Shown: positions 1 to 64,000 of the stretch, piece by piece
How the letters are laid out: each line of letters opens with the position of its first letter
Numbering within the stretch: the first letter of the stretch is position 1
Origin: Bacilli bacterium
GTDB taxonomy: Bacteria; Bacillota_I; Bacilli_A; RF39; UBA660
Direction of reading: 5' to 3'
Length of the DNA stretch: 64,000 bases
Assembly: GCA_045541255.1 (NCBI GenBank)
Contig: JAZQIU010000045.1
Coordinates: forward strand, 2,497 to 66,496
Notes under the pieces: generated by a model
What the model saw: only the letters and a program-made list of their open reading frames with translations
What the model was told of the DNA's origin: nothing
Database searches by the model: none
Position numbers and translations under genes: made by a program

Positions 1-497
1 GAGGAAGTTTTATAATTGGTATGGCTAAAAGCCACCCAAATATAAATTATATTGGTTTAGAATTAGATAAAAATCAAACTGCTGCTGCTGTAAAAAATGT
101 AGGAGATGAAAAACTTAAAAATTTAAAAATGATATGTGCTGATGCTAGTGAGATTGTTGAGTTTTTTGGTAAAGAAATTGATACTATTTATTTAACCTTT
201 TCTGAACCATGGCCTAAGAAACAAGATGAAAAGAAAAGATTTACATCATTTAATTATTTGAAATTGTATGATAGAATTTTTAAGAAACATAAACATATTA
301 TTTTAAAAACTGATAATAAAATATTATTTGCATCTAGTATGGAAACATTAAGTCAATATTGGTATTCTTTTGATAAAGTTAGTATGGATTTACATAATGA
401 TGAAAGAAAAATTGATAATATAATGACTGATTTTGAGAAACAATATTATAAAGAAAAAAGACAAATTTATTATGTTGATGCAAGTTTTAAAGAATAA
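1..497 (+). CDS. trmB: tRNA (guanine-N7)-methyltransferase, 5' end cut by window edge
   Basis: Frame of ORF 21..497 stays open to base 3 (GSFYNW-MAKSHPNINYIGLEL). 'INYIGLEL' and 'SEPWPKK' match TrmB SAM-methyltransferase motifs. Confidence 0.85.
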   Translation, partial: GSFIIGMAKSHPNINYIGLELDKNQTAAAVKNVGDEKLKNLKMICADASEIVEFFGKEIDTIYLTFSEPWPKKQDEKKRFTSFNYLKLYDRIFKKHKHIILKTDNKILFASSMETLSQYWYSFDKVSMDLHNDERKIDNIMTDFEKQYYKEKRQIYYVDASFKE

Positions 498-498
498 A

Positions 499-527
499 GT
501 ATTTAGTTGTATAAATACTTTTTTTTG
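499..527 (+). terminator. intrinsic terminator after trmB
   Basis: AGTATTTA-gttgta-TAAATACT stem followed by a T-run. Confidence 0.6.
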
Positions 528-564
528 TGGTTATTTTGTGGTAAAATTTCTTTAAGGTGATAAT

Positions 565-1236
565 ATGGGAAGACTAGACTTTTTAAATCGTTCAATTATT
601 GCCCATAGAGGTATATACAATAATATAACTATTTATGAAAATACTATAGAATCTATTATGTATGCTGTTAAAAATAATTTGTCTGTTGAAATAGATGTTA
701 GATTAACAGTAGATAATGAAGTGGTTGTATTTCATGATGAAGATGCTAGTAGAATGTTGAAGTTAAAAGATAATATAAATAGTTTAACATATGAAGAATT
801 AGAGTATTTATCTCCATATCATATCCCTACTTTAAATGAAGTTTTGAAATGTGTAGATAGTAAAGTTCCTATAGTTATAGAAGTTAAGGAAGATAATAAA
901 ATTATTAGAAATAAATTAATTGAAATATTAAATGATTATAAAGGTAATTATGTTATTCAAAGTTTTATTTATGATATAGTTAAATTTTTTAGGAAAAAGA
1001 ATTATATTGTTGGTTTATTGGTTGGAGATAAAAAAAATATAAAGTATTTAACAAAAAATATTGATGTAGATTTTTTTAATATAAAATATGATGCTGTTGA
1101 TAAAATTAGTTTAAATATATTAAAGAAAAAATATTATTTAATTGGTTATACTTTGAAAACTAGAAATGATGTTGAAGAGTATATTAAAGTATTTAATAAT
1201 TTAGTTATAGATAATATAGAAGAGGTGTTTAAGTAG
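565..1236 (+). CDS. glycerophosphodiester phosphodiesterase family protein
   Basis: 'IAHRG', 'ENT', 'EIDVRLTVDNEVVVFHDED' are GDPD-family signature residues. Confidence 0.75.
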   Translation: MGRLDFLNRSIIAHRGIYNNITIYENTIESIMYAVKNNLSVEIDVRLTVDNEVVVFHDEDASRMLKLKDNINSLTYEELEYLSPYHIPTLNEVLKCVDSKVPIVIEVKEDNKIIRNKLIEILNDYKGNYVIQSFIYDIVKFFRKKNYIVGLLVGDKKNIKYLTKNIDVDFFNIKYDAVDKISLNILKKKYYLIGYTLKTRNDVEEYIKVFNNLVIDNIEEVFK

Positions 1237-1237
1237 T

Positions 1238-1783
1238 ATGATAAAGACTTTTACTGGGCCAATGTTTAGTGGAAAAACAACAGCATTATTAACAACTTAC
1301 TTTAATATGTGGAATAAAGCTAATATAATGTGTTTTAAACCTAAAATTAATACTAGAGATGATGGTATAAAATCAAAAAATATAAAGGATAATGTAAGTG
1401 CTATAGAGATAAATGATTTATGTGAAATAAAAGAACATATAAAGAAAAATACTAAAACGATATTTATTGATGAAGCAAATTTTTTAGTAGGTGATGTAAA
1501 CGTTTTAGTTGAATTAAGTGTTGATAAAAATATAGATATTTATGTTTGTGGATTAAATATGACTGGTGAACAAAAACCTTTTGGCATAATGCCTCAAATA
1601 CTTGCTGTAAGTGATTATATTGATATAAAGAAGGGATATTGTACTGATTGTAATAGGGAAGCAGGATTTAGCTATTATATAGGTGGAAAAGATAAAGATA
1701 TTGTAGTTGGTGATAGTGGATATATTTCTTTATGCGAGGCGTGTTTACGTAAGAGAAGAAAGGGACAAAAAAATGAGAAGTAA
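1238..1783 (+). CDS. tdk: thymidine kinase
   Basis: P-loop 'GPMFSGKTT' and C-terminal Cys pairs 'CTDC...CEAC' typical of type II thymidine kinase. Confidence 0.9.
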   Translation: MIKTFTGPMFSGKTTALLTTYFNMWNKANIMCFKPKINTRDDGIKSKNIKDNVSAIEINDLCEIKEHIKKNTKTIFIDEANFLVGDVNVLVELSVDKNIDIYVCGLNMTGEQKPFGIMPQILAVSDYIDIKKGYCTDCNREAGFSYYIGGKDKDIVVGDSGYISLCEACLRKRRKGQKNEK

Positions 1784-3563
1784 TAAAAAGGGTTATACTT
1801 TAATTGAAATAATAGTTTGTATATTGCTTATTGTTTTAATAGGAACTATTTCTATAATTGTTGTAAAAAAGAATGAAAAAACTAATGATGATTTAAAAGT
1901 TGAGTATGTTGAAAAGATAAAATTGGATACAGCGGTTTATGTTGAGAAAAATAAAGAAAGTACATTATTTTCTGGTTTGAATTCCCCTGAAGATTATACT
2001 TATATTCAATTAAAAGATTTAATTAATTTAGGTATATTAGATGAAAATTTATATAATCCTATTTTTAATAATAGTAGTAAAAATCTTGGACATAGTTTAG
2101 TAAGGGTGTTTTTGGATAGTGAATCAAATATTGATATAGAATATCCTACAGTATATGAAGAAAAAATTAGAGAAGAGCTTCCTGAAGATACTCCACCAGA
2201 AGAAATAGAAGATAAGGTTAAGGATGAAATAGAAAATACTTTAAAAAATGTTTTTATCCATATTAGAGAAAATAATGAAAATGGTAATAAATTTATAATA
2301 CCCGATTCAAAAACAATGCTTAATGTTATTGATAGTTTAGTAAAAGATAAAACTTATAAAAGTAGTTATTATTTTTATAAAGCTTTAAAAGAAGGAGATT
2401 ATAACACTTATAATGATCCGGGGTATTATTTGGCTGATGCTGCTGGTAATATTATTAATACTACAGAAAATGATTGGTGTATAACAAAAGAAAAGATTTA
2501 TAGTGATAAAAAGAAAAAGAATTGGGATAATAAATGGAAATATACTTATGAAATATGTGAGAATAGTTCTATTTATAATGTTTATAAAAATGTAAATAGT
2601 GAAGATAATATAAGAATTGTTGAAATGGTTGATAATGATGCGCCTCTTTTATTATCAGAAAGTGATAATCGTGAATTTGTTAGTGGAGTTGATTATTTTA
2701 ATGCATTAGATAATTATTATTATGGATACTTAGATTTTTGGGCTATGTATTATTATAGTCAAGCATTTTATGTTTATGATAATTATGATGGTGCTAGTTA
2801 TGATGTGCCAGATCGTTTATCAAGTTTGAATTTTACTTATGATTTATTAACACAAGATTTATTATTAACTGATTCTAATAATAATAGTAGAATATATACA
2901 GTTGATGTTGCATTATCATATAATGAACAACCTTATGTTTATTATGATGGTCCTACTTATTTATATGAATATGATATTTATTATTCTAATGGAGAAATAT
3001 ATCCATTCTATGATTATATATATGCTTATGATTGGGATGATAATTTAGAATATACTTATTATTATTTATATGATGATTATGGAAATTATTATTATCCTTA
3101 TGATGATACATACATACCTACAGGCAATTATACTTTATCTGTAGAAGCTTGTGATACTTATTGGTATTGTGATTACCAAACTTATGAAATATATGTAGAT
3201 TATTATTACTATGAAGAACCTTGGTATGATGATTATTATGATGACTATTATGATTATGGATATGACGATTATTATTGTGGAGATGCTTGTATTATAGAGC
3301 AAATGCAGCAAAATTCTGAAGCTTGGTGGGGCGCTTCTCCAGAAGAGCAAGATAGGTTACATGAAGAGAATGAATGGTTAGCTGGCCAATTATCCGGAGA
3401 TACTTATTATACTGATGATGGATATTGGTATTATGATGATGGTTCTTATGTATATGGTGATGATTATTATAATGACTATTATGGTTACGATTATGGTTAT
3501 TATGACGATTATTATGGCTATGATGATTATTACTATGATTATGGATATGATTGTTGTTGGTAA
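1773..3563 (+). CDS. prepilin-type N-terminal cleavage/methylation-domain protein with extreme Tyr/Asp-rich C-terminal region
   Basis: Internal ATG at 1773 gives 'MRSNKKG/YTLIEIIVCILLIVLIG', a class of type IV pilin leader (G, then aromatic, E at +5, hydrophobic helix). The start overlaps the tdk stop by 11 nt. The C-terminus has runs such as 'YYDDYYDDYYDYGYDDYY'. Confidence 0.7.
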   Translation: MRSNKKGYTLIEIIVCILLIVLIGTISIIVVKKNEKTNDDLKVEYVEKIKLDTAVYVEKNKESTLFSGLNSPEDYTYIQLKDLINLGILDENLYNPIFNNSSKNLGHSLVRVFLDSESNIDIEYPTVYEEKIREELPEDTPPEEIEDKVKDEIENTLKNVFIHIRENNENGNKFIIPDSKTMLNVIDSLVKDKTYKSSYYFYKALKEGDYNTYNDPGYYLADAAGNIINTTENDWCITKEKIYSDKKKKNWDNKWKYTYEICENSSIYNVYKNVNSEDNIRIVEMVDNDAPLLLSESDNREFVSGVDYFNALDNYYYGYLDFWAMYYYSQAFYVYDNYDGASYDVPDRLSSLNFTYDLLTQDLLLTDSNNNSRIYTVDVALSYNEQPYVYYDGPTYLYEYDIYYSNGEIYPFYDYIYAYDWDDNLEYTYYYLYDDYGNYYYPYDDTYIPTGNYTLSVEACDTYWYCDYQTYEIYVDYYYYEEPWYDDYYDDYYDYGYDDYYCGDACIIEQMQQNSEAWWGASPEEQDRLHEENEWLAGQLSGDTYYTDDGYWYYDDGSYVYGDDYYNDYYGYDYGYYDDYYGYDDYYYDYGYDCCW

Positions 3564-3579
3564 GTGGGAGGAGTAAATT

Positions 3580-4029
3580 ATGAAGAAAAAAATATTATTG
3601 ATAATAATTAGTGTATTAATTTTAGTTGGTTTGGGAGTTTTAATTTTCTTATTGGTAGATAAAGATGATAAAAAAGTTACTACTGAAAATAAAACTGAAG
3701 AAAAGGAATATTATTTGGCTATGCATAAAAGAATGTATGATTATTATAAAATTATGTATAAGAATATAGATGTTCCTGAAGATAAAAAAGATTCTACTAT
3801 AAGAATAAATTTAGGTACTTTAAAAAGAGAAGGTTTTCCAATGGAAGAATTTGTTAGTTTTGATGGTAAAGATGAATGTGATTTGGCAATGAGTTATGCA
3901 GTTAGAAAAGTTGTAAATAATAAATATCAAATAGAAGTTTATTATAAATGTGGTACAACTGCAAATTATGATTATACAAAAGTAAGTACTACAAAGAAAA
4001 TTAATACAACAACTAAGAGTGGGAGTTAA
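3580..4029 (+). CDS. membrane-anchored hypothetical protein
   Basis: N-terminal TM 'ILLIIISVLILVGLGVLIFLLV', GGAGG RBS upstream. No recognisable family. Confidence 0.55.
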   Translation: MKKKILLIIISVLILVGLGVLIFLLVDKDDKKVTTENKTEEKEYYLAMHKRMYDYYKIMYKNIDVPEDKKDSTIRINLGTLKREGFPMEEFVSFDGKDECDLAMSYAVRKVVNNKYQIEVYYKCGTTANYDYTKVSTTKKINTTTKSGS

Positions 4030-4031
4030 TA

Positions 4032-4715
4032 ATGAGTAGAGGTAAATTAATTGTAATTGAAGGTACTGATTGTAGTGGTAAAGAAACACAAGCTAAACTA
4101 TTGTTAGAGAAATTAAGAAACAAAGGTATTAAAATAGAGGAAAGAGGTTTTCCAATGTATGATACTCCTACTGGATATATAGTTGGTGCTTGTTTGTTAG
4201 GTAAACCTCATATGGGAGAAAGTATTTTTGAAGAAGGAACAACTAATGTTCCGCCTAAGGTTGCTGCATTATATTATGCAGCAGATAGATTGTATAATAT
4301 AGAATCTATTAACAAAATGTTAGATGATGGTGTAAATGTTATTTTAGATAGATATGTTGAAAGCAATATGGGACATCAAGCAGGTAAATTAAAAGATAAA
4401 CATGATAAACTAAATATGATGAATTGGTTAGAAAAATTAGAATATGATTTATTAGAACTTCCTAAGCCTGATATAGTAATGTTTTTATATATGCCATATC
4501 AATATTCTGTTGAGTTAAGGAATAAACGTGCTGAAGCAGCTGATGGTGCTGAAAGAGATGTTGAACATTTAAAAAATGCTGAAGCTACATATTCTTTAAT
4601 GGCTGAAAAGTATAATTATAATATAATACATTGTGTTAAAGATGATAAAATAAGAACTATAGAAGAAATAAATGAAGATATATATTCTTTAGTAATTGAA
4701 AAGTTAAAGGATTAG
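4032..4715 (+). CDS. tmk: thymidylate kinase
   Basis: 'IVIEGTDCSGKETQ' P-loop and 'LDRY' motif. Confidence 0.9.
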   Translation: MSRGKLIVIEGTDCSGKETQAKLLLEKLRNKGIKIEERGFPMYDTPTGYIVGACLLGKPHMGESIFEEGTTNVPPKVAALYYAADRLYNIESINKMLDDGVNVILDRYVESNMGHQAGKLKDKHDKLNMMNWLEKLEYDLLELPKPDIVMFLYMPYQYSVELRNKRAEAADGAERDVEHLKNAEATYSLMAEKYNYNIIHCVKDDKIRTIEEINEDIYSLVIEKLKD

Positions 4716-4764
4716 TTGATTGACTAATTCTTTTTTATGTCATATTATATTTTTGGTGATATAT

Positions 4765-5445
4765 ATGAAATATGTATTAGTTACAGGAGGAGCACAAGGT
4801 TTAGGTAAAGAAATAGTTAAAGAATTATCTAAGTGTTCTTATAATGTTATTATTGGATATTTAACTAATGAAGATATGGCAAAAGAATTATGTACATATT
4901 TGAATGGTAAATATAATGTTAATAACATTGTAAAGAAAATTGATATAACTTGTGAAGAATGTGTAAAGAGTATATTTGAAGAATATGATATAGAAATTCT
5001 TATAAATAATGCTAGTTTATCTAATGATAATTATATAGATAATAAAAGTTTTGATGAATTTATGGATGTTGTTAAAGTAAATTTAGGTGGAACTTATTTA
5101 ATGTGTAAGTATGCTAAAAATACACAAACAATAATTAATATTAGTAGTAAAGATGGCATTGATACATATAATCCTATTAGTTTAGATTATTCAAGTAGTA
5201 AAGCAGGTATAATTAATTTAAGTAAGAATTTAAGTTTATATTATAAAGATAAGAAAATATATTGTGTGTGTCCTGGATGGATTAATACTGAGAGTGTTAT
5301 GAATATGAATCCGAATTATTTAAAATCTGAAATGAATAGAATAGGACAAAATGAATTGTTAGATAGCAAGTATGTAGCTACTAAAATAGTAGATTTAATT
5401 AATAGTAATAAAAAAAGTGGAAGTGTGGTAGTTATAGATGAATAG
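4765..5445 (+). CDS. SDR-family oxidoreductase
   Basis: ATG at 4765 gives 'MKYVLVTGGAQGLGKEI' (TGxxxGxG) and catalytic 'YSSSK'. The ORF-track TTG start at 4720 is probably an artefactual extension. Confidence 0.8.
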   Translation: MKYVLVTGGAQGLGKEIVKELSKCSYNVIIGYLTNEDMAKELCTYLNGKYNVNNIVKKIDITCEECVKSIFEEYDIEILINNASLSNDNYIDNKSFDEFMDVVKVNLGGTYLMCKYAKNTQTIINISSKDGIDTYNPISLDYSSSKAGIINLSKNLSLYYKDKKIYCVCPGWINTESVMNMNPNYLKSEMNRIGQNELLDSKYVATKIVDLINSNKKSGSVVVIDE

Positions 5446-6673
5446 ATTAGAAATAAAAGAGTTAATTAATAATTGTGAAAAAGAATTAACAAGTGAGTTT
5501 GATAAAGTTAATAAGTTATGTGAAGAAAATACTTTTAAAGTAATGGAGTCTTTCAAAAAAAATGGTGTAAGTGAAATACATTTTAATAGTACAACAGGTT
5601 ATGGATATAATGATATTGGTAGAGAAGTCATAGAAAGAGTTTACGCTGATATATTTGGTGCAGAAGCAGCTTTAGTACGCAATCAATTTATAAGTGCTAG
5701 TCATGCTTTGAATGTTGTTTTATTCGCTTGTTTACGTCCAGGTGATACTATGCTCTGTATTACAGGATTGCCTTATGATACTATGCATGAAGTAATTGGT
5801 TTAAAAGAAAATGGTAGTAGTTTAAAAAGTTTTGGAATAAATTATGAACAAATAGATTTAATAGATGATGATTTTGATTATGATAAAATATCAAATACTA
5901 TAAAGAATGCAAAATATAAATTAATACATATACAAAGAAGTAAAGGTTATAGTGAAAGAAAAAGTATTACGATAGAAAAGGTTGAAAAAGTTATAGATTT
6001 AATTAAATCTATTGATAAAGATATTATTGTTATGGTTGATAATTGTTACTGTGAAATGGTTAATAATCAAGAACCTAGTCATGTTGGAGCAGATTTAGTG
6101 GTAGGTTCATTGATTAAGAATTTAGGTGCTGGAATTGCTTCTAATGGAGCATATGTTGTGGGTAAAAAAGATTTAATAGAACTATGTGGTGAAAGATTAA
6201 CATTACCTGGGGAAGGTAATGAAGTAGGCCCTAGTTTAGGAGCTAATAAGGAATTTTTGAAAGGTTTATTTTTTGCTCCAAGTGTAGTAGCGTCTAGTTT
6301 AAAAGTTGCTATCTTAACTAGTAAAGTTTTAGAAAAATTAGGTTATAAAGTTGAACCAAAATATAATGATGATAGAGCTGATATAGTTCAAAATATTATA
6401 TTTGAAGACAGAGATTTGTTAATTAAATACTGTCAAGGGATACAGAGTGGGTCACCAATAGACTCTAATGCTTTACCTATACCAACAGATATGCCAGGCT
6501 ATGATGATGAAATAATTATGGCTAGTGGTTCATTTACTCAAGGATCTAGTATTGAAATTAGTTGTGATGGTCCTTTAAGAAGTCCATATATAGCATATCA
6601 ACAAGGCGGTTTAACTTACGAAAGTGGAAAATATGCTTTGATTAGTGCAATTGATTATTTATTAAATAAGTAA
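5438..6673 (+). CDS. PLP-dependent 'aluminium resistance'/YnbB-like (Met gamma-lyase family) protein
   Basis: 'GYGYNDIGREVIERVYADIFGAEAALVRNQFISASHAL' resembles the YnbB/aluminium-resistance family N-terminus. Confidence 0.65.
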   Translation: MNRLEIKELINNCEKELTSEFDKVNKLCEENTFKVMESFKKNGVSEIHFNSTTGYGYNDIGREVIERVYADIFGAEAALVRNQFISASHALNVVLFACLRPGDTMLCITGLPYDTMHEVIGLKENGSSLKSFGINYEQIDLIDDDFDYDKISNTIKNAKYKLIHIQRSKGYSERKSITIEKVEKVIDLIKSIDKDIIVMVDNCYCEMVNNQEPSHVGADLVVGSLIKNLGAGIASNGAYVVGKKDLIELCGERLTLPGEGNEVGPSLGANKEFLKGLFFAPSVVASSLKVAILTSKVLEKLGYKVEPKYNDDRADIVQNIIFEDRDLLIKYCQGIQSGSPIDSNALPIPTDMPGYDDEIIMASGSFTQGSSIEISCDGPLRSPYIAYQQGGLTYESGKYALISAIDYLLNK

Positions 6674-6680
6674 AAAAAAC

Positions 6681-6708
6681 TTGCATAAATCATATATTAT
6701 GTTATAAT
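6681..6708 (+). promoter_or_regulatory. sigma-A type promoter upstream of rpsO
   Basis: TTGCAT (6681-6686), 16-nt spacer, TATAAT (6703-6708). Confidence 0.55.
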
Positions 6709-6794
6709 AGCATTGTAAAAGTTTTTACTTGGTTTTGATTTTCTCCAAATTATTACTAAGTTTAAACGGATATTAGAAATAGGGAGGATTTAAA

Positions 6795-7064
6795 ATGGCA
6801 ATTTGCAAAGAAAGAAAAGCTGAACTTGTTAAAAAGTTTGGTAAAAACGAACAAGATACTGGTTCTACAAAAGTTCAAATAGCTATATTAACTGATGAAA
6901 TCAATGATTTAACTGAACATTTAAAAGTTCATAAACATGATTATCATTCAAAACGTGGATTATTAATGAAAGTTGGTAAAAGACGTAGTTTATTAGACTA
7001 TTTAAAGGAAAACGATGTAGTAGCATATCGTGAGTTAATTAAAGAATTAAATATTAGAAAGTAG
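6795..7064 (+). CDS. rpsO: 30S ribosomal protein S15
   Basis: 89 aa with '[29 protein letters not shown]', a canonical S15 sequence. Confidence 0.95.
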
Positions 7065-7090
7065 GCACTTTATTTTTGGTGCCTTTTTTT
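7063..7090 (+). terminator. intrinsic terminator after rpsO
   Basis: AGGCAC ... GTGCCT stem followed by T7. Confidence 0.65.
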
Positions 7091-7108
7091 ATTGGAGGGT
7101 TTATATTA

Positions 7109-7678
7109 ATGAAATTAAAAAATATTTATGTTGGTACTACAAAAGATGGTAAACATAGAGTTTTAGAAAAAAGATTTAGAGTACATGATGGAAGTAGTTA
7201 TACAGTTTATGTTGATTTAAAAACAAAAGATGAATTTACTGCTATAGATATCGATACTGATACTTTAATACCTTTTGGTCAATCTGTTTCAGATAAAAAG
7301 CATGCAACAAAAAGAAAAGTTATAAAAGCTTTTAAGACAGATATGAAGTTAAAGTATCATGTGGATAACTTATTTATATGTGATAAATGCAAAGTAGATT
7401 GGACTACTAGTCCGTATATATCAAGATATTATAGTAAAAAGCCTATGTCTGTAGAACCTGTTGGATATAATTTGCTTTTTGTAAAGATTAATGGTGAGTA
7501 TAAAGATTTAGGGACTTCAAAAATTTATAAAGCTGAAGGAGATCCAACTTTGGAAATAGGAGATTTTTGTGTTAATAATATAAGAAATGTTACAGAAGAG
7601 TTAGGTTTACAAGGTGTTGTTAGTAAAAATTTTGCTTTAAGATTACATTATAATAAATTTAAAAGAAAAAATAATTAA
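7109..7678 (+). CDS. hypothetical protein inserted between rpsO and pnp
   Basis: ATG at 7109 preceded by GGAGGG. 189 aa with no recognisable motif. Confidence 0.5.
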
Positions 7679-7704
7679 AATATATTTTAAAAGGAGTTGA
7701 AGTA

Positions 7705-9885
7705 ATGAAGAATATTTTTGAATTAGATTTTGATGGAAGAAAATTAGTTGTAGAAAATGGAGAACTTGCAAAACAAAGTAATGGTTCTGTATTAGTTAGA
7801 TATGGAGATACAGTAATATTAACTGCTGCTGTTATGAGTAATAATGTATCTACTGCAGATTTTTTCCCTTTAACAGTTGTATATAATGAAAAGTTATATT
7901 CAGTTGGTAAAATACCAGGTGGTTTTATAAAAAGAGAAGGTCGTCCTTCTGAAAATGCTACATTAGCGGCTCGTTTAATAGATAGACCAATAAGACCTAT
8001 GTTTGATGAGAATTTTAGAAATGAAGTACAAGTTATAAATACTGTATTATCTGTTGATCCTGATAATAGTCCTGAAATGACTGCACTATTTGGTTCAAGT
8101 TTAGCATTAGGTATATCTAATATCCCATTTGATGGTCCTGTTGCTGGAGTTGTAGTTGGTAAGATTGGTAAAAAATTTATTATTAATCCCACTACTGAAG
8201 AAATGGAACAAAGTGAATTAGTTTTAACTGTTGCAGGTACTGAAACTGATATTTGTATGATAGAAGCCGGCTCTAAACAAGTTAATGAACAAGTTATGTT
8301 AGATGCTTTAGAATTTGGGCAAAAAGCAATTAAAAAGTTATGTAAATTTCAAAAGAAAATAATTAAAGAAATAGGTTTAGAAAAATGCGAAGTAGAATTA
8401 GCTCAAATAGATCCTGAACTAGAAAAAGCTGTTAGAGAATATTCAACTAAAGATATGTTAGAAGCAATTCAAATTAAAGATAAGTTAGAAAAATATGCAA
8501 GAATAGATGAAGTTAAAGAAGAAGCTGTTAATCATTTTGCTGAAGTATATGCTGAAGACGAAGAAGTGGAAAGTATTTTAAAGACAGTTAAGAAGATTGC
8601 AGATATGATTGAAGCTGATGAAGTTAGAAGATTAATAACTGATGAAAAAATTAGACCTGATGGAAGAAAGATGGATGAAATAAGACCTTTAAGTGCTGAT
8701 ATTGATTTATTACCACGTACACATGGTTCAGCTTTATTTACAAGAGGACAAACACAAGCTTTATCAACAACAACTTTAGGTGCTATTGGAGAACATCAAA
8801 TTTTAGATGGTTTAGGTTTAGAAGATTCAAAAAGATTTATGCTTCATTATAATTTCCCTGCATTCAGTGTTGGAGAAACTGGAAGATATGGTGCTCCTGG
8901 AAGACGTGAAATTGGTCATGGTGCTTTAGGAGAAAGAGCTTTATTACAAGTTATTCCTAGTGAAGAAGAATTCCCATATACAATACGTGTTGTAAGTGAA
9001 ATACTAGAAAGTAATGGAAGCAGTAGTCAAGCAAGTATTTGTGCTGGATGTTTATCTTTAATGGCTGCTGGTGTTCCAATTAAAGCTCCAGTTGCTGGTA
9101 TTGCAATGGGATTAATTACAAAGGGTAAAAATTATACTATTTTAACTGATATTCAAGGTTTAGAAGACCATATGGGTGATATGGACTTTAAAGTTGCAGG
9201 TACTAGAGATGGTATTACTGCTTTACAAATGGATATTAAAATTAAAGGTGTTACTCGTGAAATCTTAAAAGAAGCTTTAGAACAAGCTAGAAAAGCAAGG
9301 TTTGAAATATTAGATTTAATGGAAACTGTTATTGCAGGTCCTAGAAGTGAATTAAGTGAGTATGCTCCAAAAATTGAAACATTTAATATTGATCCAGAAA
9401 AGATTAAAGATGTAATTGGCCGTGGTGGAGAAATGATTACTAAGATAATATTAGAAGCTAGTAATGTAAAAACTGTTAATGATAAAGACGCTGTTAAAGT
9501 AGATTTAGAAGATGATGGTAGAGTAATCATTTATCATACTGATAAAGAAGTTATCGCTAAAACTGCTGAAATGATAAAAAATATTGTTAGAGTAGTTGAA
9601 GACGGAAAAATATATGATGCTAAAGTAGTTAAAGTAGAAGACTTTGGATGCTTTGTTGAATTATGGCCTGGTTGTGAAGGATTAGTTCATGTATCTCAAT
9701 TAGATCATGAAAGAGTTAATAAACCAAGTGATATAGTAAAAGTTGGAGATGAAATAATAGTTAAATCTTTAGGATACGATAATAGAGGAAGATTAAACTT
9801 ATCAAGAAAAGAAGCAATACCTGCTCCTAAGAAAAAAGAAATAAAAGAAAAGAAAGATAAAAAAGAAACAAAAGGAGATAAATAA
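7705..9885 (+). CDS. pnp: polyribonucleotide nucleotidyltransferase (PNPase)
   Basis: Full-length duplicated RNase PH core, with KH ('[12 protein letters not shown]') and S1 ('[19 protein letters not shown]') domains. Confidence 0.95.
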
Positions 9886-10224
9886 ATGGGGCAAAATATA
9901 AGAATTGGAGATTTTTGTAAACATTTTAAAGGTAAAACTTTAGTTGAAAAAAATATATATAAAATTCTTTTATTAAATGTAATATATTCAGGTGATAATT
10001 CAACTAAAAAACTAAATGATTTAGTTGTATATGAAAATATATTTGATGGTAAAATTTTTACTAGGGAAGCGAGTGATATTTTTACTGAATTATCTATGGA
10101 AAAACAAGAAGAATTTAATCAACTTTATAAGGTGCAAAAATTAACAGAGGAAGAATTATCTCAAATTCAAACTGATGATTATAGAGTAAAAAAATTAGAA
10201 TATATTAGAAATAAAAATAAATAG
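9886..10224 (+). CDS. small conserved protein, DUF1653-like
   Basis: 'FCKHFKGK...VVYENIFDGKIFTRE' resembles DUF1653. Recognition by eye only. Confidence 0.45.
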   Translation: MGQNIRIGDFCKHFKGKTLVEKNIYKILLLNVIYSGDNSTKKLNDLVVYENIFDGKIFTREASDIFTELSMEKQEEFNQLYKVQKLTEEELSQIQTDDYRVKKLEYIRNKNK

Positions 10225-10256
10225 AGATTATTAAAAGTATAATAATCTCTTTTTTT
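10223..10256 (+). terminator. intrinsic terminator
   Basis: AGAGATTATT-aaaagtat-AATAATCTCT followed by T6. Confidence 0.7.
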
Positions 10257-10287
10257 ATACATATAAATTAGTAAAAGGAGGAATTAT

Positions 10288-10911
10288 ATGAATAATTTTA
10301 TAATTAATATGATGAATAAATATGGTTATTTTGGAATATTATTTTTGATTACTGTGGAAAATATATTTCCTCCTATACCTAGCGAGGTAATACTTACATT
10401 AGGTGGTTTTATGACTAGTCAAGAAACTTGTACAATGAGTTTATTTGGTGTAATTATTTTTTCTACTTTAGGTTCTATATTAGGAGCTATTATTTTATAT
10501 TATATAGGTTATATATTAAATATAGATAAATTAATAAAATTATGTGATTCTAGAGTAGGTAAGATTTTATGTTTAAAAAAAGAAGATATTAGTAAGAGTT
10601 ATGATAAATTTAATGAAAAGGGAAATTTAACAGTTCTTTATTCTAGATTTGTTCCAATATTAAGAAGTTTAATTAGTATACCAGCTGGTATGAATAAAAT
10701 GAAATTCAGTTTATTTATGATATATACATCTATAGGTTCTTTGATTTGGAATATAGTATTATGTAGTTTAGGTAAGTTAGTAGGTCAAAATTATATGATG
10801 GTTGCTAATGTATTTAGTAAGTATTCTAAGATTATTTGGTATGCTTTAATACTATGGATAATATATAAAATAGTAATGAAAGTTATTAAAAAGAAAAAGA
10901 AAATGTGTTAA
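10288..10911 (+). CDS. DedA-family membrane protein
   Basis: 'YGYFGILFLITVENIFPPIPSEVILTLGG' matches the DedA/SNARE-associated signature. Confidence 0.8.
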   Translation: MNNFIINMMNKYGYFGILFLITVENIFPPIPSEVILTLGGFMTSQETCTMSLFGVIIFSTLGSILGAIILYYIGYILNIDKLIKLCDSRVGKILCLKKEDISKSYDKFNEKGNLTVLYSRFVPILRSLISIPAGMNKMKFSLFMIYTSIGSLIWNIVLCSLGKLVGQNYMMVANVFSKYSKIIWYALILWIIYKIVMKVIKKKKKMC

Positions 10912-10930
10912 ACTAAATTTGTGATGTTTT

Positions 10931-11650
10931 ATGAAGTTAGAAGATATATCAAATATAAAGTGGTGTAAAGAAAGTTATAAAGAATTTGTAGAGTTTTTGT
11001 TAAGTTTACAAGACTTAAAATATAAAGAATTTCATAGTGGATTAACTACTACTAATTATGAGATTATAGGAGTAAGAGTTCCAATACTAAAAAGTATTGC
11101 AAAAAAGATATTAAAGACTGATGTGGAAAAGTTTTTTAGTTTAGTGAGTGATAAATACTATGAGGAAGTTTTTATAGAAGGGATAGTTTTAGCAAATAGT
11201 GGTGAAGAAATATTAGATAAATATTTAGTTAAATTTATAAAAAAAATTGATAATTGGGCAATATGTGATAGTTTTTGTAGTAGTTTAAAAATTGTAAGTA
11301 AAAAACAAGGTAAATATTGGATATATTTTACTGGTTTAATAGATTCTACTAAAGAGTTTCAAACAAGAGTAAGTTTAGTTGTATTAATGAATTATTATTT
11401 GAATGCCAATTATATAGATAGAGTGTTAAAAATAGTAAGTAGTATAAAAAGTGATTATTACTATATAAATATGGCAATTAGTTGGTTACTTAGTGTTGCA
11501 ATTATAGATTATAAAGATAAAGTTATGAAGTTATTAGAGAGTAAATGTTTATGTAAATTCGTTCAAAATAAAACTATAAGTAAGATTCAGGATTCTTATA
11601 GGATAGATAAAGAAACAAAAGAGTTTGTTAAAAAATATAGAATAAAGTAA
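10931..11650 (+). CDS. DNA alkylation repair (AlkD-like HEAT repeat) protein
   Basis: Size and 'FHSGLTTTNYEIIGVRVPILKSIAKK' resemble the DNA alkylation repair enzyme family. Confidence 0.6.
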   Translation: MKLEDISNIKWCKESYKEFVEFLLSLQDLKYKEFHSGLTTTNYEIIGVRVPILKSIAKKILKTDVEKFFSLVSDKYYEEVFIEGIVLANSGEEILDKYLVKFIKKIDNWAICDSFCSSLKIVSKKQGKYWIYFTGLIDSTKEFQTRVSLVVLMNYYLNANYIDRVLKIVSSIKSDYYYINMAISWLLSVAIIDYKDKVMKLLESKCLCKFVQNKTISKIQDSYRIDKETKEFVKKYRIK

Positions 11651-11728
11651 TAGATTAATTTCTATTATTTTTTATTTTGTCCTTTAAAAAAGTATATTTA
11701 TCGTTTATAATTGATAATAGGTGATAAT

Positions 11729-12853
11729 ATGATATATTTAGATTATTCTGCTACTACACCAGTATTGCCTGAAGTATTAGATAGTTATAATAAAGTTACT
11801 AATGAGTATTTTGGTAATCCTAATAGTTTACATAACTTAGGTTTGAAATCTCGTGAATTATTAGAGAGTGCAAAGAAACAAGTTAGTGAACTTTTAAATA
11901 TAGATATGAGTGAATTTAGTTTTACTAGTGGCGCAACTGAGAGTAATAATCTTGCTTTAATAGGTGCTTGTATGGCTAATAAAGGAAATGGCAATCATAT
12001 AATAGTTTCTAAATTAGAACATCCTAGTATTTATGCTATAGTTGATTATTTGGTTAGTATTGGTTATAAGGTTAGTTATGTTAATAATACTGAAGAAGGC
12101 GTTATTGATTTTGAAGATCTTAAAAGTAAACTAAATGAAGATACTATTTTAGTAAGTATATGTGCTGTTAATAGTGAAACAGGTGTAAGACAACCTTTGA
12201 GAACTATTAAACAAGTTATTAATAAATATAATAAAGATATAATACTTCATAGTGATATTACTCAAGCTTTAGGTAAAATTTCAATTAATTTTAATGATTT
12301 TGATTTAGCAAGTGCAAGTGGGCATAAAATATATGCACCAAAAGGAATAGGTTTATTTTATAAAAAGAAAAATGTTAAATGTCAAAAATTATTGCATGGT
12401 AATAAAGATGAATTTCATCCAGGCACTCCAGCTTTACCTTTAATAGTTTCTTTTGCTAAGGCTTTAAGAATATCTTTACATGAGTTAGATAAAAAAGTCG
12501 ATATAGTAACTAAATGGAATGAAAAAGTTATTAAAAATATAAGTAAGTTTGAGGGTATTAAAATTAATAATAGTAAGTATTGTATTCCACATATAATAAA
12601 TGTAAGTTTAATGGATATAAAACCAGAAACATTTATACATGCTATGGAAAGACATGAAATATATATTTCTAGTAATACAGCATGTAGTAGTGGAAAATTA
12701 TCTACAAGTGTTATGGCTTTATATAATGATAGAAAAAGAGCAGAAACTACAATACGTATAAGTTTATCATGTTTAACTAAATTAGAAGAGATAACAGTGT
12801 TCTTAAATACTTTTAATGGAGTATATGAAAAACTACATTCTTTAAATGATTAG
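11729..12853 (+). CDS. cysteine desulfurase (NifS/IscS class V aminotransferase)
   Basis: ATG at 11729 gives 'MIYLDYSATTP'. PLP lysine 'SGHKIYAPKGIG' and active-site Cys region 'SSNTACSSG' are present. Confidence 0.85.
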   Translation: MIYLDYSATTPVLPEVLDSYNKVTNEYFGNPNSLHNLGLKSRELLESAKKQVSELLNIDMSEFSFTSGATESNNLALIGACMANKGNGNHIIVSKLEHPSIYAIVDYLVSIGYKVSYVNNTEEGVIDFEDLKSKLNEDTILVSICAVNSETGVRQPLRTIKQVINKYNKDIILHSDITQALGKISINFNDFDLASASGHKIYAPKGIGLFYKKKNVKCQKLLHGNKDEFHPGTPALPLIVSFAKALRISLHELDKKVDIVTKWNEKVIKNISKFEGIKINNSKYCIPHIINVSLMDIKPETFIHAMERHEIYISSNTACSSGKLSTSVMALYNDRKRAETTIRISLSCLTKLEEITVFLNTFNGVYEKLHSLND

Positions 12854-12993
12854 AATGTAGTTTTTATATGAAATATAATATAAAATATTGTTGTTATTTT
12901 ATATAGATGTATGTTATTATAAATGTTGATATATTTAACATGCGTTAGTTGCACTCCTTAAAATTAAATTTTTAATTTTAAGGAGGTGAGTGT

Positions 12994-13071
12994 ATGACTA
13001 TAAGAGAGAAAACTCTATATTTCATAATACTTCTTCTATTTATTTTAGTATTTATACTATTATTTAGATAG
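12994..13071 (+). CDS. 25-aa hydrophobic peptide (candidate type I toxin)
   Basis: AAGGAGG RBS then ATG gives MTIREKTLYFIILLLFILVFILLFR. The RBS lies in the hairpin CTCCTTAAAATTAAA/TTAATTTTAAGGAG. The peptide is conserved in copy B. Confidence 0.5.
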   Translation: MTIREKTLYFIILLLFILVFILLFR

Positions 13072-13146
13072 AAAAAAAGCACACTAACGGGTTTTGGTTT
13101 AAGTTAGTGTGCACAAACCAATTTAGGAGTGTACCTAACATCCCAC
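13072..13146 (-). ncRNA. candidate antisense RNA overlapping the 3' UTR of the 25-aa ORF
   Basis: Hairpin GCACACTAAC/GTTAGTGTGC (13079-13112) is preceded on the + strand by A7, so it is an intrinsic terminator on the - strand. A TATACT -10-like hexamer sits at 13153-13158 on the - strand. The 5' end is a guess. Confidence 0.4.
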
Positions 13147-13225
13147 ATGTTAAGTATATCCTTTTTTATTTTATGCAAAATTTCTTGCTAAATACATATT
13201 ATCATATTAGTATTATTTAGTCAAT

Positions 13226-13642
13226 TTAACTAAATAAGTTTTCATGATATCTTATATCATATTCACTTTGAATAATACATAAGTCATTTTTTTGTTTAAA
13301 TGTATGAAATATGTTGTTTGAATTTATTATAAATGGTAGTGAATTACCATTTTTAAAATTTATAATAATACTTTCTATATTTTTTTCTTCTTTAATTAAA
13401 TTAAATGCATTTTCTTCTAATTGTTTATTTGTTAAATTATATTCAATTATTTTATTTTTTAATTTTATCATAAAGAAGTTACTTATTAATGAATGATTGT
13501 AATCATCTTCTTTGTATGGTATTTCATCTCCATTATCATCTATATTTGATATATATAGATTACTAAACATTTTGTTATTGGCGATAATTGTTTTATTATT
13601 TTCAAGATTGATAATTATATTTTCTATTGATTCATTACTCAT
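13226..13642 (-). CDS. hypothetical protein
   Basis: 138-aa ORF with an RBS-like GGTGAT upstream and no recognisable motif. Confidence 0.45.
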   Translation of the reverse strand: MSNESIENIIINLENNKTIIANNKMFSNLYISNIDDNGDEIPYKEDDYNHSLISNFFMIKLKNKIIEYNLTNKQLEENAFNLIKEEKNIESIIINFKNGNSLPFIINSNNIFHTFKQKNDLCIIQSEYDIRYHENLFS

Positions 13643-13784
13643 ATTATCACCTAATTAAATTATAGTACAAATTGTTTCTTTTTGTCTATTAAAAAGGTAA
13701 AAAAGTTGAAAAAAACCTAAAATAAATTTAGGGGTTTATTTTTTTTAGAAAGTATGTTATATTATACAAGTAAATTTTATTTGT

Positions 13785-13861
13785 GCGCTCTTAGCTCAAT
13801 TGGATAGAGCGTTAGACTACGGATCTAAAGGTTAGGGGTTCGACTCCCTTAGGGCGCACCA
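13785..13861 (+). tRNA. tRNA-Arg (anticodon ACG)
   Basis: Cloverleaf folded by hand: acceptor GCGCTCT/AGGGCGC, D-arm GCTC/GAGC, anticodon stem TTAGA/TCTAA with loop CTACGGA, T-arm AGGGG-TTCGACT-CCCTT, encoded CCA. Confidence 0.9.
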
Positions 13862-13962
13862 TATGTTTTTAAACTCATGATTGTAGTGAGGTTAGAGATG
13901 ACTAAATATTAGTCATTTTTTTATTGACTTTATAGATGTTTAATATATAATATTCTAATGAA

Positions 13963-15090
13963 ATGAGGGGTTTTGTGAAAAAAACAATAAAAGTTTTTAT
14001 AGATAATGAATGGATTAATGGTAATACTTGTATAAATAGTATTAGTGATTTTTATGAAAGAATCCGTGCTAAAATGGCTATAACAAAAATGAGAAGTGCT
14101 TTTGTAAAAAAATTAGAAAATGAAGGTTATAGTATAATAACGGATAGAAGATTAATTGATGAGCAAACAATATTTTTTATTATGGATGATAAGTATTTAT
14201 GTGATGATTCTGTATCTTTAGAAGAGTATAAAAAAATTTTTGATCAGAGGATGTTTTTGATGGGTGGTAAACTTTTGAATTATCCGCAAACTTTAAATTT
14301 TTATGATTATCTAAAAAATCCTTTTTATCCAGCAGTATTAAAAAATGAATTAGCTAATGGAGGAGTAGATAAATTTTTAATTGAAACTAGAGAACAAGTT
14401 GAAATAATAAAAAAGTTTTATCAAGATAAATGTAGGGATATTAATATACAAGAATTATTTAATTCTTGTATATTTCAACAATATATTGAAACACCATCTT
14501 TATACGATTCATACATAAGAGTTCTTGCAGCATCTAGTGGTGATATAATGGGAGCAAGTTTAAGATACTCAAATGTTTTTTTTCCAAAAAAAGAAATTGT
14601 AGGTGAATTAGAAAAATATTTTTTAGATTCAAAATCATCATATTATTTAAATTGTAAAACAATGTTTAATTATTATTCAGAAGGGAATATTATTTATTTT
14701 AACCAGCCTGGTTTTTCTAAACAAAAGAAAAATATACTTGATGCTCATTTGATAGACTCTAATAATCCTATTATTCCAAGCGATATAGTTGATGTAGTTA
14801 CTTCAATAATGAAAAATTGTAATAGAGAATTAGGATTAATATGTGGTTTTGATTTTATAATGAATAAGCATGATAATAAGTGGTATTATTTAGAAAATCA
14901 ATCTTTTCCAGCTATAGATGAATGGGCTCAAACAAAAAATATAAAAATTCCTAAAAGTAAAGATTTAAATGGTTATATAAAATATTTAGAATTGGATATG
15001 TATGCTAGATATGAGGCATTAAATCTTTATTTAAATAAATTATTAGAAGCAGAAGAAAATAATATTAAATTATCGAAAAGTTATAATTAA
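13963..15090 (+). CDS. ATP-grasp-fold-like protein (family unclear)
   Basis: 'PAVLKNELANGGVDKFLIETREQ', 'FQQYIE...YIRVLAASSGDIMGASLRYS' and 'GLICGFDFIMNKHDNKWYYLENQSFPAI' follow the order of ATP-grasp motifs. The start may instead be the GTG at 13975. Confidence 0.45.
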   Translation: MRGFVKKTIKVFIDNEWINGNTCINSISDFYERIRAKMAITKMRSAFVKKLENEGYSIITDRRLIDEQTIFFIMDDKYLCDDSVSLEEYKKIFDQRMFLMGGKLLNYPQTLNFYDYLKNPFYPAVLKNELANGGVDKFLIETREQVEIIKKFYQDKCRDINIQELFNSCIFQQYIETPSLYDSYIRVLAASSGDIMGASLRYSNVFFPKKEIVGELEKYFLDSKSSYYLNCKTMFNYYSEGNIIYFNQPGFSKQKKNILDAHLIDSNNPIIPSDIVDVVTSIMKNCNRELGLICGFDFIMNKHDNKWYYLENQSFPAIDEWAQTKNIKIPKSKDLNGYIKYLELDMYARYEALNLYLNKLLEAEENNIKLSKSYN

Positions 15091-15146
15091 TTTTGTTGCT
15101 ATTAAATTTATTTAATTATAAAATAAATTTGAGTTAAGGTGATAAT

Positions 15147-15983
15147 ATGTTAAAAGTTAAAAATATAAAAAATTTAGATTTAGAAAATACTATAACTTGT
15201 GGACAAATATTTAGATTTATTAAGGAAGAAGATAATAGTTTTACAATAGTTGTTAGTGATAGAGTTATTAATATAAAATATGATAAAGATACTTTATATG
15301 TTGAGTCTAATAAAGAGGATAATTTAGAAGAAGTTATCAAAGATTATTTAGATTTAGATAGAGATTATATAAGTATTATTAATAATATAAAAAGTATGGA
15401 TAATAAGCTAGGAGAATATTTAGATAGTTCTATAGGTTTAAAGATGATTAAACAAAATCCGCTTGAATGTATTATATCTTATGTTATTAGTCAAAATAAT
15501 AGTGTAAGAAATATACAAAATAGTTTGAATTTAATAAGTGAAAAATATGGTGAAAAAGTTATATTTAGAAATAAAGAATATTATTTATTTCCTAAATTAG
15601 ATAAATTAATAAATATAACTGAAGAAGAGTTTAGACAATGTAAAGTAGGTTTTAGAGATAAATATTTAGTTGGTATTATAAAGTCTATAAATAACAAAGA
15701 GTTAGATATTAATAAGATATATGAAATGAATTCTGTTGATGCAATAAATTATTTAATGAGTTTTAAAGGAATAGGTATGAAAGTCGCTAGTTGTATCTTA
15801 TTGTTTGCATATCAAAAATTTGATGTTTATCCTGTAGATACTTGGGTTAAAAAATTTATGTTAGAAGATTATGGTATTGAAGGTGAGGCAAACATAAGAC
15901 AGTTTGCTAGTGAAACATATAAAGAATATTGTGGTTTAGCTATACAATATATGTTTAATAGTAAAAGAAACAAAGATATTTAG
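15147..15983 (+). CDS. ogg: 8-oxoguanine DNA glycosylase/AP lyase (Ogg, HhH-GPD)
   Basis: 'LENTITCGQIFRF' N-terminus and HhH-GPD region 'FKGIGMKVASCILLFAY...PVDTWV'. Confidence 0.8.
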   Translation: MLKVKNIKNLDLENTITCGQIFRFIKEEDNSFTIVVSDRVINIKYDKDTLYVESNKEDNLEEVIKDYLDLDRDYISIINNIKSMDNKLGEYLDSSIGLKMIKQNPLECIISYVISQNNSVRNIQNSLNLISEKYGEKVIFRNKEYYLFPKLDKLINITEEEFRQCKVGFRDKYLVGIIKSINNKELDINKIYEMNSVDAINYLMSFKGIGMKVASCILLFAYQKFDVYPVDTWVKKFMLEDYGIEGEANIRQFASETYKEYCGLAIQYMFNSKRNKDI

Positions 15984-15997
15984 TATGTAAAATTTAA

Positions 15998-16029
15998 AAG
16001 CAAATATGTAAAAAATATATTGCTTTTTT
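15998..16029 (+). terminator. intrinsic terminator after ogg
   Basis: AAGCAAATAT ... ATATATTGCTT followed by a T-run. Confidence 0.55.
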
Positions 16030-16036
16030 ATTTTCT

Positions 16037-16066
16037 TTGTATTATGATTTATGTATAAGGTATGAT
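16037..16066 (+). promoter_or_regulatory. candidate promoter of orphan pilin gene
   Basis: TTGTAT, 18-nt spacer, TATGAT. Confidence 0.4.
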
Positions 16067-16094
16067 AATACTTATAAGAAAGGTAGGAAAAATA

Positions 16095-16556
16095 ATGAAA
16101 AGATTAAATAAGAAAGGTTTTACATTAGTTGAATTATTAGCAGTAATCGTTGTATTAGCTTTATTAATGGTTGTTGCTGCAAGTAGTATTGGTACTGCTT
16201 TAGACAATTCTAAGAAAAAAGCTTTATTAACTGAAACTCAAAAATTAATTACTAATATTACTGGTGAAGCTCAATCTTTAAAATTAATGGGAAGCTTAAA
16301 TGCTACTAATAAATTAGGTAGTGCATATAATGGTAAAGATGGAGATTATGCGTATAGTGTTACAGTTAATACTCATGGATATATTACTGCATTAACAGTA
16401 TGTTATGGTACTGATTATAAAGCAGTAGCTGAAATTACAACATCTAGTGATGGGTATACAACTACAGTAAAAGCTCCAGCAACAGCAACTGAAATTGCTT
16501 CTGGAGAAACTGTTTGTACTAGTTCATTTGCTGGAAGCGTTACAATTAGTGACTAA
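16095..16556 (+). CDS. type IV pilin / ComGC-like pseudopilin (prepilin-type N-terminal methylation domain)
   Basis: ATG at 16095 gives 'MKRLNKKG/FTLVELLAVIVVLALLMVVA', a canonical G/FTLxE prepilin leader. Confidence 0.85.
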   Translation: MKRLNKKGFTLVELLAVIVVLALLMVVAASSIGTALDNSKKKALLTETQKLITNITGEAQSLKLMGSLNATNKLGSAYNGKDGDYAYSVTVNTHGYITALTVCYGTDYKAVAEITTSSDGYTTTVKAPATATEIASGETVCTSSFAGSVTISD

Positions 16557-16581
16557 ATAATAATAAAAAATGAAAAAATGT

Positions 16582-16610
16582 TTGCATAAATTTAAAACAT
16601 ATGCTATATT
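16582..16610 (+). promoter_or_regulatory. promoter of tRNA-Pro
   Basis: TTGCAT (16582-16587), 17-nt spacer, TATATT (16605-16610). Confidence 0.55.
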
Positions 16611-16643
16611 ATTAAGTAGTTAAGTAATTAACTGCTTTTTTAT

Positions 16644-16720
16644 CGAGAAGTAGCACAGCTTGGTAGTGCACTTGGTTTGGGACCAAGGGGTCGCAGGTTC
16701 GAATCCTGTCTTCTCGACCA
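16644..16720 (+). tRNA. tRNA-Pro (anticodon TGG)
   Basis: Acceptor CGAGAAG/CTTCTCG, anticodon stem CTTGG/CCAAG with loop TTTGGGA, T-loop GGTTCGAATCC, encoded CCA. Confidence 0.9.
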
Positions 16721-16733
16721 TTTATGATTTTAG

Positions 16734-16757
16734 CAACACAAATTGTGTTGTTTTTAT
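16734..16757 (+). terminator. intrinsic terminator after tRNA-Pro
   Basis: CAACAC-aaatt-GTGTTG followed by a T-run. Confidence 0.6.
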
Positions 16758-16909
16758 TTTTACCTTGGTTTCAAATAATGCTAAAAAAGTTTTTATTAAT
16801 TAATGTTTCATAATTGCAGTTCTTTAGATATGTCATAGGGCAGTGTAAATAGTAAAAAAAATATTGATAAATGATCTTTAAAATGTTATTTTTATAATGA
16901 GATGGTATT

Positions 16910-17416
16910 ATGGAAGAAAATAAAAAGATAAATACGCAAATTGTTATTATGGTAATAATAGTTATCATTTTAATTTTGTCATTATTAGGAATGTTATTGT
17001 ATGTAGTTAATGAAAATAAAGTATTAGAAAACAATAAAAATAGTACTACAACAAGTACAAGTACAACCACAACTACTATGCCAGTTATAGAAGATAATAA
17101 GTCTATTGTTGAGAATGTAATTGAAGAATATTTATTATCATTAAAAAGTTCAGGTAAAATAGATAGTTATCAATATGAAGTATCTTTATTAAATGAAGAA
17201 GATTATTGTCCTGGTAAAGAGTATTATCCAGAGAAAATATATGCTCAAGTAGATATTACATATAAAAGATTAGACGAAATGTTTAAAATAAATAATAATG
17301 ATAATGATAATAATACTGATACTGAAAGTGACGATGTTTTTGAAACAACTTCTACATATATAATTAGTAAGATGGATGATAAATATCAAATAGAAGACTC
17401 TTATTTAGAATGTTAA
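16910..17416 (+). CDS. membrane-anchored hypothetical protein with Thr-rich linker
   Basis: N-terminal TM 'IVIMVIIVIILILSLLGMLLYVV', then 'TTTSTSTTTTT'. Confidence 0.5.
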   Translation: MEENKKINTQIVIMVIIVIILILSLLGMLLYVVNENKVLENNKNSTTTSTSTTTTTMPVIEDNKSIVENVIEEYLLSLKSSGKIDSYQYEVSLLNEEDYCPGKEYYPEKIYAQVDITYKRLDEMFKINNNDNDNNTDTESDDVFETTSTYIISKMDDKYQIEDSYLEC

Positions 17417-17673
17417 AATATTTGTTATTAATAAACTTAATTTCTTTTATTCTTTATGGAATTGATAAGTTTTTGTCTATAAAACAAAAATATAGAATAA
17501 GTGAGTTTATATTACTTTGTTTTGGTTTTATAGGAGGGATTTTTGGGTCTTTATTAGGAATAAAAATATTTAATCATAAGACTAAAAAGATTAAGTTTAA
17601 AATATATTTGATTATGTATAGTTTATTGTGGATTTTTATTTATTTGATTTATAAAGGTTATTTATTTAAATAA
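17410..17673 (+). CDS. DUF1294-family membrane protein
   Basis: 'YGIDKFLSIKQKYRISE...GGIFGSLLGIKIFNHKTKKIKF' matches the DUF1294 pattern. Confidence 0.7.
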   Translation: MLKYLLLINLISFILYGIDKFLSIKQKYRISEFILLCFGFIGGIFGSLLGIKIFNHKTKKIKFKIYLIMYSLLWIFIYLIYKGYLFK

Positions 17674-17740
17674 CCTTTTAAATTTGACTATTTTTATTTT
17701 TTATAGTAAAATATTTTCTGTTTGAAAAAGGGGGGTTAAT

Positions 17741-18367
17741 ATGAAAGAGGTATATGTTCCTGAAAAATTTAATTTGGCTGATAATGTTGAAAAAATACAA
17801 GGAAAAATCAATATAAAGGATTTTTTGAAAAAGAGATTTCCAGAATGTTTAGGTATAATTATAGGAACAGCTATATCAACGTTTTTTACTAAAGGGCTAA
17901 ATGTAATGGGAGTATTGGTTTTTGGTACTTACGAAGGGTTTATATTATTAAGTGAAAGATATAAGAATCGTGAAATTGCTAAGCAAAGTTTAAAACATAG
18001 TATGCTTGTAGATGGATATACAGATTTAATAGATGATTTAGATTCAAGGGATTTGAAAAATGCTGTTATACATTCTAGAAAGCCCAAATATGATAAATGG
18101 TGGCTTTTAGATGGGAAAGGTAGAGTAGACAATAAAAAAGTTGTATCTTATATTGCTATTCCTAAAAAGCATAAGTTAATAGTTTTTAAACAAATATTAA
18201 ATCAATATAAATATGAAAATAAAGAAATGAAGGATGCTATGGATGCTCAAATATTTTTATTAGAGGAAGAGGATTTAATAAAAGGTGGAATTATAACTGA
18301 AGATGGGTATTTAAATGAGCAAAATCCATTAGGAAAAAAATTAATAAATTCTAATTTTTATAGATAA
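17741..18367 (+). CDS. hypothetical membrane protein
   Basis: Preceded by promoter TTGACT-17-TAAAAT (17686-17714) and a GGGGGG RBS. Two predicted TM helices. Confidence 0.5.
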   Translation: MKEVYVPEKFNLADNVEKIQGKINIKDFLKKRFPECLGIIIGTAISTFFTKGLNVMGVLVFGTYEGFILLSERYKNREIAKQSLKHSMLVDGYTDLIDDLDSRDLKNAVIHSRKPKYDKWWLLDGKGRVDNKKVVSYIAIPKKHKLIVFKQILNQYKYENKEMKDAMDAQIFLLEEEDLIKGGIITEDGYLNEQNPLGKKLINSNFYR

Positions 18368-18451
18368 GTCAAGAAAAAATTATTTAACTTAATAGTTTAC
18401 AATAATTTTTTTTTTTGCTATAATTTTTTATAGAATAGGAAGGTTGTTATT

Positions 18452-20113
18452 ATGGATAGTTTGATCAAGGAAATAAATGCTAATTTAAAAACTATAATTG
18501 ATACTACAAAAGAAAATTTGGATAATTCTATCTCGACTTTAGATAATATTCAAATACAAATGGATAAGAAAGTAGAGGAAGCTAAAAAGTATAAAATACA
18601 AGTAGATACTGCTAAAGATAAAATAAAAGAATTAGAAGCAGATAATAAATCTTTAGAACTTTCTTTGAATGAATTAAGTGAGAGATATGGAAAATTAAAT
18701 CTAGTATCAGTAGTTGAAGCAGGTAATCGTGAAATAAAACTTAAGATTAATGACAACTTAAAAGAGATTAATAAACAAAAAGAACATATTGCAGAACTAA
18801 CAAATAAAGCAAGAACAATAAAAGATTTATTGATAAATTTAAAAAAAGATAAAACTATAAAAGAAGAAAGATTAGAAAAATTAAAAGTTGTTTATAGTTA
18901 TTATAATGAAAGATTAAATGAAATAATTGATTATGCTTTTGATCACGCTGAAAATTTGATGGATTATAGAAGTAACATATCTTTTGTAGATTATGATGAA
19001 GAAGAATCAGAATCTACAGGAGAAGCAAAATCTATCGAATTAGAAAATACTATGGTATTTGATGAAATAGCTAATATTGATGAAAATAAAAATTTTAAAG
19101 ATGAAATGACATTTATAAGTAATCAAATAGATGAAGAAATTAATAATGAACATAATGATATAAATGAAATTATTAAAAAAAGTTTAGAAGAATTTGAAAA
19201 TAGAAATAAAGTAGAAATTACTGATGAAACATTACTTGAAGAAGAAAAAGAAGTTAAATTAGAAGAAGATACTCAAGTTTTTGATACAATTATAAATGAT
19301 AATTTTGAGGATATAATTGTGGATGAAAATCCTGTTGAAGAAGAAATAAAAGAAGATGCTGAAGAAAATAGTGAAGAAGAGATATCTTTGTTGAATACTG
19401 ATTTAGGAACTGATATATCTAATGCCAATGATGCAGATATTGTAAGTGTAGATGAAGATAAATTTTTAGATGAAGAAAATGAAAATAGAATAAATAAAAT
19501 AAATGATTTGTTTTCAAATTTTGAAAATACCAATTTAATACCAACTGGAGAAATTAGACCTATATCAAATATAGAAACTAAGATAGATAATGCTTATATG
19601 GATGTTTTTGGACAACCTTTAGATTCTGATGATTTGAATAAAAAAGATCCAACTTTAACTGATATATTTGGTAATCCAATAAAAAGAGAAGAATTAAGTG
19701 AAGATGTTAAGATTAGTAAAAAAATAGAAGATTTATTTGTAGAAAATGGCATTGATTTTAATAAATTTAAAGAAGATGAAAAGAATTATTTAAAAGAAAT
19801 ATATGATGAAGAAAAATTTATTAATGTTTTAGAAACATTAAAGAGAAATAAAATAAATTTAGATAATATATATAATGCTTTTAATATATTTGGAGAAATA
19901 AGTGCTAATGAATTAGAAAATTTAATTAATAAATTGCTTAATGTAGGACAAAGTGTAGAGGCTATAGGTGTGGTTTTGGAAAAGTTACCAAAAGTTAAAA
20001 AATATAATTTAGATGATGCTATTATGAGTTATGGTGATTATGTTAAAGATATTGATATAAGTGAACTTATAATTAAAGCTAAAGAATTATATAAAAATGG
20101 AGGTAATAATTAA
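18452..20113 (+). CDS. coiled-coil / acidic protein with helical-repeat C-terminus
   Basis: N-terminal heptad-like K/E-rich region, then a D/E-rich middle. The C-terminus has 'LLNVGQSVEAIGVVLEKLPKV'-type repeats. A TTTACA ... TGcTATAAT promoter lies upstream. Confidence 0.5.
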   Translation: MDSLIKEINANLKTIIDTTKENLDNSISTLDNIQIQMDKKVEEAKKYKIQVDTAKDKIKELEADNKSLELSLNELSERYGKLNLVSVVEAGNREIKLKINDNLKEINKQKEHIAELTNKARTIKDLLINLKKDKTIKEERLEKLKVVYSYYNERLNEIIDYAFDHAENLMDYRSNISFVDYDEEESESTGEAKSIELENTMVFDEIANIDENKNFKDEMTFISNQIDEEINNEHNDINEIIKKSLEEFENRNKVEITDETLLEEEKEVKLEEDTQVFDTIINDNFEDIIVDENPVEEEIKEDAEENSEEEISLLNTDLGTDISNANDADIVSVDEDKFLDEENENRINKINDLFSNFENTNLIPTGEIRPISNIETKIDNAYMDVFGQPLDSDDLNKKDPTLTDIFGNPIKREELSEDVKISKKIEDLFVENGIDFNKFKEDEKNYLKEIYDEEKFINVLETLKRNKINLDNIYNAFNIFGEISANELENLINKLLNVGQSVEAIGVVLEKLPKVKKYNLDDAIMSYGDYVKDIDISELIIKAKELYKNGGNN

Positions 20114-20400
20114 TGGAATATTTGTTTGATTTAGGCTTTTCTTTAGAAGAAGTTAATAATATTAAAAATAAATATAAAAATAATGAAATTGAAAAGTTAG
20201 AGTTTTTTCCAAGACTAGTTAAAGAAAATTATAATTATTTAAAATCTTATGGTATAAAAAATATTAAAGAATGTTTTATAAATCACATAAATATGTTTTT
20301 TATGAATCCAGATAAATTTAGAAGTATATTTAATAAATATGATAGAGCTGATTTAGTAAGATGTATTGAAAAAAATGATGCTGTATTAGAGAAATTGTAA
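20113..20400 (+). CDS. small helical-repeat protein (mTERF-like motif by eye)
   Basis: Start overlaps the upstream stop (ATGA-type coupling). Contains 'LFDLGFSLEEVNNIKNKY' and 'LKSYGIKNIKECF'. Confidence 0.4.
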   Translation: MEYLFDLGFSLEEVNNIKNKYKNNEIEKLEFFPRLVKENYNYLKSYGIKNIKECFINHINMFFMNPDKFRSIFNKYDRADLVRCIEKNDAVLEKL

Positions 20401-20500
20401 AGAAATGTATATTAATTATATTTCTTTTTTTCTTTTGAAAAAAATTGTAGAATATTGTGATATAATTATTATGAATAATTATGGTAGTGGAGGTGTTAAT

Positions 20501-22240
20501 ATGAAATTAATAAAGAATATAATTTTAATTTTTATATTAAATTTTATATTTATTTTAAATGTTAATGCTGAAACTGGTTATGTTACAGATAGTACTGGTG
20601 CTAATATGAGAGATAAACCTAGTACTAAAAATAGTAATGTTTTAATAGAAATTCCTTATAATGCTGAATTTTATATAAGTGATATAAATGCTGGGACTGG
20701 TAATGGGTGTAGTAAAACATGGTATTATGTGTATTATGGAAATAATTATGGTTATGTTTGTTCTAATTTAGTAAGAATTGTTGGAGAAACTGTTACTACT
20801 TATGGTAGACCTTGGACTAGTCCTAAAAAAGCGATAGTAGGTGGAGCTGAATATATTAGTAAAGGATATATTGCTAAGGGACAATATACTTCATATTTGA
20901 AGAAGTTTAATGTTAATCCTAATGGGTATTATCCTGTTTATAATCATCAATATATGGCTAATTTACGTGCGCCTATGAGTGAAGCAAGTACGACTTATAA
21001 TTCAATGAAAGATAATGGTTTATTAGATAATGCTTTAAATTTTGTTATACCAGAATTTACTAATATGCCTGAAACCACATATAATCAAAATATAAAAAAT
21101 ACTGAAAGACAAATTGCAGATATACAAGATGAGGCTTTTGAAATAAGTATTCAAGAATTTCATGATAGTTATAAACCTTATTTAAGATATTTACATACGA
21201 TTCATCCTAATTGGACGTTTACAGTTTTAAAAACTAATTTAGATTTTGAAGCAAGTTATTTAAGTGAAAAAGCAGTTAGTAGTATTGAAATAAGTTCTGG
21301 TTTTTGTGAACAAGACCCTTACTATGTAACTGAAAGTGGTTGGTGTATTGGGAATGAAGCATCTACTAAATTTTTCTTAGATCCTAGAAATTTCTTAAGT
21401 GAAAAATATATATTTATGTTTGAAAATTTGGGGTTTAGTGAATTGTATAATGAGTCTGTAGTTCAAAGTGTAATTAATAATACTTTTATGAGTGGTATAT
21501 CAGTTTTAGATAACCAATCATATGCTAGTATTTTTGTAGAAGCTGGTAGAAATGCAAATATATCTCCATTATATTTAGCAAGTTTAGCAAGACAAGAGAG
21601 CGGTACAAAAGAAAGTAGTACAACGAGTGGTGCCGAATTTACTTATGATGGTTATACATATAAAGGAGTATATAATTTCTTTAATATAGGTGCTAGTAGT
21701 AGTGCATCAAATCCTGCAAAGGCGGGGCTAGTATGGGCCAATGGTGGAAAAGGAGCAAATGGTGCAGTTAGCAACAATAATATAGGTAATGGTGGCAATA
21801 ATAATCCTACTAATGTAAGTAATGATTTTATATCAATGTTACAAGTGAGTAAAACAGGGGATTATTTAAAAGGATATAGTTTAGGAACAACAGTTAGTGA
21901 AATTAAATCTAAAGTTGGAACTATTGCTAATGTTGTTATAAAAGATTCTAATGGAAATATTAAAAGCGATTTAGATGCTATTGGTACTGGTTATATTATA
22001 GATATAAGTAATAGTGCTGGAAGTAATTCATATACTTATGTTATGTATGGGGATGTAAGTGGAGATGGAGAAATAAATTCAGCTGATTTACTTAAAATAA
22101 GGCAATATTTATTAGGTCAAATAAATTTAGATGGAGCTTTCAAAACTAGTGCTTATATAAGTGGAGATGGAGAAATAAATTCAGCTGATTTATTAAAGTT
22201 AAGACAACATTTATTAGGAACAAGTTTTATTAGTCAATAG
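20501..22240 (+). CDS. secreted SH3b + N-acetylglucosaminidase-like peptidoglycan hydrolase with C-terminal dockerin-like repeats
   Basis: ATG at 20501 after GGAGGTG and a signal peptide. SH3b-like 'GYVTDSTGANMRDKPS'. Glucosaminidase-like 'ISPLYLASLARQESG'. Duplicated 'SGDGEINSADLLK(I/L)RQ(Y/H)LLG'. Confidence 0.7.
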   Translation: MKLIKNIILIFILNFIFILNVNAETGYVTDSTGANMRDKPSTKNSNVLIEIPYNAEFYISDINAGTGNGCSKTWYYVYYGNNYGYVCSNLVRIVGETVTTYGRPWTSPKKAIVGGAEYISKGYIAKGQYTSYLKKFNVNPNGYYPVYNHQYMANLRAPMSEASTTYNSMKDNGLLDNALNFVIPEFTNMPETTYNQNIKNTERQIADIQDEAFEISIQEFHDSYKPYLRYLHTIHPNWTFTVLKTNLDFEASYLSEKAVSSIEISSGFCEQDPYYVTESGWCIGNEASTKFFLDPRNFLSEKYIFMFENLGFSELYNESVVQSVINNTFMSGISVLDNQSYASIFVEAGRNANISPLYLASLARQESGTKESSTTSGAEFTYDGYTYKGVYNFFNIGASSSASNPAKAGLVWANGGKGANGAVSNNNIGNGGNNNPTNVSNDFISMLQVSKTGDYLKGYSLGTTVSEIKSKVGTIANVVIKDSNGNIKSDLDAIGTGYIIDISNSAGSNSYTYVMYGDVSGDGEINSADLLKIRQYLLGQINLDGAFKTSAYISGDGEINSADLLKLRQHLLGTSFISQ

Positions 22241-22252
22241 AAAGGGTAGTTT

Positions 22253-23506
22253 ATGAAAAATTTGAAAATATTTTTAGTATCTATATTTGTATTTTTTGTA
22301 AGTTCTATTTGTGTTAGTGCAGCAGGAAGTGCAAGTATAAGTGTTAGTAAATCAACAATTGAAAATGGAAGTAAGGTTACTGCAAGTGTAACAGTAAAGA
22401 ATACTGCTGCTTGGAATGTAACTATTACAAGTAGTGGTTCAACAGGTGGTTGTACACAAAAATTTGTAGGAGATTCTGGTACTGGTAATAATACTACAAA
22501 AACTTTTTCTGTAACTTGTAAATCAACTAGTACAGGAATAATAAACTTCGTAATGAGTGGAGATATTACAAGTAGTGATGGTGTTAATACTAAAATAAGT
22601 GGAAGTAAAAGTGTTACAGTAGTAACACCTCGTGAAAAATCTACAAACAATGATTTAAAAAGTTTAAGTGTTGAGGGTTATGAAATAAGTCCTGCATTTG
22701 ATAAAGATGTTAATGAGTATTCAGTTAATGTACCATCTACTGTAGATAAAATTAATATAGTTGCAAAAAAGGCGGATAGTTATTCAAGTGTAGAAGGTAC
22801 GGGAGAAAAAACTGTTGAAGAAGGAGTTAACACATTTGAGATAGTTGTTACAAGCGAAACAGGAGTTAGTAATATATACAAATTAACAGTTAATGTAGAA
22901 GATCAAAATCCTATAGAAGTAGTTATTGATGGTAAAAAATATACTGTTGTTAAAGTTGCTAAAAATTTAGAAAAACCTGAGTTATTTGATGAAACAACAA
23001 TTAAAATTGATGAGTATGAAATACCGGCTTTTAAAAATGAAGTTAGCAATTATACTTTAGTGGGTTTAAAAGATGAAGCTGGTAATATTGGTTTATATAT
23101 ATATGATAAAGGTGAATATATTAAATATAATGCTTTTGTATCAGATAAGTTATCTATAATATTTTTAGAAATAGATAAGGTTCCTACTAATTATAAAAAA
23201 ACTACAGTAAGTATAAACGATCAAAAAGTAGTAGGTTACAGAGTTAGTGATGATAGTAGATTATTGGTATATGGTGTTAATTTAGCAACTGGTAAAAAGA
23301 ATTATTATACTTATGATAATAATGAAAAAACTTTGCAAATATTTGATTTAGATAATTATGAAAAAAATATTAAAGAAAGTAAAAATAATCAATATATGGT
23401 TTATGGTTTATCTATAGCTTGTGTATTTTCGTTTATATTGATGATATTGTTTATGATAAAATCTAGTAAATTAAAAAAATTAGTTAATTTAAAAGGTGAT
23501 AAATAA
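22253..23506 (+). CDS. surface protein: N-terminal Ig-like domain, cadherin-like beta-sandwich repeat, C-terminal TM anchor
   Basis: Signal peptide. 'NDLKSLSVEGYEISPAFDKDVNEYSVNVPSTVDKINIVAKKAD' is the cadherin-like beta-sandwich signature. C-terminal TM 'YGLSIACVFSFILMILFMI'. Confidence 0.65.
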   Translation: MKNLKIFLVSIFVFFVSSICVSAAGSASISVSKSTIENGSKVTASVTVKNTAAWNVTITSSGSTGGCTQKFVGDSGTGNNTTKTFSVTCKSTSTGIINFVMSGDITSSDGVNTKISGSKSVTVVTPREKSTNNDLKSLSVEGYEISPAFDKDVNEYSVNVPSTVDKINIVAKKADSYSSVEGTGEKTVEEGVNTFEIVVTSETGVSNIYKLTVNVEDQNPIEVVIDGKKYTVVKVAKNLEKPELFDETTIKIDEYEIPAFKNEVSNYTLVGLKDEAGNIGLYIYDKGEYIKYNAFVSDKLSIIFLEIDKVPTNYKKTTVSINDQKVVGYRVSDDSRLLVYGVNLATGKKNYYTYDNNEKTLQIFDLDNYEKNIKESKNNQYMVYGLSIACVFSFILMILFMIKSSKLKKLVNLKGDK

Positions 23507-23573
23507 TCATCTTTTTTAGTTATTTATTGACGAACAAAAGTACATATTATATAATTTTTATAAGGTGAATTTC

Positions 23574-24341
23574 ATGAAGATAGATAAATTTAAAAAAGAT
23601 AAAGGTAATACTTATAAAGTGTATTTTATAAATGATGAAACTATTTCTTTATATGATGATGTTATAGTTAAATACAATTTATTGGTAAATAAAGAAATAG
23701 ATAAGAAAAAATTTGATGAAATTGTTAAATATAATGATTTTTTAGATGGTTATTATAAATCTATAAAATATATAAATAAAAAATTAAGAACTGAGTTAGA
23801 AATAGAAAAATATTTAAAAAAACTGGATATAAAAAGTACTAACATTAAAAAAATTATTGATTTACTTTATAAGGATGGTTATTTAAATAAAGAAAATTAT
23901 CTTAAGGCTTATATCAGTGATCAATATAATTTAACAATGAATGGACCTTTAAGAGTAAAAAAGGATTTAATTAATTTAGGTTATGAATATAAAGAGTTTG
24001 AAGAATATTTATATAAATTTGAATGGAATATAAGAATAGAAAAAATTATAGATAAAAAAGTTAAATTAAATCATAAATTAAGTAATAATGCTTTAAAAAC
24101 TAAAATATTAAATGATATAATAAAAATGGGTTATCAAAAAGAGGATATTGTTTATTATTTAGAAAAACTTGAGTTTGGTAATGATGAAGAGTATTTAAAA
24201 AAAGAATTATATAAAATAAAAAACAAATATTCTAAGAAGTATGAAGGTAATGAGTTAGAATATAAAGTCATTAATTATTTATATAAAAAGGGTTTTAATT
24301 TAGAAGATATTAAGAGGTGTTATGATGAAGACTTTTTATGA
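23574..24341 (+). CDS. recX: RecX-family regulator
   Basis: Repeated three-helix motifs 'IEKYLKKLDI...IIDLLYKDGYLNKENYLKAYISDQ' and 'GPLRVKKDLINLGY'. A TTGACG-17-TATAAT promoter lies upstream. Confidence 0.65.
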   Translation: MKIDKFKKDKGNTYKVYFINDETISLYDDVIVKYNLLVNKEIDKKKFDEIVKYNDFLDGYYKSIKYINKKLRTELEIEKYLKKLDIKSTNIKKIIDLLYKDGYLNKENYLKAYISDQYNLTMNGPLRVKKDLINLGYEYKEFEEYLYKFEWNIRIEKIIDKKVKLNHKLSNNALKTKILNDIIKMGYQKEDIVYYLEKLEFGNDEEYLKKELYKIKNKYSKKYEGNELEYKVINYLYKKGFNLEDIKRCYDEDFL

Positions 24342-24651
24342 AAGAATGAGTAAGAACGAAAAACGTGAACTTTATAAAGAATATAAAATTGAGAAAGCAA
24401 CTTTTTCGAAAAAAATGGAAAAAATGTTTTTATTATGTTATTTAGGTATGGGATATGCGTTAATGGTATTTATTTATGATTTTTTTTATAAGAAGAGTAC
24501 TGTTAGTTATATATTAGATATAATCGTTTTTGTATTTTGTTTATTAGCATTATTTAAGTTAATATCTACTAAAAAGGACTTGTTAAATAATTTTGCTTTG
24601 AAGAAAGATAAGGAAAAGAAACAAAATATTGTTAAGAAATATAAAAAATAA
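24322..24651 (+). CDS. small two-TM membrane protein
   Basis: Overlaps the recX end. Hydrophobic segments 'MFLLCYLGMGYALMVFIYDFF' and 'ILDIIVFVFCLLALFKLI'. Confidence 0.45.
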   Translation: MMKTFYERMSKNEKRELYKEYKIEKATFSKKMEKMFLLCYLGMGYALMVFIYDFFYKKSTVSYILDIIVFVFCLLALFKLISTKKDLLNNFALKKDKEKKQNIVKKYKK

Positions 24652-24663
24652 AAAGAACTAATT

Positions 24664-24963
24664 TTAATTATTAGTTCTTTTATCTTGTAATAGTTTTCTT
24701 TTTTGATTTTTAACTTTTTGTTTGTAGTTATTGTATAAAATAATCATTTCTACTTTTTTTGTTAAGAATCTTTTATTATCAATATCAAATACTTTATCTA
24801 TCTTTTTTTCGATGTCACTATTTAGTACAAGGAATACGTATTTGTTATCACAATATATTTGATGGCTATTACCTCTAGTTAATTCTATCTTTTTCCCATT
24901 TTCATATACTACATAACAAATATTTTTTCCATTTTCATTTGTAAATGTTAATTCGCATTTCAT
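24664..24963 (-). CDS. hypothetical protein
   Basis: ATG at 24963 is preceded by GGGGGA on the - strand. A bidirectional hairpin lies at 24653-24682. Confidence 0.45.
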   Translation of the reverse strand: MKCELTFTNENGKNICYVVYENGKKIELTRGNSHQIYCDNKYVFLVLNSDIEKKIDKVFDIDNKRFLTKKVEMIILYNNYKQKVKNQKRKLLQDKRTNN

Positions 24964-24986
24964 GATTATATCCCCCAAAAACTATT

Positions 24987-25988
24987 TTAGTTAGTAGCTG
25001 TAGTTGATGTATTGTAATAATTATATAAAGAATTTATATATTTATTATAATTGCTTTTTAGTTCACTATCTTCAATTTTCATACCTTTATCTTTTCTTAA
25101 TTCAGTTAAGGCAGTAATTGAAATAGTTCCATTAGTCTTAATTAGTTCATCAGCTAAAGTTTTGATAATTTCTTCTTTAACATTTTCTAAAGTATCTTTA
25201 TCATGTTCTTTTGTTTTTTTGATGATATGATATCCATATGATGTTTTTACTGGTTCTTTAGTATATTCATTAACTTTTAGTTTATACGCTGCAGTTTCAA
25301 AACTACTTTCCATATCTCCTTTATTAAATTTACCTAAAGCTCCACCTTCATTTTTGTTTGAATCATCTTTTGAATATGTTTTTGCTAATTTGGCAAAATC
25401 TTCACCATTATTTAATTTTTCGATAATTTGTTCAGCTTCTTTTTTTGCTTTTGCTTCAGCTTTTTCTTTTTCATCTTCAGTAGCATCATCTTTAACATCA
25501 ACAGTAATTAATATATGACTTGCTTCAATATCTCCAACTATATCACTTTCATAATAACTTTCAATTTGTTTATCAGTTATTTGTGATTTTGCATAGTCAG
25601 TAGTAGCTAAATCTCTAAAGTAATTTAATTCAATGTATTCTTTAAATTCTTTTATTGTTTGATATCCGTAATAGCTATTGATTGCGTTAAGAAGTTCTTC
25701 TTCGCTTTCATAGCTTTCTTTTAAAGCATCAATTTGTTCATCAGCATAATCCTCAGCATCTTTTATTTTATCTTTATATTCTTTGAAAAGTATTTCTTTA
25801 TCTATCATATCTATTAAGATACTAACTGCATATCTATCTTTTATATTATCATAAAGATTATCAACACTAATACTTTCCATTCCTTCAAAACTTACAACTG
25901 CATCTTTACCATCACTAAGCTTAGATACTTTTCCACAACCACACATACAAAGTGCAATTAAGCTAATTAATAAAATTTTCTTTTTCAT
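24987..25988 (-). CDS. prsA: PrsA-like peptidyl-prolyl isomerase (parvulin) lipoprotein
   Basis: ATG at 25988 after GGAGGA. Signal 'LLISLIALCMCGCG'. Parvulin 'ASHILI...GGALGKFNKGDMESSFETAAYKL...SYGYHII'. Confidence 0.8.
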   Translation of the reverse strand: MKKKILLISLIALCMCGCGKVSKLSDGKDAVVSFEGMESISVDNLYDNIKDRYAVSILIDMIDKEILFKEYKDKIKDAEDYADEQIDALKESYESEEELLNAINSYYGYQTIKEFKEYIELNYFRDLATTDYAKSQITDKQIESYYESDIVGDIEASHILITVDVKDDATEDEKEKAEAKAKKEAEQIIEKLNNGEDFAKLAKTYSKDDSNKNEGGALGKFNKGDMESSFETAAYKLKVNEYTKEPVKTSYGYHIIKKTKEHDKDTLENVKEEIIKTLADELIKTNGTISITALTELRKDKGMKIEDSELKSNYNKYINSLYNYYNTSTTATN

Positions 25989-26108
25989 ATATCCTCCTTT
26001 AATTAACAATTAATATTATATCTTGATAATTTTAAAATTACAATAAAATACTCACAAAAAAGTTAATTTAACCATAAAATAAAGTGAGTAATGAAAAGGA
26101 GGGGTTTT

Positions 26109-26210
26109 ATGAGCCACGGAACTTGCGGTCAAAATGGTGGTATAAGTGCTGCTGCATTTATATTAGTACTATTCATTTTATTAATTATCATTGTAGGGGC
26201 TTTTATTTAA
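26109..26210 (+). CDS. tiny TM protein, YjcZ-like family
   Basis: GGAGGGG RBS then MSHGTCGQNGGISAAAFILVLFILLIIIVGAFI. The Gly-rich head plus 'FILVLFILLII' tail matches the YjcZ tiny-TM pattern. Confidence 0.6.
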   Translation: MSHGTCGQNGGISAAAFILVLFILLIIIVGAFI

Positions 26211-26222
26211 GGAGGGAATGCT

Positions 26223-26345
26223 ATGAATAAACCATCTTGTAATAATAATAGTACTTGCAATAATAATAGATTTGGAGACTTATTTATTATTTTAGTTTTA
26301 TTTATTTTGTTAGCTATTATTGTTAGTGCTGTGTTTACTTATTAA
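26223..26345 (+). CDS. tiny TM protein, YjcZ-like family (tandem paralogue)
   Basis: GGAGGG RBS then MNKPSCNNNSTCNNNRFGDLFIILVLFILLAIIVSAVFTY. Confidence 0.55.
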   Translation: MNKPSCNNNSTCNNNRFGDLFIILVLFILLAIIVSAVFTY

Positions 26346-26409
26346 AGAGGGAAACCTCTTTTTTTTTATAGTTCATTATGTTAAAATTAATATGATAGAG
26401 GGTGCTAAT

Positions 26410-28164
26410 ATGTTTGGACAATTATTAGATGTTTATGATAATTATGCAATAATAGAAAATAAAACTGGACAAATTGAAACTAATTATTTAAATTTGCATG
26501 TTATATTTCATGATAATAACAGAAAAGTAGTAGGAGAGATAGTTTCTATTGATAAGAGTACTATTAAAATATTGTTAATTGGAGAAATAGTTAATGATAT
26601 TTTTATAAATGGTATTGTTAGAAAACCAAATTTAAGTGGTGGTTGTAGAATAATATATAAGAGTGAAGTAGAGTTATTATTGGGTAACCAAGAAATAGAT
26701 TCTGTTGATTCATTTTATATAGGAAAATCATTAGTATATGATGGTTTTAATATTACTAGTAAGTTTAATGATTTTTTTTCAAATCATTTTGCAATAATAG
26801 GGAATACTGGTAGTGGTAAGAGTTGTGGAGTTGCTAGAATATTGCAAAATATATTTTATAAAAGTAATTCAAATATGCCAAAAAATGCACATATAGTTTT
26901 GTTTGATGTTTATGGTGAATATAATAAGGCTTTTAATGAATTAAATAGTATAAATGGTATGGGATTTAGAAATTATTCTTCTAAAGTAGATTTAAGTGAA
27001 GGGGAATTAATTAATATTCCAGCATATTTCTTAGGAGTAGATGATTTAGCTTTACTTTTAAATGTTACTAGTCCTAATCAATTACCTATTTTAGAAAAAA
27101 CATTAAAATTAGTTTATATTTTTAAAAATGTTGATGAAAATATTAGTAAATATAAAAATGATATTATTGCAAACTGTTTATTAGATATTTTAACTAGTGG
27201 TAGAACTAGTACACAAATAAGAGATCAAATTATTGCTGTATTAACAAGATATAATACTGATACATTAAATTTAGATACAGAAATAGCACAACCTGGTTAT
27301 ACTAGAACTATTAGACAATGTTTAAATATAGATAATACAGGGAAAATGAATTCTGTTCAATATGTTGTAGATTTATTAGAAAAATATACTAAGTTAGATT
27401 TGGGTAATATTAATGGTATACCTAATTTCATTTATACTTTAGATGATATATATTATGCGTTAGATTTTGCTCTTATAAGCGAAGGGGTTTTAAAGAGCGA
27501 TAAAATGTATGATGAATATAATCAATTAAAAGTACGTTTACAACAAATTATTAATAGTGATTATAAACATTTCTTTAATGTAAGTGAATTTATTTCTAAG
27601 GGAGAATATGTTAGAAATTTGTTTAATAGTAATAAGAGTTATCAGATAATTAATTTTAATTTAAATTGTATAGATGAACGTTTTGCTAAAAAGTTAACTA
27701 AAATATATTCTAAATTATTCTTTGATTTTTCTACTTTTATAGAGGATAGAGGAAGTTTTCCAATACATATAATTTTAGAAGAAGCACATAGATATGTACA
27801 ACATGATACTGATATAGATGTATTAGGGTATAATATTTTTGATAGAATTACTAAAGAGGGTAGAAAGTATGGTGTTCTACTTGGGATGATTACTCAAAGA
27901 CCTAGTGAATTGTCTATCACTGCTTTAAGTCAATGTTCAAACTTTATAGTTTTAAGAATGTTTTATCCAGATGATTTAAATATAATTAAATCTATTACTA
28001 GTAATTTGACTGATAGTACTTATGAGAAGATAAAATCATTTTTACCTGGAAATGCTTTAGTATTTGGTACATCATTCAAATTACCTTTAATGGTAAAATT
28101 AGATTTACCTAATCCAATGCCTGAAAGCACTAGTGTAAATATTAGTGATAGTTGGTATAAGTAA
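26410..28164 (+). CDS. HerA/FtsK-superfamily (DUF87-type) ATPase
   Basis: ATG at 26410 after GAGGG. Walker A 'IIGNTGSGKS', Walker B 'IHIILEEAHRYV', and the HerA-like tail 'EGRKYGVLLGMITQRPSELSITALSQCSNFIVLRM'. Confidence 0.75.
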   Translation: MFGQLLDVYDNYAIIENKTGQIETNYLNLHVIFHDNNRKVVGEIVSIDKSTIKILLIGEIVNDIFINGIVRKPNLSGGCRIIYKSEVELLLGNQEIDSVDSFYIGKSLVYDGFNITSKFNDFFSNHFAIIGNTGSGKSCGVARILQNIFYKSNSNMPKNAHIVLFDVYGEYNKAFNELNSINGMGFRNYSSKVDLSEGELINIPAYFLGVDDLALLLNVTSPNQLPILEKTLKLVYIFKNVDENISKYKNDIIANCLLDILTSGRTSTQIRDQIIAVLTRYNTDTLNLDTEIAQPGYTRTIRQCLNIDNTGKMNSVQYVVDLLEKYTKLDLGNINGIPNFIYTLDDIYYALDFALISEGVLKSDKMYDEYNQLKVRLQQIINSDYKHFFNVSEFISKGEYVRNLFNSNKSYQIINFNLNCIDERFAKKLTKIYSKLFFDFSTFIEDRGSFPIHIILEEAHRYVQHDTDIDVLGYNIFDRITKEGRKYGVLLGMITQRPSELSITALSQCSNFIVLRMFYPDDLNIIKSITSNLTDSTYEKIKSFLPGNALVFGTSFKLPLMVKLDLPNPMPESTSVNISDSWYK

Positions 28165-28244
28165 TATTTGTTAAATTTTATAATTTATAATACAATGTAT
28201 TTAGCAAGAGAGCTTGCATAAAATAAAAAGGATATACTTAACAT

Positions 28245-28319
28245 TTGCGGTGTTAGGTACACTCCTAATATTTGGTTGTGCACACTAACTTAAACCAAAA
28301 CCCGTTAGTGTGCTTTTTT
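28245..28319 (+). ncRNA. candidate antisense RNA to the 3' UTR of the 28320..28397 ORF
   Basis: TATACT hexamer (28233-28238), then hairpin GCACACTAAC/GTTAGTGTGC (28280-28313) followed by T6. This is an intrinsic terminator ending at the ORF stop codon. Confidence 0.4.
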
Positions 28320-28397
28320 CTATCTAAATAATAGTATAAATACTAAAATAAATAGAAGAAGTATTATGAAATAAAAAGTTTTTTCTCTAGTAGTCAT
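28320..28397 (-). CDS. 25-aa hydrophobic peptide (candidate type I toxin), paralogue of 12994..13071
   Basis: MTTREKTFYFIILLLFILVFILLFR. It differs from copy A at I3T and L8F plus one synonymous change. The hydrophobic core is identical. Confidence 0.5.
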   Translation of the reverse strand: MTTREKTFYFIILLLFILVFILLFR

Positions 28398-28515
28398 AAC
28401 CTCACCTCTTTAAAATTAATTGTAAGGAGTGCAACTAACGCATGTTAAACATATCATTGAATATGATTATATACTTGTATTTTTATACAAGTTATTTTTA
28501 TGTAATTTTACAAAT

Positions 28516-28537
28516 AAAAAACGAAGATATTCTTCGT
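28516..28537 (-). terminator. intrinsic terminator of rpmB
   Basis: On the - strand: ACGAAGA-ata-TCTTCGT followed by T-rich 'TTTTTTATTT'. Confidence 0.65.
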
Positions 28538-28541
28538 ATTA

Positions 28542-28736
28542 TTAAGCAGCTTTTTCTTCAGTTTTTTTTGTTTCAGCTTTTCTCATTGTTCTTGCTTCTC
28601 TTGCAGTTAATTTAACTTTTTGTCCATCAATTGTATATGTTTGTAAATTTGGATTTTGACGCATCTTTGTTGCATTTAATGCATGAGATCTTTTATTTCC
28701 AAATAAAGGTTTTTTAGTTGTAACTTTTGTTGCCAT
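28542..28736 (-). CDS. rpmB: 50S ribosomal protein L28
   Basis: 'GNKRSHALNATKMRQNPNLQ' is a canonical L28 sequence. Confidence 0.95.
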   Translation of the reverse strand: MATKVTTKKPLFGNKRSHALNATKMRQNPNLQTYTIDGQKVKLTAREARTMRKAETKKTEEKAA

Positions 28737-28767
28737 ACTTTTCCCTCCTTAATAAGAATTCTAGTTG

Positions 28768-28796
28768 AGTTTATCATATAAAATTCCAAAAGTCAA
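28768..28796 (-). promoter_or_regulatory. promoter of rpmB
   Basis: On the - strand: TTGACT, 17-nt spacer, TAAACT. Confidence 0.5.
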
Positions 28797-28864
28797 ATAA
28801 ACTTTGATAAAAATGCTTAAAAATATTTATTATTTATTATATAATAGGCTTAGAGGTGGTAATC

Positions 28865-31714
28865 GTGAATTATATTTATTTAGGTGTAGTTACTGATTAC
28901 ACTTTACTTTCTAGTTTAATAAAAATAGATGATTTAATTAATTATTTAAAAAGTAATAATATAAATACTGTAGGTATATTAAATGATAATTTATATAGTA
29001 CTATGGAATTTTATAATAAATGTAAAAAAAATAATATTAAACCTATAATAGGTTATATAAGAAAAATAGACGATAAAAAGTTTTATATTTATCCTAAAAA
29101 TTATAATGGGTTAATAGATTTATTTAATGAAAGATATGAGACTAATAATTTAATGTGTGTAATACCTTTAGAATATAAAGAATTATTTAATGAATTAGAG
29201 TATGAGGATAAATATATTAGTTATAAAAATAAAGATGAATTAAAGAATGCATTGTTAATAACTAGTAATGTATTATGTGTAAATGAAATATATGCTTTTA
29301 GTAAAGAGGATGCAAAGTATGTCAATTATTTACATATGATAGATAAAGGGTATACAATTAGTAATTATAATTTTAATGATTATACTAATAATACTTTCAT
29401 AGAAAATGTAGATGATTTTGATATAAGTACTACAAATAAATTTGCTGATTTAATAGATTTAAGTATAAGCACAAGTATTAAATATATTCCTAAGTATTGT
29501 GATAATTCTTTTGAATATTTAAAGAATTTGAGTATAAAAGGATTAAAAAAACGACTTGGGGATAATATTACTAATGATTATAAAAAACGTTTATTGTATG
29601 AATTAAATGTAATAAATGATATGGGATATGTAGACTATTTTTTAATAGTTTTTGATTATGTTAAATTTAGTAAAACAAATGATATATTAGTTGGACCTGG
29701 GAGGGGAAGTGCAGCAGGTTCTTTGGTATCTTATAGTTTAGGTATAACTGAGATTGATCCTATAAAGTATGATTTATTATTTGAAAGATTTTTAAATCCT
29801 GAAAGAATTACAATGCCTGATATTGATATAGATTTTGATGCTTTAAAGCGATATAAAGTAATAGATTATGTTACTGAAAAATATGGTAAAGATTCTGTTA
29901 GTAATATAATGACTTATTCTACATTAAGTAGTAAACAAGTACTTAGAGATGTATCTAAATGTTTAGAAGTGGATTCTAAGATTATAGATAAATTATGTTC
30001 TTATGTAGAAGCGAAGTTAAGTTTAAAAAATAATTTAAATGATAGTGTTAAAGAATTATTGAATCAATTTAGTAATTTGAAGAGTGCTTATATGGTAGCT
30101 ATGAAGTTAGAAGGTTTGAAAAGACAAATAGGTACACATGCAGCCGGTGTTGTAATAAGTAGCGAAAAATTAACAAATGTTATTCCTGTTATTAAAAATG
30201 GTGAAAATAATTTAACTGGTTACACTATGGAATATTTAGAAGAATTAGGTTTATTAAAAATGGACTTTTTAGCTATAAAAGATTTAAGTATTTTAGATGC
30301 CATTATTAAAAGTATAGAAGAAAGATTGGGTAGAAAAATAAATATTCATTCTATACCATTAGATGATGAAAAAACTTATTTTGAGTTTGTAAGAGGTAAT
30401 ACAAGTGGAGTATTCCAATTTGAAAGTAGTGGAATGAAAAATTTCTTACGTAAATTAAAACCAAATTGTTTTCAAGATTTAATTGCAGCATTAGCATTAT
30501 TTAGACCAGGACCTATGGGTAATATAGATACCTATATTGCACGTAAAAATGGTAAGGAAGAAGTTATATATCCACATGAAAGTTTAGAACCTATATTAAA
30601 AGATACTTATGGAATTATTATTTATCAAGAACAAATAATGCAAATTTTATCTAAAATGGCTAATTATAGTTATGCAGAAAGTGATTTAATTAGAAGAGCA
30701 ATTAGTAAGAAGAAATTAAATGTAATAGAAGAAGAAAAAAGTAAGTTTGTTAATAATTCAGTTAAGAATGGATATAGTGAAGAGGTAGCGAATGAAGTCT
30801 ATGAATTAATTGTTAAGTTTGCTAATTATGGCTTTAATAAATCTCATTCTGTTGCGTATGCTTTAATAGGTTATGAAATGTGTTTTTTAAAGACACATTA
30901 TCCAATATATTTTTATACTGCTTTATTAAACTTTAATATTGGTAGTGAAAGTAAAACAAAAGAATATTTAGATTGTTTAAAACGCTTAAAAATTAGTATT
31001 TGTAAACCTGATATTAATTTAAGTACTAATAAGTATCAAGTAGTGGATAATAAGTTATTATTGCCAATAAATATAATTAAGAATGTTGGGTCTAGTGTTG
31101 TTGATATTATAGTTAAAGTACGTGATAAAAAGTTTGAAGATTATTTTGATTTTGTAAAAAAAGTTAATGTTAACAATTTTGGTAAAAAAACTATGGAATT
31201 ATTAATTATGGCTGGATGTTGTGATAGTTTTGGAATTAATAGGCATACTATGATTCAAAATTTAGATGATGCTATTACTTATAGTGAGTTGAGTAGTGAT
31301 TTAGACGATATGCTAGTTAGTAAACCAAATTTAAAAGAATTTGAAGAATATTCAAATAGTGAACTTGTTAAAAATGAAAAAGAATTATATGGTTTTTATT
31401 TATCGGATCATCCTGTTACTAAATATAATAATAGTGTTAAATTAATTAGTTTAAATCAATATTTTGATAAAACTATTAATATGTATGTTTATGTTGAAGA
31501 GGTTAGAAGAATAAAAACAAAAAGTAAAGATAGTATGGCATTTATGATATGTAGTGATGAAACTGAAATAATGGATTTTATAGTATTCCCAAACAAATTT
31601 AATTTGATAAAAGATATTAAAGTTGGAGATATTATAAGAGTTTATGGTAAAGTTGAAAGAAGATATGATAAATTTCAAATACTTGTTAATGATGTGCAAA
31701 AAGTTCTCGAATAG
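28865..31714 (+). CDS. dnaE: DNA polymerase III alpha subunit (DnaE type), short form with degenerate PHP motif
   Basis: 'GPGRGSAAGSLVSYSLGITEIDPIKYDLLFERFLNPERITMPDIDIDF' is the Pol III alpha core. The likely start is the GTG at 28865, after AGAGGTGG. The N-terminus reads 'YLGVVTDYTLL' where the HxH motif is expected. Confidence 0.9.
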   Translation: MNYIYLGVVTDYTLLSSLIKIDDLINYLKSNNINTVGILNDNLYSTMEFYNKCKKNNIKPIIGYIRKIDDKKFYIYPKNYNGLIDLFNERYETNNLMCVIPLEYKELFNELEYEDKYISYKNKDELKNALLITSNVLCVNEIYAFSKEDAKYVNYLHMIDKGYTISNYNFNDYTNNTFIENVDDFDISTTNKFADLIDLSISTSIKYIPKYCDNSFEYLKNLSIKGLKKRLGDNITNDYKKRLLYELNVINDMGYVDYFLIVFDYVKFSKTNDILVGPGRGSAAGSLVSYSLGITEIDPIKYDLLFERFLNPERITMPDIDIDFDALKRYKVIDYVTEKYGKDSVSNIMTYSTLSSKQVLRDVSKCLEVDSKIIDKLCSYVEAKLSLKNNLNDSVKELLNQFSNLKSAYMVAMKLEGLKRQIGTHAAGVVISSEKLTNVIPVIKNGENNLTGYTMEYLEELGLLKMDFLAIKDLSILDAIIKSIEERLGRKINIHSIPLDDEKTYFEFVRGNTSGVFQFESSGMKNFLRKLKPNCFQDLIAALALFRPGPMGNIDTYIARKNGKEEVIYPHESLEPILKDTYGIIIYQEQIMQILSKMANYSYAESDLIRRAISKKKLNVIEEEKSKFVNNSVKNGYSEEVANEVYELIVKFANYGFNKSHSVAYALIGYEMCFLKTHYPIYFYTALLNFNIGSESKTKEYLDCLKRLKISICKPDINLSTNKYQVVDNKLLLPINIIKNVGSSVVDIIVKVRDKKFEDYFDFVKKVNVNNFGKKTMELLIMAGCCDSFGINRHTMIQNLDDAITYSELSSDLDDMLVSKPNLKEFEEYSNSELVKNEKELYGFYLSDHPVTKYNNSVKLISLNQYFDKTINMYVYVEEVRRIKTKSKDSMAFMICSDETEIMDFIVFPNKFNLIKDIKVGDIIRVYGKVERRYDKFQILVNDVQKVLE

Positions 31715-31755
31715 AGAACTTTTTTTGATAAAGAAAAAACAGATAATAGTTTTTA

Positions 31756-32358
31756 TTATCTGTTGTAGAATTCAACGATTAATGATTCATTAATTTCAGC
31801 GTTAAGTTCATTTCTTTCTGGTAATCTAACAAAAGTACCTGTTAATTTTTTGTTATCAAATTCAACAAATGCTGGAGTTTTGATATTTAATTCTATAGTA
31901 TTTAAAATAGCTTTATGTTCTTTAGAATTTTCTCTAACAGCGATTACATCACCAGGTTTACAAATATAACTAGGAATATCTACTTTAATTCCATTAACTT
32001 CGATATGTCCATGGTTTACGATTTGTCTAGCAGCACGTCTAGTAGTTGCAAGACCCATTCTATAAACTAAGTTATCTAATCTACTTTCTAATAGTTTTAA
32101 GAAGTTTTCACCAGTTATACCTTTCATTTTAGAAGCTTTATCAAAAGTTCTTCTAAATTGTTTTTCATTTAATCCATACATAAATCTAACTTTTTGTTTT
32201 TCTTGTAATTGGATTCCGTATTCACTTACTTTTTTTCTTCTAGAAGTTCCATGAATTCCAGGAGCGTAAGGTCTACGTGCTAATTCTTTTCCATTTTCTA
32301 ATGTAGAAAAACCAAGTCTACGAGATTTTTTGTATGCAGGACCTGTATATCTTGACAT
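31756..32358 (-). CDS. rpsD: 30S ribosomal protein S4
   Basis: ATG at 32358 gives '[16 protein letters not shown]...'. A terminator hairpin ACAGATAATA/TATTATCTGT overlaps the stop. Confidence 0.95.
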
Positions 32359-32597
32359 AATATTTCTCCTTCCTTTAATTTTACGATTCATGTAATAATA
32401 TTATTAATAGGGTGTTATTTATTCTTTCACTTTGGCAGTCAAGCTACTAGATACAAGAAATAAACACATTATTAAAATTATTATTAATCTGCCACAAATA
32501 CGCAATATAAATTATACATTATTTTTTTTATTTGTCAAATATTATTGGATTATATTTATATTTATGTTATTATATTTTGGAATTAAGGAGTGATTTT

Positions 32598-33347
32598 ATG
32601 TCATTAAATGATACTATAAAGTATAATGAAACAATTAAAAGATTACAAAATACATATAAAAAATTTCAAACTAAAGAGGATTTGTGGTATGGGAAAGTAG
32701 TATCTGTTGTTATTCCAGTACCTTATATTAATGATGAAGGTATATTAGCTTATCAAGATCAAACTATGTATAATATTGTATCTTATAATGGTGGTTATCT
32801 AATGCATGATTGTTTTTATAAATATAAGATTAATGAAAGTAGACAATGTATTGTAGCATATTTGAAGAAACCAGATGATGTTGCTCGTACTATTAAAGAG
32901 GAGAAAGCTAGTACAGTTTTAGGTAAACTTAATAAAGGATATAAATATAGCTATGGTGCTTTAAATGAATATGGTACTATGATAATACAACCTTTATTTG
33001 ATGGTATAGAATTTGGTGGAGATAATACTTTTATATGTGAATATAAAGGGAAATATGGGTATTTAGATTCTTTTGGTAGACAACTAACTCCTATAAAATA
33101 TAATTTTGCTTATAAGTTTAATGATGGTGTAGCTAGAGTTAAAACTTGGCGAAATCAAACAGGGTATATTGACATTGAATCACCAATAAATAATATATTT
33201 GATGAAACACAATATATAAAGTTTGGCAATTTTGTTGGAACAGATTTTGAAAATGGTAGTTTTGTTATTTATCAACTAGGAACCAAAGTACGTTATGATA
33301 GAAAAGGTAATTATTTAGAAGCTGGACCAACAAAAATTTATAGATAA
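32598..33347 (+). CDS. WG-repeat (KWG) containing protein
   Basis: ATG at 32598 after AAGGAG. Repeats 'YGYLDSFGRQLTPIKYNFAYKFNDGVARVK'. Confidence 0.6.
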   Translation: MSLNDTIKYNETIKRLQNTYKKFQTKEDLWYGKVVSVVIPVPYINDEGILAYQDQTMYNIVSYNGGYLMHDCFYKYKINESRQCIVAYLKKPDDVARTIKEEKASTVLGKLNKGYKYSYGALNEYGTMIIQPLFDGIEFGGDNTFICEYKGKYGYLDSFGRQLTPIKYNFAYKFNDGVARVKTWRNQTGYIDIESPINNIFDETQYIKFGNFVGTDFENGSFVIYQLGTKVRYDRKGNYLEAGPTKIYR

Positions 33348-33353
33348 TAAATC

Positions 33354-33382
33354 TTTACAAAGTAAATTTGGTTTGTTATAAT
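33354..33382 (+). promoter_or_regulatory. promoter of the rimP-nusA-ylxR-infB operon
   Basis: TTTACA, 17-nt spacer, TGtTATAAT (extended -10). Confidence 0.6.
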
Positions 33383-33397
33383 ACATTTGACAGATTT

Positions 33398-33426
33398 AAG
33401 TGGGCAGAATATCCCACTTTTATTTA
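33398..33426 (+). promoter_or_regulatory. leader hairpin + U-tract (possible attenuator) ahead of rimP
   Basis: AAGTGGG-cagaatat-CCCACTT followed by TTTATTTATGTTTT, located between the promoter and the rimP RBS. Confidence 0.4.
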
Positions 33427-33442
33427 TGTTTTGGAGGGAACT

Positions 33443-33694
33443 ATGGATAGTGTTTTAGAAAAAATTAAAGAATTAATAAGTGAACCAATTAGTAAATTAG
33501 ATTTAGTTGTAGATTCTATCGAATATGTAAGTGTTGGGAAGAATAATTTTTTAAACATTGTATTAGATAGAATAAATGGTATTGATTTAGATACTATAGT
33601 TGAAGCAACTAATATAATTAATCCTATAATAGACGAATATGATTTAATTGATGATGAATATATCTTAGATATTTCTAGTAAGGAGAGAGGTTAA
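33443..33694 (+). CDS. rimP: ribosome maturation factor RimP, N-terminal domain only (83 aa)
   Basis: Position immediately 5' of nusA. 'LEKIKELISEPISKLDLVVDSIEYVSVGKNNFLNIVLD' resembles the RimP N-domain. Stop at 33692-33694, nusA ATG at 33696. Confidence 0.6.
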   Translation: MDSVLEKIKELISEPISKLDLVVDSIEYVSVGKNNFLNIVLDRINGIDLDTIVEATNIINPIIDEYDLIDDEYILDISSKERG

Positions 33695-33695
33695 A

Positions 33696-34817
33696 ATGAA
33701 TGGTAAAGAATTTATAAAAGCAGTTAAATTAATTACTGAGGAAAAAGGTATAAGTGAAGATGTAGTATTTGAAGGAATGGAACAAGCTTTAATTACTGCA
33801 TATAAAAAGAATTTTAAGAAACAAACTAATGTTAAAGTAGATATTAATAGAACTACAGGGGATATTAAAGTATTTAAATATTTTGTAGTTGTTGACGAAT
33901 ATCATGAAGGAGAAGAATACATCGATGAGGAAGGTAATACTAAATTTACTGAACCAGATATTAATGAAGATGCACAAGTATTGTTAGAAGATATTGTTGA
34001 GAAATATCCAGATGCTAAAGTTGGAGATGTTATTCAAGAAGAAGTAACTCCACAAGATTTTGGTAGGATTGCAACAAGTACTGCTAAACAAGTTTTAACT
34101 CAAAAGGTAAGAGAAGCTGAAAGAGCAAGTATTATGGCTGATTTTGAAGATAAACAAGATGAAATTATGGTTGGTAATCTTGCAATGGAAGATGCAAAAA
34201 ATTATTATGTTGATTTAGGTAGAAGTAGAGGAATTCTTCCTAAGAGTGAAATAATTCCTGGTGAAACTTTGAAAATGGGAAGTAGTATAAGAGTATATAT
34301 TAGTAAAATAGAAGAAACTACTAAAGGACCTTTAATTCTTTGTACTAGAAAACATTATGGTTTTGTTAAAAGATTATTTGAAAGTATTGTTCCAGAATTT
34401 AAAGATGGTATTTTATTATTACATGGTGTAGCTCGTGAAGCTGGTGTAAGAAGTAAAGTTGCTGTTTCAAGTTTAAATCCTAATATAGATCCTATTGGAG
34501 CTTGTATTGGTGAAAGAGGAAGCAGAATTGCTTCTATCTTAGCAGAATTAAATGGAGAAAAAGTTGATTTAGTTTTATATAGCGAAGATAATGCTGAATA
34601 TATTAAGAATGCTTTAAGTCCTGCAAAAGATGTTATTGTAAGTATTATTGATGATACTAAAAATCGTGAAGCTTTAGCAGTTGTTAATGATGAAAATCAA
34701 AGATTAGCAATTGGTAAAGGTGGTATAAATATTAAACTTGCTAGTAAATTAACTAAGTTTAGAATAAACATAAAAACTATGGAACAAATTAATGAAGAAG
34801 GAAATAAAGATGAATAA
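33696..34817 (+). CDS. nusA: transcription termination/antitermination factor NusA
   Basis: S1 and KH domains, 'ACIGERGSRIASILAELNGEKVDLV'. Confidence 0.95.
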   Translation: MNGKEFIKAVKLITEEKGISEDVVFEGMEQALITAYKKNFKKQTNVKVDINRTTGDIKVFKYFVVVDEYHEGEEYIDEEGNTKFTEPDINEDAQVLLEDIVEKYPDAKVGDVIQEEVTPQDFGRIATSTAKQVLTQKVREAERASIMADFEDKQDEIMVGNLAMEDAKNYYVDLGRSRGILPKSEIIPGETLKMGSSIRVYISKIEETTKGPLILCTRKHYGFVKRLFESIVPEFKDGILLLHGVAREAGVRSKVAVSSLNPNIDPIGACIGERGSRIASILAELNGEKVDLVLYSEDNAEYIKNALSPAKDVIVSIIDDTKNREALAVVNDENQRLAIGKGGINIKLASKLTKFRINIKTMEQINEEGNKDE

Positions 34818-35067
34818 AAAAATTCCTATGCGTACTTGTGTAGTTACAAAAGAAAAACTTCCTAAAAAAGAACTTATAAGAATTGTACGTAATAAAGATG
34901 GGGAAGTAAGTGTTGATGAAACAGGTAAACAAAATGGTAAAGGTGTTTATTTAAAACGTGATTTAGAAGTTGTTAATAAAGCTAGAAGTAATAAATCTTT
35001 AAATAGATATTTAGAGTGTGAGGTTAATGATTCTATATATGAAGAATTACTTGAATTAATAAAATAA
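34810..35067 (+). CDS. ylxR: YlxR/RnpM family (DUF448) RNA-binding protein
   Basis: 'PMRTCVVTKEKLPKKELIRIV...GKGVYL'. Confidence 0.85.
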   Translation: MNKKIPMRTCVVTKEKLPKKELIRIVRNKDGEVSVDETGKQNGKGVYLKRDLEVVNKARSNKSLNRYLECEVNDSIYEELLELIK

Positions 35068-35084
35068 TAGAAAGAAGGTATTTT

Positions 35085-37196
35085 ATGACAGTAAAAGATT
35101 ATGCTAATGAGTCTGGTTTTACAGTTCAAGAAGTATTAGAAAAATGTAGAGAGTTAGATATTAAATGTAATAATGCTGATGATTATTTAGATGATGATGG
35201 AATTATTATGTTGGATAATTGCATGCATTTAATTAGTACTGAAACAGAAATGGATTATGAAGCGATAGATGAATTAGATGAAGCAGTTGAAAATATAATG
35301 TTAGATTCTAATTTAGCGACTAAAGAAAAAAACACTGTAGTAAAGAAACAAAAAGTAAAGAAAAAAGGCGTTAATGAAAATGCTAAGAGTGAGTATTTGA
35401 AAAATAAGAAAGCTATGTATAAGAACAAAGAAAAATTATCTACTAATGAGGTTGATGAAAATGTTGTTTTATACAAAGAAGGAATGTCTTTAGGTGAACT
35501 TGCTAATGCATTAAATGTTTCTGCTGCTGAATTAATGAAGAAATTATTTAATATGGGTATGATGATTACTATTAATCAATCTATAGATTTTGAAAATGCA
35601 GAAATAGTTTCATTAGAATATGGTAAAACTTTAAAAAGAGAAGAAACTCAAGATATTTCAAATTTTGAAGAATATGAAATAGTTGATAATGAAAATGATT
35701 TAGTTAATCGTCCTCCAGTTATAACTATTATGGGACATGTAGATCATGGTAAAACAAGTTTATTAGACTATATTAGAAATAGTCATGTGGTTGATAAAGA
35801 ATTTGGTGGAATAACACAACATATTGGTGCATATCAAATTAATTATAATGATAATAAGATTACTTTTATAGATACTCCAGGACATGCTGCATTTACAGAA
35901 ATGCGTGCTAGAGGAGCAAGTATAACAGATATAGTTATTATCATTGTCGCTGCAGATGATGGGGTTATGCCTCAAACTAAGGAAGCAATAGATCATGCTT
36001 TAGCAGCTAATGTTCCTATAGTAGTTGCAGTTAATAAAATTGATAAACCAGAAGCAAATGTTGAAAGAATTAAAACGCAAATGGCTGAACATAATATTAC
36101 TCCTGAAGAATGGGGTGGAAATATACCATTTGTTGAAATTAGTGCAAAAACTGGTCAAGGTATAGATAATTTATTAGATACATTATTAGCAATAAGTGAA
36201 ATGGAAGAATTAAAAGCTAATCCAAATCGTTATGCAGTAGGTACTGTTATAGAATCTCGTGTTGATAAATCTATAGGTGGAGTTGCTACATTATTAATTC
36301 AAAATGGTACTTTAAGATTAGGTGATCCTATAGTTGTAGGTACTGCACATGGTAGAGTTAGAACATTTAAAAATGATTTAGGAGAAAATATTGTTGAAGC
36401 TGGTCCAAGTACTCCAGTTGAAATTACTGGTCTTTCAGATAATCCATCTGCTGGAGATAAATTTATGGCTTTTGAAACTGAAAAACTTGCTCGCGAAATT
36501 GCAGAAAAGAGATTAATTCAATCTAAAGCATCAATTAAGAAAGAAGTAGTTAACTTTGAAAATTTATTTGCTCAAATGCAATCAGGTGTTAAAGAAATTA
36601 ATGTAGTTTTAAAATGTGATGTTCGAGGCTCAGAAGAAGCTGTTAAAAATGCGTTAGAAAAAATTGATGTTGAAGGTGTTAGAGTAAAAATTATAAGAAG
36701 TGGTATTGGAACTATTACTGAATCAGATATAGTTTTAGCGAATGCTAGTAATGCAATTGTAATTGGATTTAATGTTGTTCCTAGTGCAATAACTAAAGAA
36801 GTAGCTAAAGAATATAGCGTTGAATTAAGACTATATACTATTATTTATAAATTAGTTGAAGAAATGGAACTTGCTATGAAAGGTATGTTAGATCCTGAAT
36901 ATGAAGAACAAGTAATTGGTAGTGCTGAAGTTAGAAGAATATTTACATTCTCTAAAGTTGGTAAGATTGCTGGAGTTATGGTAACAGATGGAATTATTAA
37001 ATCAACTGCTAATGTTAGAGTTGTTCGTGATGGTGTTATCATATATGATGGTAAAGTTGGAAGTTTACAACGTGAAAAAGATTCTGTAAAAGAAGTTAAA
37101 CGTGGATTCGAATGTGGTGTTACTATAGACGGATATAGTGATATTAAAGAACAAGATGTATTTGAATTCTATGAAAATGTTTTGGTAAAAAGATAA
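35085..37196 (+). CDS. infB: translation initiation factor IF-2
   Basis: G-domain '[12 protein letters not shown]', 'DTPGH', 'NKID'. Confidence 0.95.
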
Positions 37197-37221
37197 AAAG
37201 TTGTTTGTTAACAACTTTTTT
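37195..37221 (+). terminator. intrinsic terminator after infB
   Basis: AAAAGTTGTT-tgtt-AACAACTTTT followed by a T-run. Confidence 0.7.
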
Positions 37222-37230
37222 TGTATTGTT

Positions 37231-37259
37231 TTGTCAAATGATTTGAAATAAATTATAGT
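37231..37259 (+). promoter_or_regulatory. sense promoter of family-2 element copy 1
   Basis: TTGTCA (37231-37236), 17-nt spacer, TATAGT (37254-37259). Confidence 0.6.
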
Positions 37260-37336
37260 TAGTTTATAATAACTAACCGAACATTCAATTAGTTAATGCC
37301 TGCCTCATACTTGAAAGATAGAAAGAGGTTTGATAT

Positions 37337-37423
37337 ATGAGTATAAAAAGTTTCTTGATAAAAGTACTTGATAGACTTATTATCATTTTATCTTTAATCC
37401 TCCTACAAGGGTTTTGGAGATAA
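37337..37423 (+). CDS. 28-aa hydrophobic peptide (candidate type I toxin)
   Basis: AAGAGG RBS then MSIKSFLIKVLDRLIIILSLILLQGFWR. The peptide is identical in copy 2 despite two nucleotide changes, both synonymous. Confidence 0.55.
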   Translation: MSIKSFLIKVLDRLIIILSLILLQGFWR

Positions 37424-37503
37424 AAAAACGACATTAACCGATGGTTAATGTCTAACCCAATGAGGTAGACATTCAACTTGGACATTGAATGTTCTATCTT
37501 CAT
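37422..37503 (-). ncRNA. candidate antisense RNA (about 80 nt) to the 3' UTR of the 28-aa ORF
   Basis: A - strand promoter lies at 37510-37538. The - strand terminator is GACATTAACC-atc-GGTTAATGTC followed by T-rich 'GTTTTTTT', ending at the ORF stop. Confidence 0.5.
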
Positions 37504-37509
37504 AAGTTA

Positions 37510-37538
37510 ATTTTAACATATTATAAATATTGTGTCAA
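37510..37538 (-). promoter_or_regulatory. antisense promoter of family-2 element copy 1
   Basis: On the - strand: TTGACA (37538-37533), 17-nt spacer, TAAAAT (37515-37510). Confidence 0.6.
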
Positions 37539-37582
37539 AAAGTTATTAATGGTAAAATATAGATAGAAATGAGGGAAAAATC

Positions 37583-37933
37583 ATGAATCAAATTAAGTTA
37601 AAAAGAATTGCTTCTCAAATAATTAGAGAAGTTAGTGATATATTACAAAATGAAGCGAGAGACAGATTGATGCATACTATAACAATTACTGGATGTGATG
37701 TTAGTAGTGATTTAGGATATGCTAAGATTTATTTTACTTGTGTTTTAGATATTGAAAAACGCGATATAGAACGCGAATTAGAAGAAGCTTCCGGATATAT
37801 TAGAAGAGAGTTAGCAGAGAGAATAGATGTACGACATACTCCTAAATTAGTTTTTAAATTTGATGAATCAGTAGAATATGGTAATCATATAGATAATATA
37901 ATAGAAAAAATACATGATAAGGAAAATGTTTAG
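37583..37933 (+). CDS. rbfA: ribosome-binding factor A
   Basis: 'LKRIASQIIREVSDIL...ITGCDVSSDLGYAKIYF...RHTPKLVFKFD'. Confidence 0.9.
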   Translation: MNQIKLKRIASQIIREVSDILQNEARDRLMHTITITGCDVSSDLGYAKIYFTCVLDIEKRDIERELEEASGYIRRELAERIDVRHTPKLVFKFDESVEYGNHIDNIIEKIHDKENV

Positions 37934-37957
37934 TAATAAACATTTTTTTGGTAAGTT

Positions 37958-38797
37958 ATGAACGGTATATTAGTTGTTAACAAAGAAAAAGGATATACAT
38001 CTCGTGATGTTGTTAATATAGTTTCTAAAGTTTTAAACACAAAAAAGATTGGACATACTGGTACTTTAGATCCTATTGCAGAAGGTGTATTGGTTTTAAC
38101 TATTGGAAAATGTACTAAATTATGTGATTATTTAACTAGTAATTATAAAGAATATATTGCAGAATTTGAATTAGGATATGAAACTGATACTTTAGATAAT
38201 ACAGGTAAAGTTTTAAAAACTATTGATAAACAAGTTAGTGAAGAAGATATTGTTAATGTTGTAAAAAGTTTTGTTGGTGAATATAATCAAGAGGTCCCTA
38301 AATATAGTGCTGTGAAGATTAATGGTAGAAAATTATATGAGTATGCTAGAAATGAAGAAGAAGTGTCTTTGCCTAGTAGATTAGTTGATATTAAAAATGT
38401 TGAAGTGATAGATGTTGGTAAAGTTATTAAAATAAAGTGTATGGTTTCTAAAGGAACCTATATTAGAAGTTTAATAAGAGATATAGGTTTAAAATTAGGT
38501 ACTTATGCTACTATGACTAGTTTGTTGAGAACTATGCAAGGTGAGTTTTCTATAAATAATAGTTATAGCTTGGATGATATTAAAAACGGTAACTTTAAAT
38601 TACTAAGTATAGAAGAACTATTTAAAGAATATCCTAAAATTTATTTAGATGAATATAGTTATAAAAAAGTATCTAATGGTTGTATATTAGAGAATAATTA
38701 TGATAGTGAATATATATTATTTTATTATCAAGATAATTTAGTTAGTATTTATAAATGTATTGAAAATAAAAAGATTAAACCATTTATTATGTTTTAA
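37958..38797 (+). CDS. truB: tRNA pseudouridine(55) synthase
   Basis: 'GILVVNKEKGYTSRDVV...GHTGTLDPIAEGVLVL'. Confidence 0.9.
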   Translation: MNGILVVNKEKGYTSRDVVNIVSKVLNTKKIGHTGTLDPIAEGVLVLTIGKCTKLCDYLTSNYKEYIAEFELGYETDTLDNTGKVLKTIDKQVSEEDIVNVVKSFVGEYNQEVPKYSAVKINGRKLYEYARNEEEVSLPSRLVDIKNVEVIDVGKVIKIKCMVSKGTYIRSLIRDIGLKLGTYATMTSLLRTMQGEFSINNSYSLDDIKNGNFKLLSIEELFKEYPKIYLDEYSYKKVSNGCILENNYDSEYILFYYQDNLVSIYKCIENKKIKPFIMF

Positions 38798-38803
38798 TCT
38801 TTT

Positions 38804-39472
38804 TTATATCTCTTCTTTATCAAATTTTGATTTTATTATAAATATTATTGTTGTTATTATTGTAAATATTATAACTATTACAAAGTTACTTGTTAAGTTA
38901 GTTATCATTTTATTAAATTCAGTTATTTTAAATACATCATTTATTGTTACATAACATAAAGTATCTAAAGCATATGGAATGAACATTGCTAATGAAAAAG
39001 CTATAAATTTTTTTGTATATGGTTCCATTGCTTCATATAATATTAAAATTAATGTATGACTAAAATAATATAATAGTGTAAATGATATTAAATTTAATAT
39101 ATTTGGATAGTATATTGGTTGATTATTTATTAAGAAATAATTTGGTGTTAAAACTTGTTTAAGTGCTAAGTCAACATCTCTTGAATAATAATTTCCTGGA
39201 ATGCTATTAAATATAGAAATAATTAAATTAAATATTAAAAATATTAATGCAGTTTTTAAAATAACTTTATGAGTTTCTTTAAAATTTGTTTTTTTACAAA
39301 TTAATATTATAAATAGAAATGTAAATGGATATAGTAAGTTTGATAAACTAACTTCTAATACATTATTTGGTTCTATAAATATTGTTTTATATCTAAAAAT
39401 ACCACATATTATTATAAAAATAATTAATAAGTATGTGATAAATGTGTTTGTATTTTTACCCTTTTTATTCAT
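38804..39472 (-). CDS. polytopic membrane protein (family unclear)
   Basis: ATG at 39472 gives 'MNKKGKNTNTF...'. About 6 hydrophobic segments. A distant VUT/YhhQ-like impression only. Confidence 0.5.
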   Translation of the reverse strand: MNKKGKNTNTFITYLLIIFIIICGIFRYKTIFIEPNNVLEVSLSNLLYPFTFLFIILICKKTNFKETHKVILKTALIFLIFNLIISIFNSIPGNYYSRDVDLALKQVLTPNYFLINNQPIYYPNILNLISFTLLYYFSHTLILILYEAMEPYTKKFIAFSLAMFIPYALDTLCYVTINDVFKITEFNKMITNLTSNFVIVIIFTIITTIIFIIKSKFDKEEI

Positions 39473-39687
39473 ACTATCACCTATAATAAATATTAACATA
39501 TTAATAATATTTAGTCTAGTTATTTTTCCAAATGTAATATATTGATAAGTTATGTCGATTGACTTGATATTAAAATATTTTTCTTTATTATAGTATCTCG
39601 AGCGTTAGGACCGGTGTCTACTATTTATACTTTGTGTTCTATCTTTCTTAATCTTTCTAGTGAGGAGTTTTGGTAAGTAGTACGGAG

Positions 39688-39822
39688 GTGTTTATAGTTT
39701 TGTTAGAAGTAATTTTAACAATATTAAAAAGTCTACTTAGTAGACAAAATAAAAAGACATCAAAATCTATTGTTATCCAAATGGGTAAAATAGAGATTAA
39801 TGTCAACAACCAAAAATTGTAG
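39688..39822 (+). CDS. candidate small ORF (40-44 aa, start uncertain: GTG 39688 or TTG 39700)
   Basis: GGAGG at 39684-39688. Translation is (M)FIVLLEVILTILKSLLSRQNKKTSKSIVIQMGKIEINVNNQKL, a hydrophobic N-terminus followed by a basic tail. Confidence 0.3.
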   Translation: MFIVLLEVILTILKSLLSRQNKKTSKSIVIQMGKIEINVNNQKL

Positions 39823-39846
39823 GCATTAAATTCCTAACGCTCTACT
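39726..39846 (-). ncRNA. candidate antisense RNA overlapping the 3' half of the small ORF
   Basis: The - strand promoter is TTGATT (39880-39875), 16-nt spacer, TGaTATAAT (-10 at 39858-39853). The - strand terminator is GTCTACTAAGTAGAC (39745-39731) followed by T5. Confidence 0.45.
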
Positions 39847-39944
39847 AAATTAATTATATCAAATATTTATTATAAATCAATAAAATAAAAGTTCTAGTAA
39901 TTTTATTATAATTTTGTTATTATATAGTTGTTTTGGAGGTACTT

Positions 39945-41129
39945 ATGGAAAAAATAATAATTATTAAGTATGGTGAATTAACGACAAAAAAAGATAATAT
40001 AAATTATTTTTTATCTTGTTTAAAAGATAATATACGTAATTTTATTGGTAATGATGCTAGTATTAAATTTGATAGAGGAAGAATGTTTATTACTAGTGAA
40101 GAAGAAAAGTATGAAGATATAATAAAAAAATTAAAATGTGTTTTTGGTATACATGAAATTAATTTGGGATATAAATTAGATAGTAATGATATTGAGACAA
40201 TTGAAAATAATTTAAAAGAATTAATTCAATATAAGAGTTTTAAGACATTTAAAGTAGAAACTAAGAGAAGTTATAAAAATTATCCTATGAATAGTATGGA
40301 AGTTAGTAGATATTTAGGTGGCGTAGTTTTAAAGACTATGAAAACAGTTAGTGTTGATGTACATAATCCTGAAGTTACTATAAATATAGAAATAAGAGAT
40401 AGAAGTTCATATATATATTTTGATAAAATTGAAGGTATAGGTGGATATCCTGTAGGTAGTTTAGGTAAAGGAATGTTAATGCTTAGTGGTGGGATAGATA
40501 GTCCTGTTGCTGGATATCTGGCTTTAAAACGTGGCGTTAGAATAGAAGGAGTTTATTTTGAGAGTCCTCCTCATACTAGTGAAGCAGCTAAAAATAAAGT
40601 AATGGAGTTAACTCGTAAACTTACAAATTATTCAGGATATGTTAAACTTCATGTTGTTAATTTTACTAATATTCAAGAAACTATATATAAAAATGTACCT
40701 CATGAGTATTTAATAACTATTATGAGAAGAATGATGTATAGAATTAGTGAAAGATTAGCAAAGAGAAATAATTGTAAAGTAATTATAAATGGAGAAAGTA
40801 TAGGGCAAGTAGCAAGTCAAACTTTAACTAGTATGGCTAGTATTAATAGTGTAACAAATATGCCTGTTATAAGACCTGTTGCTTGTTTAGATAAATTAGA
40901 AATTATAGATATTGCTAAAAGAATAGATACATATGAAACAAGTATATTACCTTTTGAAGATTGTTGTACTATATTTGTACCTGAACATCCTGTAATTAAT
41001 CCAGTATTAGAAAAATGTTTAGAGTATGAAAAATTAATAGATGTTGATAGTTTGATTAAAGAAGCTATAGATAATACAGAAACTATAAGAATAGAAAATA
41101 AAGTTAAAGTTTTTGATGATGTATTATAG
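39945..41129 (+). CDS. thiI: tRNA 4-thiouridine(8) synthase
   Basis: THUMP N-terminus 'IIKYGELTTKK' and PP-loop 'LSGGIDSPVA'. Confidence 0.9.
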   Translation: MEKIIIIKYGELTTKKDNINYFLSCLKDNIRNFIGNDASIKFDRGRMFITSEEEKYEDIIKKLKCVFGIHEINLGYKLDSNDIETIENNLKELIQYKSFKTFKVETKRSYKNYPMNSMEVSRYLGGVVLKTMKTVSVDVHNPEVTINIEIRDRSSYIYFDKIEGIGGYPVGSLGKGMLMLSGGIDSPVAGYLALKRGVRIEGVYFESPPHTSEAAKNKVMELTRKLTNYSGYVKLHVVNFTNIQETIYKNVPHEYLITIMRRMMYRISERLAKRNNCKVIINGESIGQVASQTLTSMASINSVTNMPVIRPVACLDKLEIIDIAKRIDTYETSILPFEDCCTIFVPEHPVINPVLEKCLEYEKLIDVDSLIKEAIDNTETIRIENKVKVFDDVL

Positions 41130-41164
41130 TTAATAAATGGTTCCATAATAGTAATGGTGATATT

Positions 41165-41332
41165 ATGGAATTAGAGAAAAAAATTAATACTAAATTTAGT
41201 AATTTAAATCCGACTTGTATAAAAGATAATAATATGAATTGTGTTAATATATTTGATACAAGTTTAGGTGGTAAAAAGATTTTTGATGATGGATTTAAAA
41301 GTGTTACTAAGTTTAAGAGAAATTTTAAATAG
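41165..41332 (+). CDS. candidate 55-aa ORF
   Basis: GGTGA RBS then MELEKKINTKFSNLNPTCIKDNN..., followed by a hairpin and T-run. No family recognised. Confidence 0.3.
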   Translation: MELEKKINTKFSNLNPTCIKDNNMNCVNIFDTSLGGKKIFDDGFKSVTKFKRNFK

Positions 41333-41414
41333 AGAAATAAGTTTTTATCTCTCTTTTTTAATTGTTTTTGGTGTTGATTTAATGTATAATACTTTTTAGA
41401 AGGAGCGATATTTT

Positions 41415-42611
41415 ATGAAAATATTAAGTGTTAATGCAGGTAGTTCTTCATTAAAATTTACATTATTTGAAATGCCTGCTGGAATTGAATTAATTGGGGG
41501 ATATTTTGAAAAGATTGGTTTAGAAGATAGTTTTTATTCTATAAAGATGAATGGTGAAAAAACTAAAAAGAGCGCTAAAGTTAGTAATCATGCTGATGCT
41601 GTTAAATTTTTAATTGATGAATTAATAGATAACAAAGTTATTAGTTCATTAGATGAATTAGATGGTGTTGGTCATAGATTAGTTCACGGTGGTGAAAAAT
41701 ATACTGATTCAGTAGTTATTAATGAAGATGTTATTAATACAGTAACTGAGTTAATACCTTTAGCGCCATTACATAATCCAGCAAACTTGACTGGTGTTAA
41801 GGCTTTTATGGATGTTTTAAAAGATACTCCAAATGTTGGTGTATTTGATACTGCTTTTCATCAAACTATGAAAAAAGAACAATATTTATATGGTGTTCCT
41901 TATAGTTGGTATGAAAATTATAAAGTTCGTAAATATGGATTTCATGGTACTAGTCATAAATTTATTACTAAAACTATGAAGGAAATGTTAGGTAAAGATG
42001 ATGTTAATTTAATTATTTGTCATATTGGATCTGGTGGTTCTTTATGCGCTGTTAAAGATGGTAAGAGTTTTGATACTACAATGGGCTTTACTCCTAATGC
42101 TGGTATAATGATGGGAACTCGTTCTGGAGATATCGATTATTCATTAATACCTTATGTGATGAAGGAATCTGGTATGAGTTTAACAGAAGTGGATAATATG
42201 TTAAATAAGCAAAGTGGTCTTCTTGGTGTAAGTGGTGTAAGTAGCGATTCAAGAGATATTGAAGAAGCTGTTGCAACTGGTAATGAAGGTGCAATATTAG
42301 CTAATGAAATGTATGTAAACAAAATTGCTAAATATATAGCAGAATATTATGTTGAATTAAATGGTAAAGTAGATGCTTTAGTATTAACTGCTGGTTTGGG
42401 TGAAAATGCTATAGAATTTAGAGAAAATTTATTAACTAGATTAGAGTGTTTAGGAATTAAATTAGATAAAGACGTTAATAATACTATTGCAGGTTATAAG
42501 AGTGTTCAAAGTGGTATTATTAGTACTAATGATTCAGTTGTTCCTGTTTATGTAGTTCCAACTAATGAAGAATTAATGATTGCAACTGATACTTATGAAT
42601 TAATAAAATAG
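41415..42611 (+). CDS. ackA: acetate kinase
   Basis: 'ILSVNAGSSSLKF', 'GHRLVHGG', 'FDTAFHQTM', 'GFHGTSH'. Confidence 0.95.
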   Translation: MKILSVNAGSSSLKFTLFEMPAGIELIGGYFEKIGLEDSFYSIKMNGEKTKKSAKVSNHADAVKFLIDELIDNKVISSLDELDGVGHRLVHGGEKYTDSVVINEDVINTVTELIPLAPLHNPANLTGVKAFMDVLKDTPNVGVFDTAFHQTMKKEQYLYGVPYSWYENYKVRKYGFHGTSHKFITKTMKEMLGKDDVNLIICHIGSGGSLCAVKDGKSFDTTMGFTPNAGIMMGTRSGDIDYSLIPYVMKESGMSLTEVDNMLNKQSGLLGVSGVSSDSRDIEEAVATGNEGAILANEMYVNKIAKYIAEYYVELNGKVDALVLTAGLGENAIEFRENLLTRLECLGIKLDKDVNNTIAGYKSVQSGIISTNDSVVPVYVVPTNEELMIATDTYELIK

Positions 42612-42624
42612 AAAGTGTGAAAAT

Positions 42625-43590
42625 ATGAACATTGTAATGAAACAAATAATAAGAAAGATAAAGGAATATGATAATATTGTTATTGCTAGACATATAGGTC
42701 CAGATCCTGATGCTTTAGCAAGTGAGATAGCTTTAAGAGATTCTATTAAATTAACTTTTCCTAAAAAAAATGTTTATGCTGTAGGAAATTCAGTTTCTAA
42801 GTTTAGATATTTTGGTGATTTAGATAGAATTGATGATAGAAATTTAGATAAACCTTTACTTATTATTTTAGATGTTCCAAATAAATCTAGAATTGATGGA
42901 ATAAATTATGATGTTTATGATTATGTTATAAGAATTGATCATCATCCTAATGTAGAAGATGTTGCCAATTTAGAGATGGTTAATGATTCTTCTAGTAGTA
43001 CTTGTGAGTTGATTACTGAGCTTATTGTTAATACTAAATTAAAAATGAATGAAAAAATTGCATCAAATTTATTTTTAGGTATTGTGGCTGATAGCGATAG
43101 ATTCTTACTATCTTATACTACTCCAAATACTTTTAAAATAGTAACTATGTTAATTGAAGATTATAAATTAGATATTGCTAAATTATATGATAATTTATAT
43201 GAAAGACCATTAAATGAAGTTAAGTTTCAATCTTATATAACTTTAAATATGAATGTTACTGAAAATAATTTTGGATATATAAAATTAGATAAAAAAATAA
43301 TGGATGAATTTGGTGTAGATGCATCTGCTGCTAGTAATATGGTTAATAATTTTAATTTTATAAAAGAATTATATTGTTGGGCTTTTAGTAGTTATGATGA
43401 GAAAAATGATATTTATAAAATTAATATTAGAAGTCGTGGACCAGTTATAAACACTGTTGCTAGTAAATATAATGGCGGAGGACATATATTTGCAAGTGGT
43501 GCTAGAATAAAAGCTGAAACTGATGTTGATAGTCTATTTAAAGAATTAGATGAAGCAACGAAAGAATATAAAGATAGTTTAAAGGGATAA
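42625..43590 (+). CDS. nrnA: DHH/DHHA1 phosphoesterase (NrnA-like oligoribonuclease/pAp phosphatase)
   Basis: 'IARHIGPDPDALAS', 'IDHHPN', 'GGGHIFASGA'. Confidence 0.8.
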   Translation: MNIVMKQIIRKIKEYDNIVIARHIGPDPDALASEIALRDSIKLTFPKKNVYAVGNSVSKFRYFGDLDRIDDRNLDKPLLIILDVPNKSRIDGINYDVYDYVIRIDHHPNVEDVANLEMVNDSSSSTCELITELIVNTKLKMNEKIASNLFLGIVADSDRFLLSYTTPNTFKIVTMLIEDYKLDIAKLYDNLYERPLNEVKFQSYITLNMNVTENNFGYIKLDKKIMDEFGVDASAASNMVNNFNFIKELYCWAFSSYDEKNDIYKINIRSRGPVINTVASKYNGGGHIFASGARIKAETDVDSLFKELDEATKEYKDSLKG

Positions 43591-43649
43591 TCATGTGATT
43601 ATCCTTTTTTAATATTTGAAAATATACTATAATATTATTAGGTGGTTAT

Positions 43650-46208
43650 ATGAAAAGAATAGTACTTATAGATGGTAATAATTTAATGTTTAGGAGTTTT
43701 TATGCAACTGCTTATACAGGTAATTTAATGAAAAATAGTAAAGGCTTTTATACTAATGCTTTATATGGTTTTGTTAATATGATAAATAAAATTATTGAAG
43801 AAGAAAAACCAGAGTATATGGCTGTTGCGTTTGATATAGGTAAAAATTTTAGAAAAGATATATATAGTGAATATAAAGATGGTAGAAAACCAACTCCAGA
43901 AGAATTAAAAATGCAAATGCCTGTTGCAAGAAAAATATTAGATGCTATGGGTATTAAATATTATGAAGTTGAGAATTATGAAGCAGATGATATTATTGGA
44001 ACTTTATCTTATAGAGCATTAGTTGATCCAGATTATGTTGCGACAGTAATAAGTAGCGATAAGGATTTATTACAATTAATAAATGAGCAAGTAGAAGTTA
44101 AATTATTAAAATCTAAGGATTATATAAGATATAATAAAGAAACATTTATGAATGATTATGGCTTTGATCCTATTAGAATAATAGATTTAAAAGCTTTGAT
44201 GGGTGATGCTAGCGATAATATTCCTGGAGTTAAAGGTATAGGTGAGAAGACAGCTATAAAATTAATTCAAGAATATGATACTATAGAAAATTTATATGAA
44301 AATATAGATGATATAAAAGGTAAATTAAAAGAAAAATTAGTATTAGATAAAGAAAATGCTTTCTTTTCTAAGAAGATAGCGACTATATATTTAAGTGTTC
44401 CAATAATAGATGATTTTGACGCTATGAAATATACTGGTGAAGATATAGATAAATTAACTAGTATTTTTGAAGAGTTAGAATTCTATAGTTTTATGAAAAA
44501 ATTTGTTAAAAAATCTATAGATATTAACAATAATATTGAGTATAAAACTTTAGAAAATGTTAGTGAAATAAATAAAGAAAATATTATTAGTTATTATATA
44601 GAGTGTGATAAAGTTAATTATCATTATGGTAATATTCTTGGTATGGGTTTATATGATAATAGTAATTTATACTTTGTTAAACCTGATATGGTAAATGAAG
44701 TTTTGGAATATATAAAAGATTCGGTTAAATATACTTTTGATTTAAAAAAGAATAATTGTTTAGTAGGAAAAATAATAGATAATACTATTTATGATCATAT
44801 GATAGTTGCTGATTTGTTAAATTATAATTTTAAAGAAGATTTAAGTATTCTTATGAAAAATGATGGTATCAATATTGATGAATATAGTGTGTTTTTGAAG
44901 ACACAAGAAAATTTAGAATTTAATGTTGTTAGTAAAGCAAAATATATTTATGATATTAGAGATGAATATATAAAAAAATTAAAGTTAGAAAATATGTATG
45001 ATTTATTTATTGATGTTGAAATGCCTTTAATTAGTACTTTAACTAGAATGGAATTAAATGGTATTAAAGTGGATAAAGATATATTACATAATATGGGTGA
45101 AGAATTATCTGTTAAGATAGATGAATTAAAAAATGATATTTATGCTTTTGCTGGAGAAGAATTTAATATAGCAAGTCCTAAACAATTAGGTAATATTTTA
45201 TTTGAAAAGTTGGGTTTGAAACATGGTAAAAAGATAAGAAGTGGGTATTCTACTGATAGTAAAGCATTAGAAAAAATAATGAGTGATCATCCTATAGTAC
45301 CTTTAATTGTTGAATATAGAAATTTAACTAAGATATATGGAACTTATATTGAGGGTTTATCTAATTATGTTATGGAAGATGGTAAGATACATACTATTTA
45401 TAAACAAACAATGACTAGAACTGGTAGACTTTCGAGTGTAGAGCCAAATTTACAAAATATACCAGCTAGAGATGAGTTAGGTAAAATGGTTAGACGTGCA
45501 TTTATACCAACTAATAATGTATTCTTAAGTGCAGATTATTCTCAAATAGAGTTAAGAATATTAGCGCATATAAGTGATTCTAAAGATTTGATAGATGCTT
45601 ATATTAATGGAGAAGATATTCATACTAAGGTTGCTAGTGATATATTTGCAGTTCCTAAAAGTGATGTTAGTAAAGAAATGCGTAGTGCAGCAAAAGCTGT
45701 TATATTTGGAATAGTTTATGGTATTAGTGGCTTTGGTTTGGGAGAAAATATAGGTTTAAGTGCGAAAGAAGCAAAAGTTTTTATAGAAAAATATTATGAA
45801 TTGTATCCTGGCGTAAAAAACTATATGGAAACAATCGTTCATGAAGCCTATATGGATGGTAGTGTAAGAACTTTATTTAATAGAAAAAGAGTTATAGATG
45901 AATTAAATAGTAGTAATTATATGGTAAGAATGAGTGGAGAAAGAATAGCTTTAAATACTCCTATACAAGGAACTAGTGCTGATATAATAAAAATGGCTAT
46001 GGTAAAAATAGATGAGGAATTTATTAAACGTGGAATAAAGAGTAAAATGTTATTACAAATACACGATGAATTAGTATTTGATATAGTTGAAAGTGAAAAA
46101 GAAGAAGTGACAAATTTAGTAATGAATACTATGAAAAATATAGTTAGTTTAAAAGTCCCTTTAGAAGTAAGTTGTGATTATGGTACTGATTTATATGAAA
46201 CAAAATAA
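43650..46208 (+). CDS. polA: DNA polymerase I
   Basis: 5' nuclease 'LIDGNNLMFRSFYA' and polymerase motifs 'DYSQIELRILAH', 'RSAAKAVIFGIVYG', 'LQIHDELVF'. Confidence 0.95.
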   Translation: MKRIVLIDGNNLMFRSFYATAYTGNLMKNSKGFYTNALYGFVNMINKIIEEEKPEYMAVAFDIGKNFRKDIYSEYKDGRKPTPEELKMQMPVARKILDAMGIKYYEVENYEADDIIGTLSYRALVDPDYVATVISSDKDLLQLINEQVEVKLLKSKDYIRYNKETFMNDYGFDPIRIIDLKALMGDASDNIPGVKGIGEKTAIKLIQEYDTIENLYENIDDIKGKLKEKLVLDKENAFFSKKIATIYLSVPIIDDFDAMKYTGEDIDKLTSIFEELEFYSFMKKFVKKSIDINNNIEYKTLENVSEINKENIISYYIECDKVNYHYGNILGMGLYDNSNLYFVKPDMVNEVLEYIKDSVKYTFDLKKNNCLVGKIIDNTIYDHMIVADLLNYNFKEDLSILMKNDGINIDEYSVFLKTQENLEFNVVSKAKYIYDIRDEYIKKLKLENMYDLFIDVEMPLISTLTRMELNGIKVDKDILHNMGEELSVKIDELKNDIYAFAGEEFNIASPKQLGNILFEKLGLKHGKKIRSGYSTDSKALEKIMSDHPIVPLIVEYRNLTKIYGTYIEGLSNYVMEDGKIHTIYKQTMTRTGRLSSVEPNLQNIPARDELGKMVRRAFIPTNNVFLSADYSQIELRILAHISDSKDLIDAYINGEDIHTKVASDIFAVPKSDVSKEMRSAAKAVIFGIVYGISGFGLGENIGLSAKEAKVFIEKYYELYPGVKNYMETIVHEAYMDGSVRTLFNRKRVIDELNSSNYMVRMSGERIALNTPIQGTSADIIKMAMVKIDEEFIKRGIKSKMLLQIHDELVFDIVESEKEEVTNLVMNTMKNIVSLKVPLEVSCDYGTDLYETK

Positions 46209-46233
46209 AAGATAGTTTTTTCTATCTTTTTTT
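46208..46233 (+). terminator. intrinsic terminator after polA
   Basis: AAAGATAG-tttttt-CTATCTTT followed by a T-run. Confidence 0.7.
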
Positions 46234-46241
46234 GTAATGTT

Positions 46242-46270
46242 TTGTCGAATAATTTGAAATAAATTATAGT
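46242..46270 (+). promoter_or_regulatory. sense promoter of family-2 element copy 2
   Basis: TTGTCG, 17-nt spacer, TATAGT. Confidence 0.55.
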
Positions 46271-46348
46271 TAGTTTATAATAACTAACCGAACATTCAAT
46301 TAGTTAATGCCTGCCTCTTATTTAAAAAAAAGAAAAGAGGTTTGATAA

Positions 46349-46435
46349 ATGAGTATAAAAAGTTTCTTAATAAAAGTGCTTGATAGACTTATTATCATTT
46401 TATCTTTAATCCTCCTACAAGGGTTTTGGAGATAA
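46349..46435 (+). CDS. 28-aa hydrophobic peptide (candidate type I toxin), identical to 37337..37423 product
   Basis: MSIKSFLIKVLDRLIIILSLILLQGFWR. Codon 7 is TTA vs TTG and codon 10 is GTG vs GTA; both changes are synonymous. Confidence 0.55.
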   Translation: MSIKSFLIKVLDRLIIILSLILLQGFWR

Positions 46436-46510
46436 AAAATGACATTAACCAAAGGTTAATGTCTCACCACTTGAGGTAGGCATTCAATCTTCGCAATTGA
46501 ATGTTCTACT
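46434..46510 (-). ncRNA. candidate antisense RNA, copy 2
   Basis: The - strand promoter is TTGACA (46545-46540), 17-nt spacer, TACTAT (46522-46517). The terminator is GACATTAACC-ttt-GGTTAATGTC followed by T-rich 'ATTTTTT' on the - strand. Confidence 0.5.
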
Positions 46511-46516
46511 AATTAA

Positions 46517-46545
46517 ATAGTATCAAAGAAGAGTTGTGTTGTCAA
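46517..46545 (-). promoter_or_regulatory. antisense promoter of family-2 element copy 2
   Basis: TTGACA-17-TACTAT on the - strand. The position is equivalent to copy 1 although the sequence differs. Confidence 0.55.
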
Positions 46546-46611
46546 ATCTTCTTTTTTTTGTTATAATCAATATACCTTTTAAAACTTTTATTAATTATTT
46601 TTTAGAAAGAG

Positions 46612-48252
46612 ATGAATTTTATGAATAAAATTAAGATAGTTAGTTTAGGTGGACTAAACGAAAATGGTAAAAATACTTATGTAGTTGAAATAGATGGTAA
46701 AATATTTATATTTGACTGTGGTTTAAAATATGCTAATGATACTATGTATGGTATCGATTATATAATACCTGATTATAGTTATTTAGAAAAAAATAAAGAT
46801 AATATAGTAGGGATATTTTTAACTCATGCTCATCCTGAGAATATGGGTGGTGTTAGTGATTTATGTGAATTGTTACCTGATGTAAAAGTATATTGTACTA
46901 AATATACAAAAAAATATTTAGAGTTGGATGGTTTTAAAGGTAATATTTATGAGATACAAGCTCATAAAAAGATTACTTTTGGTGATTTATCATTATTTCC
47001 TATTAGTGTAACTCATTCAGTGCCTGATGCAGTTATGTATGTAATAAATACTAAAGATGGTGCTATAGTTTATACAGGAGACTTTATTATAGATCCTTCT
47101 ATGAAAGGGAAATATAATATGGACATAGGTAAGATTGCTTATATAGGTAAACAAGGTGTTTTATGTATGATGAGTGATTCAGCTTTTTCAGAACATGATG
47201 GGCATACTAGTCCTAATCATAGACTTACAAGTTTCTTTAGAGATTGTATAAATAGAACACAAAATAGATTAATATTTACTGTTTTGCCAATACATTTATT
47301 TACAATAGAGGAAATATTTGAGGCTGCTAAAAATAGTCATAGAAAAATTGTAGTAATGGGTAAAAAGTTACAAAATGTTATTAATATGGCTATTGAAGAA
47401 GGATATTTAAGTATTGATAAAGATATATTAGGTGATTTAAGTAATATAAATGATAGTAATGTTATTTTGTTAGTTTGTGATGATAAAGAAAAACCATATG
47501 CTGCTATAGATAGAATAGTAGGAGGGTATGATAAATTCATTAAATTAAAGAGTGATGATACTATAGTTTTTGCAGAACCTAGATATGATGAAAATGAGAA
47601 AATTATAGTTAGATTAGAGAATGAAATTGCTATGTTGGGTGCTGAAACAATAAATATTCCTAAAGGTAAAGAGATATCTCAACACGCATCACGCGAAGAT
47701 TTAATGTTAATGATAGATTTATTAAAACCTAAATATTATATGCCTGTTGAAGGGGAATATAGATATATGGTTAATAATGCTAATTTAGCTAATGGTTTAG
47801 GTATAGATAGTAATAATATAATACTTAAAACCAATGGTGAAGTTGTTAAAATAGAAAATAAGAAACTTATAGAATGTTTTGATAAGATAGAAATTAACGA
47901 TGTATTAATAGATGGTAATAGTAATGATGATATAGGTGAATTAGTTATAAAAGATAGAGAAATGTTAGGAGAAAATGGGATTGTTTTAATTAGTGCTACT
48001 TTATCTAAAGAAGATAAAAAAGTATTAGTTGGACCAGAAGTAACTACAAGAGGTTTTATATATATTAAAGATAGTAAAGAAATGATAGATAATATAAAGA
48101 AGATATCTTTGGAAATTATAGAAAATAATGTTAATAATAATTATGTTGATTATAATAATATTAAGATGGAAATTAGAGATAGTTTAAGTAAATATTTTTA
48201 TAATGAAACAGAATGTAAACCTATGATTATTGCTGTTATACAAGAAGTATAG
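46612..48252 (+). CDS. rnj: ribonuclease J family protein with non-canonical metal motif
   Basis: Beta-lactamase/beta-CASP layout: 'VSLGGLNENGKN', 'SVTHSVPDA', 'YTGDF', 'MSDSAFSE'. The HxHxDH position reads 'HAHPEN'. The start could be 46621. Confidence 0.8.
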   Translation: MNFMNKIKIVSLGGLNENGKNTYVVEIDGKIFIFDCGLKYANDTMYGIDYIIPDYSYLEKNKDNIVGIFLTHAHPENMGGVSDLCELLPDVKVYCTKYTKKYLELDGFKGNIYEIQAHKKITFGDLSLFPISVTHSVPDAVMYVINTKDGAIVYTGDFIIDPSMKGKYNMDIGKIAYIGKQGVLCMMSDSAFSEHDGHTSPNHRLTSFFRDCINRTQNRLIFTVLPIHLFTIEEIFEAAKNSHRKIVVMGKKLQNVINMAIEEGYLSIDKDILGDLSNINDSNVILLVCDDKEKPYAAIDRIVGGYDKFIKLKSDDTIVFAEPRYDENEKIIVRLENEIAMLGAETINIPKGKEISQHASREDLMLMIDLLKPKYYMPVEGEYRYMVNNANLANGLGIDSNNIILKTNGEVVKIENKKLIECFDKIEINDVLIDGNSNDDIGELVIKDREMLGENGIVLISATLSKEDKKVLVGPEVTTRGFIYIKDSKEMIDNIKKISLEIIENNVNNNYVDYNNIKMEIRDSLSKYFYNETECKPMIIAVIQEV

Positions 48253-48254
48253 TT

Positions 48255-48680
48255 ATGAAAAGAATATTTATATTAATAAGTATATTATTATTAGCTAGTT
48301 GTACTAACTATAATAGTGTAGAAGAAACCGTTGAAGAAAGTAATAACGTATTATTTTGTTATAAAGAATATAAAGATTATGAAGAATATGTAGAATTTAG
48401 CTATAACGATAATGTTGTAGAATATATTAATTTTAGTTATAATTTTAATAAAAATATAAAAGAATATAATGAATTAGATGAATATCAAGATTATATAAAA
48501 TATCAAGATAAAACTATTGATTTAATATTTGAAAGTATAGATATTGATTTATATAAACGTTTAAAAAATAAGGTTGTAACTTTATATAATTTAGAACAAG
48601 ATAAATATAATTATATAGAAAATAATGTTATAAAATATGATTTATTTAGAAATTATTTAGAAGACTATTCGTGTGAATAG
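48255..48680 (+). CDS. small lipoprotein
   Basis: Lipobox 'LLLASC'. The rest is acidic and Tyr-rich. Confidence 0.6.
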   Translation: MKRIFILISILLLASCTNYNSVEETVEESNNVLFCYKEYKDYEEYVEFSYNDNVVEYINFSYNFNKNIKEYNELDEYQDYIKYQDKTIDLIFESIDIDLYKRLKNKVVTLYNLEQDKYNYIENNVIKYDLFRNYLEDYSCE

Positions 48681-48698
48681 TCTTTTTAAATTTATATC

Positions 48699-48727
48699 TT
48701 GAACTATTTTGATAAGTATAGTATTAT
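48699..48727 (+). promoter_or_regulatory. promoter of the surface-protein unit
   Basis: TTGAAC, 17-nt spacer, TATTAT. Confidence 0.5.
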
Positions 48728-48762
48728 TAAGATGTATAAAATAGAAAGTGAGAGGTTTTAAT

Positions 48763-51700
48763 ATGTGTAAAAAAACTTTCGATAAACTAAAATTAAATAA
48801 AATATTATTAGGAGTTTTGGTGTTTTTTGTAGCTAGTATAGTAGCTAGCGCTGGAAGTAATACATTAAGTTATTCAAATAATGTATTAAAATGGGAAATA
48901 GATGGTGGTAATGCAGCTTTTTGGGGAAATTCTAGGTGTTATAAAGATATTTATGTTCAATGTTCTGTTGTAGATAAAGCTTCTTCTAGTATAAGATTAG
49001 ATGCTAAGCCCTCTGATTCTAACAACGATTATTGTATTTCGACTGGAGGTTATACATGGGCAACTGGAAGTATAAATGTAAAAGACTATATTAATAATAC
49101 AGTATTACCAAATGGTGGTAAGGTTGTATGCTCTTTAAGTGCTTATAATTCTAAAAAAAACACTGAAAAGAAATTTGCTGAAACTTCTTTTACAATAGAA
49201 AAATCAACTTCTGCAGAAAAACCTTCTAATCAAACAGGAACAGATACTAATAAAAATCCTGTTAATAAAGTTCCACCAGTGTCAGAGGAACAAAAATGTA
49301 AAAATAATGGAAATTATTGGAATACTGATACTTCAAAAGCAAGTAAAGGTTGTTATAAATTAGATAAAGATAATTGTAATATTTTAGGATTATGTGGAAA
49401 AGAATCTAAATGCGATTCATATTGTAATGTTAAAGTTGTATTTGATCAAAATTATGGTTATGGGTTAGCATGTGATGCTGGTTTCACAGTTCCTACTGCT
49501 GGTGTGTGTGAAAAAACAGGAGTAACAGTAGGAAGCAGTGTTAATTTTCCAACTAGTTCATCAAATATGTATAGAAACGATCAAGGTCAATTAATAGGAT
49601 GGACTAGTGTTGTAACAAATGGTGTTCCAGATTGCTCTCATGGAGTAGTTAAAACAGATTTGTCAAAAGGAAATACTATTAATGCAAGTGTTGCGTTTTA
49701 TGCTTGTTATCAAGAAATATTTAATGCAACTCGTTATATTCAAAAAGATGCTGCTGCAGATGGTGGCACTGAAATTGAATGCGGTTTAGGTGTTGAAATA
49801 AAATATTGTAATAAAGAAAATGGTGTTGGTTATTGTTATTTTACTGATTCAGCTAATAATTCAAGAAAAGTTTACAGAAATAAATTAGCTAGCACACCAG
49901 CTGGTGCAGAAGCTACTTGTGATGGTAATGCAGAAGCTGTTGTAGAAGAAGAAGTAACTGATGATGAAATGGCTAAGAAGTTAAAAGCGTGTATTAGTAA
50001 TAATATGGTAAATAATCCAGAACCAAGTTATCGTACTTCTTATGAATATGATTTTTGTTATAATGAAAAATCTAAAGAAACTAATAGTTACGATAAAAGA
50101 TTAGAGAAAGTTTTAACTTTATTTACTTGTGATACTAAAAATGGTTATAGACTAGATGAGACATCTATAGATGAAGAAAAATATTGTAAAGATGGCAAAT
50201 GTGTTGCAACTTATTCTTTAGAATGTATAAAAGGTGAAAGAGGAGAAAGTAAACGTCCTACATTAGAGGTTACTCCAGCAAAAGCATCTGGTGGTGTTGG
50301 GTATATTGGAGTAAAAGCTAATGCTAAAGTGGGAAAAATTGTTGCATATTATGCAAGTAATGATTATTTAGCTCCTACAAATTCTAGTAGAGGTTGGGAA
50401 ACAGTATCATCAAATAGTTTTAAAATAGAAGCTACGCCTGGTGTTGTATATATTTGGGTTAAAGATAGTGAAGGTAATATAAGTAATGTAGTTAGTGGAG
50501 CGGTAATAGATACAGAAAATGCTAATACTACATTAAGAAATGTTGCAGTATATGATGCTAATGGTAATATTCAATCTTTAGCAGGATCTGGAACAGCATA
50601 TAAAGTAAATGATGTAACAGATAATAAATATGTAAGATTATCAAATGAATTAAACAAAGATAGTGAGATAATTGCTGATGGATTTAATCCATATGATATG
50701 GAATATAAGTTAGAAGTTAGTTCACCAACTGTTTCTGTTTATGCAACATTAACAAGTACTGACTCTAATTATGTAGCAGGTTATGAACCTAGAACTGTAA
50801 ATTTAAATTATGGTATTAATACAGTATTAATAAAAATAGTAAATAAAGAAGGTATAACAAGAACTTATACAATTTTAGTTACTAGAACAGATGATAGAAA
50901 AAGTGATAATACTTTAAGCGATATAAGTTTAAGTGTTGGTGAAATTAACTTTAATGCTAATGTAACTGATTATAAAATAGAAGTACCTAAAACAACAACT
51001 AGTATTGATGTAAATGCGACTATAGCAAGTGATAAAGCAAGTTATGTTAGTGGGTATGAACCTGAAAATGTTTTAATGGTGGGAAATACAACAGTTAAAT
51101 TAATAACAGTTAAAAGTGAAACAGGAAGAACAAGAACTTATGTATTAACTTTTGTAAAGGAAGGTACTGATACAATAACTAAAGAATCTTTACAATTGGA
51201 ATCATTAAAGATACCTGGCGTTAATGTAGCATTTGAAGAAGATGTTGCAAATTATAGTTTAAGTGTTGGATATGAAACTGATGTAATAGATATTAATACA
51301 GTTTTAAAAGATGATAATAGTATTATAGCTGTAAGTTTAAAGAAAAAGAATGATAGTGAATACAAAGTTGTTTCTAGTAAAGGTCTAGGATTAGATGTTG
51401 GAGAAAACTTTGTTGATATAAAAATTGTAGATAATGAAAATGAAGAAAGTCATTATAGATTGACTATTATCAGAAAAGAATTTGGTTTGGATATATCAAA
51501 AGATACATCATTAAAAGATTTAAGAGTTTTAAATCATGATATAGATTTTGATCCAAATAAAAAAGAATATACAATTAAAATCAAACAAGAAAAAAGTTTA
51601 GTAATTACTGCTGTTCCAAATAGCAATAGAGCAGAAGTATTTATAAGAGGAAATGATGAATTAACAGGCTTTAGTACTGTTAGAGTTAAAGTTGTTGCAG

Positions 51701-51867
51701 AAAATGGTGAATTTGAAACATATTCAATCGATATAAAGAAAGACGCATTTAATAAGACTATAGAGATTGCTTCAATAGTTGCTGGAGTTGTAATAATTTT
51801 AATAAGTAGTGGCATAATAATAGTAAAGAAAAAAGCTAAAGCTAACAGAGAGTATTTTGAGGAATAA
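48763..51867 (+). CDS. giant surface protein: Cys-rich N-region, several cadherin-like beta-sandwich repeats, C-terminal TM anchor
   Basis: ATG at 48763 and signal/TM 'ILLGVLVFFVASIVASA'. Repeats include 'DNTLSDISLSVGEINFNANVTDYKIEVPKTTTSIDVNATIASDKA' and 'TSLKDLRVLNHDIDFDPNKKEYTIKIKQEKSLVITAVPN'. C-terminal 'IASIVAGVVIILISSGIIIVKKK'. Confidence 0.7.
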   Translation: MCKKTFDKLKLNKILLGVLVFFVASIVASAGSNTLSYSNNVLKWEIDGGNAAFWGNSRCYKDIYVQCSVVDKASSSIRLDAKPSDSNNDYCISTGGYTWATGSINVKDYINNTVLPNGGKVVCSLSAYNSKKNTEKKFAETSFTIEKSTSAEKPSNQTGTDTNKNPVNKVPPVSEEQKCKNNGNYWNTDTSKASKGCYKLDKDNCNILGLCGKESKCDSYCNVKVVFDQNYGYGLACDAGFTVPTAGVCEKTGVTVGSSVNFPTSSSNMYRNDQGQLIGWTSVVTNGVPDCSHGVVKTDLSKGNTINASVAFYACYQEIFNATRYIQKDAAADGGTEIECGLGVEIKYCNKENGVGYCYFTDSANNSRKVYRNKLASTPAGAEATCDGNAEAVVEEEVTDDEMAKKLKACISNNMVNNPEPSYRTSYEYDFCYNEKSKETNSYDKRLEKVLTLFTCDTKNGYRLDETSIDEEKYCKDGKCVATYSLECIKGERGESKRPTLEVTPAKASGGVGYIGVKANAKVGKIVAYYASNDYLAPTNSSRGWETVSSNSFKIEATPGVVYIWVKDSEGNISNVVSGAVIDTENANTTLRNVAVYDANGNIQSLAGSGTAYKVNDVTDNKYVRLSNELNKDSEIIADGFNPYDMEYKLEVSSPTVSVYATLTSTDSNYVAGYEPRTVNLNYGINTVLIKIVNKEGITRTYTILVTRTDDRKSDNTLSDISLSVGEINFNANVTDYKIEVPKTTTSIDVNATIASDKASYVSGYEPENVLMVGNTTVKLITVKSETGRTRTYVLTFVKEGTDTITKESLQLESLKIPGVNVAFEEDVANYSLSVGYETDVIDINTVLKDDNSIIAVSLKKKNDSEYKVVSSKGLGLDVGENFVDIKIVDNENEESHYRLTIIRKEFGLDISKDTSLKDLRVLNHDIDFDPNKKEYTIKIKQEKSLVITAVPNSNRAEVFIRGNDELTGFSTVRVKVVAENGEFETYSIDIKKDAFNKTIEIASIVAGVVIILISSGIIIVKKKAKANREYFEE

Positions 51868-51879
51868 GGAGTGGTTATT

Positions 51880-52482
51880 ATGAAAAAGAAAATATTATTA
51901 AGTTTATTAATTATGGGATTGGTTGCTGCAAAAGTAAATGTTAATGCAGCAACTAGTGCTACTCCTGGTGATACAAACTATTCAACATTACAATCTTCTT
52001 ATAATGCTGGAATACAAAGTAAAACAATTTCAAGTGGGGATTGGATTACTATATATGGTAAATCAGTTTGTGATTCAAATGGAAGTTGTGAACATAGTTA
52101 TGTAACAGGTTTGAAAAAAAGGGAAGATGTATTAAGTAAAACAGTAAAATGTTCTGGTGGAGAAAAAAATATATCTTTTGATACAAATATAAGTAGTGGA
52201 CAAGCAGATAGTTATACAGATACAAGTGGGAATGCTGTTAAAAGTGCAACAGTATACTGGAGTGAAGATATATATGTAACATGTACTAGTGATAGTAATG
52301 GTAATATTCCATCTGCTAATGAAGGTACTACAAATATAGAAAATAATTATTCTGGTGCTACAACAACACAAAATCCACAAACTGGTGTAAATACATATTT
52401 TATAATTTTAAGTGTAGTTGCTGTTATATCTTATGCATTTATGATATTTGTAAAAAAATTCAATTTATTTAAAAAGATTTGA
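51880..52482 (+). CDS. secreted protein with sortase-type cell-wall sorting signal (NPQTG)
   Basis: Signal peptide 'LLSLLIMGLVAAKVNVNA'. The C-terminus has 'NPQTG', hydrophobic 'YFIILSVVAVISYAFMIFV' and basic 'KKFNLFKKI'. Confidence 0.65.
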   Translation: MKKKILLSLLIMGLVAAKVNVNAATSATPGDTNYSTLQSSYNAGIQSKTISSGDWITIYGKSVCDSNGSCEHSYVTGLKKREDVLSKTVKCSGGEKNISFDTNISSGQADSYTDTSGNAVKSATVYWSEDIYVTCTSDSNGNIPSANEGTTNIENNYSGATTTQNPQTGVNTYFIILSVVAVISYAFMIFVKKFNLFKKI

Positions 52483-52536
52483 TTTTATTAATAAAATAGT
52501 TTATCATATTTATATAGAATATGATTGAGAAACTTT

Positions 52537-52565
52537 AGAAGATAATCATATTATCTTCTTTTTTT
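52537..52565 (+). terminator. intrinsic terminator
   Basis: AGAAGATAAT-cat-ATTATCTTCT followed by T6. Confidence 0.75.
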
Positions 52566-52578
52566 AGGAGTTGAAAAT

Positions 52579-53592
52579 ATGAAAAAAAATATATTATTAT
52601 TTATTATAGGTTTTTTACTTTTTCCTAATTTAATAAATGCAGAGCAAGTTAGTTATAGTGTAACAGCTAGTTGTAAAAGCAATTATAATTATGAATTTGT
52701 ATATGATAATCCTAGAAATTATTATTGTGCAAATGGTAATTCTTCTCCATATACAACTACTATACAAGATAGTTGTAATGATTTAAGAAATAGAATATGT
52801 AAGAACGATGTTCAAAAATGCTATATTGTTTTAGATTATGATTGTTCTAGAACTAGTAGTGGTGCTAAATTTAATACAACTACTAAGAAAACAACAACTA
52901 AGACTAGAACTACTAAAACTACCACAACAACTACTACAACTGTTCCAGTCAAAAGTAATACTAAATTGAAATCATTGACTTTATCGAGTGGTAGCATAGT
53001 ATTTAATTCAGACACTTATGAATATTCAATAAATGTTGAATCTACTGTAAATTCTATAGATGTTACGGCAGTACCTGAAGATGATACAAGTAAAGTAGAA
53101 ATAAAGGGTAATACTAATATAGATAATGGTAGTATTATTAGTATTATAGTTACTGGTAGTGATAATAGTACTAGTGAATATAAAATTAATGTAATGAAAG
53201 AAACTTATATTATGTCTAGTAATGCGAAATTAAGTTCTTTAAGTGTTAAAGGTTATGATATACCATTTAATTCTAAAATTTCTGATTATACTATTATTTT
53301 AGATTCTGAGGTTAGTGAATTAGATATTGATTATGAAGCAGAAGATGAAAAAGCTGTAGTTACTATAACTGGTAATTCTAATTTAACTAATGGTAGTAAA
53401 ATTGTTATTACGATAACTGCTGAAGATGGTACTGAAAATGTTTATAATTTAAATATTACTATGAAACAAAAATCTAATGCATTTACTATTTTGTTTATAA
53501 TCATCTTAATATTAGCGATTATTGCTGGTGGTTATTATGTTTATAAAAAATTTATACAAAGTAAGATGGGGGATAAATATGAATATGAATAA
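52579..53592 (+). CDS. surface protein: Cys-rich head, Thr-rich linker, two cadherin-like repeats, C-terminal TM
   Basis: Signal peptide. 'TTTKKTTTKTRTTKTTTTTTTT'. 'TKLKSLTLSSGSIVFNSDTYEYSINVESTVNSIDVTAVPEDD' and 'AKLSSLSVKGYDIPFNSKISDYTIILDSEVSELDIDYEAEDE'. TM 'FTILFIIILILAIIAGGYYVY'. Confidence 0.65.
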   Translation: MKKNILLFIIGFLLFPNLINAEQVSYSVTASCKSNYNYEFVYDNPRNYYCANGNSSPYTTTIQDSCNDLRNRICKNDVQKCYIVLDYDCSRTSSGAKFNTTTKKTTTKTRTTKTTTTTTTTVPVKSNTKLKSLTLSSGSIVFNSDTYEYSINVESTVNSIDVTAVPEDDTSKVEIKGNTNIDNGSIISIIVTGSDNSTSEYKINVMKETYIMSSNAKLSSLSVKGYDIPFNSKISDYTIILDSEVSELDIDYEAEDEKAVVTITGNSNLTNGSKIVITITAEDGTENVYNLNITMKQKSNAFTILFIIILILAIIAGGYYVYKKFIQSKMGDKYEYE

Positions 53593-54025
53593 AAAAAGAA
53601 TATTATTATTAAGTTTATTTATATTTTCATTTTTAGTGTTAGTACCTAGTGTGTTAGCTGATACTACTCAAGCAGTTGAATATGTTGCTGAGAATCCATG
53701 TGATGAAAATTCAATTAAAACTGTTATGAGATTATTTGGGTATGTATTATTAGTAGCGAGAATTGCAGTGCCATTAATAATAATAGGTTTGGGAACATTT
53801 GATTTATTTAAATCAGTTGTTGATAAAGATGAGAAGAGTTTAATGAAACAAATGAAACAATTAGGTATTCGAATATTAGCTGGTTTGATTGTTTTCTTTG
53901 TACCGAATATAGTAGCTGTAGTATTTAGTATGAGCGATAAATTAAATATTATTGAGACTGGGCAATATCAAACTTGTGCTGATTGTTTATTAAAACCATC
54001 ATCTTGTAGTGTTGTTGAAGATTAA
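53579..54025 (+). CDS. VirB2/TrbC-like two-TM pilin-like protein, paralogue 1
   Basis: ATG at 53579 overlaps the upstream gene end. It has a signal peptide, then TM-loop-TM 'VPLIIIGLGTFDLFKSVVDKDEKSLMKQMKQLGIRILAGLIVFFVPNIV'. Cys are present at both mature termini. Confidence 0.55.
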   Translation: MNMNKKRILLLSLFIFSFLVLVPSVLADTTQAVEYVAENPCDENSIKTVMRLFGYVLLVARIAVPLIIIGLGTFDLFKSVVDKDEKSLMKQMKQLGIRILAGLIVFFVPNIVAVVFSMSDKLNIIETGQYQTCADCLLKPSSCSVVED

Positions 54026-54058
54026 TGTTAATAAGTTTGTAAAAACTAAATTAAATAC

Positions 54059-54086
54059 TTGTATAAAGGTTTAGTTTTGATATAAT
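54059..54086 (+). promoter_or_regulatory. promoter of the Flp-like/TadE-like/ParA-like unit
   Basis: TTGTAT, 16-nt spacer, TGaTATAAT (extended -10). Confidence 0.5.
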
Positions 54087-54120
54087 ATAAGTATAAAATA
54101 GGAAAGGATTTGATATATAT

Positions 54121-54381
54121 ATGAAAGAAGCAAGTGGAGAATTAAGTATGACTGCTATCGCAGTAGTTGCTATAGCTGCTGTTGGAGGTATTTTTATGAC
54201 ATTTGTTTGGCCACAATTAAAAGGTTCAATGATTGCAAAAACAAAATGTCAAAGTGCATATAATTGTACTGCTTGTACTGGTGCTGCTGCTGGAAAGGCT
54301 GGTACAAAAACTTGTACAGGTTACTATGATGCAGATGGTAAATCACAAACTGATGCTGCTGGATTTACTTGTGATTGTTAA
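54121..54381 (+). CDS. small Flp-like (class III signal peptide-like) Cys-rich protein
   Basis: 'MKEASG/ELSMTAIAVVAIAAVGGIF' resembles Flp-type prepilin heads ('G-xSMxEYGLLVALIAVV'). The tail carries 6 Cys and is Gly/Ala/Thr-rich. Confidence 0.4.
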   Translation: MKEASGELSMTAIAVVAIAAVGGIFMTFVWPQLKGSMIAKTKCQSAYNCTACTGAAAGKAGTKTCTGYYDADGKSQTDAAGFTCDC

Positions 54382-54409
54382 TAATTTATTTTAAGAGAGG
54401 TTATGTAAT

Positions 54410-54886
54410 ATGAGAGAGGCTATTGGAGGAACTTGGTTATTTGGTTTGGTAATAACATTTATAGTGTTCTTTGCCTCTTTTTTAGCTGTTTCAATAAATT
54501 ATGCAAAGGCATTTGATATTAAAAATAATATTGTTGATTTAATTGGAAAATATGAAGGAAATAATGCTTGTGCTAGACAAAAAATAGGTGAATATTTAAA
54601 AGGTGTAGGTTATTTAGTTCCGGGGTATTGTCCAACTACTGATGAAGATGAGAATCCTTATGAATATATAGGTTATAATCTTGATGGAACTAAGGTAACT
54701 AGTGGAAAAGCATATTATTGTGTATCTAAGGATAGTGTAGATAGTACTACAGTAATTGACAAAAAGTTTTATAGAGTAGTTATATTTTTTAGAATTGATT
54801 TGCCTATGCTAGAAGAAATTACAACTTTTAGAATAAAGGGTGAGACTGAGTCAATATATTTTGCAAATGAATCTACAACATGTTAA
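54410..54886 (+). CDS. TadE/TadG-like pseudopilin-like protein
   Basis: N-terminus 'MREAIGGTWLFGLVITFIVFFASFLAVSINYAKAF' has the charged head, single TM and aromatic pattern of TadE-like proteins. Confidence 0.35.
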   Translation: MREAIGGTWLFGLVITFIVFFASFLAVSINYAKAFDIKNNIVDLIGKYEGNNACARQKIGEYLKGVGYLVPGYCPTTDEDENPYEYIGYNLDGTKVTSGKAYYCVSKDSVDSTTVIDKKFYRVVIFFRIDLPMLEEITTFRIKGETESIYFANESTTC

Positions 54887-54900
54887 AGGTGGGTTAAAAT

Positions 54901-55935
54901 ATGAATGTTATAGTAAGTAATGAAAGAAAGAATGAACTTAATAATTTAAATATAGATATTATAAAAAGTGTAGATGGTGTTTATACAGCAGAAGAATTAA
55001 TAGATATGTTTAATAATTTTTTCTTTAATAAGATGATTTTAGATATAACTTCTATTAAAGAGTATAGAGAATATAGTAATTTAAAGAAATTATTTGAAAG
55101 TATAGATAGTAAAAAAGTAATATTATATTTAAATGATATAAGTAATGATAAAGAATTTATAAGCGATTTAGTAACATTAGGAGTATATAATTTCACTATT
55201 AATTATAATGAACTTATAGAATTATTTAATAATCCTAGAGAGTTTAAAGATGTATCTAATTTACAAATTAGTAAAAGTTCTTATGAAATAAATAAAGAAA
55301 TAGATGAAGAATTAGGAATAAATCAATCTAAAGAATTTACTTTTGAAGATTTTACTTTACCAGATAAGTATGATGGTAATAAGAAAATTATAGGTGTTGT
55401 TAATTTAACAGAACATGCTGGGGCTACTACATTAGTTGTACAAATGATTAAACAATTAAATGTAGATTATAAAGCTATTGGTATTGAGATGAATAAGCAA
55501 GATTTTATTTTCTTTAATATCCCTAATTTATATTCTTGTACATCTAAGGAAGATGTTTTAAAGAAAATAAAAGAACATCAAGATGTAGATGCAGTAATCG
55601 TTGATTTAAATAATATAGATAGTAAAGAATTTTGTACTGATGTTATATACTTAATAGAGCCTGGTACTATTAAAATGACAAAGTTAATAAAAAGAAATGG
55701 AAAGATTTTTGAAGAACTTAGTGGTGAGAAGATTATTCTTAATAGAACTAATATGGATGAAAGTCAGGTTGCTGAGTTTGAGGTTGAAAGTAAAATAAAA
55801 GTATTTAGTGTTATTTCTAATTTTAGAGATAATTTAGATAGAGTTATAAGTGTTGATAAATTATTAGTAAAGTTAGGATATACTAAATGTGGAAAAAAAT
55901 TAAAAAAACGTGGTTTATTTGGTAAAAGATTTTAA
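54901..55935 (+). CDS. ParA/MinD-fold protein with degenerate P-loop and N-terminal receiver-like domain (TadZ/CpaE-like layout)
   Basis: 'KKIIGVVNLTEHAGATTLVVQMIKQL' sits where the deviant Walker A (KGGxGKT) is expected. 'DAVIVDLN' is Walker B-like. Confidence 0.35.
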   Translation: MNVIVSNERKNELNNLNIDIIKSVDGVYTAEELIDMFNNFFFNKMILDITSIKEYREYSNLKKLFESIDSKKVILYLNDISNDKEFISDLVTLGVYNFTINYNELIELFNNPREFKDVSNLQISKSSYEINKEIDEELGINQSKEFTFEDFTLPDKYDGNKKIIGVVNLTEHAGATTLVVQMIKQLNVDYKAIGIEMNKQDFIFFNIPNLYSCTSKEDVLKKIKEHQDVDAVIVDLNNIDSKEFCTDVIYLIEPGTIKMTKLIKRNGKIFEELSGEKIILNRTNMDESQVAEFEVESKIKVFSVISNFRDNLDRVISVDKLLVKLGYTKCGKKLKKRGLFGKRF

Positions 55936-55940
55936 AAAGG

Positions 55941-55969
55941 TTGACAATAAAGTTTATATTTTTTAAAAT
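55941..55969 (+). promoter_or_regulatory. consensus-like promoter of pilin-like paralogue 2
   Basis: TTGACA, 17-nt spacer, TAAAAT. Confidence 0.65.
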
Positions 55970-55998
55970 ATTGTTATAAAGAAAGAAGAGGTATTGAT

Positions 55999-56352
55999 AT
56001 GAATTTATTTAGTTTAGCTGCAGGATTTGATATTGGATCATTTTGTACTCAAATGAAAGATATAGTTCAAATTATAGGATATATTTTATTAGTATTTAAA
56101 ATAGCTATTCCTTTATTAATTATAGCTTTAGGTATATTTGATTTTGGTAAAGCAGTTATAGCAGAAAAAGAAGATGAAATTAAGAAACAAACTAAGAGAT
56201 TAGTTTATAGAGTTATTGCTGGTATAGTAATATTCTTAATTCCAAATCTAGTAATATGGATATTCACTACATTTGTTGATGATTATTCAGCAGATGCAGA
56301 AAACTTTGAAACTTGTAAGAATTGTTTCTTATATCCAAGTAGTAAATGTTAA
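55999..56352 (+). CDS. VirB2/TrbC-like two-TM pilin-like protein, paralogue 2 (monocistronic)
   Basis: 'IPLLIIALGIFDFGKAVIAEKEDEIKKQTKRLVYRVIAGIVIFLIPNLV'. Terminal Cys: 'GSFCTQ' and 'ETCKNCFLYPSSKC'. Confidence 0.55.
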   Translation: MNLFSLAAGFDIGSFCTQMKDIVQIIGYILLVFKIAIPLLIIALGIFDFGKAVIAEKEDEIKKQTKRLVYRVIAGIVIFLIPNLVIWIFTTFVDDYSADAENFETCKNCFLYPSSKC

Positions 56353-56366
56353 TTAAATAATAAAAC

Positions 56367-56392
56367 AAACAACTTTACTGTTGTTTTTTTTT
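56367..56392 (+). terminator. intrinsic terminator after paralogue 2
   Basis: AAACAAC-tttact-GTTGTTT followed by a T-run. Confidence 0.65.
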
Positions 56393-56440
56393 ATGATATA
56401 CTTTATACGTATAATGCTAATTTTAGATTGAGGAATTTTT

Positions 56441-56794
56441 ATGAAAAGTAATAAGAAATTTATATATATATTTATGATTATGTTTTTAGTAATGTTTGGT
56501 TTTAAAACTATTGTTTTTGCAGAAGGGTTAAGTTGTAATAGTTGGGGGACTGTTCTTAAAGATTTACAAAATGTTTTTGATTTTGTAAAAATAATTGTTC
56601 CTTTATTAATAATTGGTTTAAGTACTTATGATTTTATTAAAGCAGTAACTGCTAAAGATGATAAGGGATTAAAAAAAGCTTTTCAAATACTTTTAAAAAG
56701 ATTTGTATATGCAATAATACTTTTCTTTTTACCAGTATTAATAAATCTACTTTTAGAATTAGTAGCTGTAAATAGTAATGTTTGTATAGAATAG
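56441..56794 (+). CDS. VirB2/TrbC-like two-TM pilin-like protein, paralogue 3
   Basis: Signal peptide 'FIYIFMIMFLVMFGFKTIVFA', then 'VPLLIIGLSTYDFIKAVTAKDDKGLKKAFQILLKRFVYAIILFFLPVLI'. Cys in 'GLSCNS' and 'SNVCIE'. Confidence 0.55.
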   Translation: MKSNKKFIYIFMIMFLVMFGFKTIVFAEGLSCNSWGTVLKDLQNVFDFVKIIVPLLIIGLSTYDFIKAVTAKDDKGLKKAFQILLKRFVYAIILFFLPVLINLLLELVAVNSNVCIE

Positions 56795-56804
56795 AGGTGA
56801 CAAA

Positions 56805-59114
56805 ATGAATTTATTTAGTTTAGGTGGTTTTTTTAGTGATATTTGGATGAGCATTTGGCTAAGTTTAAATGATTTTGTTTATTCTATAATAAGTGTTTTA
56901 TATCAAGTGTTTGAAGGTGTGGCAAATGTCAATTTGTTTAGTGAAGAGGTATTTAAAGATATCACTTCAAGAATTTATATAATAATGGGAATAGCAATGC
57001 TATTTATTTTTGCGTATAATTTAATTTTGATGATTATAAATCCAGAAGAAAAAAAGAGTACAGGTCAAACTACTAAGATAGTAAAAGAAACTATTATATC
57101 TTTAGTTTTGGTTATTTTATTACCTACAATTTTTAATTATATGAGTATATTTCAAAAACACATATTAGAATCTCAAATTATATCTCAAATAATATTGGGG
57201 GATTCAGGTGGCACCAATGCTGAAGAATGTGATTTTTCTGAATATACAATTTATAATGAATATAATATAGGTAATGTAGAAGACACTTCTTTCTTAAATT
57301 GGAAATCATGGGCTTCTTTAGGAATATATCAAATATATTTAAGTACTAAAGATTCTACTCCAACTACTATGTTGACTGAATCTTGCGAATATTATAGTGA
57401 AGAATTGACTCCATCTCAAAGGGGTGCATATGCTTTGCCAACAACTATATTTCAAGCTTTTTACCATCCTACTAGAGTAGATTATAATTCTTGTGAGGAG
57501 TGGATTGAAACTTGTAAAGATGATAAAAGTTGTGATGCCGCTGGTATAACAGAAGATGAAGATAAAGAAATGTGTGCATATTATGTATATGATGTAAAAT
57601 TAGCTAAATATATGGGAAATATTGCTCCATTTAATAGCGAATCTAAATTTTATAGTAAAGTTAAGGCTGATGATGGTACATTTGAATTTAATGGATTAAT
57701 GGCATTAGCGGCTGGTGTTTTAGGTTTATATATGTTTGTTTGTTATACAATTGCAATCGGTACACGTGTTGCTAAACTAGGTTTTTTACAATTAATATCA
57801 CCAATCGCTGTTATGATGAGAATTATACCTAAACAGAAAGAGGCTATGTTTGACAAATGGTTGAAACATTTAATAAATACATATTTAGATGTATTTATAA
57901 GATTAATGATTATATATTTCTCTTTATTTGCAATTAGTTTAGTTCCTGATGTAATTGATGCTTTATTTGAAAGTATTGAAGGAAGTTGGTATGTTGCTGC
58001 ATTATCAGCAGTGGTAGTTATATTAGGTATATTAATGTTTGCTCAAAAAGCTCCAGATTTATTTAAAGAATTCTTTGGTAATAGTGGAAACTTTGCTCTT
58101 AAGAGTCCTAGTAAACAACTTGGTGAAAACAAGTATGCTATGGGAGCTTTAGGTGCTATAGGAGGAGCAGCATCTGGAGCTGTTAAAAATTTTGGTAAGG
58201 GAAATGTTTTTGGCGGTTTTGGCTCTGGTTTAGTTCGTGGAGCACGAGCAGGTTATAAGTCTCAAAATTTTAGAGATTTAAAATATAATACTTCTTCTGC
58301 TGTAGATCGTGTATTACAAGCAAGAGATGAAAGAGATATCAGACAAGAATATGATAAGAAGAATGGTTGGGGAGCATATAGAGCTAAAGCTTTGAAAAAT
58401 TCTTTTGAAAGATGGACTTCAGGAGATTCTTTTGCATCTTTAACTGCTAAAAGTAATGATGTTAAAAAAATGCAACAAGCTTATGATAGTATATTAAAGT
58501 TAGTAGAAGGTAAAATAGATGAGTTGCCGGATGCCTTTTCATTTGGAGGTAGAAGCTACGGGTATTATAAAAGAGAGGCTGACAGTGCGGTAGCGGCACA
58601 TGAAAATTTTGATAGTAGTAGATATGCGCAAGAATACAAAAAAACTCATTCAGTTTCTGATAGTGCTGCACAAATTGCGGCTGAAAGAGAAAAAGATAGA
58701 TTAAATCTTGCGGCAGGAGTGGCCCAAGAGAATGCTCGATTAGTTAGAGAAGCTATTGCTGATGCTGTAATTGCAGAAAGAGGCGGTGGACCAAATGGTA
58801 TATCGTCTAAACCAATAAAAATTGAAGGTATGCAAACTGTTTCGTTGGATTCTGAAGGAATTGCAACTATTGAGAAAACTATTAAAGATGGAATGGTTAG
58901 TACTGCTAAAGAAGTTAAGGGTGTTGGAGATAAAATTGAAGAAGCTAATAGTTTATTTGAAAAAAATTCTGTTATGCTTAGTGAGAACGCTAGAAATGAT
59001 ATAGAATCACACCGAGATGAGATTAGAAAAAATAATGGCATTTTAAAAGGAGAACTTGGACATATTAGTTCAGAACTTGCAAAATTATCTGAATTGAAAA
59101 AAAGTGATAAATAG
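56805..59114 (+). CDS. VirB6/TrbL-like polytopic membrane protein with long soluble Gly-rich/coiled C-terminus
   Basis: Multiple TM segments lie in the first ~430 aa. It sits between the pilin-like gene and the VirB3/VirB4-like genes. The C-terminal half is hydrophilic ('GALGAIGGAASGAVKNFGKG...'). Confidence 0.55.
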   Translation: MNLFSLGGFFSDIWMSIWLSLNDFVYSIISVLYQVFEGVANVNLFSEEVFKDITSRIYIIMGIAMLFIFAYNLILMIINPEEKKSTGQTTKIVKETIISLVLVILLPTIFNYMSIFQKHILESQIISQIILGDSGGTNAEECDFSEYTIYNEYNIGNVEDTSFLNWKSWASLGIYQIYLSTKDSTPTTMLTESCEYYSEELTPSQRGAYALPTTIFQAFYHPTRVDYNSCEEWIETCKDDKSCDAAGITEDEDKEMCAYYVYDVKLAKYMGNIAPFNSESKFYSKVKADDGTFEFNGLMALAAGVLGLYMFVCYTIAIGTRVAKLGFLQLISPIAVMMRIIPKQKEAMFDKWLKHLINTYLDVFIRLMIIYFSLFAISLVPDVIDALFESIEGSWYVAALSAVVVILGILMFAQKAPDLFKEFFGNSGNFALKSPSKQLGENKYAMGALGAIGGAASGAVKNFGKGNVFGGFGSGLVRGARAGYKSQNFRDLKYNTSSAVDRVLQARDERDIRQEYDKKNGWGAYRAKALKNSFERWTSGDSFASLTAKSNDVKKMQQAYDSILKLVEGKIDELPDAFSFGGRSYGYYKREADSAVAAHENFDSSRYAQEYKKTHSVSDSAAQIAAEREKDRLNLAAGVAQENARLVREAIADAVIAERGGGPNGISSKPIKIEGMQTVSLDSEGIATIEKTIKDGMVSTAKEVKGVGDKIEEANSLFEKNSVMLSENARNDIESHRDEIRKNNGILKGELGHISSELAKLSELKKSDK

Positions 59115-59125
59115 GAGGAATAAAA

Positions 59126-59440
59126 ATGGGTAATAATGGATATTTGATACCAGCGAATTCGAAGAAGTCTATGTTGATACTTGGCTTCTTTAATCCTACT
59201 GATTTAGTTATATTTGGTACTGGTTGTGTTATAACATTCTTATTGTTATTTATAATGGATACAAGCAATTTAAAGCAAGCTTTTATGATAATAACTCCTG
59301 CTTTAATAAGTGCTTTCTTGGTACTTCCAGTACCAAATCATCATAATATAAGAACTTTTATAGGTAATGTTTATAAATACTTTACTAATAGAAGAAGTTA
59401 TTATTGGAGAGGTTGGTGTATGAATCGTGGCGAAAAATAA
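59126..59440 (+). CDS. PrgI/VirB3-like small membrane protein
   Basis: 104 aa. 'YLIPANSKKSMLILGFFNPTDLVIFGTGCVITFLLLF' plus a second TM. Position is immediately 5' of the VirB4-like genes. Confidence 0.5.
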   Translation: MGNNGYLIPANSKKSMLILGFFNPTDLVIFGTGCVITFLLLFIMDTSNLKQAFMIITPALISAFLVLPVPNHHNIRTFIGNVYKYFTNRRSYYWRGWCMNRGEK

Positions 59441-59987
59441 TAATACTAGCAAATATACAGAAGATTGGGTTCCTATTAAAAATATAAAGAATGGTATGAT
59501 ACAGTTAGATAATGATTATTATGTGACTGGAGTTAGAATAGAACCTAAAAATATATTTATTCTTGATTATCAAGAACAAAATAATATTATATTTAATTTA
59601 AGAAATTTTTATAATGTAATTGATTATGAATTTTGGTTGGTTGTTTGTGATAGACCCGTTGATATAAATATGTATTTAGCACAATTACAATTAATGTATA
59701 ATAATGTTCAAAGTCAACAAATAAGAAAATTAATTAAACAAGATATAGATAAAGGTGAAATGTTTAGAAATACAACTGTAAATGCAGTTGATACTGAATA
59801 TTATATTTTGTTTAGAGATAAGAAAACTGAAGTATTACAAAAGAGAATTCATACTTTAATAAGTAATTTAGCAACAAGTGGTTTAAATTCGAGACAAGTA
59901 AGTGATGAAGATTTAAGAGTAGTAATAGATAGTTTCTTTAATGGGAATATGAGATCAGAGTTTGGGACGGTGATGAGTAGTGTCTAA
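59427..59987 (+). CDS. 186-aa protein resembling a detached N-terminal domain of Gram-positive VirB4 ATPases
   Basis: GTG start overlaps the upstream gene by 14 nt. 'EDWVPIKNIKNGMIQLDNDYYVTGVRIEPKNIFILDYQEQNNIIFNLRNFY' follows the 'PIKxIxxGxIxxxDxxYxxxIxIxPxNfxL' pattern I associate with VirB4/PrgJ/TcpF N-termini. Confidence 0.45.
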   Translation: MAKNNNTSKYTEDWVPIKNIKNGMIQLDNDYYVTGVRIEPKNIFILDYQEQNNIIFNLRNFYNVIDYEFWLVVCDRPVDINMYLAQLQLMYNNVQSQQIRKLIKQDIDKGEMFRNTTVNAVDTEYYILFRDKKTEVLQKRIHTLISNLATSGLNSRQVSDEDLRVVIDSFFNGNMRSEFGTVMSSV

Positions 59988-61782
59988 TACATTTAAGAGT
60001 GAAATAGCTCCAAAGGGAATAGATTTTAAATTAAATGATTTTGTAATAAGTGATAAATATTGTACTATTTTAACAATTATTAATTATCCTAAATTAATAG
60101 GTCCTGGATTTTTAAGTAATGTTACTAATTTACCTGGTGTAAAAGTGGTTGTTAAACATATTCCAATTGAATTTAGTACAATGAGTAAAATGATTAATAA
60201 AGAGATAGCTGATTTAAAAGAAAGATATCAACATGAAAATGATAGAACAATGCAAGAAAGTATTCGTCAAGATTATGAATCTTTAGAAAGTTTTGTTTCT
60301 ATGTTAGCAGCTACTCAATCTAAAATCTTTGATTTTCAAATGCATGTAATGTTATCTGCTGATTCTAAAGAAGAATTAGAAATGAAAAAGATGCAAACTA
60401 GAAATTATTTAGATGCTTTAGGTATGCGTGGTATTCCTATGATGTTTGAACAAGAAAAAGTTCTTAAATCTATGATACCAATATTTCCTAAACAAGATAT
60501 AGAAGAAAGAGTTGGTATTCCTATACCAAGTCCAACTATAGCAGCAATGTATCCATTTGTATTTGATAGTATAAAAGATCCGGGAGGAGAATTTACCGCT
60601 CCAACTTTATTAGGAGTAGATTTCTCAGGTGGTGTTGTATTATTTAATCAATTCTTATATCAAACTAAAAAAGAATTTAATAGAAATAATGCTAATTTAA
60701 TTATTTTGGGTACAAGTGGTAGTGGTAAATCAACAGCTGCAAAATTAATGCTTAGAACTCATATTAGAAATGGGTGTCAATTAATTTGTATTGACCCGGA
60801 AGGTGAGTTAGAAGAAATGGCCAAATCTTTTGGTGGAGACTTTATTGATTTAGGTAAAGGTGGTCAGTTTGGTATTATAAATCCATTAGAAGTAGTTGTT
60901 GATGCTGATGAAGAAGAATTAAAGAACGGTTTAGGATATACTGTATTAACTCGTACTTTACAATCTTTAAAAGCATTCTTGAAATATTATAGTCCTGATA
61001 TAGAAGAAGATGTTCTTGCTATGTTTAGTGAGGTTGTTCAAGATACTTATAAACGTTTTAAAATAGATTTTAATACTGATTTTAGTGGTTTTACTTCTAA
61101 AGATTATCCAACATTTGATGATGTATATAGTACTATTAAAGGTAAACTTTTATCTATGCCTGAAGCAACTCGTGAAAAAGATGTAATGGAAAGATTAGAG
61201 TTAAAGATTCGTCCTTTTGTTAAGGAATTAAGATATTACTTTAATGGTCATACTACTATAAGTCAAGATAGTGACTTTATGGTATTTAATATTCGTGAAT
61301 TAATGAATAGTGATGAAAGTATTAGAAATGCATTATTCTTTAATATATTAAAATATGCTTGGGGATTATGTTTAGATCCTAGTGTTAATACTGTATTAAT
61401 GGTAGATGAAGCCCATGTATTATTAAGTGGTAGAAATGAATTAGGTGCTGAGTTCTTAGCTCAAATGCAAAGACGTAGTAGAAAGTATAATACTGGTACT
61501 ATAATAATTACTCAACAACCTACAGATTTTGCTGCTGATAATGTTATAGTTCATGGTAAAGCAATATTTGACAATGCTTCATATTATTTAGTTATGGGAT
61601 TAAAAAAACAAGCAGTTGAAGATTTATCTAGATTAATAGATTTAAATGATAACGAAAAAGAAAGTATTAAAGGTTATAGTCAAGGAGAAGCATTATTTGT
61701 ATGTGGAAGTAGACGTATGAGAATTAATGTTGTCCTTACTCAAGAAGAATTAGATTCGTTTGGTTCTGGTGGAGGATTTTAA
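59980..61782 (+). CDS. VirB4-like (TraE/PrgJ/ConE class) T4SS ATPase
   Basis: 'IAPKGIDFKLNDFVISDKYCTILTIINYP' entry motif. Walker A 'ILGTSGSGKST', Walker B 'VLMVDEAHVLL', and 'IIITQQPTDF'. It overlaps the upstream ORF by 8 nt in a different frame. Confidence 0.75.
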   Translation: MSNTFKSEIAPKGIDFKLNDFVISDKYCTILTIINYPKLIGPGFLSNVTNLPGVKVVVKHIPIEFSTMSKMINKEIADLKERYQHENDRTMQESIRQDYESLESFVSMLAATQSKIFDFQMHVMLSADSKEELEMKKMQTRNYLDALGMRGIPMMFEQEKVLKSMIPIFPKQDIEERVGIPIPSPTIAAMYPFVFDSIKDPGGEFTAPTLLGVDFSGGVVLFNQFLYQTKKEFNRNNANLIILGTSGSGKSTAAKLMLRTHIRNGCQLICIDPEGELEEMAKSFGGDFIDLGKGGQFGIINPLEVVVDADEEELKNGLGYTVLTRTLQSLKAFLKYYSPDIEEDVLAMFSEVVQDTYKRFKIDFNTDFSGFTSKDYPTFDDVYSTIKGKLLSMPEATREKDVMERLELKIRPFVKELRYYFNGHTTISQDSDFMVFNIRELMNSDESIRNALFFNILKYAWGLCLDPSVNTVLMVDEAHVLLSGRNELGAEFLAQMQRRSRKYNTGTIIITQQPTDFAADNVIVHGKAIFDNASYYLVMGLKKQAVEDLSRLIDLNDNEKESIKGYSQGEALFVCGSRRMRINVVLTQEELDSFGSGGGF

Positions 61783-61797
61783 TAGGTAGGTGATAAT

Positions 61798-63867
61798 ATG
61801 AAAAAAAAGTTATTTAAAAGTTTACTTGTTTTAAGTTTTCTTTTAATAACGTTTTTTTCTATTAAAGTTAGTGTTTATGCAGCAAATTTTGCATATTCTA
61901 ATTTTGATTGGGATAAACTGTTAAAACAAAATCAAAATTTTTGGACTTCTGTTTGTCCTAAAGATGATACAGAATGTGTTGATGAAGTTTTAAAAACTAA
62001 AGAAAAATTTTATACAAGATTATATGAAATATTGGATCAAGTTCAACGAAAATATGGTTATGTAGATGATAATATAATTATTGCTACTGTATTTTATGGT
62101 TTAAATGCAGATTCGTTTGCTGATCCAAATATAAATGATTATAATCCTTATAATTTAGATGAAGATGAGAATACAAAAAATAAATTCATTGGTAGTGATG
62201 ATGGAGATAGAAATACAGCAAAATCTTATTTTGATAAAGAAACAGATAGTTTAAAAAGTTTGATAAATAATTTTATTGGGTATAGTACTATTTGTTATGG
62301 AGAAGCTGATGAATCTCCTCAAACTTATACTGATTCAAATGGAAATGCTTATCAAGCATGTTCAATTTCAACAATAAAAGTTTTAGATGGAAAATGCGTT
62401 GCTGAAATAGATAAATATAAAGGAACCTTTTTTGACTCATTAGGTCTGTCTTTTTTAGGAACAGAAAATGAAAAAAAATGTACAGAAGCCGCTAGTGAAT
62501 TAGGTTATAAAGCTCCTTATTTGAAAACGACTAAAGAAAAAGAAGTTAGTGAAGAATTTTTTTATGATTTTTTAGAAACAAGTGATTATTTTGATAATAA
62601 AAAACATTTAAGAAGTTATTTTGCTGTAGTATTACAACATAGTGGATATGAAACAATGGAAGAATTTTATAAAGCAGCAGAAAATGATCCTGAATTGTTA
62701 GAAAAATATAAAAATGATATTATTGAAGCAAGAAAAAATATTATACAAGGTATTAAGGATGTCCTTAAAATGTATGGTGAATTTTCTAAAGTTTCTGAAT
62801 CATTTAATAATGCTAGTTCTAATCTTTATTGGTGGCCTATAGGAAGTAATGAAACTACTGAATCTGGTGGAACTTTAATGGCTATTGGAGAACCAGCAAA
62901 AACGTCTATCTCTAGTAAATATGGTTATAGAACACATCCTGTAACAGGAGCATTAAATTCTAAACATAATGGAATCGATATTCTTGGAGAACAAGGTGTT
63001 ACTAATGTAATTGCCAGCAAAGATGGAGTAGTTTATAAATCTTCTAAAAGTGATGGTATTGTATGTGAAGATGGTGGAGATAAATCTTGTGGTGGTGGTT
63101 TTGGTAACTATGTAATTATTCAACATGTTGATAATAATTTTACAGTTTACGCACATTTAGCAAAAGACAGTATTACTGTTGAAATGGGAGATAGTGTTAC
63201 AAGAGGTCAAGTTATCGGTAAAGTTGGTAATAGTGGTAGTTCTACAGGAGCACATTTACATTTTGAAGTAAGAGTAGGTGGAAGTGATTCGTCTTCTACA
63301 CAAGATCCTTTAAATTTTGTTTCTGCTGATAATCCAAGGCCTACAGGAGCAGGAAGTCAATTATTAGAATGGATTGGAAGTATGGAAGGTACTGGGCCTG
63401 TTGAAGGCGATTATTATAAGGTTTACCAAAATAAAGGTGATATTCCTACAGTTGGGCATGGTATAACATTAAAATATAATGCTGATGCATTTAGAGCACA
63501 CGGTATAAATCCAGCCACTTTATCTGTTGGAAGTTTAGTACCTAAAGCAATTGTGGATGCTATTTATTTTGAAGATGTAGAAGGTAGATTAAATAATATA
63601 AGAGGTATGTTATCTACTAAAGGTGTTACTTTAAATGAAAATCAAATTGGTGCTTTAGCGAGTTTACAATTTAACTGTGGAAATATAAATGGGTTCTTTG
63701 AAGCTTATGAAAAATATAGTTCTACAGAAGCATTATGTAGTAATTGGTGGGAACAAAAAGCTTTACATGATTCGTCAGGTACTTATTTGCCTGGTTTAAA
63801 GAAAAGAAGAATAGCAGAATGTGATTTATTTGTAAATGGTACTTATAATATGAACGTTTATGGATAA
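61798..63867 (+). CDS. secreted bifunctional cell-wall hydrolase: M23 peptidase + lysozyme-like domain (VirB1 functional analogue)
   Basis: Signal peptide. M23 motifs 'HNGIDI', 'GNYVIIQH', 'GNSGSSTGAHLHFEV'. C-terminal 'MEGTGPVEGDYYKVYQNKGDIPTVGHGITL' resembles the phage-type lysozyme catalytic region. Confidence 0.75.
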   Translation: MKKKLFKSLLVLSFLLITFFSIKVSVYAANFAYSNFDWDKLLKQNQNFWTSVCPKDDTECVDEVLKTKEKFYTRLYEILDQVQRKYGYVDDNIIIATVFYGLNADSFADPNINDYNPYNLDEDENTKNKFIGSDDGDRNTAKSYFDKETDSLKSLINNFIGYSTICYGEADESPQTYTDSNGNAYQACSISTIKVLDGKCVAEIDKYKGTFFDSLGLSFLGTENEKKCTEAASELGYKAPYLKTTKEKEVSEEFFYDFLETSDYFDNKKHLRSYFAVVLQHSGYETMEEFYKAAENDPELLEKYKNDIIEARKNIIQGIKDVLKMYGEFSKVSESFNNASSNLYWWPIGSNETTESGGTLMAIGEPAKTSISSKYGYRTHPVTGALNSKHNGIDILGEQGVTNVIASKDGVVYKSSKSDGIVCEDGGDKSCGGGFGNYVIIQHVDNNFTVYAHLAKDSITVEMGDSVTRGQVIGKVGNSGSSTGAHLHFEVRVGGSDSSSTQDPLNFVSADNPRPTGAGSQLLEWIGSMEGTGPVEGDYYKVYQNKGDIPTVGHGITLKYNADAFRAHGINPATLSVGSLVPKAIVDAIYFEDVEGRLNNIRGMLSTKGVTLNENQIGALASLQFNCGNINGFFEAYEKYSSTEALCSNWWEQKALHDSSGTYLPGLKKRRIAECDLFVNGTYNMNVYG

Positions 63868-63880
63868 TGGGGTTGATAAA

Positions 63881-64000
63881 ATGGAAAAAAAGAAAGATTA
63901 TACTTTATTAATAATCATTTGTGTTATTTTATTGTGTATAGTTGTATTATTATTTTTAAATAATGATTCTAGTGATAGTAATATTTTGAGTGAAGAACCT
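63881..64000 (+). CDS. membrane-anchored protein, 3' end beyond window
   Basis: MEKKKDYTLLIIICVILLCIVVLLFLNNDSSDSN... is a single N-terminal TM. Its position after the hydrolase is where VirB8-like/TcpC-like proteins occur in Gram-positive T4SS loci. Confidence 0.4.
   Translation, partial: MEKKKDYTLLIIICVILLCIVVLLFLNNDSSDSNILSEEP

What the first reader, a model, noticed from the sequence alone, without database searches (positions are those of the whole stretch)
46233..46545. Second copy of the family-2 module after polA: only synonymous changes in the ORF and stem-preserving changes in the hairpin
Seen: about 276 bp is collinear with 37221..37496, in the same orientation and again immediately after an intrinsic terminator of a large essential gene. 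Within the 87-nt ORF the two copies differ at two positions, TTG/TTA and GTA/GTG, and both are synonymous. The 5' UTR just upstream differs at many positions. The terminator hairpin stems are identical while the loop differs (gat vs aaa). The antisense promoter sequence has diverged (TACTAT vs TAAAAT -10, different spacer), but -35, spacing and position are retained. Inference: selection is acting on the peptide sequence, the RNA structure and antisense transcription, rather than this being a neutral repeat.
Basis: seen in the sequence. Interest (0 to 1): 0.65.

Follow-up and report, generated by a model that had tools for sequence, protein, structure and literature searches.

The report
Unannotated type I toxin–antitoxin-like module

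Summary
Window 46233-46508 is 91 % identical to 37222-37496, and the differences fall in predicted loops. The ORF differs only at two synonymous sites.

- The hairpin after the ORF is a minus-strand terminator that ends a roughly 75-nt antisense RNA started by the convergent TTGACA promoter.
- The mRNA's first 28 nt pair with its last ~34 nt.
- That 5' arm also carries the anti-Shine-Dalgarno sequence.

This is the layout of a type I toxin-antitoxin module. It is not an isolated pair. About 130 relatives occur in ~110 species-level genomes of uncultivated low-GC gut Bacilli/"Mollicutes". All keep a short hydrophobic ORF (pN/pS 0.38-0.45, no in-frame stops), and their helices co-vary. Wobble pairs place the long-range helix on the mRNA strand and the terminator hairpin on the antisense strand.

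No Rfam, Pfam or NCBIfam family, protein record or paper matches. The window holds two further modules of a sister family.

Transcription and toxicity remain unshown. Verdict: a new family of a known kind, of moderate interest.

The parts
46209..46232 (+). AT-rich hairpin plus T-run ending polA (AAAGATAG-TTTTTT-CTATCTTT + T-run). It insulates the module from upstream transcription.
   Evidence: Read directly. Below the scanner's G+C threshold. Most relatives also have a hairpin plus T-run upstream.
46254..46281 (+). Sense promoter TTGAAA-16-TATAAT. The predicted start lies at about 46288-46290, i.e. at the first base of the 5' arm.
   Evidence: 11 of 12 consensus match. The same promoter is present in copy A and both orthologues, 8 nt before the arm. 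A -10 hexamer lies 7-10 nt before the arm in nearly all seeds.
46290..46317 (+). 5' arm of the long-range helix (GAACATTCAATTAGTTAATGCCTGCCTC). Its distal part GCCTC(TT) is the anti-Shine-Dalgarno sequence.
   Evidence: 100 % identical between the copies. Pairs with 46473-46506 in the MFE fold, z -7.7. Duplex z -9.9.
46335..46340 (+). Shine-Dalgarno sequence AAGAGG, 8 nt before the ATG.
   Evidence: Sequence. Predicted to be locked by GCCUCUU in the nascent or antisense-bound RNA, and only weakly paired in the full-length RNA.
46349..46435 (+). ORF of 28 codons plus stop: MSIKSFLIKVLDRLIIILSLILLQGFWR, the candidate membrane toxin.
   Evidence: Conserved with V10F and I8L in the related MAG. 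Divergent homologue of the M-x-KKD-[FL]-LI peptide family.
46441..46463 (-). Intrinsic terminator of the antisense RNA: GACATTAACC-TTT-GGTTAATGTC followed by ATTTTTT on the minus strand (46440-46434).
   Evidence: Flagged only on the minus strand. Stems co-vary in the family. Wobble pairs lie on the minus strand.
46466..46472 (+). 3'-UTR segment ACCACTT that weakly pairs (3+3 bp) with the SD in the full-length fold.
   Evidence: Thermodynamic prediction only. This segment differs between the copies.
46473..46506 (+). 3' arm of the long-range helix (GAGGTAGGCATT...AATTGAATGTTC). It is also the main target of the antisense RNA.
   Evidence: The differences between the copies are one change in the inner helix (46480, which gives a C-A mismatch in copy A) and changes in the internal loop.
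46434..46510 (-). Predicted antisense RNA (candidate antitoxin), about 75 nt: a 5' hairpin, a linker and the terminator hairpin. It overlaps only the 3' UTR of the mRNA.
   Evidence: Bounded by the promoter and terminator. Folds into two clean hairpins, z -5.2. The transcript has not been observed.
46517..46545 (-). Antisense promoter TTGACA-17-TACTAT with a TG extension.
   Evidence: Equivalent TTGACA-17-TAnnAT promoters with TG occur in copy A and in both orthologous copies of the related MAG.
37222..37538 (+). Copy A of the same module, between infB and rbfA: 5' arm 37279-37306, ORF 37337-37423, minus-strand terminator 37430-37452, 3' arm ending at 37494, antisense promoter 37538..37510.

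Best explanation
The module is a chromosomal type I toxin-antitoxin-like locus.

Sense RNA. A sigma-70-type promoter starts an mRNA of about 220 nt exactly at a 28-nt 5' arm. The mRNA encodes a 28-residue hydrophobic peptide, the presumed membrane-active toxin.

Antisense RNA. A convergent promoter makes an antisense RNA of about 75 nt. It ends at its own terminator just past the stop codon, so it is complementary only to the mRNA's 3' UTR. That region includes the 3' arm.

Shown by sequence and comparative analysis:
- the ORF is under purifying selection;
- the 5'-3' helix is selected on the mRNA strand;
- the hairpin after the stop codon is selected on the antisense strand;
- both promoters are conserved.

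Inferred from folding models:
- In the nascent mRNA, the distal 5' arm (GCCUCUU) locks the Shine-Dalgarno sequence, so translation cannot start during transcription.
- Once the 3' arm is made, it captures the 5' arm. This partly frees the ribosome-binding site.
- The antisense RNA resembles the 5' arm in sequence. It occupies the 3' arm and returns the 5' arm to the SD (a bsrG/SR4-like translational lock).
- The long perfect duplex is a likely RNase III substrate (txpA/RatA-like decay).

The two window copies are kept alike by gene conversion. They form a divergent branch of a large family.
For: Anatomy:
- Minus-strand terminator and convergent TG-extended promoters.
- mRNA fold z -7.7, antisense fold z -5.2.

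Family:
- 21 full members by profile search and 110 further short ORFs from an arm-independent scan.
- A non-circular profile hits both window copies at E about 7e-7.

Coding:
- 0 in-frame stops versus 111 and 20 in the other sense frames; pN/pS 0.38 and 0.45.
- Hydrophobic character is conserved at nearly every position.

Structure:
- Arm-arm duplex z -5.5 to -9.9 in all seeds and z <= -4 in 85 of 103 arm-independent members.
- Pair counts of 93.7 % and 84.1 % paired versus 24-43 % with slid partners, and 0 of 500 shuffles reaching the observed score.
- Double compensatory change in L019c.

Strand assignment:
- G-U versus A-C is 56:9 and 86:34 in the long-range helix on the + strand, and 16:41 in the hairpin after the stop codon.
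- The duplex is more stable on the + strand in 16 of 22 members.

Switch model:
- SD unpaired probability is 0.38-0.61 in the full-length RNA versus <= 0.02 in the nascent or antisense-bound state, for three of the four window-type copies.

Literature:
- 3'-overlapping antisense RNAs are the rule for Gram-positive type I systems. RatA overlaps by about 75 nt and acts through RNase III. SR4 lengthens the RBS stem (PMC4147584).
- SD/anti-SD pairs and 5'-3' long-distance interactions are the hallmarks used by T1TAdb (PMC8594479).
Against: - Neither RNA has been observed. Metatranscriptome contigs cover a relative's module only at flank-like depth and carry no strand information.
- There are no toxicity or rescue data.
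- No sequence similarity to any known toxin or antitoxin family.
- The two window copies lack the U-run that follows the 3' arm in the larger subfamily, so the mRNA's 3' end is undefined.
- Their hydrophobic stretch is interrupted by D12-R13.
- The SD-opening effect of the long-range helix is a thermodynamic prediction. It is weak or absent in L001 and in most members of the larger subfamily, where a local CCUCC/GGAGG hairpin sequesters the SD in all states.
- One strain variant truncates the peptide at codon 24.
Confidence: 0.7

Rival explanations
1. The module encodes a non-toxic small membrane protein, for example a regulator or accessory subunit of a membrane complex. Its expression is tuned by a cis-antisense RNA and by mRNA structure. 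It would then not be a toxin-antitoxin pair.
For: Everything shown here (ORF selection, helices, antisense signals) fits this reading equally well. The copies sit next to housekeeping genes and not on prophages or plasmids. The window-type peptide has charged residues inside its hydrophobic stretch.
Against: The full combination is typical of type I toxins (PMC8594479, PMC4147584) and unusual for ordinary small proteins:
- multiple SD-sequestering structures, with the start codon in a helix;
- a 5'-3' closure helix;
- a 3'-overlapping antisense RNA;
- an insulating upstream terminator;
- multi-copy, lineage-specific amplification, with four modules in 64 kb and tandem copies in relatives;
- occasional inactivated copies.
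Confidence: 0.17
2. The module is a MITE-like mobile repeat. In this reading the 5' and 3' 'arms' are terminal inverted repeats recognised by a transposase, and the ORF and promoters are incidental.
For: The 11-13 bp perfect and roughly 28 bp imperfect inverted repeats bound an element of about 217 bp. The module is multi-copy and found in varied intergenic sites. Inverted repeats would also co-vary. One relative lies next to a DDE transposase gene.
Against: - Homology between the copies runs about 57-90 bp beyond the 5' repeat, through the promoter.
- No target-site duplication is visible at the arm ends.
- Wobble pairs are strongly biased to G-U on the mRNA strand (56:9 and 86:34). This is expected for an RNA helix and not for DNA repeats.
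- The ORF is under purifying selection with a correctly spaced SD.
- The copies are stable at orthologous sites across species.
- The module is absent from viral contigs, plasmids and phages.
Confidence: 0.03
3. The pattern is a neutral recent duplication kept uniform by gene conversion. In this reading the 'synonymous only' and 'stems identical' observations are chance in a pair of young copies.
For: Only two ORF differences exist (nominal p about 0.04). Paralogues within each genome are more alike than positional orthologues, which shows gene conversion.
Against: Both copies persist at the same two sites in a related species with about 10 % divergence. Differences concentrate in loops. About 130 relatives keep the ORF and the structure.
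Confidence: 0.03
4. The module is a cis-regulatory leader or attenuator for the downstream genes (rbfA-truB; RNase J), with the small ORF acting as a leader peptide.
For: The window copies have no clear sense terminator. Their promoter could therefore read into rbfA or the RNase J gene.
Against: In relatives the downstream gene is often on the opposite strand or unrelated. The larger subfamily ends in helix plus U-run. The convergent promoter and terminator have no role in an attenuator.
Confidence: 0.05

Closest known systems
txpA/RatA and bsrG/SR4 (also bsrE/SR5, yonT/SR6) type I toxin-antitoxin systems of Bacillus subtilis
   Same: - Convergent toxin mRNA and antisense RNA that overlap only at their 3' ends, by about 75-120 nt.
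- The antisense RNA does not touch the RBS or the ORF.
- The toxin is a small hydrophobic peptide.
- The predicted long-distance effect of antisense binding on RBS sequestration parallels SR4, which lengthens the stem from 4 to 8 bp.
- RNase III decay of the duplex is plausible (PMC4147584).
   Different: - The peptides are unrelated in sequence and shorter (22-30 versus 38-59 residues).
- No Rfam, Pfam or NCBIfam match: RatA scores 19.5 bits against a threshold of 49.
- The mRNA here is closed by a 25-30 bp 5'-3' helix whose 3' strand is itself the antisense target.
- The loci sit among housekeeping genes of small genomes, not in prophage or skin elements.
par (Fst RNA I / RNA II) of Enterococcus faecalis pAD1 and the Fst/Ldr superfamily
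   Same: - Convergent transcripts.
- A toxin of about 30 residues with a single transmembrane helix.
- Translation held off by 5' structure that sequesters the SD.
- A helix formed by the 5' end with a downstream segment that stabilises the toxin RNA (from my own knowledge of the par literature; not tested here).
   Different: In par, the two RNAs share a bidirectional terminator and first interact through direct repeats near their 5' ends. Here the antisense RNA has its own terminator, upstream of the mRNA's 3' arm, and no such repeats are present. No Fst-family profile matches the peptides.
hok/Sok (plasmid R1) and aapA1/IsoA1 (Helicobacter pylori)
   Same: The full-length toxin mRNA is closed by a 5'-3' long-distance interaction. 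Successive or metastable structures keep the SD sequestered during transcription (PMC8594479, PMC6733600).
   Different: - In those systems the antisense RNA binds the 5' or translation-initiation region of a 3'-processed mRNA, and the 5'-3' helix keeps the mRNA inert.
- Here the antisense RNA targets the 3' arm, and the helix is predicted to open the SD in the window-type copies.
- The best peptide hit to HokA is not significant (E 0.31, 11 bits versus a cutoff of 89).

Membership tests
Type I toxin-antitoxin system (general class) | Small (<60 aa) hydrophobic peptide ORF with its own ribosome-binding site | tested here: met
   The 28-codon ORF has AAGAGG 8 nt upstream. The family ORFs are 20-37 codons, with KKD followed by a transmembrane-like stretch, pN/pS 0.38-0.45 and no in-frame stops.
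Type I toxin-antitoxin system (general class) | Gene for an antisense RNA complementary to the toxin mRNA (promoter and terminator on the opposite strand) | tested here: met
   TG-extended TTGACA-17-TAnnAT promoters and a minus-strand intrinsic terminator are found in both copies and both orthologues. The hairpin's wobble pairs lie on the minus strand.
Type I toxin-antitoxin system (general class) | Both RNAs are actually expressed | tested here: inconclusive
   No RNA run holds the window copies usefully. Metatranscriptome contigs cover a relative's module at flank-like depth without strand information.
Type I toxin-antitoxin system (general class) | Toxin mRNA carries SD-sequestering structure and/or a 5'-3' long-distance interaction | tested here: met
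   The criteria are those stated in PMC8594479.
Type I toxin-antitoxin system (general class) | Peptide is toxic when overproduced, and the antisense RNA neutralises it | not testable with these tools
   This requires expression experiments.
Known toxin families (Fst/Ldr, TxpA/BsrG, Hok, Ibs, TisB and others) and known antitoxin RNAs (RatA, SR4 and others) | Significant match to the family's protein profile or covariance model | tested here: not met
   Pfam and NCBIfam give no significant hit for 8 peptide variants. Rfam gives nothing at gathering score in the window or in 10 loci, and the best hits are chance-level.
MITE / small non-autonomous transposable element | The unit of repetition is bounded by the terminal inverted repeats and flanked by target-site duplications | tested here: not met
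   Homology extends through the promoter beyond the 5' repeat. There are no flanking direct repeats. The wobble-pair bias is specific to an RNA strand.

The most novel reading that the evidence does not exclude
The antisense RNA may work as a molecular mimic of the mRNA's own 5' arm.

1. In the free full-length mRNA, the 3' arm captures the 5' arm. This removes the anti-SD sequence from the ribosome-binding site, so the 5'-3' helix is an ON state. That is the opposite of hok and aapA1.
2. The antitoxin turns translation off by competing for the 3' arm. This hands the anti-SD back to the SD, without the antisense RNA ever touching the translation-initiation region.

If this is right, the family is a distinct regulatory variant of type I systems. 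It is amplified in reduced genomes of uncultivated gut Bacilli/Mollicutes-like bacteria, where such systems are essentially unexplored.
Probability: 0.25. Interest if true: 0.65.

Novelty: new member of a known kind. Interest (0 to 1): 0.55.

Why it matters
[quoted passage not shown] They are systematically missed by annotation because the peptides fall below gene-calling length limits.

Here a single architecture recurs in about 110 species-level genomes of uncultivated, small-genome gut bacteria from rumen, rabbit, chicken, mouse and human samples. Several copies occur per genome. None of eight representative peptides looked up is present in a 15-billion-protein collection.

The family offers three things:
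- a compact, alignable set of natural variants for studying how 5'-3' mRNA closure, anti-SD switching and 3'-overlapping antisense RNAs combine;
- a marker for annotating these genomes;
- a warning that these repeats break metagenome assemblies.

For the finding itself, the result turns an unexplained repeat into an interpretable gene module with testable predictions.

Tried and rejected
Searches that found nothing:
- An exact 28-mer of the 5' leader in the genome collection gave no hit.
- Searches of viral contigs, plasmids and phages gave nothing real. The single viral hit, L013, is a chance palindrome.
- Full-text search for the peptide and RNA motifs gave only chance matches in unrelated papers.

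Chance or false matches set aside:
- Metagenome hits L005, L007, L009 and L011 are chance palindromes.
- L031, L035 and L106 are false positives of the SD/N-terminus pattern.

Expression evidence:
- RNA-seq gave no usable run for the window.
- For a relative there were only unstranded contigs, whose ends coincide with repeat junctions.

Technical problems:
- The first RNAalifold run on the arm-independent alignment recovered only the terminator hairpin. My extraction window (ATG-52) cut off most of the outer 5' arm. I therefore supplied the structure by hand.
- The profile built from 98 arm-independent members does not detect the finding's two copies. Their homology rests on the smaller seed profile, on the shared arm sequences and on the shared M-S-x-K-x-F-L-I start.

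Readings rejected:
- The near-open reading frame on the opposite strand (ORFs 46318-46452 and 37285-37503 on the minus strand) is not a gene. It is a by-product of T at codon position 2 in hydrophobic codons.

Not attempted:
- Structure prediction, because the peptide is under 30 residues.
- The costly protein-homology searches. Low-complexity 27-mers would give uninterpretable hits, and the exact look-ups were negative.

Full report
**1. The observation**

The segment 46233-46508 aligns with 37222-37496 at 91.0 % identity over 277 columns, in the same orientation. A 48-nt probe from the ORF matches only these two places in the window, with none expected by chance.

Copy B follows DNA polymerase I and precedes an RNase J gene. 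Copy A follows IF-2 and precedes rbfA.

- The 28-codon ORFs (46349-46435 and 37337-37423) encode the same peptide, MSIKSFLIKVLDRLIIILSLILLQGFWR.
- They differ only by TTA/TTG and GTG/GTA.
- The leader before the SD is 65 % identical.
- The hairpin stems are identical and the loops differ (AAA versus GAT).
- Two convergent promoters share TTGACA, a 17-nt spacer and a TG extension, and differ otherwise.

Across the module the differences concentrate in predicted loops and linkers. The 5' arm and both hairpin stems are 100 % identical.

**2.

- The hairpin at 46441-46463 is preceded by an A-run and is not followed by a T-run on the + strand. The scanner calls it an intrinsic terminator only on the minus strand, in both copies.
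- Together with the TTGACA-17-TACTAT promoter at 46545..46517, it delimits an antisense RNA of about 75 nt. This RNA overlaps only the 3' UTR of the ORF's mRNA. It folds into two clean hairpins (z -5.2).
- On the sense strand, a TTGAAA-16-TATAAT promoter ends 8 nt before position 46290.
- From 46290, the first 28 nt of the RNA (GAACAUUCAAUUAGUUAAUGCCUGCCUC) pair with 46473-46506 in a long-range helix. This helix dominates the fold (z -7.7).
- The distal part of that 5' arm, GCCUCUU, is also complementary to the Shine-Dalgarno region AAGAGGU.

**3. It is a family, not a pair**

- A related MAG carries both copies at the same two sites, with conservative substitutions V10F and I8L.
- I fished with only the outermost 11 bp of each arm. 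This returned divergent members in metagenomes and in uncultivated "Bacilli" MAGs. They have a different peptide (for example MSKKDFLIFVLLFIILTQIALLFVILK) and a different terminator stem, in the same layout. A profile search then gave 21 full members.
- Because that sample was selected on the arm sequence, I ran a second scan built only from the SD and the peptide N-terminus.
- Of 115 matches in that scan, 110 are 20-37 codon ORFs, nearly all of the type M-x-KKD-[FL]-L-I followed by a hydrophobic stretch. They come from about 110 species-representative genomes.
- Those genomes are labelled uncultured Bacilli, Tenericutes, Mollicutes, Mycoplasma sp. CAG:611, Clostridium sp. CAG:524, Anaeroplasmatales, Erysipelotrichaceae, Candidatus Coprosoma and others.
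- A profile made from the larger subfamily alone hits both window copies over their full length at E about 7e-7. The finding's copies are therefore a divergent branch.
- The window also holds two modules of a sister family at about 12928-13163 (+) and 28230-28455 (-), encoding peptides MTIREKTLYFIILLLFILVFILLFR and MTTREKTFYF....
- A generic architecture scan finds exactly these four modules in the 64 kb.

**4. Selection on the peptide**

- In the 20 aligned seeds the ORF frame has no stop codon. The other two sense frames have 111 and 20.
- Pooled pN/pS is 0.38. It is 0.45 over the 19 codons not fixed by the search pattern, in 57 distinct 27-codon sequences. Nearly every position after KKD remains hydrophobic.
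- The two synonymous differences between the window copies are on their own only nominally significant (about 0.04).
- Paralogues within each genome are more alike than positional orthologues. This points to gene conversion.
- Rare inactivated copies exist: CAA->TAA at codon 24 in one strain contig, and a degenerate copy in L101.

**5. Selection on RNA structure, and on which strand**

- The 5'-arm/3'-arm duplex is far stronger than shuffled controls in every seed (z -5.5 to -9.9). This includes the sister family, whose arm sequence is entirely different.
- It also holds in 85 of 103 arm-independent members (z <= -4), which have many different arm sequences.
- Formal pair counts give 93.7 % paired cells on the 20-seed alignment and 84.1 % on 65 arm-independent members. 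Slid partners give 24-43 %.
- There are 15 and 21 pairs changed on both sides, and no shuffle out of 500 reaches the observed score.
- The long-range helix carries G-U rather than A-C on the mRNA strand (56:9 and 86:34). The hairpin after the stop codon shows the reverse (16:41), meaning its wobble pairs are G-U on the minus strand.
- The duplex is also more stable on the + strand in 16 of 22 members.
- These counts are not phylogenetically independent. Even so, they argue that both strands are transcribed into structured RNAs. They also argue against DNA-level terminal inverted repeats of a MITE.

**6. Mechanism**

Shown:
- gene signals for two convergent RNAs;
- a selected ORF;
- a selected 5'-3' helix on the mRNA;
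- a selected terminator on the antisense strand.

Inferred from folding:
- In the nascent mRNA, and when the 3' UTR is occupied, GCCUCUU pairs with AAGAGGU over 7 bp. SD unpaired probability is then <= 0.02.
- In the free full-length mRNA, the 3' arm takes the 5' arm. The SD is then held only by a 3+3 bp contact (0.38-0.61 unpaired in three of the four window-type copies).
- The start codon sits in a helix throughout.
- The antisense RNA shares the 5'-arm sequence, so it would compete for the 3' arm and restore the SD lock. This is a long-distance effect like that of SR4 on bsrG. The roughly 75-bp perfect duplex would also invite RNase III cleavage, as for txpA/RatA (PMC4147584).
- In the larger subfamily a local CCUCC/GGAGG hairpin sequesters the SD in all modelled states, and the 3' arm is followed directly by a U-run. 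The switch may therefore be specific to the window-type branch, or may be an artefact of the model.

**7. What is known**

- Rfam, Pfam and NCBIfam give no significant match.
- None of eight peptide variants exists in the 15-billion-protein collection.
- No plasmid, phage or viral contig carries the module.
- No paper in the library holds the motifs.
- The architecture matches the hallmarks used to define type I systems (PMC8594479). It also matches the rule that Gram-positive antitoxin RNAs overlap the toxin mRNA's 3' end (PMC4147584).
- I therefore file it as a new family of a known kind, pending expression and toxicity tests.

**8. Limits**

- No direct evidence exists for either transcript or for the peptide.
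- The available RNA-derived contigs are unstranded and uninformative.
- The sense transcript's 3' end in the window copies is undefined.
- E-values and binomial p-values on related sequences are nominal.

Noticed in passing
window 12928-13163 (+) and 28230-28455 (-): There are two modules of a sister family with the same architecture. The peptides are MTIREKTLYFIILLLFILVFILLFR and MTTREKTFYFIILLLFILVFILLFR. The arms have a different sequence (GATATATTTAACATGCGTTAGTTGCACTCCT paired with AGGAGTGTACCTAACATCCCACATGTTAAGTATATC plus a T-run), followed by a minus-strand terminator. These modules are closer to the bulk of the family than the finding's copies are (E about 1e-17).
   Followed up: partly
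L019 3220-3433 (third tandem copy; contig CALVRI010000001.1): This is a hybrid member. It has the family-2-type leader with a double compensatory change in the outer helix (GAATGTTC...GAACATTC), and a peptide whose C-terminal half matches the window's sister family (MTKRDNYFFCIILLLFILVFTLLFK). It links the two families and suggests modular recombination.
   Followed up: partly
window 37337-37423 vs 46349-46435, compared with L001 and L002: Concerted evolution is evident. The two paralogues within each genome share derived states in the leader and ORF, and are more alike than the copies at the same site in the other species. The flanks, including the antisense promoters, are site-specific.
   Followed up: partly
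L003 positions 20-237 (Logan contig of SRR28204439; copy-A site): This strain variant has CAA->TAA at codon 24, which truncates the peptide to 23 residues. It may be an inactivated or attenuated allele.
   Followed up: no
larger subfamily, about 10-35 nt downstream of the 3' arm (e.g. L019 2735-2760, L053 6112-6130): A further small hairpin lies between the U-run and the antisense -10 hexamer. It co-varies: ATGCAAG/CTTGCAT, ATGAAG/CTTCAT, ATGAGA/TCTCAT, ATGCAG/CTGCAT. It would be a 5' stem-loop on a longer antisense RNA of about 110 nt. The window copies lack it.
   Followed up: no
window 46612-48252 (+): The gene immediately downstream of copy B encodes RNase J, a major RNA-decay enzyme in Firmicutes. 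The sense promoter of the module has no clear terminator before it. This is probably coincidental.
   Followed up: no
window 20405-22240 (+), repeats at 22053-22218: A 611-residue protein has a C-terminal type I dockerin domain (Pfam E 2.6e-12). This suggests a cellulosome-like or cohesin-dockerin assembly in this small-genome, 25.5 % GC rumen bacterium.
   Followed up: partly
window 1707-3563 (+), repeats at 3048-3550: A 618-residue ORF has a Tyr/Asp/Gly-rich tandem-repeat C-terminal region (YDDYYG-like units). It has no Pfam match.
   Followed up: no
L046, L054, L056, L070, L077: Family members lie on contigs binned into MAGs labelled Muribaculaceae (Bacteroidota). These contigs have 23-32 % GC, like all other members, so they are most likely mis-binned rather than evidence of a wider host range.
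   Followed up: partly
window 46200-46600 in runs X1, X2, X9: Metagenome unitigs break at the conserved core of the module, and their loose ends switch between copy-A and copy-B flanks. The repeat fragments assemblies of this organism.
   Followed up: no

Follow-up and report, generated by a model that had tools for sequence, protein, structure and literature searches.

The cluster at the right-hand end of the analysed DNA (a stretch of 64,000 nucleotides, hereafter the window) is, on balance, best read as the first three quarters of a ~21-kb monoderm conjugation-type T4SS (MPF_FATA) that is chromosomally fixed and vertically inherited, and not as an ICE. The host belongs to a lineage of uncultured gut Bacilli with 25% GC, which, going by deposited names, is probably the GTDB order RF39, with a presumably genome-reduced lifestyle. 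Open reading frames and gene order (Table 1) match those of the original prediction, and the co-oriented block contains a full monoderm parts list (three VirB2-like proteins, a VirB6-like protein, a VirB3/PrgI-like protein, a TrsD-like protein, VirB4, and an M23 + lysozyme hydrolase), preceded on its 5' side by cadherin-like and sortase-anchored surface proteins and then by a lineage-specific module of three genes (E-F-G). The order of genes across the loci of relatives is [p]-E-F-G-p-p-J-K-L-M-N-O-P-Q-R-S (p, pilin-like) and is conserved over 80 species. Matches to VirB4 were found in at least 548 GTDB species-representative genomes, with the best 80 at 74-99% identity, and the breadth of the T4SS cluster amounts to more than 7000 protein clusters. 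In its behaviour the cluster resembles a core gene set: its motor is better conserved than RNase J, and its exposed parts diversify quickly. The occurrence of a relaxase-less, fixed, and vertically inherited T4SS across hundreds of species is suggestive of a domesticated apparatus for transfer between cells and not of a mobile element.

Table 1. Genes of the cluster that lie in the window, with window coordinates
Gene	Position	Strand	Description
A	48748..51867	+	1039 aa; putative adhesin with a signal/TM segment, 4 Cadherin-like domains (beta-sandwich) and a TM anchor at the C-terminus
B	51871..52482	+	203 aa, secreted; NPQTG sorting signal (sortase substrate)
C	52579..53592	+	337 aa surface protein; Thr-rich linker, 2 Cadherin-like domains, C-terminal TM
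D	53579..54025	+	VirB2-like pilin paralogue 1; signal peptide and two-TM hairpin
E	54121..54381	+	86 aa; conserved MKEA[ST]GEL N-terminus, hydrophobic helix, Cys-rich variable tail; putative accessory protein
F	54410..54886	+	158 aa; conserved MRE[AS]IGG N-terminus; putative accessory protein, pilin-like in topology only
G	54901..55935	+	344 aa, cytoplasmic; receiver/flavodoxin-like beta-alpha N-terminal part, MinD/ParA-fold C-terminal part
H	55999..56352	+	VirB2-like pilin paralogue 2; own promoter-like site; downstream hairpin and T-run
I	56441..56794	+	VirB2-like pilin paralogue 3
J	56805..59114	+	769 aa, VirB6-like polytopic; N-terminal pilin-like module, TrbL-like core, hypervariable hydrophilic C-terminal half
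K	59126..59440	+	104 aa, VirB3/PrgI/TrsC-like, two TM
L	59427..59987	+	186 aa, TrsD-like; VirB4 N-terminal domain as its own polypeptide
M	59980..61782	+	600 aa VirB4 ATPase; Walker A GTSGSGKST, Walker B VLMVDEAH
N	61798..63867	+	689 aa secreted peptidoglycan hydrolase in the VirB1 role; M23 endopeptidase domain plus GH24-type lysozyme domain
O	63881..64000 (5' end only)	+	Bitopic; candidate VirB8-like scaffold; L007 homologue 168 aa

The ATPase (M) is VirB4-class, as predicted, with matches to PDB 4AG5 (E = 1.5e-57), NF045975 (1.1e-104), and CD1110 (3.1e-50), and also to AAA_10 and P-loop_TraG. Its clade is isolated, with the next relatives at no more than 45% identity; those among them that bear names, at ~30-33%, are from Erysipelotrichales and a Mycoplasmatota plasmid, and the best plasmid match is at 29%. 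The formerly unexplained protein L is the VirB4 N-terminal domain encoded separately (TrsD-like as defined in PMC12102498): it matches positions 96-278 of NF045975 (VirB4_plasma; 1.2e-17), its counterparts in relatives match PF26593 (TraC-like), and its HMM recovers a 227-aa protein located 5' of VirB4 in pBMB67 (4.8e-25). The split of VirB4 into L and M is conserved in all 86 of 86 loci. A PrgI/VirB3-like identity for K is likewise borne out by a match to TcpE (0.016) and by a match between the HMM of the K family and the annotated PrgI-family protein of pBMB67 (9.6e-7).

The VirB6-like polytopic protein of the original prediction (J) contains five TM segments and matches NF045848 (1.4e-15), NF045889 (2.1e-10), and TrbL_4 (2e-4), the first and the last below cut-off; its middle and C-terminal parts could not be aligned at the DNA level with L007, the locus of a relative whose VirB4 is 99% identical. 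The triplicated pilin-like genes D, H, and I align as clear paralogues, each encoding a VirB2-like hairpin of two TM segments, and their family matches are weak and all below cut-off (D, NF045849 (Mbov_0395 pilin-like), 0.005; H, PF18895, 3.1e-4; I, PF18895, 0.0054); a fourth pilin-like module forms the N-terminus of J (PF18895 at residues 57-112). H is associated with a TTGACA-17-TAAAAT arrangement at 55941 and a hairpin at ~56367. The promoter-like hexamers by which transcription units had been delimited occur in the window at chance level (114 observed versus 115.9 expected), and the two terminators described as strong can be seen by eye as AT-rich hairpins with T-runs but fall under the scanner threshold.

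Matches to PF12733 in A (1.9e-19, in four stretches) and C (9.6e-15), together with TM segments at residues 19-37 and 1007-1025 of A and 301-319 of C, agree with the predicted cadherin-like surface proteins, and many relatives likewise carry a Cadherin-like protein at the cluster's 5' end. The sorting signal of B is present in full (NPQTG, then a hydrophobic stretch, then the basic tail KKFNLFKKI), and this C-terminus aligns with the sorting-signal region of IsdC (3e-5). Compared with L007, A diverges fast (76% identity across half of its length), as does B (46% identity, dN/dS ~0.85). The M23 + lysozyme composition of hydrolase N was recovered as PF01551 (2.9e-24) and PF00959 (1.3e-8).

The E-F-G module fits its earlier description less well. 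E and F had been called Flp-like and TadE-like, yet a Flp_Fap or TadE match was obtained for 0 of 22 family members. Pfam and NCBIfam searches with E gave no match; wherever the gene was seen (37 of 58 loci) it accompanies F and G immediately 5' of the pilin-like genes, and it is present in multiple copies in some lineages. The model of F (AF2 pLDDT 72.6) consists of an N-terminal 44-residue helix followed by a beta-sheet and has no match among PDB folds (best E 1.2). For G, termed degenerate ParA-like, the resemblance holds at the level of the fold (AF2 pLDDT 75.5; Foldseek matches to MinD 4V02 at 4.6e-6 and also to ParA 3EA0, ParF, and FlhG) but not in Pfam, which matches none of the 120 homologues listed (1859 found). 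G is catalytically degenerate, with a P-loop that lacks the lysine (EHAGATT, with invariant G174, T176, and T177), and probably positions or nucleates assembly instead of hydrolysing ATP.

Past the window, the cluster continues in relatives with P (bitopic), Q (NlpC/P60), R (a lipoprotein), and S (a VirD4-type T4CP). In L007 the cluster ends after S at a glycosyltransferase gene (GT2), which is followed by rpsJ, and the same order is present in L001-L006, L095, and L098. The T4CP and the right-hand end of the cluster were observed in relatives only; the source contig exceeds the window by ~3.6 kb. S exceeds the cut-off of the CD1115-family model (NF045973, 303 bits versus 250), and a T4CP is present in 41 of the 48 loci with enough downstream sequence, with none detected nearby in the other 7. 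The coupling protein was thus reported as absent because the window ends before it; in relatives it lies ~5.5 kb further on. O and P, both putatively VirB8-like, are paralogous, and neither matched PDB sequences.

Among known systems, T4SSs of the MPF_FATA class come closest, namely those of Mycoplasma ICEs and of pAW63-type plasmids, together with the T4SS of Patescibacteria, which lacks a relaxase. The resemblance to Mycoplasma ICE genes noted in the original prediction is reflected in NCBIfam matches, all of them below family cut-offs. The order VirB6 - PrgI - VirB4 N-terminal-like - VirB4 and the T4CP are shared with the conjugative plasmid pBMB67, which also bears a Tad-type ATPase module. 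In Patescibacteria, VirB2-like pilin arrays occur with relaxase-less chromosomal T4SSs, the parts list is mirrored (VirB2-like arrays, VirB6, PrgI, TrsD, VirB4), and a peptidase and lysozyme directly follow virB4, as they do here (PMC12102498). The combination therefore cannot be called undescribed, given that its layout is annotated in pBMB67 and that pilin arrays with relaxase-less T4SSs have been described for Patescibacteria (PMC12102498). The Patescibacteria T4SS is needed for epibiotic growth. Its T4CP is usually remote, unlike the one inside the present cluster, and was non-essential in the one strain tested (PMC12102498).

In the proposed mechanism, the adhesins would grip a neighbouring cell, the two hydrolases would locally open the cell wall, the TrsD-like and VirB3-like proteins would tether VirB4 to the VirB6-like channel, VirB4 would assemble and energise a conduit of which the VirB2-like proteins are part, and the coupling protein would deliver the substrate into it. 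DNA is tentatively the most likely cargo, through relaxase-independent transfer or with a relaxase encoded elsewhere (cf. the transfer driven by Mycoplasma ICEs); a possible but less probable choice is protein or some other substrate, with the machine co-opted as in Patescibacteria. As an account of the cluster as a whole, it is unlikely, although to be taken seriously, that the same machine was co-opted for a non-conjugative, fitness-critical role such as delivering effectors to host cells or to bacteria nearby, or acquiring material from them; the model for this is the Patescibacteria T4SS. The widespread, vertical, and relaxase-less nature of the cluster, the higher conservation of its motor relative to RNase J, the fast evolution of exposed components, and the parts list shared with Patescibacteria (PMC12102498) would all suit such a role. 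However, a conjugation-type T4CP above the CD1115-family cut-off is retained within the cluster, no gene could be recognised as a candidate for an effector or immunity function, and an episymbiotic lifestyle is undocumented for the host lineage. To our knowledge, the characterised T4SSs of monoderms are conjugative, which also counts against co-option.

Whether the apparatus is fixed or is the transfer module of an ICE had been left as alternatives, and the first is supported at the expense of the second. Fixation is favoured because the flanks are conserved, no mobility genes or att repeats were found in the sequence examined, and the ATPase is under very strong purifying selection. Synteny within the genus extends to both flanks, RNase J upstream and GT2-rpsJ downstream, and they are kept across species-level divergence: the junction of RNase J with the cluster is retained in L089 (RNase J 85%) and L090 (82%), and the GT2 flank in L009, L010, L012, and L015, with S10 beyond it in two of these (L010 and L012). 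Identities in the UMGS1124 genome are 96% for VirB4, versus 82% for RNase J, 75% for GT2, and 94% for S10. No relaxase or integrase, and also no transposase, was found among window ORFs of at least 120 aa (which are housekeeping), in the flanks of L001-L006, L095, and L098 as annotated with Pfam over 10 kb, or among the L007 ORFs that were read. A search for att-like direct repeats flanking the cluster found none, the only tRNA genes in the window (at 13.8 and 16.6 kb) are not adjacent to the cluster, and neither GC content nor GC skew sets the cluster apart from the remaining window.

Selection also differs between parts of the cluster. K, L, and M are under very strong purifying selection (dN/dS 0.017-0.095 for M and 0.07-0.14 for L), and VirB4 evolves more slowly than RNase J; the surface parts diverge fast, as expected for partner recognition. 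In most of the five comparisons, dN/dS lies at 0.5-1.0 for A, B, E, J, and N. An ICE transfer module, active or recently immobilised, with its relaxase and recombinase outside the examined sequence, is accordingly improbable; VirB4 also forms a clade apart from all plasmid and ICE relatives (no more than 45% identity). The observations in its favour are that Mycoplasma ICE proteins make up the nearest HMM families, that the nearest named homologues belong to Erysipelotrichales and a Mycoplasmatota plasmid, that the chromosomal site of the cluster is a different one in more distant relatives (which could reflect rearrangement or old mobility), and that dS relative to L007 is mosaic (0.14-0.35 for H-M, 0.5-0.9 for A-G and N), so that recombination or between-lineage exchange of part of the locus has taken place.

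Slightly more improbable still is a competence T4SS that imports DNA in the manner of Helicobacter ComB or archaeal Ced. The relaxase-less, chromosomal character of the cluster and a weak match of VirB4 to CedD (2e-9) are in line with DNA uptake, but the cluster retains a VirD4-type T4CP, which ComB systems are not known to have; a canonical GFxxxE prepilin elsewhere in the window (16062-16556) points instead to a conventional Com/T4P-type route. It is very improbable that the cluster, read here as a fixed conjugation-type T4SS, lacks a transport function and either is a remnant in decay or serves adhesion only: several components match known families below cut-offs only and no gene was called in a 2-kb gap at the expected place of the T4CP in L095, but every ORF is intact, the Walker motifs are preserved, K, L, and M are strongly constrained, and the gene order is maintained across the 80 species.

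Judged from its protein sequences, the co-oriented cluster (ORFs A-O) is a T4SS of the monoderm MPF_FATA kind. The original prediction depended on the 600-aa ATPase M being of the VirB4 class, and because M matches VirB4 in both a profile search against PDB (4AG5, 1.5e-57) and a family model (NF045975, 1e-104), it passes on that point; a further match to CD1110 (3e-50) and the AAA_10 and P-loop_TraG domains, both over Pfam cut-offs, are likewise those of a VirB4-family ATPase. On the VirB4 model, the 186-aa protein L covers positions 96-278 and M covers 294-891, and a TraC-like domain (PF26593) was found on L in relatives, so that L is the VirB4 N-terminal domain encoded as a separate polypeptide. 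The L/M split is not a frameshift, since it is kept in all related loci (86/86) and in the Bacillus plasmid pBMB67; the single ~890-aa ATPase of Mycoplasma ICEs corresponds to K, L and M combined, and the division into K, L and M matches the TrsC/TrsD/TrsE arrangement discussed in PMC12102498. The small membrane protein K, which adjoins VirB4, is VirB3/PrgI-like as predicted, given its two TM segments and the match of its family HMM to the annotated PrgI-family protein of pBMB67 (9.6e-7); its Pfam TcpE match is weak. The proposal of a polytopic VirB6-like channel protein for J is consistent with its five TM segments and with matches to NF045848 (1.4e-15; 57 bits, cut-off 90) and TrbL_4 (2e-4; 21, cut-off 27), both of which are below cut-off. 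The M23 and Phage_lysozyme domains described for N were both found over Pfam cut-offs, and N is predicted to be the cell-wall hydrolase (VirB1 role).

The end of the cluster, which lies past the window, was read from relatives, mainly from a locus whose VirB4 is 99% identical (L007). A predicted VirD4-type coupling protein (T4CP), S, is found downstream in these relatives and not within the window itself, and the coupling protein reported as missing was therefore lost only to the window edge. A T4CP was found in 41/48 loci. In L007, S is followed by a glycosyltransferase gene and then rpsJ, and the order of L007 is common to other relatives (L001-L006, L095, L098). Profiles of O and P had no match among PDB sequences; these paralogues are candidates for a VirB8-like role. 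At the expected T4CP site of L095, no gene was called in a 2-kb gap that may reflect a pseudogene or an assembly problem, and L097 (FZPS01000096.1), in which sporulation genes are mixed with a truncated cluster, was set aside as it looks like a chimeric assembly.

Positions and properties of features in the window and in compared loci
Feature	Sequence	Position	Length (aa)	Description
Cluster ORFs A-O	window	48.7-64.0 kb		15 ORFs, all co-oriented
H	window	55999-56352		pilin-like paralogue
J, pilin-like start	window	56805-57230 region		N-terminal part
Region of mosaic dS	window	55999-61782 region		compared with L007
Prepilin	window	16062-16556		canonical GFxxxE; TIGR02532 29.3 vs cut-off 16.3; N_methyl 1.3e-7
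Three ORFs after prepilin	window	to 20113	168, 208, 553	no family match
Dockerin protein and next gene	window	20405-23506	611, 417	SagB-like glucosaminidase region + C-terminal dockerin; Cadherin-like protein
PrsA-like rotamase gene	window	24-26 kb		minus strand
Second DUF87 ATPase	window	26320-28164	614	HerA-like
O	L007		168	bitopic; directly after hydrolase N
P	L007		164	bitopic, paralogue of O
Q	L007		557	TM + NlpC/P60, weak match
R	L007		226	lipoprotein-like
S	L007		760	VirD4-type T4CP; PF02534 2.8e-57; NF045973 (CD1115 family) 303 bits vs cut-off 250
Adhesin and sortase	pCW3 (L088)	17972-22661		SpaA-type sortase-dependent adhesin + class D sortase
Gap at T4CP site	L095	17393-19425		no gene called

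The surface proteins and pilin-like genes were recovered much as they had been described. The Cadherin-like surface proteins carry four (A, 1039 aa) and two (C, 337 aa) Cadherin-like beta-sandwich domains, each with a C-terminal TM anchor, and in the sorting-signal protein B the C-terminal NPQTG motif precedes a hydrophobic segment and a basic tail. A Cadherin-like protein also follows the dockerin protein elsewhere in the window, so that the T4SS cluster is not the only place in this genome where such proteins are encoded. In pCW3, the adhesin and sortase lie a few kb upstream of the tcp conjugation locus, so that genes for sortase-anchored surface proteins close to a Gram-positive T4SS have a precedent. 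The three predicted pilin-like paralogues D, H and I are VirB2-like two-helix hairpins, with weak matches to PF18895 and to the Mycoplasma "pilin-like conjugal transfer protein" model. Because H and J share an MNLFSL start and the paralogues align with the first ~140 residues of J, the latter looks like a pilin-VirB6 fusion with an N-terminal pilin-like module.

The accessory module E-F-G fared differently. Flp-like and TadE-like identities, as proposed for E and F, were not supported, since none of 22 family members (0/22) matched the Flp_Fap/TadE Pfam models and the model of F (an N-terminal helix of 44 residues, then beta-sheet) had no significant PDB fold match; only a generic pilin-like topology remains for the two. 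E and F have a common, conserved N-terminus (M[KR]E[AS]xG), always travel with G, and are multiplied in other sub-lineages (e.g., E-E-E-F-F-G in L042, L045, L047, L069, L075 and others). Such sub-lineages also lack the N-O-P genes or have others in their place; the accessory genes of the T4SS differ from clade to clade. The description of G as a degenerate ParA-like protein holds at the level of the fold, because the protein combines a MinD/ParA fold with a P-loop lacking lysine (EHAGATT; G174, T176 and T177 invariant). Its model (pLDDT 75.5) has an N-terminal beta-alpha domain (receiver/flavodoxin-like) and a C-terminal MinD/ParA-type domain, with MinD (4V02, 4.6e-6), ParA (3EA0), ParF and FlhG as top fold matches; TadZ (3FKQ) was absent among the top 50, and the G profile had no match among PDB sequences. 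Likening G to the AAA ATPase of pBMB67 was abandoned after hhalign aligned the P-loop only (7.8% probability). The two-domain build of G is reminiscent of TadZ/CpaE, and E and F resemble Tad/Flp components in their small size and in having a hydrophobic helix after a short polar N-terminus and a Gly. However, the cluster does not belong with Tad/Flp pili: no TadA-type ATPase (T2SSE-type), TadB/C platform or prepilin peptidase (A24) was found in the cluster or window. The prepilin gene near 16 kb and the ORFs after it may form a pseudopilin set of the Com/T4P type that is distinct from the T4SS; the prepilin itself implies that a prepilin peptidase is encoded at another place in the genome.

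Promoter-like hexamers, which had been said to bound the transcription units, were not enriched when compared with shuffled sequence (114 found vs 115.9 in shuffles). The two claimed strong terminators are visible as hairpins with T-runs; they are AT-rich and below the scanner's GC threshold. The five-unit transcription model, now based on intergenic gaps and these two hairpins only, is plausible.

Between the ICE transfer module and the chromosomally fixed apparatus that the original prediction had left side by side, the evidence argues against a recent ICE and fits a vertically inherited core system, as indicated by the lack of mobility genes and repeats, the kept junctions, the breadth and isolation of the clade, and the dN/dS of VirB4. 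No relaxase, integrase or transposase was found among the Pfam-annotated neighbours of L001-L006, L095 and L098, in L007, or among window ORFs of at least 120 aa, which are housekeeping genes; a relaxase linked to the T4SS, as in a strict conjugative element, was thus absent from the neighbourhoods and window ORFs searched. No tRNA gene adjoins the cluster, also as first noted, and searches for att-like flanking repeats (L001, L004) gave only chance-level AT-rich matches. The left junction, at the RNase J gene, is kept in L089 and L090, and the right junction, at a glycosyltransferase gene (GT2), in L009, L010, L012 and L015, with S10 after GT2 in L010 and L012. The cluster DNA (25-31% GC, GC skew strongly positive) is like the rest of the window. 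Across the whole window the skew is 0.2-0.47 and nearly all genes are on the + strand, the exception being the PrsA-like rotamase gene; this pattern fits extreme leading-strand gene bias. With no recombinase in its flanks, no repeats, conserved junctions and uniform composition, the cluster does not qualify as an ICE. More distant relatives hold it at other loci.

A protein search with VirB4 returned more than 7000 close relatives, and the gene is present in no fewer than 548 species-representative genomes (74-99% identity for the best 80), deposited as uncultured Bacilli/Tenericutes (including CAG:582 and CAG:605). Gut sources of the VirB4-bearing genomes include human, rabbit, ruminant, mouse and chicken, and these uncultured gut genomes probably belong to the GTDB order RF39. 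Past this clade, VirB4 identity is 45% at first and at most 35% beyond that, with Erysipelotrichales and a Mycoplasmatota plasmid as the named neighbours outside it and 29% for the best plasmid match. In the UMGS1124 genome, identity to the window is 96% for VirB4, 82% for RNase J, 75% for GT2 and 94% for S10. The dN/dS values are 0.017-0.095 for VirB4 (M) and 0.07-0.14 for L, and 0.5-1.0 for A, B, E, J and N in most of five comparisons; the central and C-terminal parts of J are not alignable with those of L007 even at the DNA level. The dS values against L007 are 0.14-0.35 for H, I, K, L and M and 0.5-0.9 for A-G, J and N, a mosaic that points to exchange of part of the locus among lineages by recombination, or to codon constraint of an unusual kind; recombination appears to have touched the locus.

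Among known systems, the cluster resembles pBMB67 (pAW63-type, Bacillus thuringiensis) in its core order (VirB6/TrbL, PrgI, VirB4 N-terminal-like, VirB4) and its CD1115-family T4CP; the C. difficile CTn2 family (CD1110/CD1115) is of the same class, and S is linked to it by passing the CD1115 cut-off. Local family HMMs matched pBMB67 for K (1e-6), L (5e-25), M (3e-93) and S (2e-91), those for the pilins, E, F, G, J, N, O, P, Q and R had no match in this plasmid, and a 126-aa hypothetical protein occupies the position expected for the pilin-like gene. However, VirB4 of pBMB67 is only 29% identical to that of the window, and the plasmid is mobile with a MobP3 relaxase beside its T4CP, whereas the cluster here is relaxase-less, chromosomal and syntenic, with three pilin-like paralogues, a pilin-like module on VirB6 and the T4CP at its far end. 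Near its T4SS, pBMB67 also has an AAA-family ATPase and a T2SS/T4P-type ATPase module, while the cluster contains no T2SS/T4P-type ATPase. The analogy with pCW3 (MPF_FA, Tcp) was dropped because no family HMM matched that plasmid.

Mycoplasma ICEs (ICEA/ICEB; CDS15 pilin-like, CDS16, CDS17 VirB4, CDS5 T4CP) supply the best NCBIfam matches, namely Mbov_0395 for D and H (16.5, cut-off 40), MMCAP2_0566 (57, cut-off 90) and Mbov_0396 (40.6, cut-off 70) for J, and Mbov_0397 for L and M together (1e-104; 350.9, cut-off 590). These elements are mobile and patchy in distribution and carry a DDE transposase (CDS22), whereas the cluster is fixed and without a transposase; their VirB4 is one ~890-aa protein in place of three ORFs (K, L, M), and the wall hydrolases and sortase/cadherin-like proteins are a further difference of the cluster. 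With scores below cut-offs, a split ATPase and no DDE transposase, it is not a Mycoplasma ICE transfer module. Transfer of ICEA needs CDS5, 15, 16 and 17 together with a surface lipoprotein and a partition-type protein (PMC6030558), the last two of which echo A-C and G here; the ICEA model assumes a relaxase, no homologue of which is named, and only CDS5 and CDS17 are reported to have conjugation-related homologues (PMC6030558).

The T4SS of Patescibacteria (CPR), which nearly the whole lineage carries on the chromosome, derives from the MPF_FATA class and has no relaxase (Quinonero-Coronel et al. 2025, PMC12102498); it is thought to be co-opted. It comprises arrays of divergent VirB2-like pilins (PF18895), VirB6, PrgI, a separate TrsD and VirB4, and in S. 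epibionticum virB4 is directly followed by genes for a peptidase and a lysozyme (PMC12102498). Compared by parts lists alone, the cluster is alike in being chromosomal and relaxase-less with the same parts (PMC12102498). It differs in its host, a Bacillota (Bacilli) lineage with sortase substrates, in having the T4CP inside the cluster, and in its Cadherin-like adhesins and E-F-G module, which are not reported for the Patescibacteria T4SS. No CPR names were among the nearest VirB4 representatives looked up, which were mostly metagenomic proteins.

In a working model of the apparatus, the Cadherin-like and sortase-anchored proteins would make cell contact, N and Q would open the wall, and VirB4, with the TrsD-like and VirB3-like proteins, would dock on the VirB6-like channel and assemble a conduit containing the VirB2-like proteins. 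The T4CP would select the cargo, and G, being catalytically degenerate, may position or scaffold. DNA is the default reading of the cargo, to which we would give a little less than an even chance, because a T4CP of the conjugation family is kept in the cluster, the nearest HMM families are those of Mycoplasma ICEs, and ICEA is transferred without a named relaxase. A co-opted, non-DNA role comes next, somewhat less likely than DNA, and the remaining readings are rated lower; the core-gene behaviour and parts list also match, by analogy, the relaxase-less Patescibacteria T4SS. It seems unlikely that in this lineage (probably RF39) a conjugation machine has been domesticated into an essential apparatus that works between cells without a relaxase, parallel to or sharing ancestry with that of Patescibacteria. 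If true, such domestication would mean that a common group of uncultured gut bacteria in humans and animals depends obligately on contact with other cells, as episymbionts or parasites; the CPR system could then have its monoderm source, or a sister, in this lineage, and E-F-G would be a new assembly or positioning sub-system.

To our knowledge, Gram-positive conjugation-type T4SSs are known almost only from mobile elements, and a complete, chromosomally fixed T4SS without relaxase or recombinase in the regions searched is unusual. That it is conserved in hundreds of species within a prevalent, uncultured lineage of the gut, and more tightly constrained than RNase J, argues for a core function between cells. 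The cluster would be a Bacillota counterpart to the enigmatic Patescibacteria T4SS, and therefore offers a comparative approach to what a relaxase-less monoderm T4SS transports. Its distinctive features are chromosomal fixation in a Bacillota lineage, the VirB2-like triplication with the apparent pilin-VirB6 fusion, the E-F-G module, and an extremely conserved motor set against rapid turnover of exposed parts, the hypervariable ones among which (A-C, the J C-terminus, N, E) are obvious places to look for determinants of partner specificity. No relevant paper on RF39 and type IV secretion was found in the literature searched, an absence that does not prove the system undescribed. Elsewhere in the window, the second DUF87 ATPase matched anti-phage-associated HerA models at 1e-45, well under their cut-offs.
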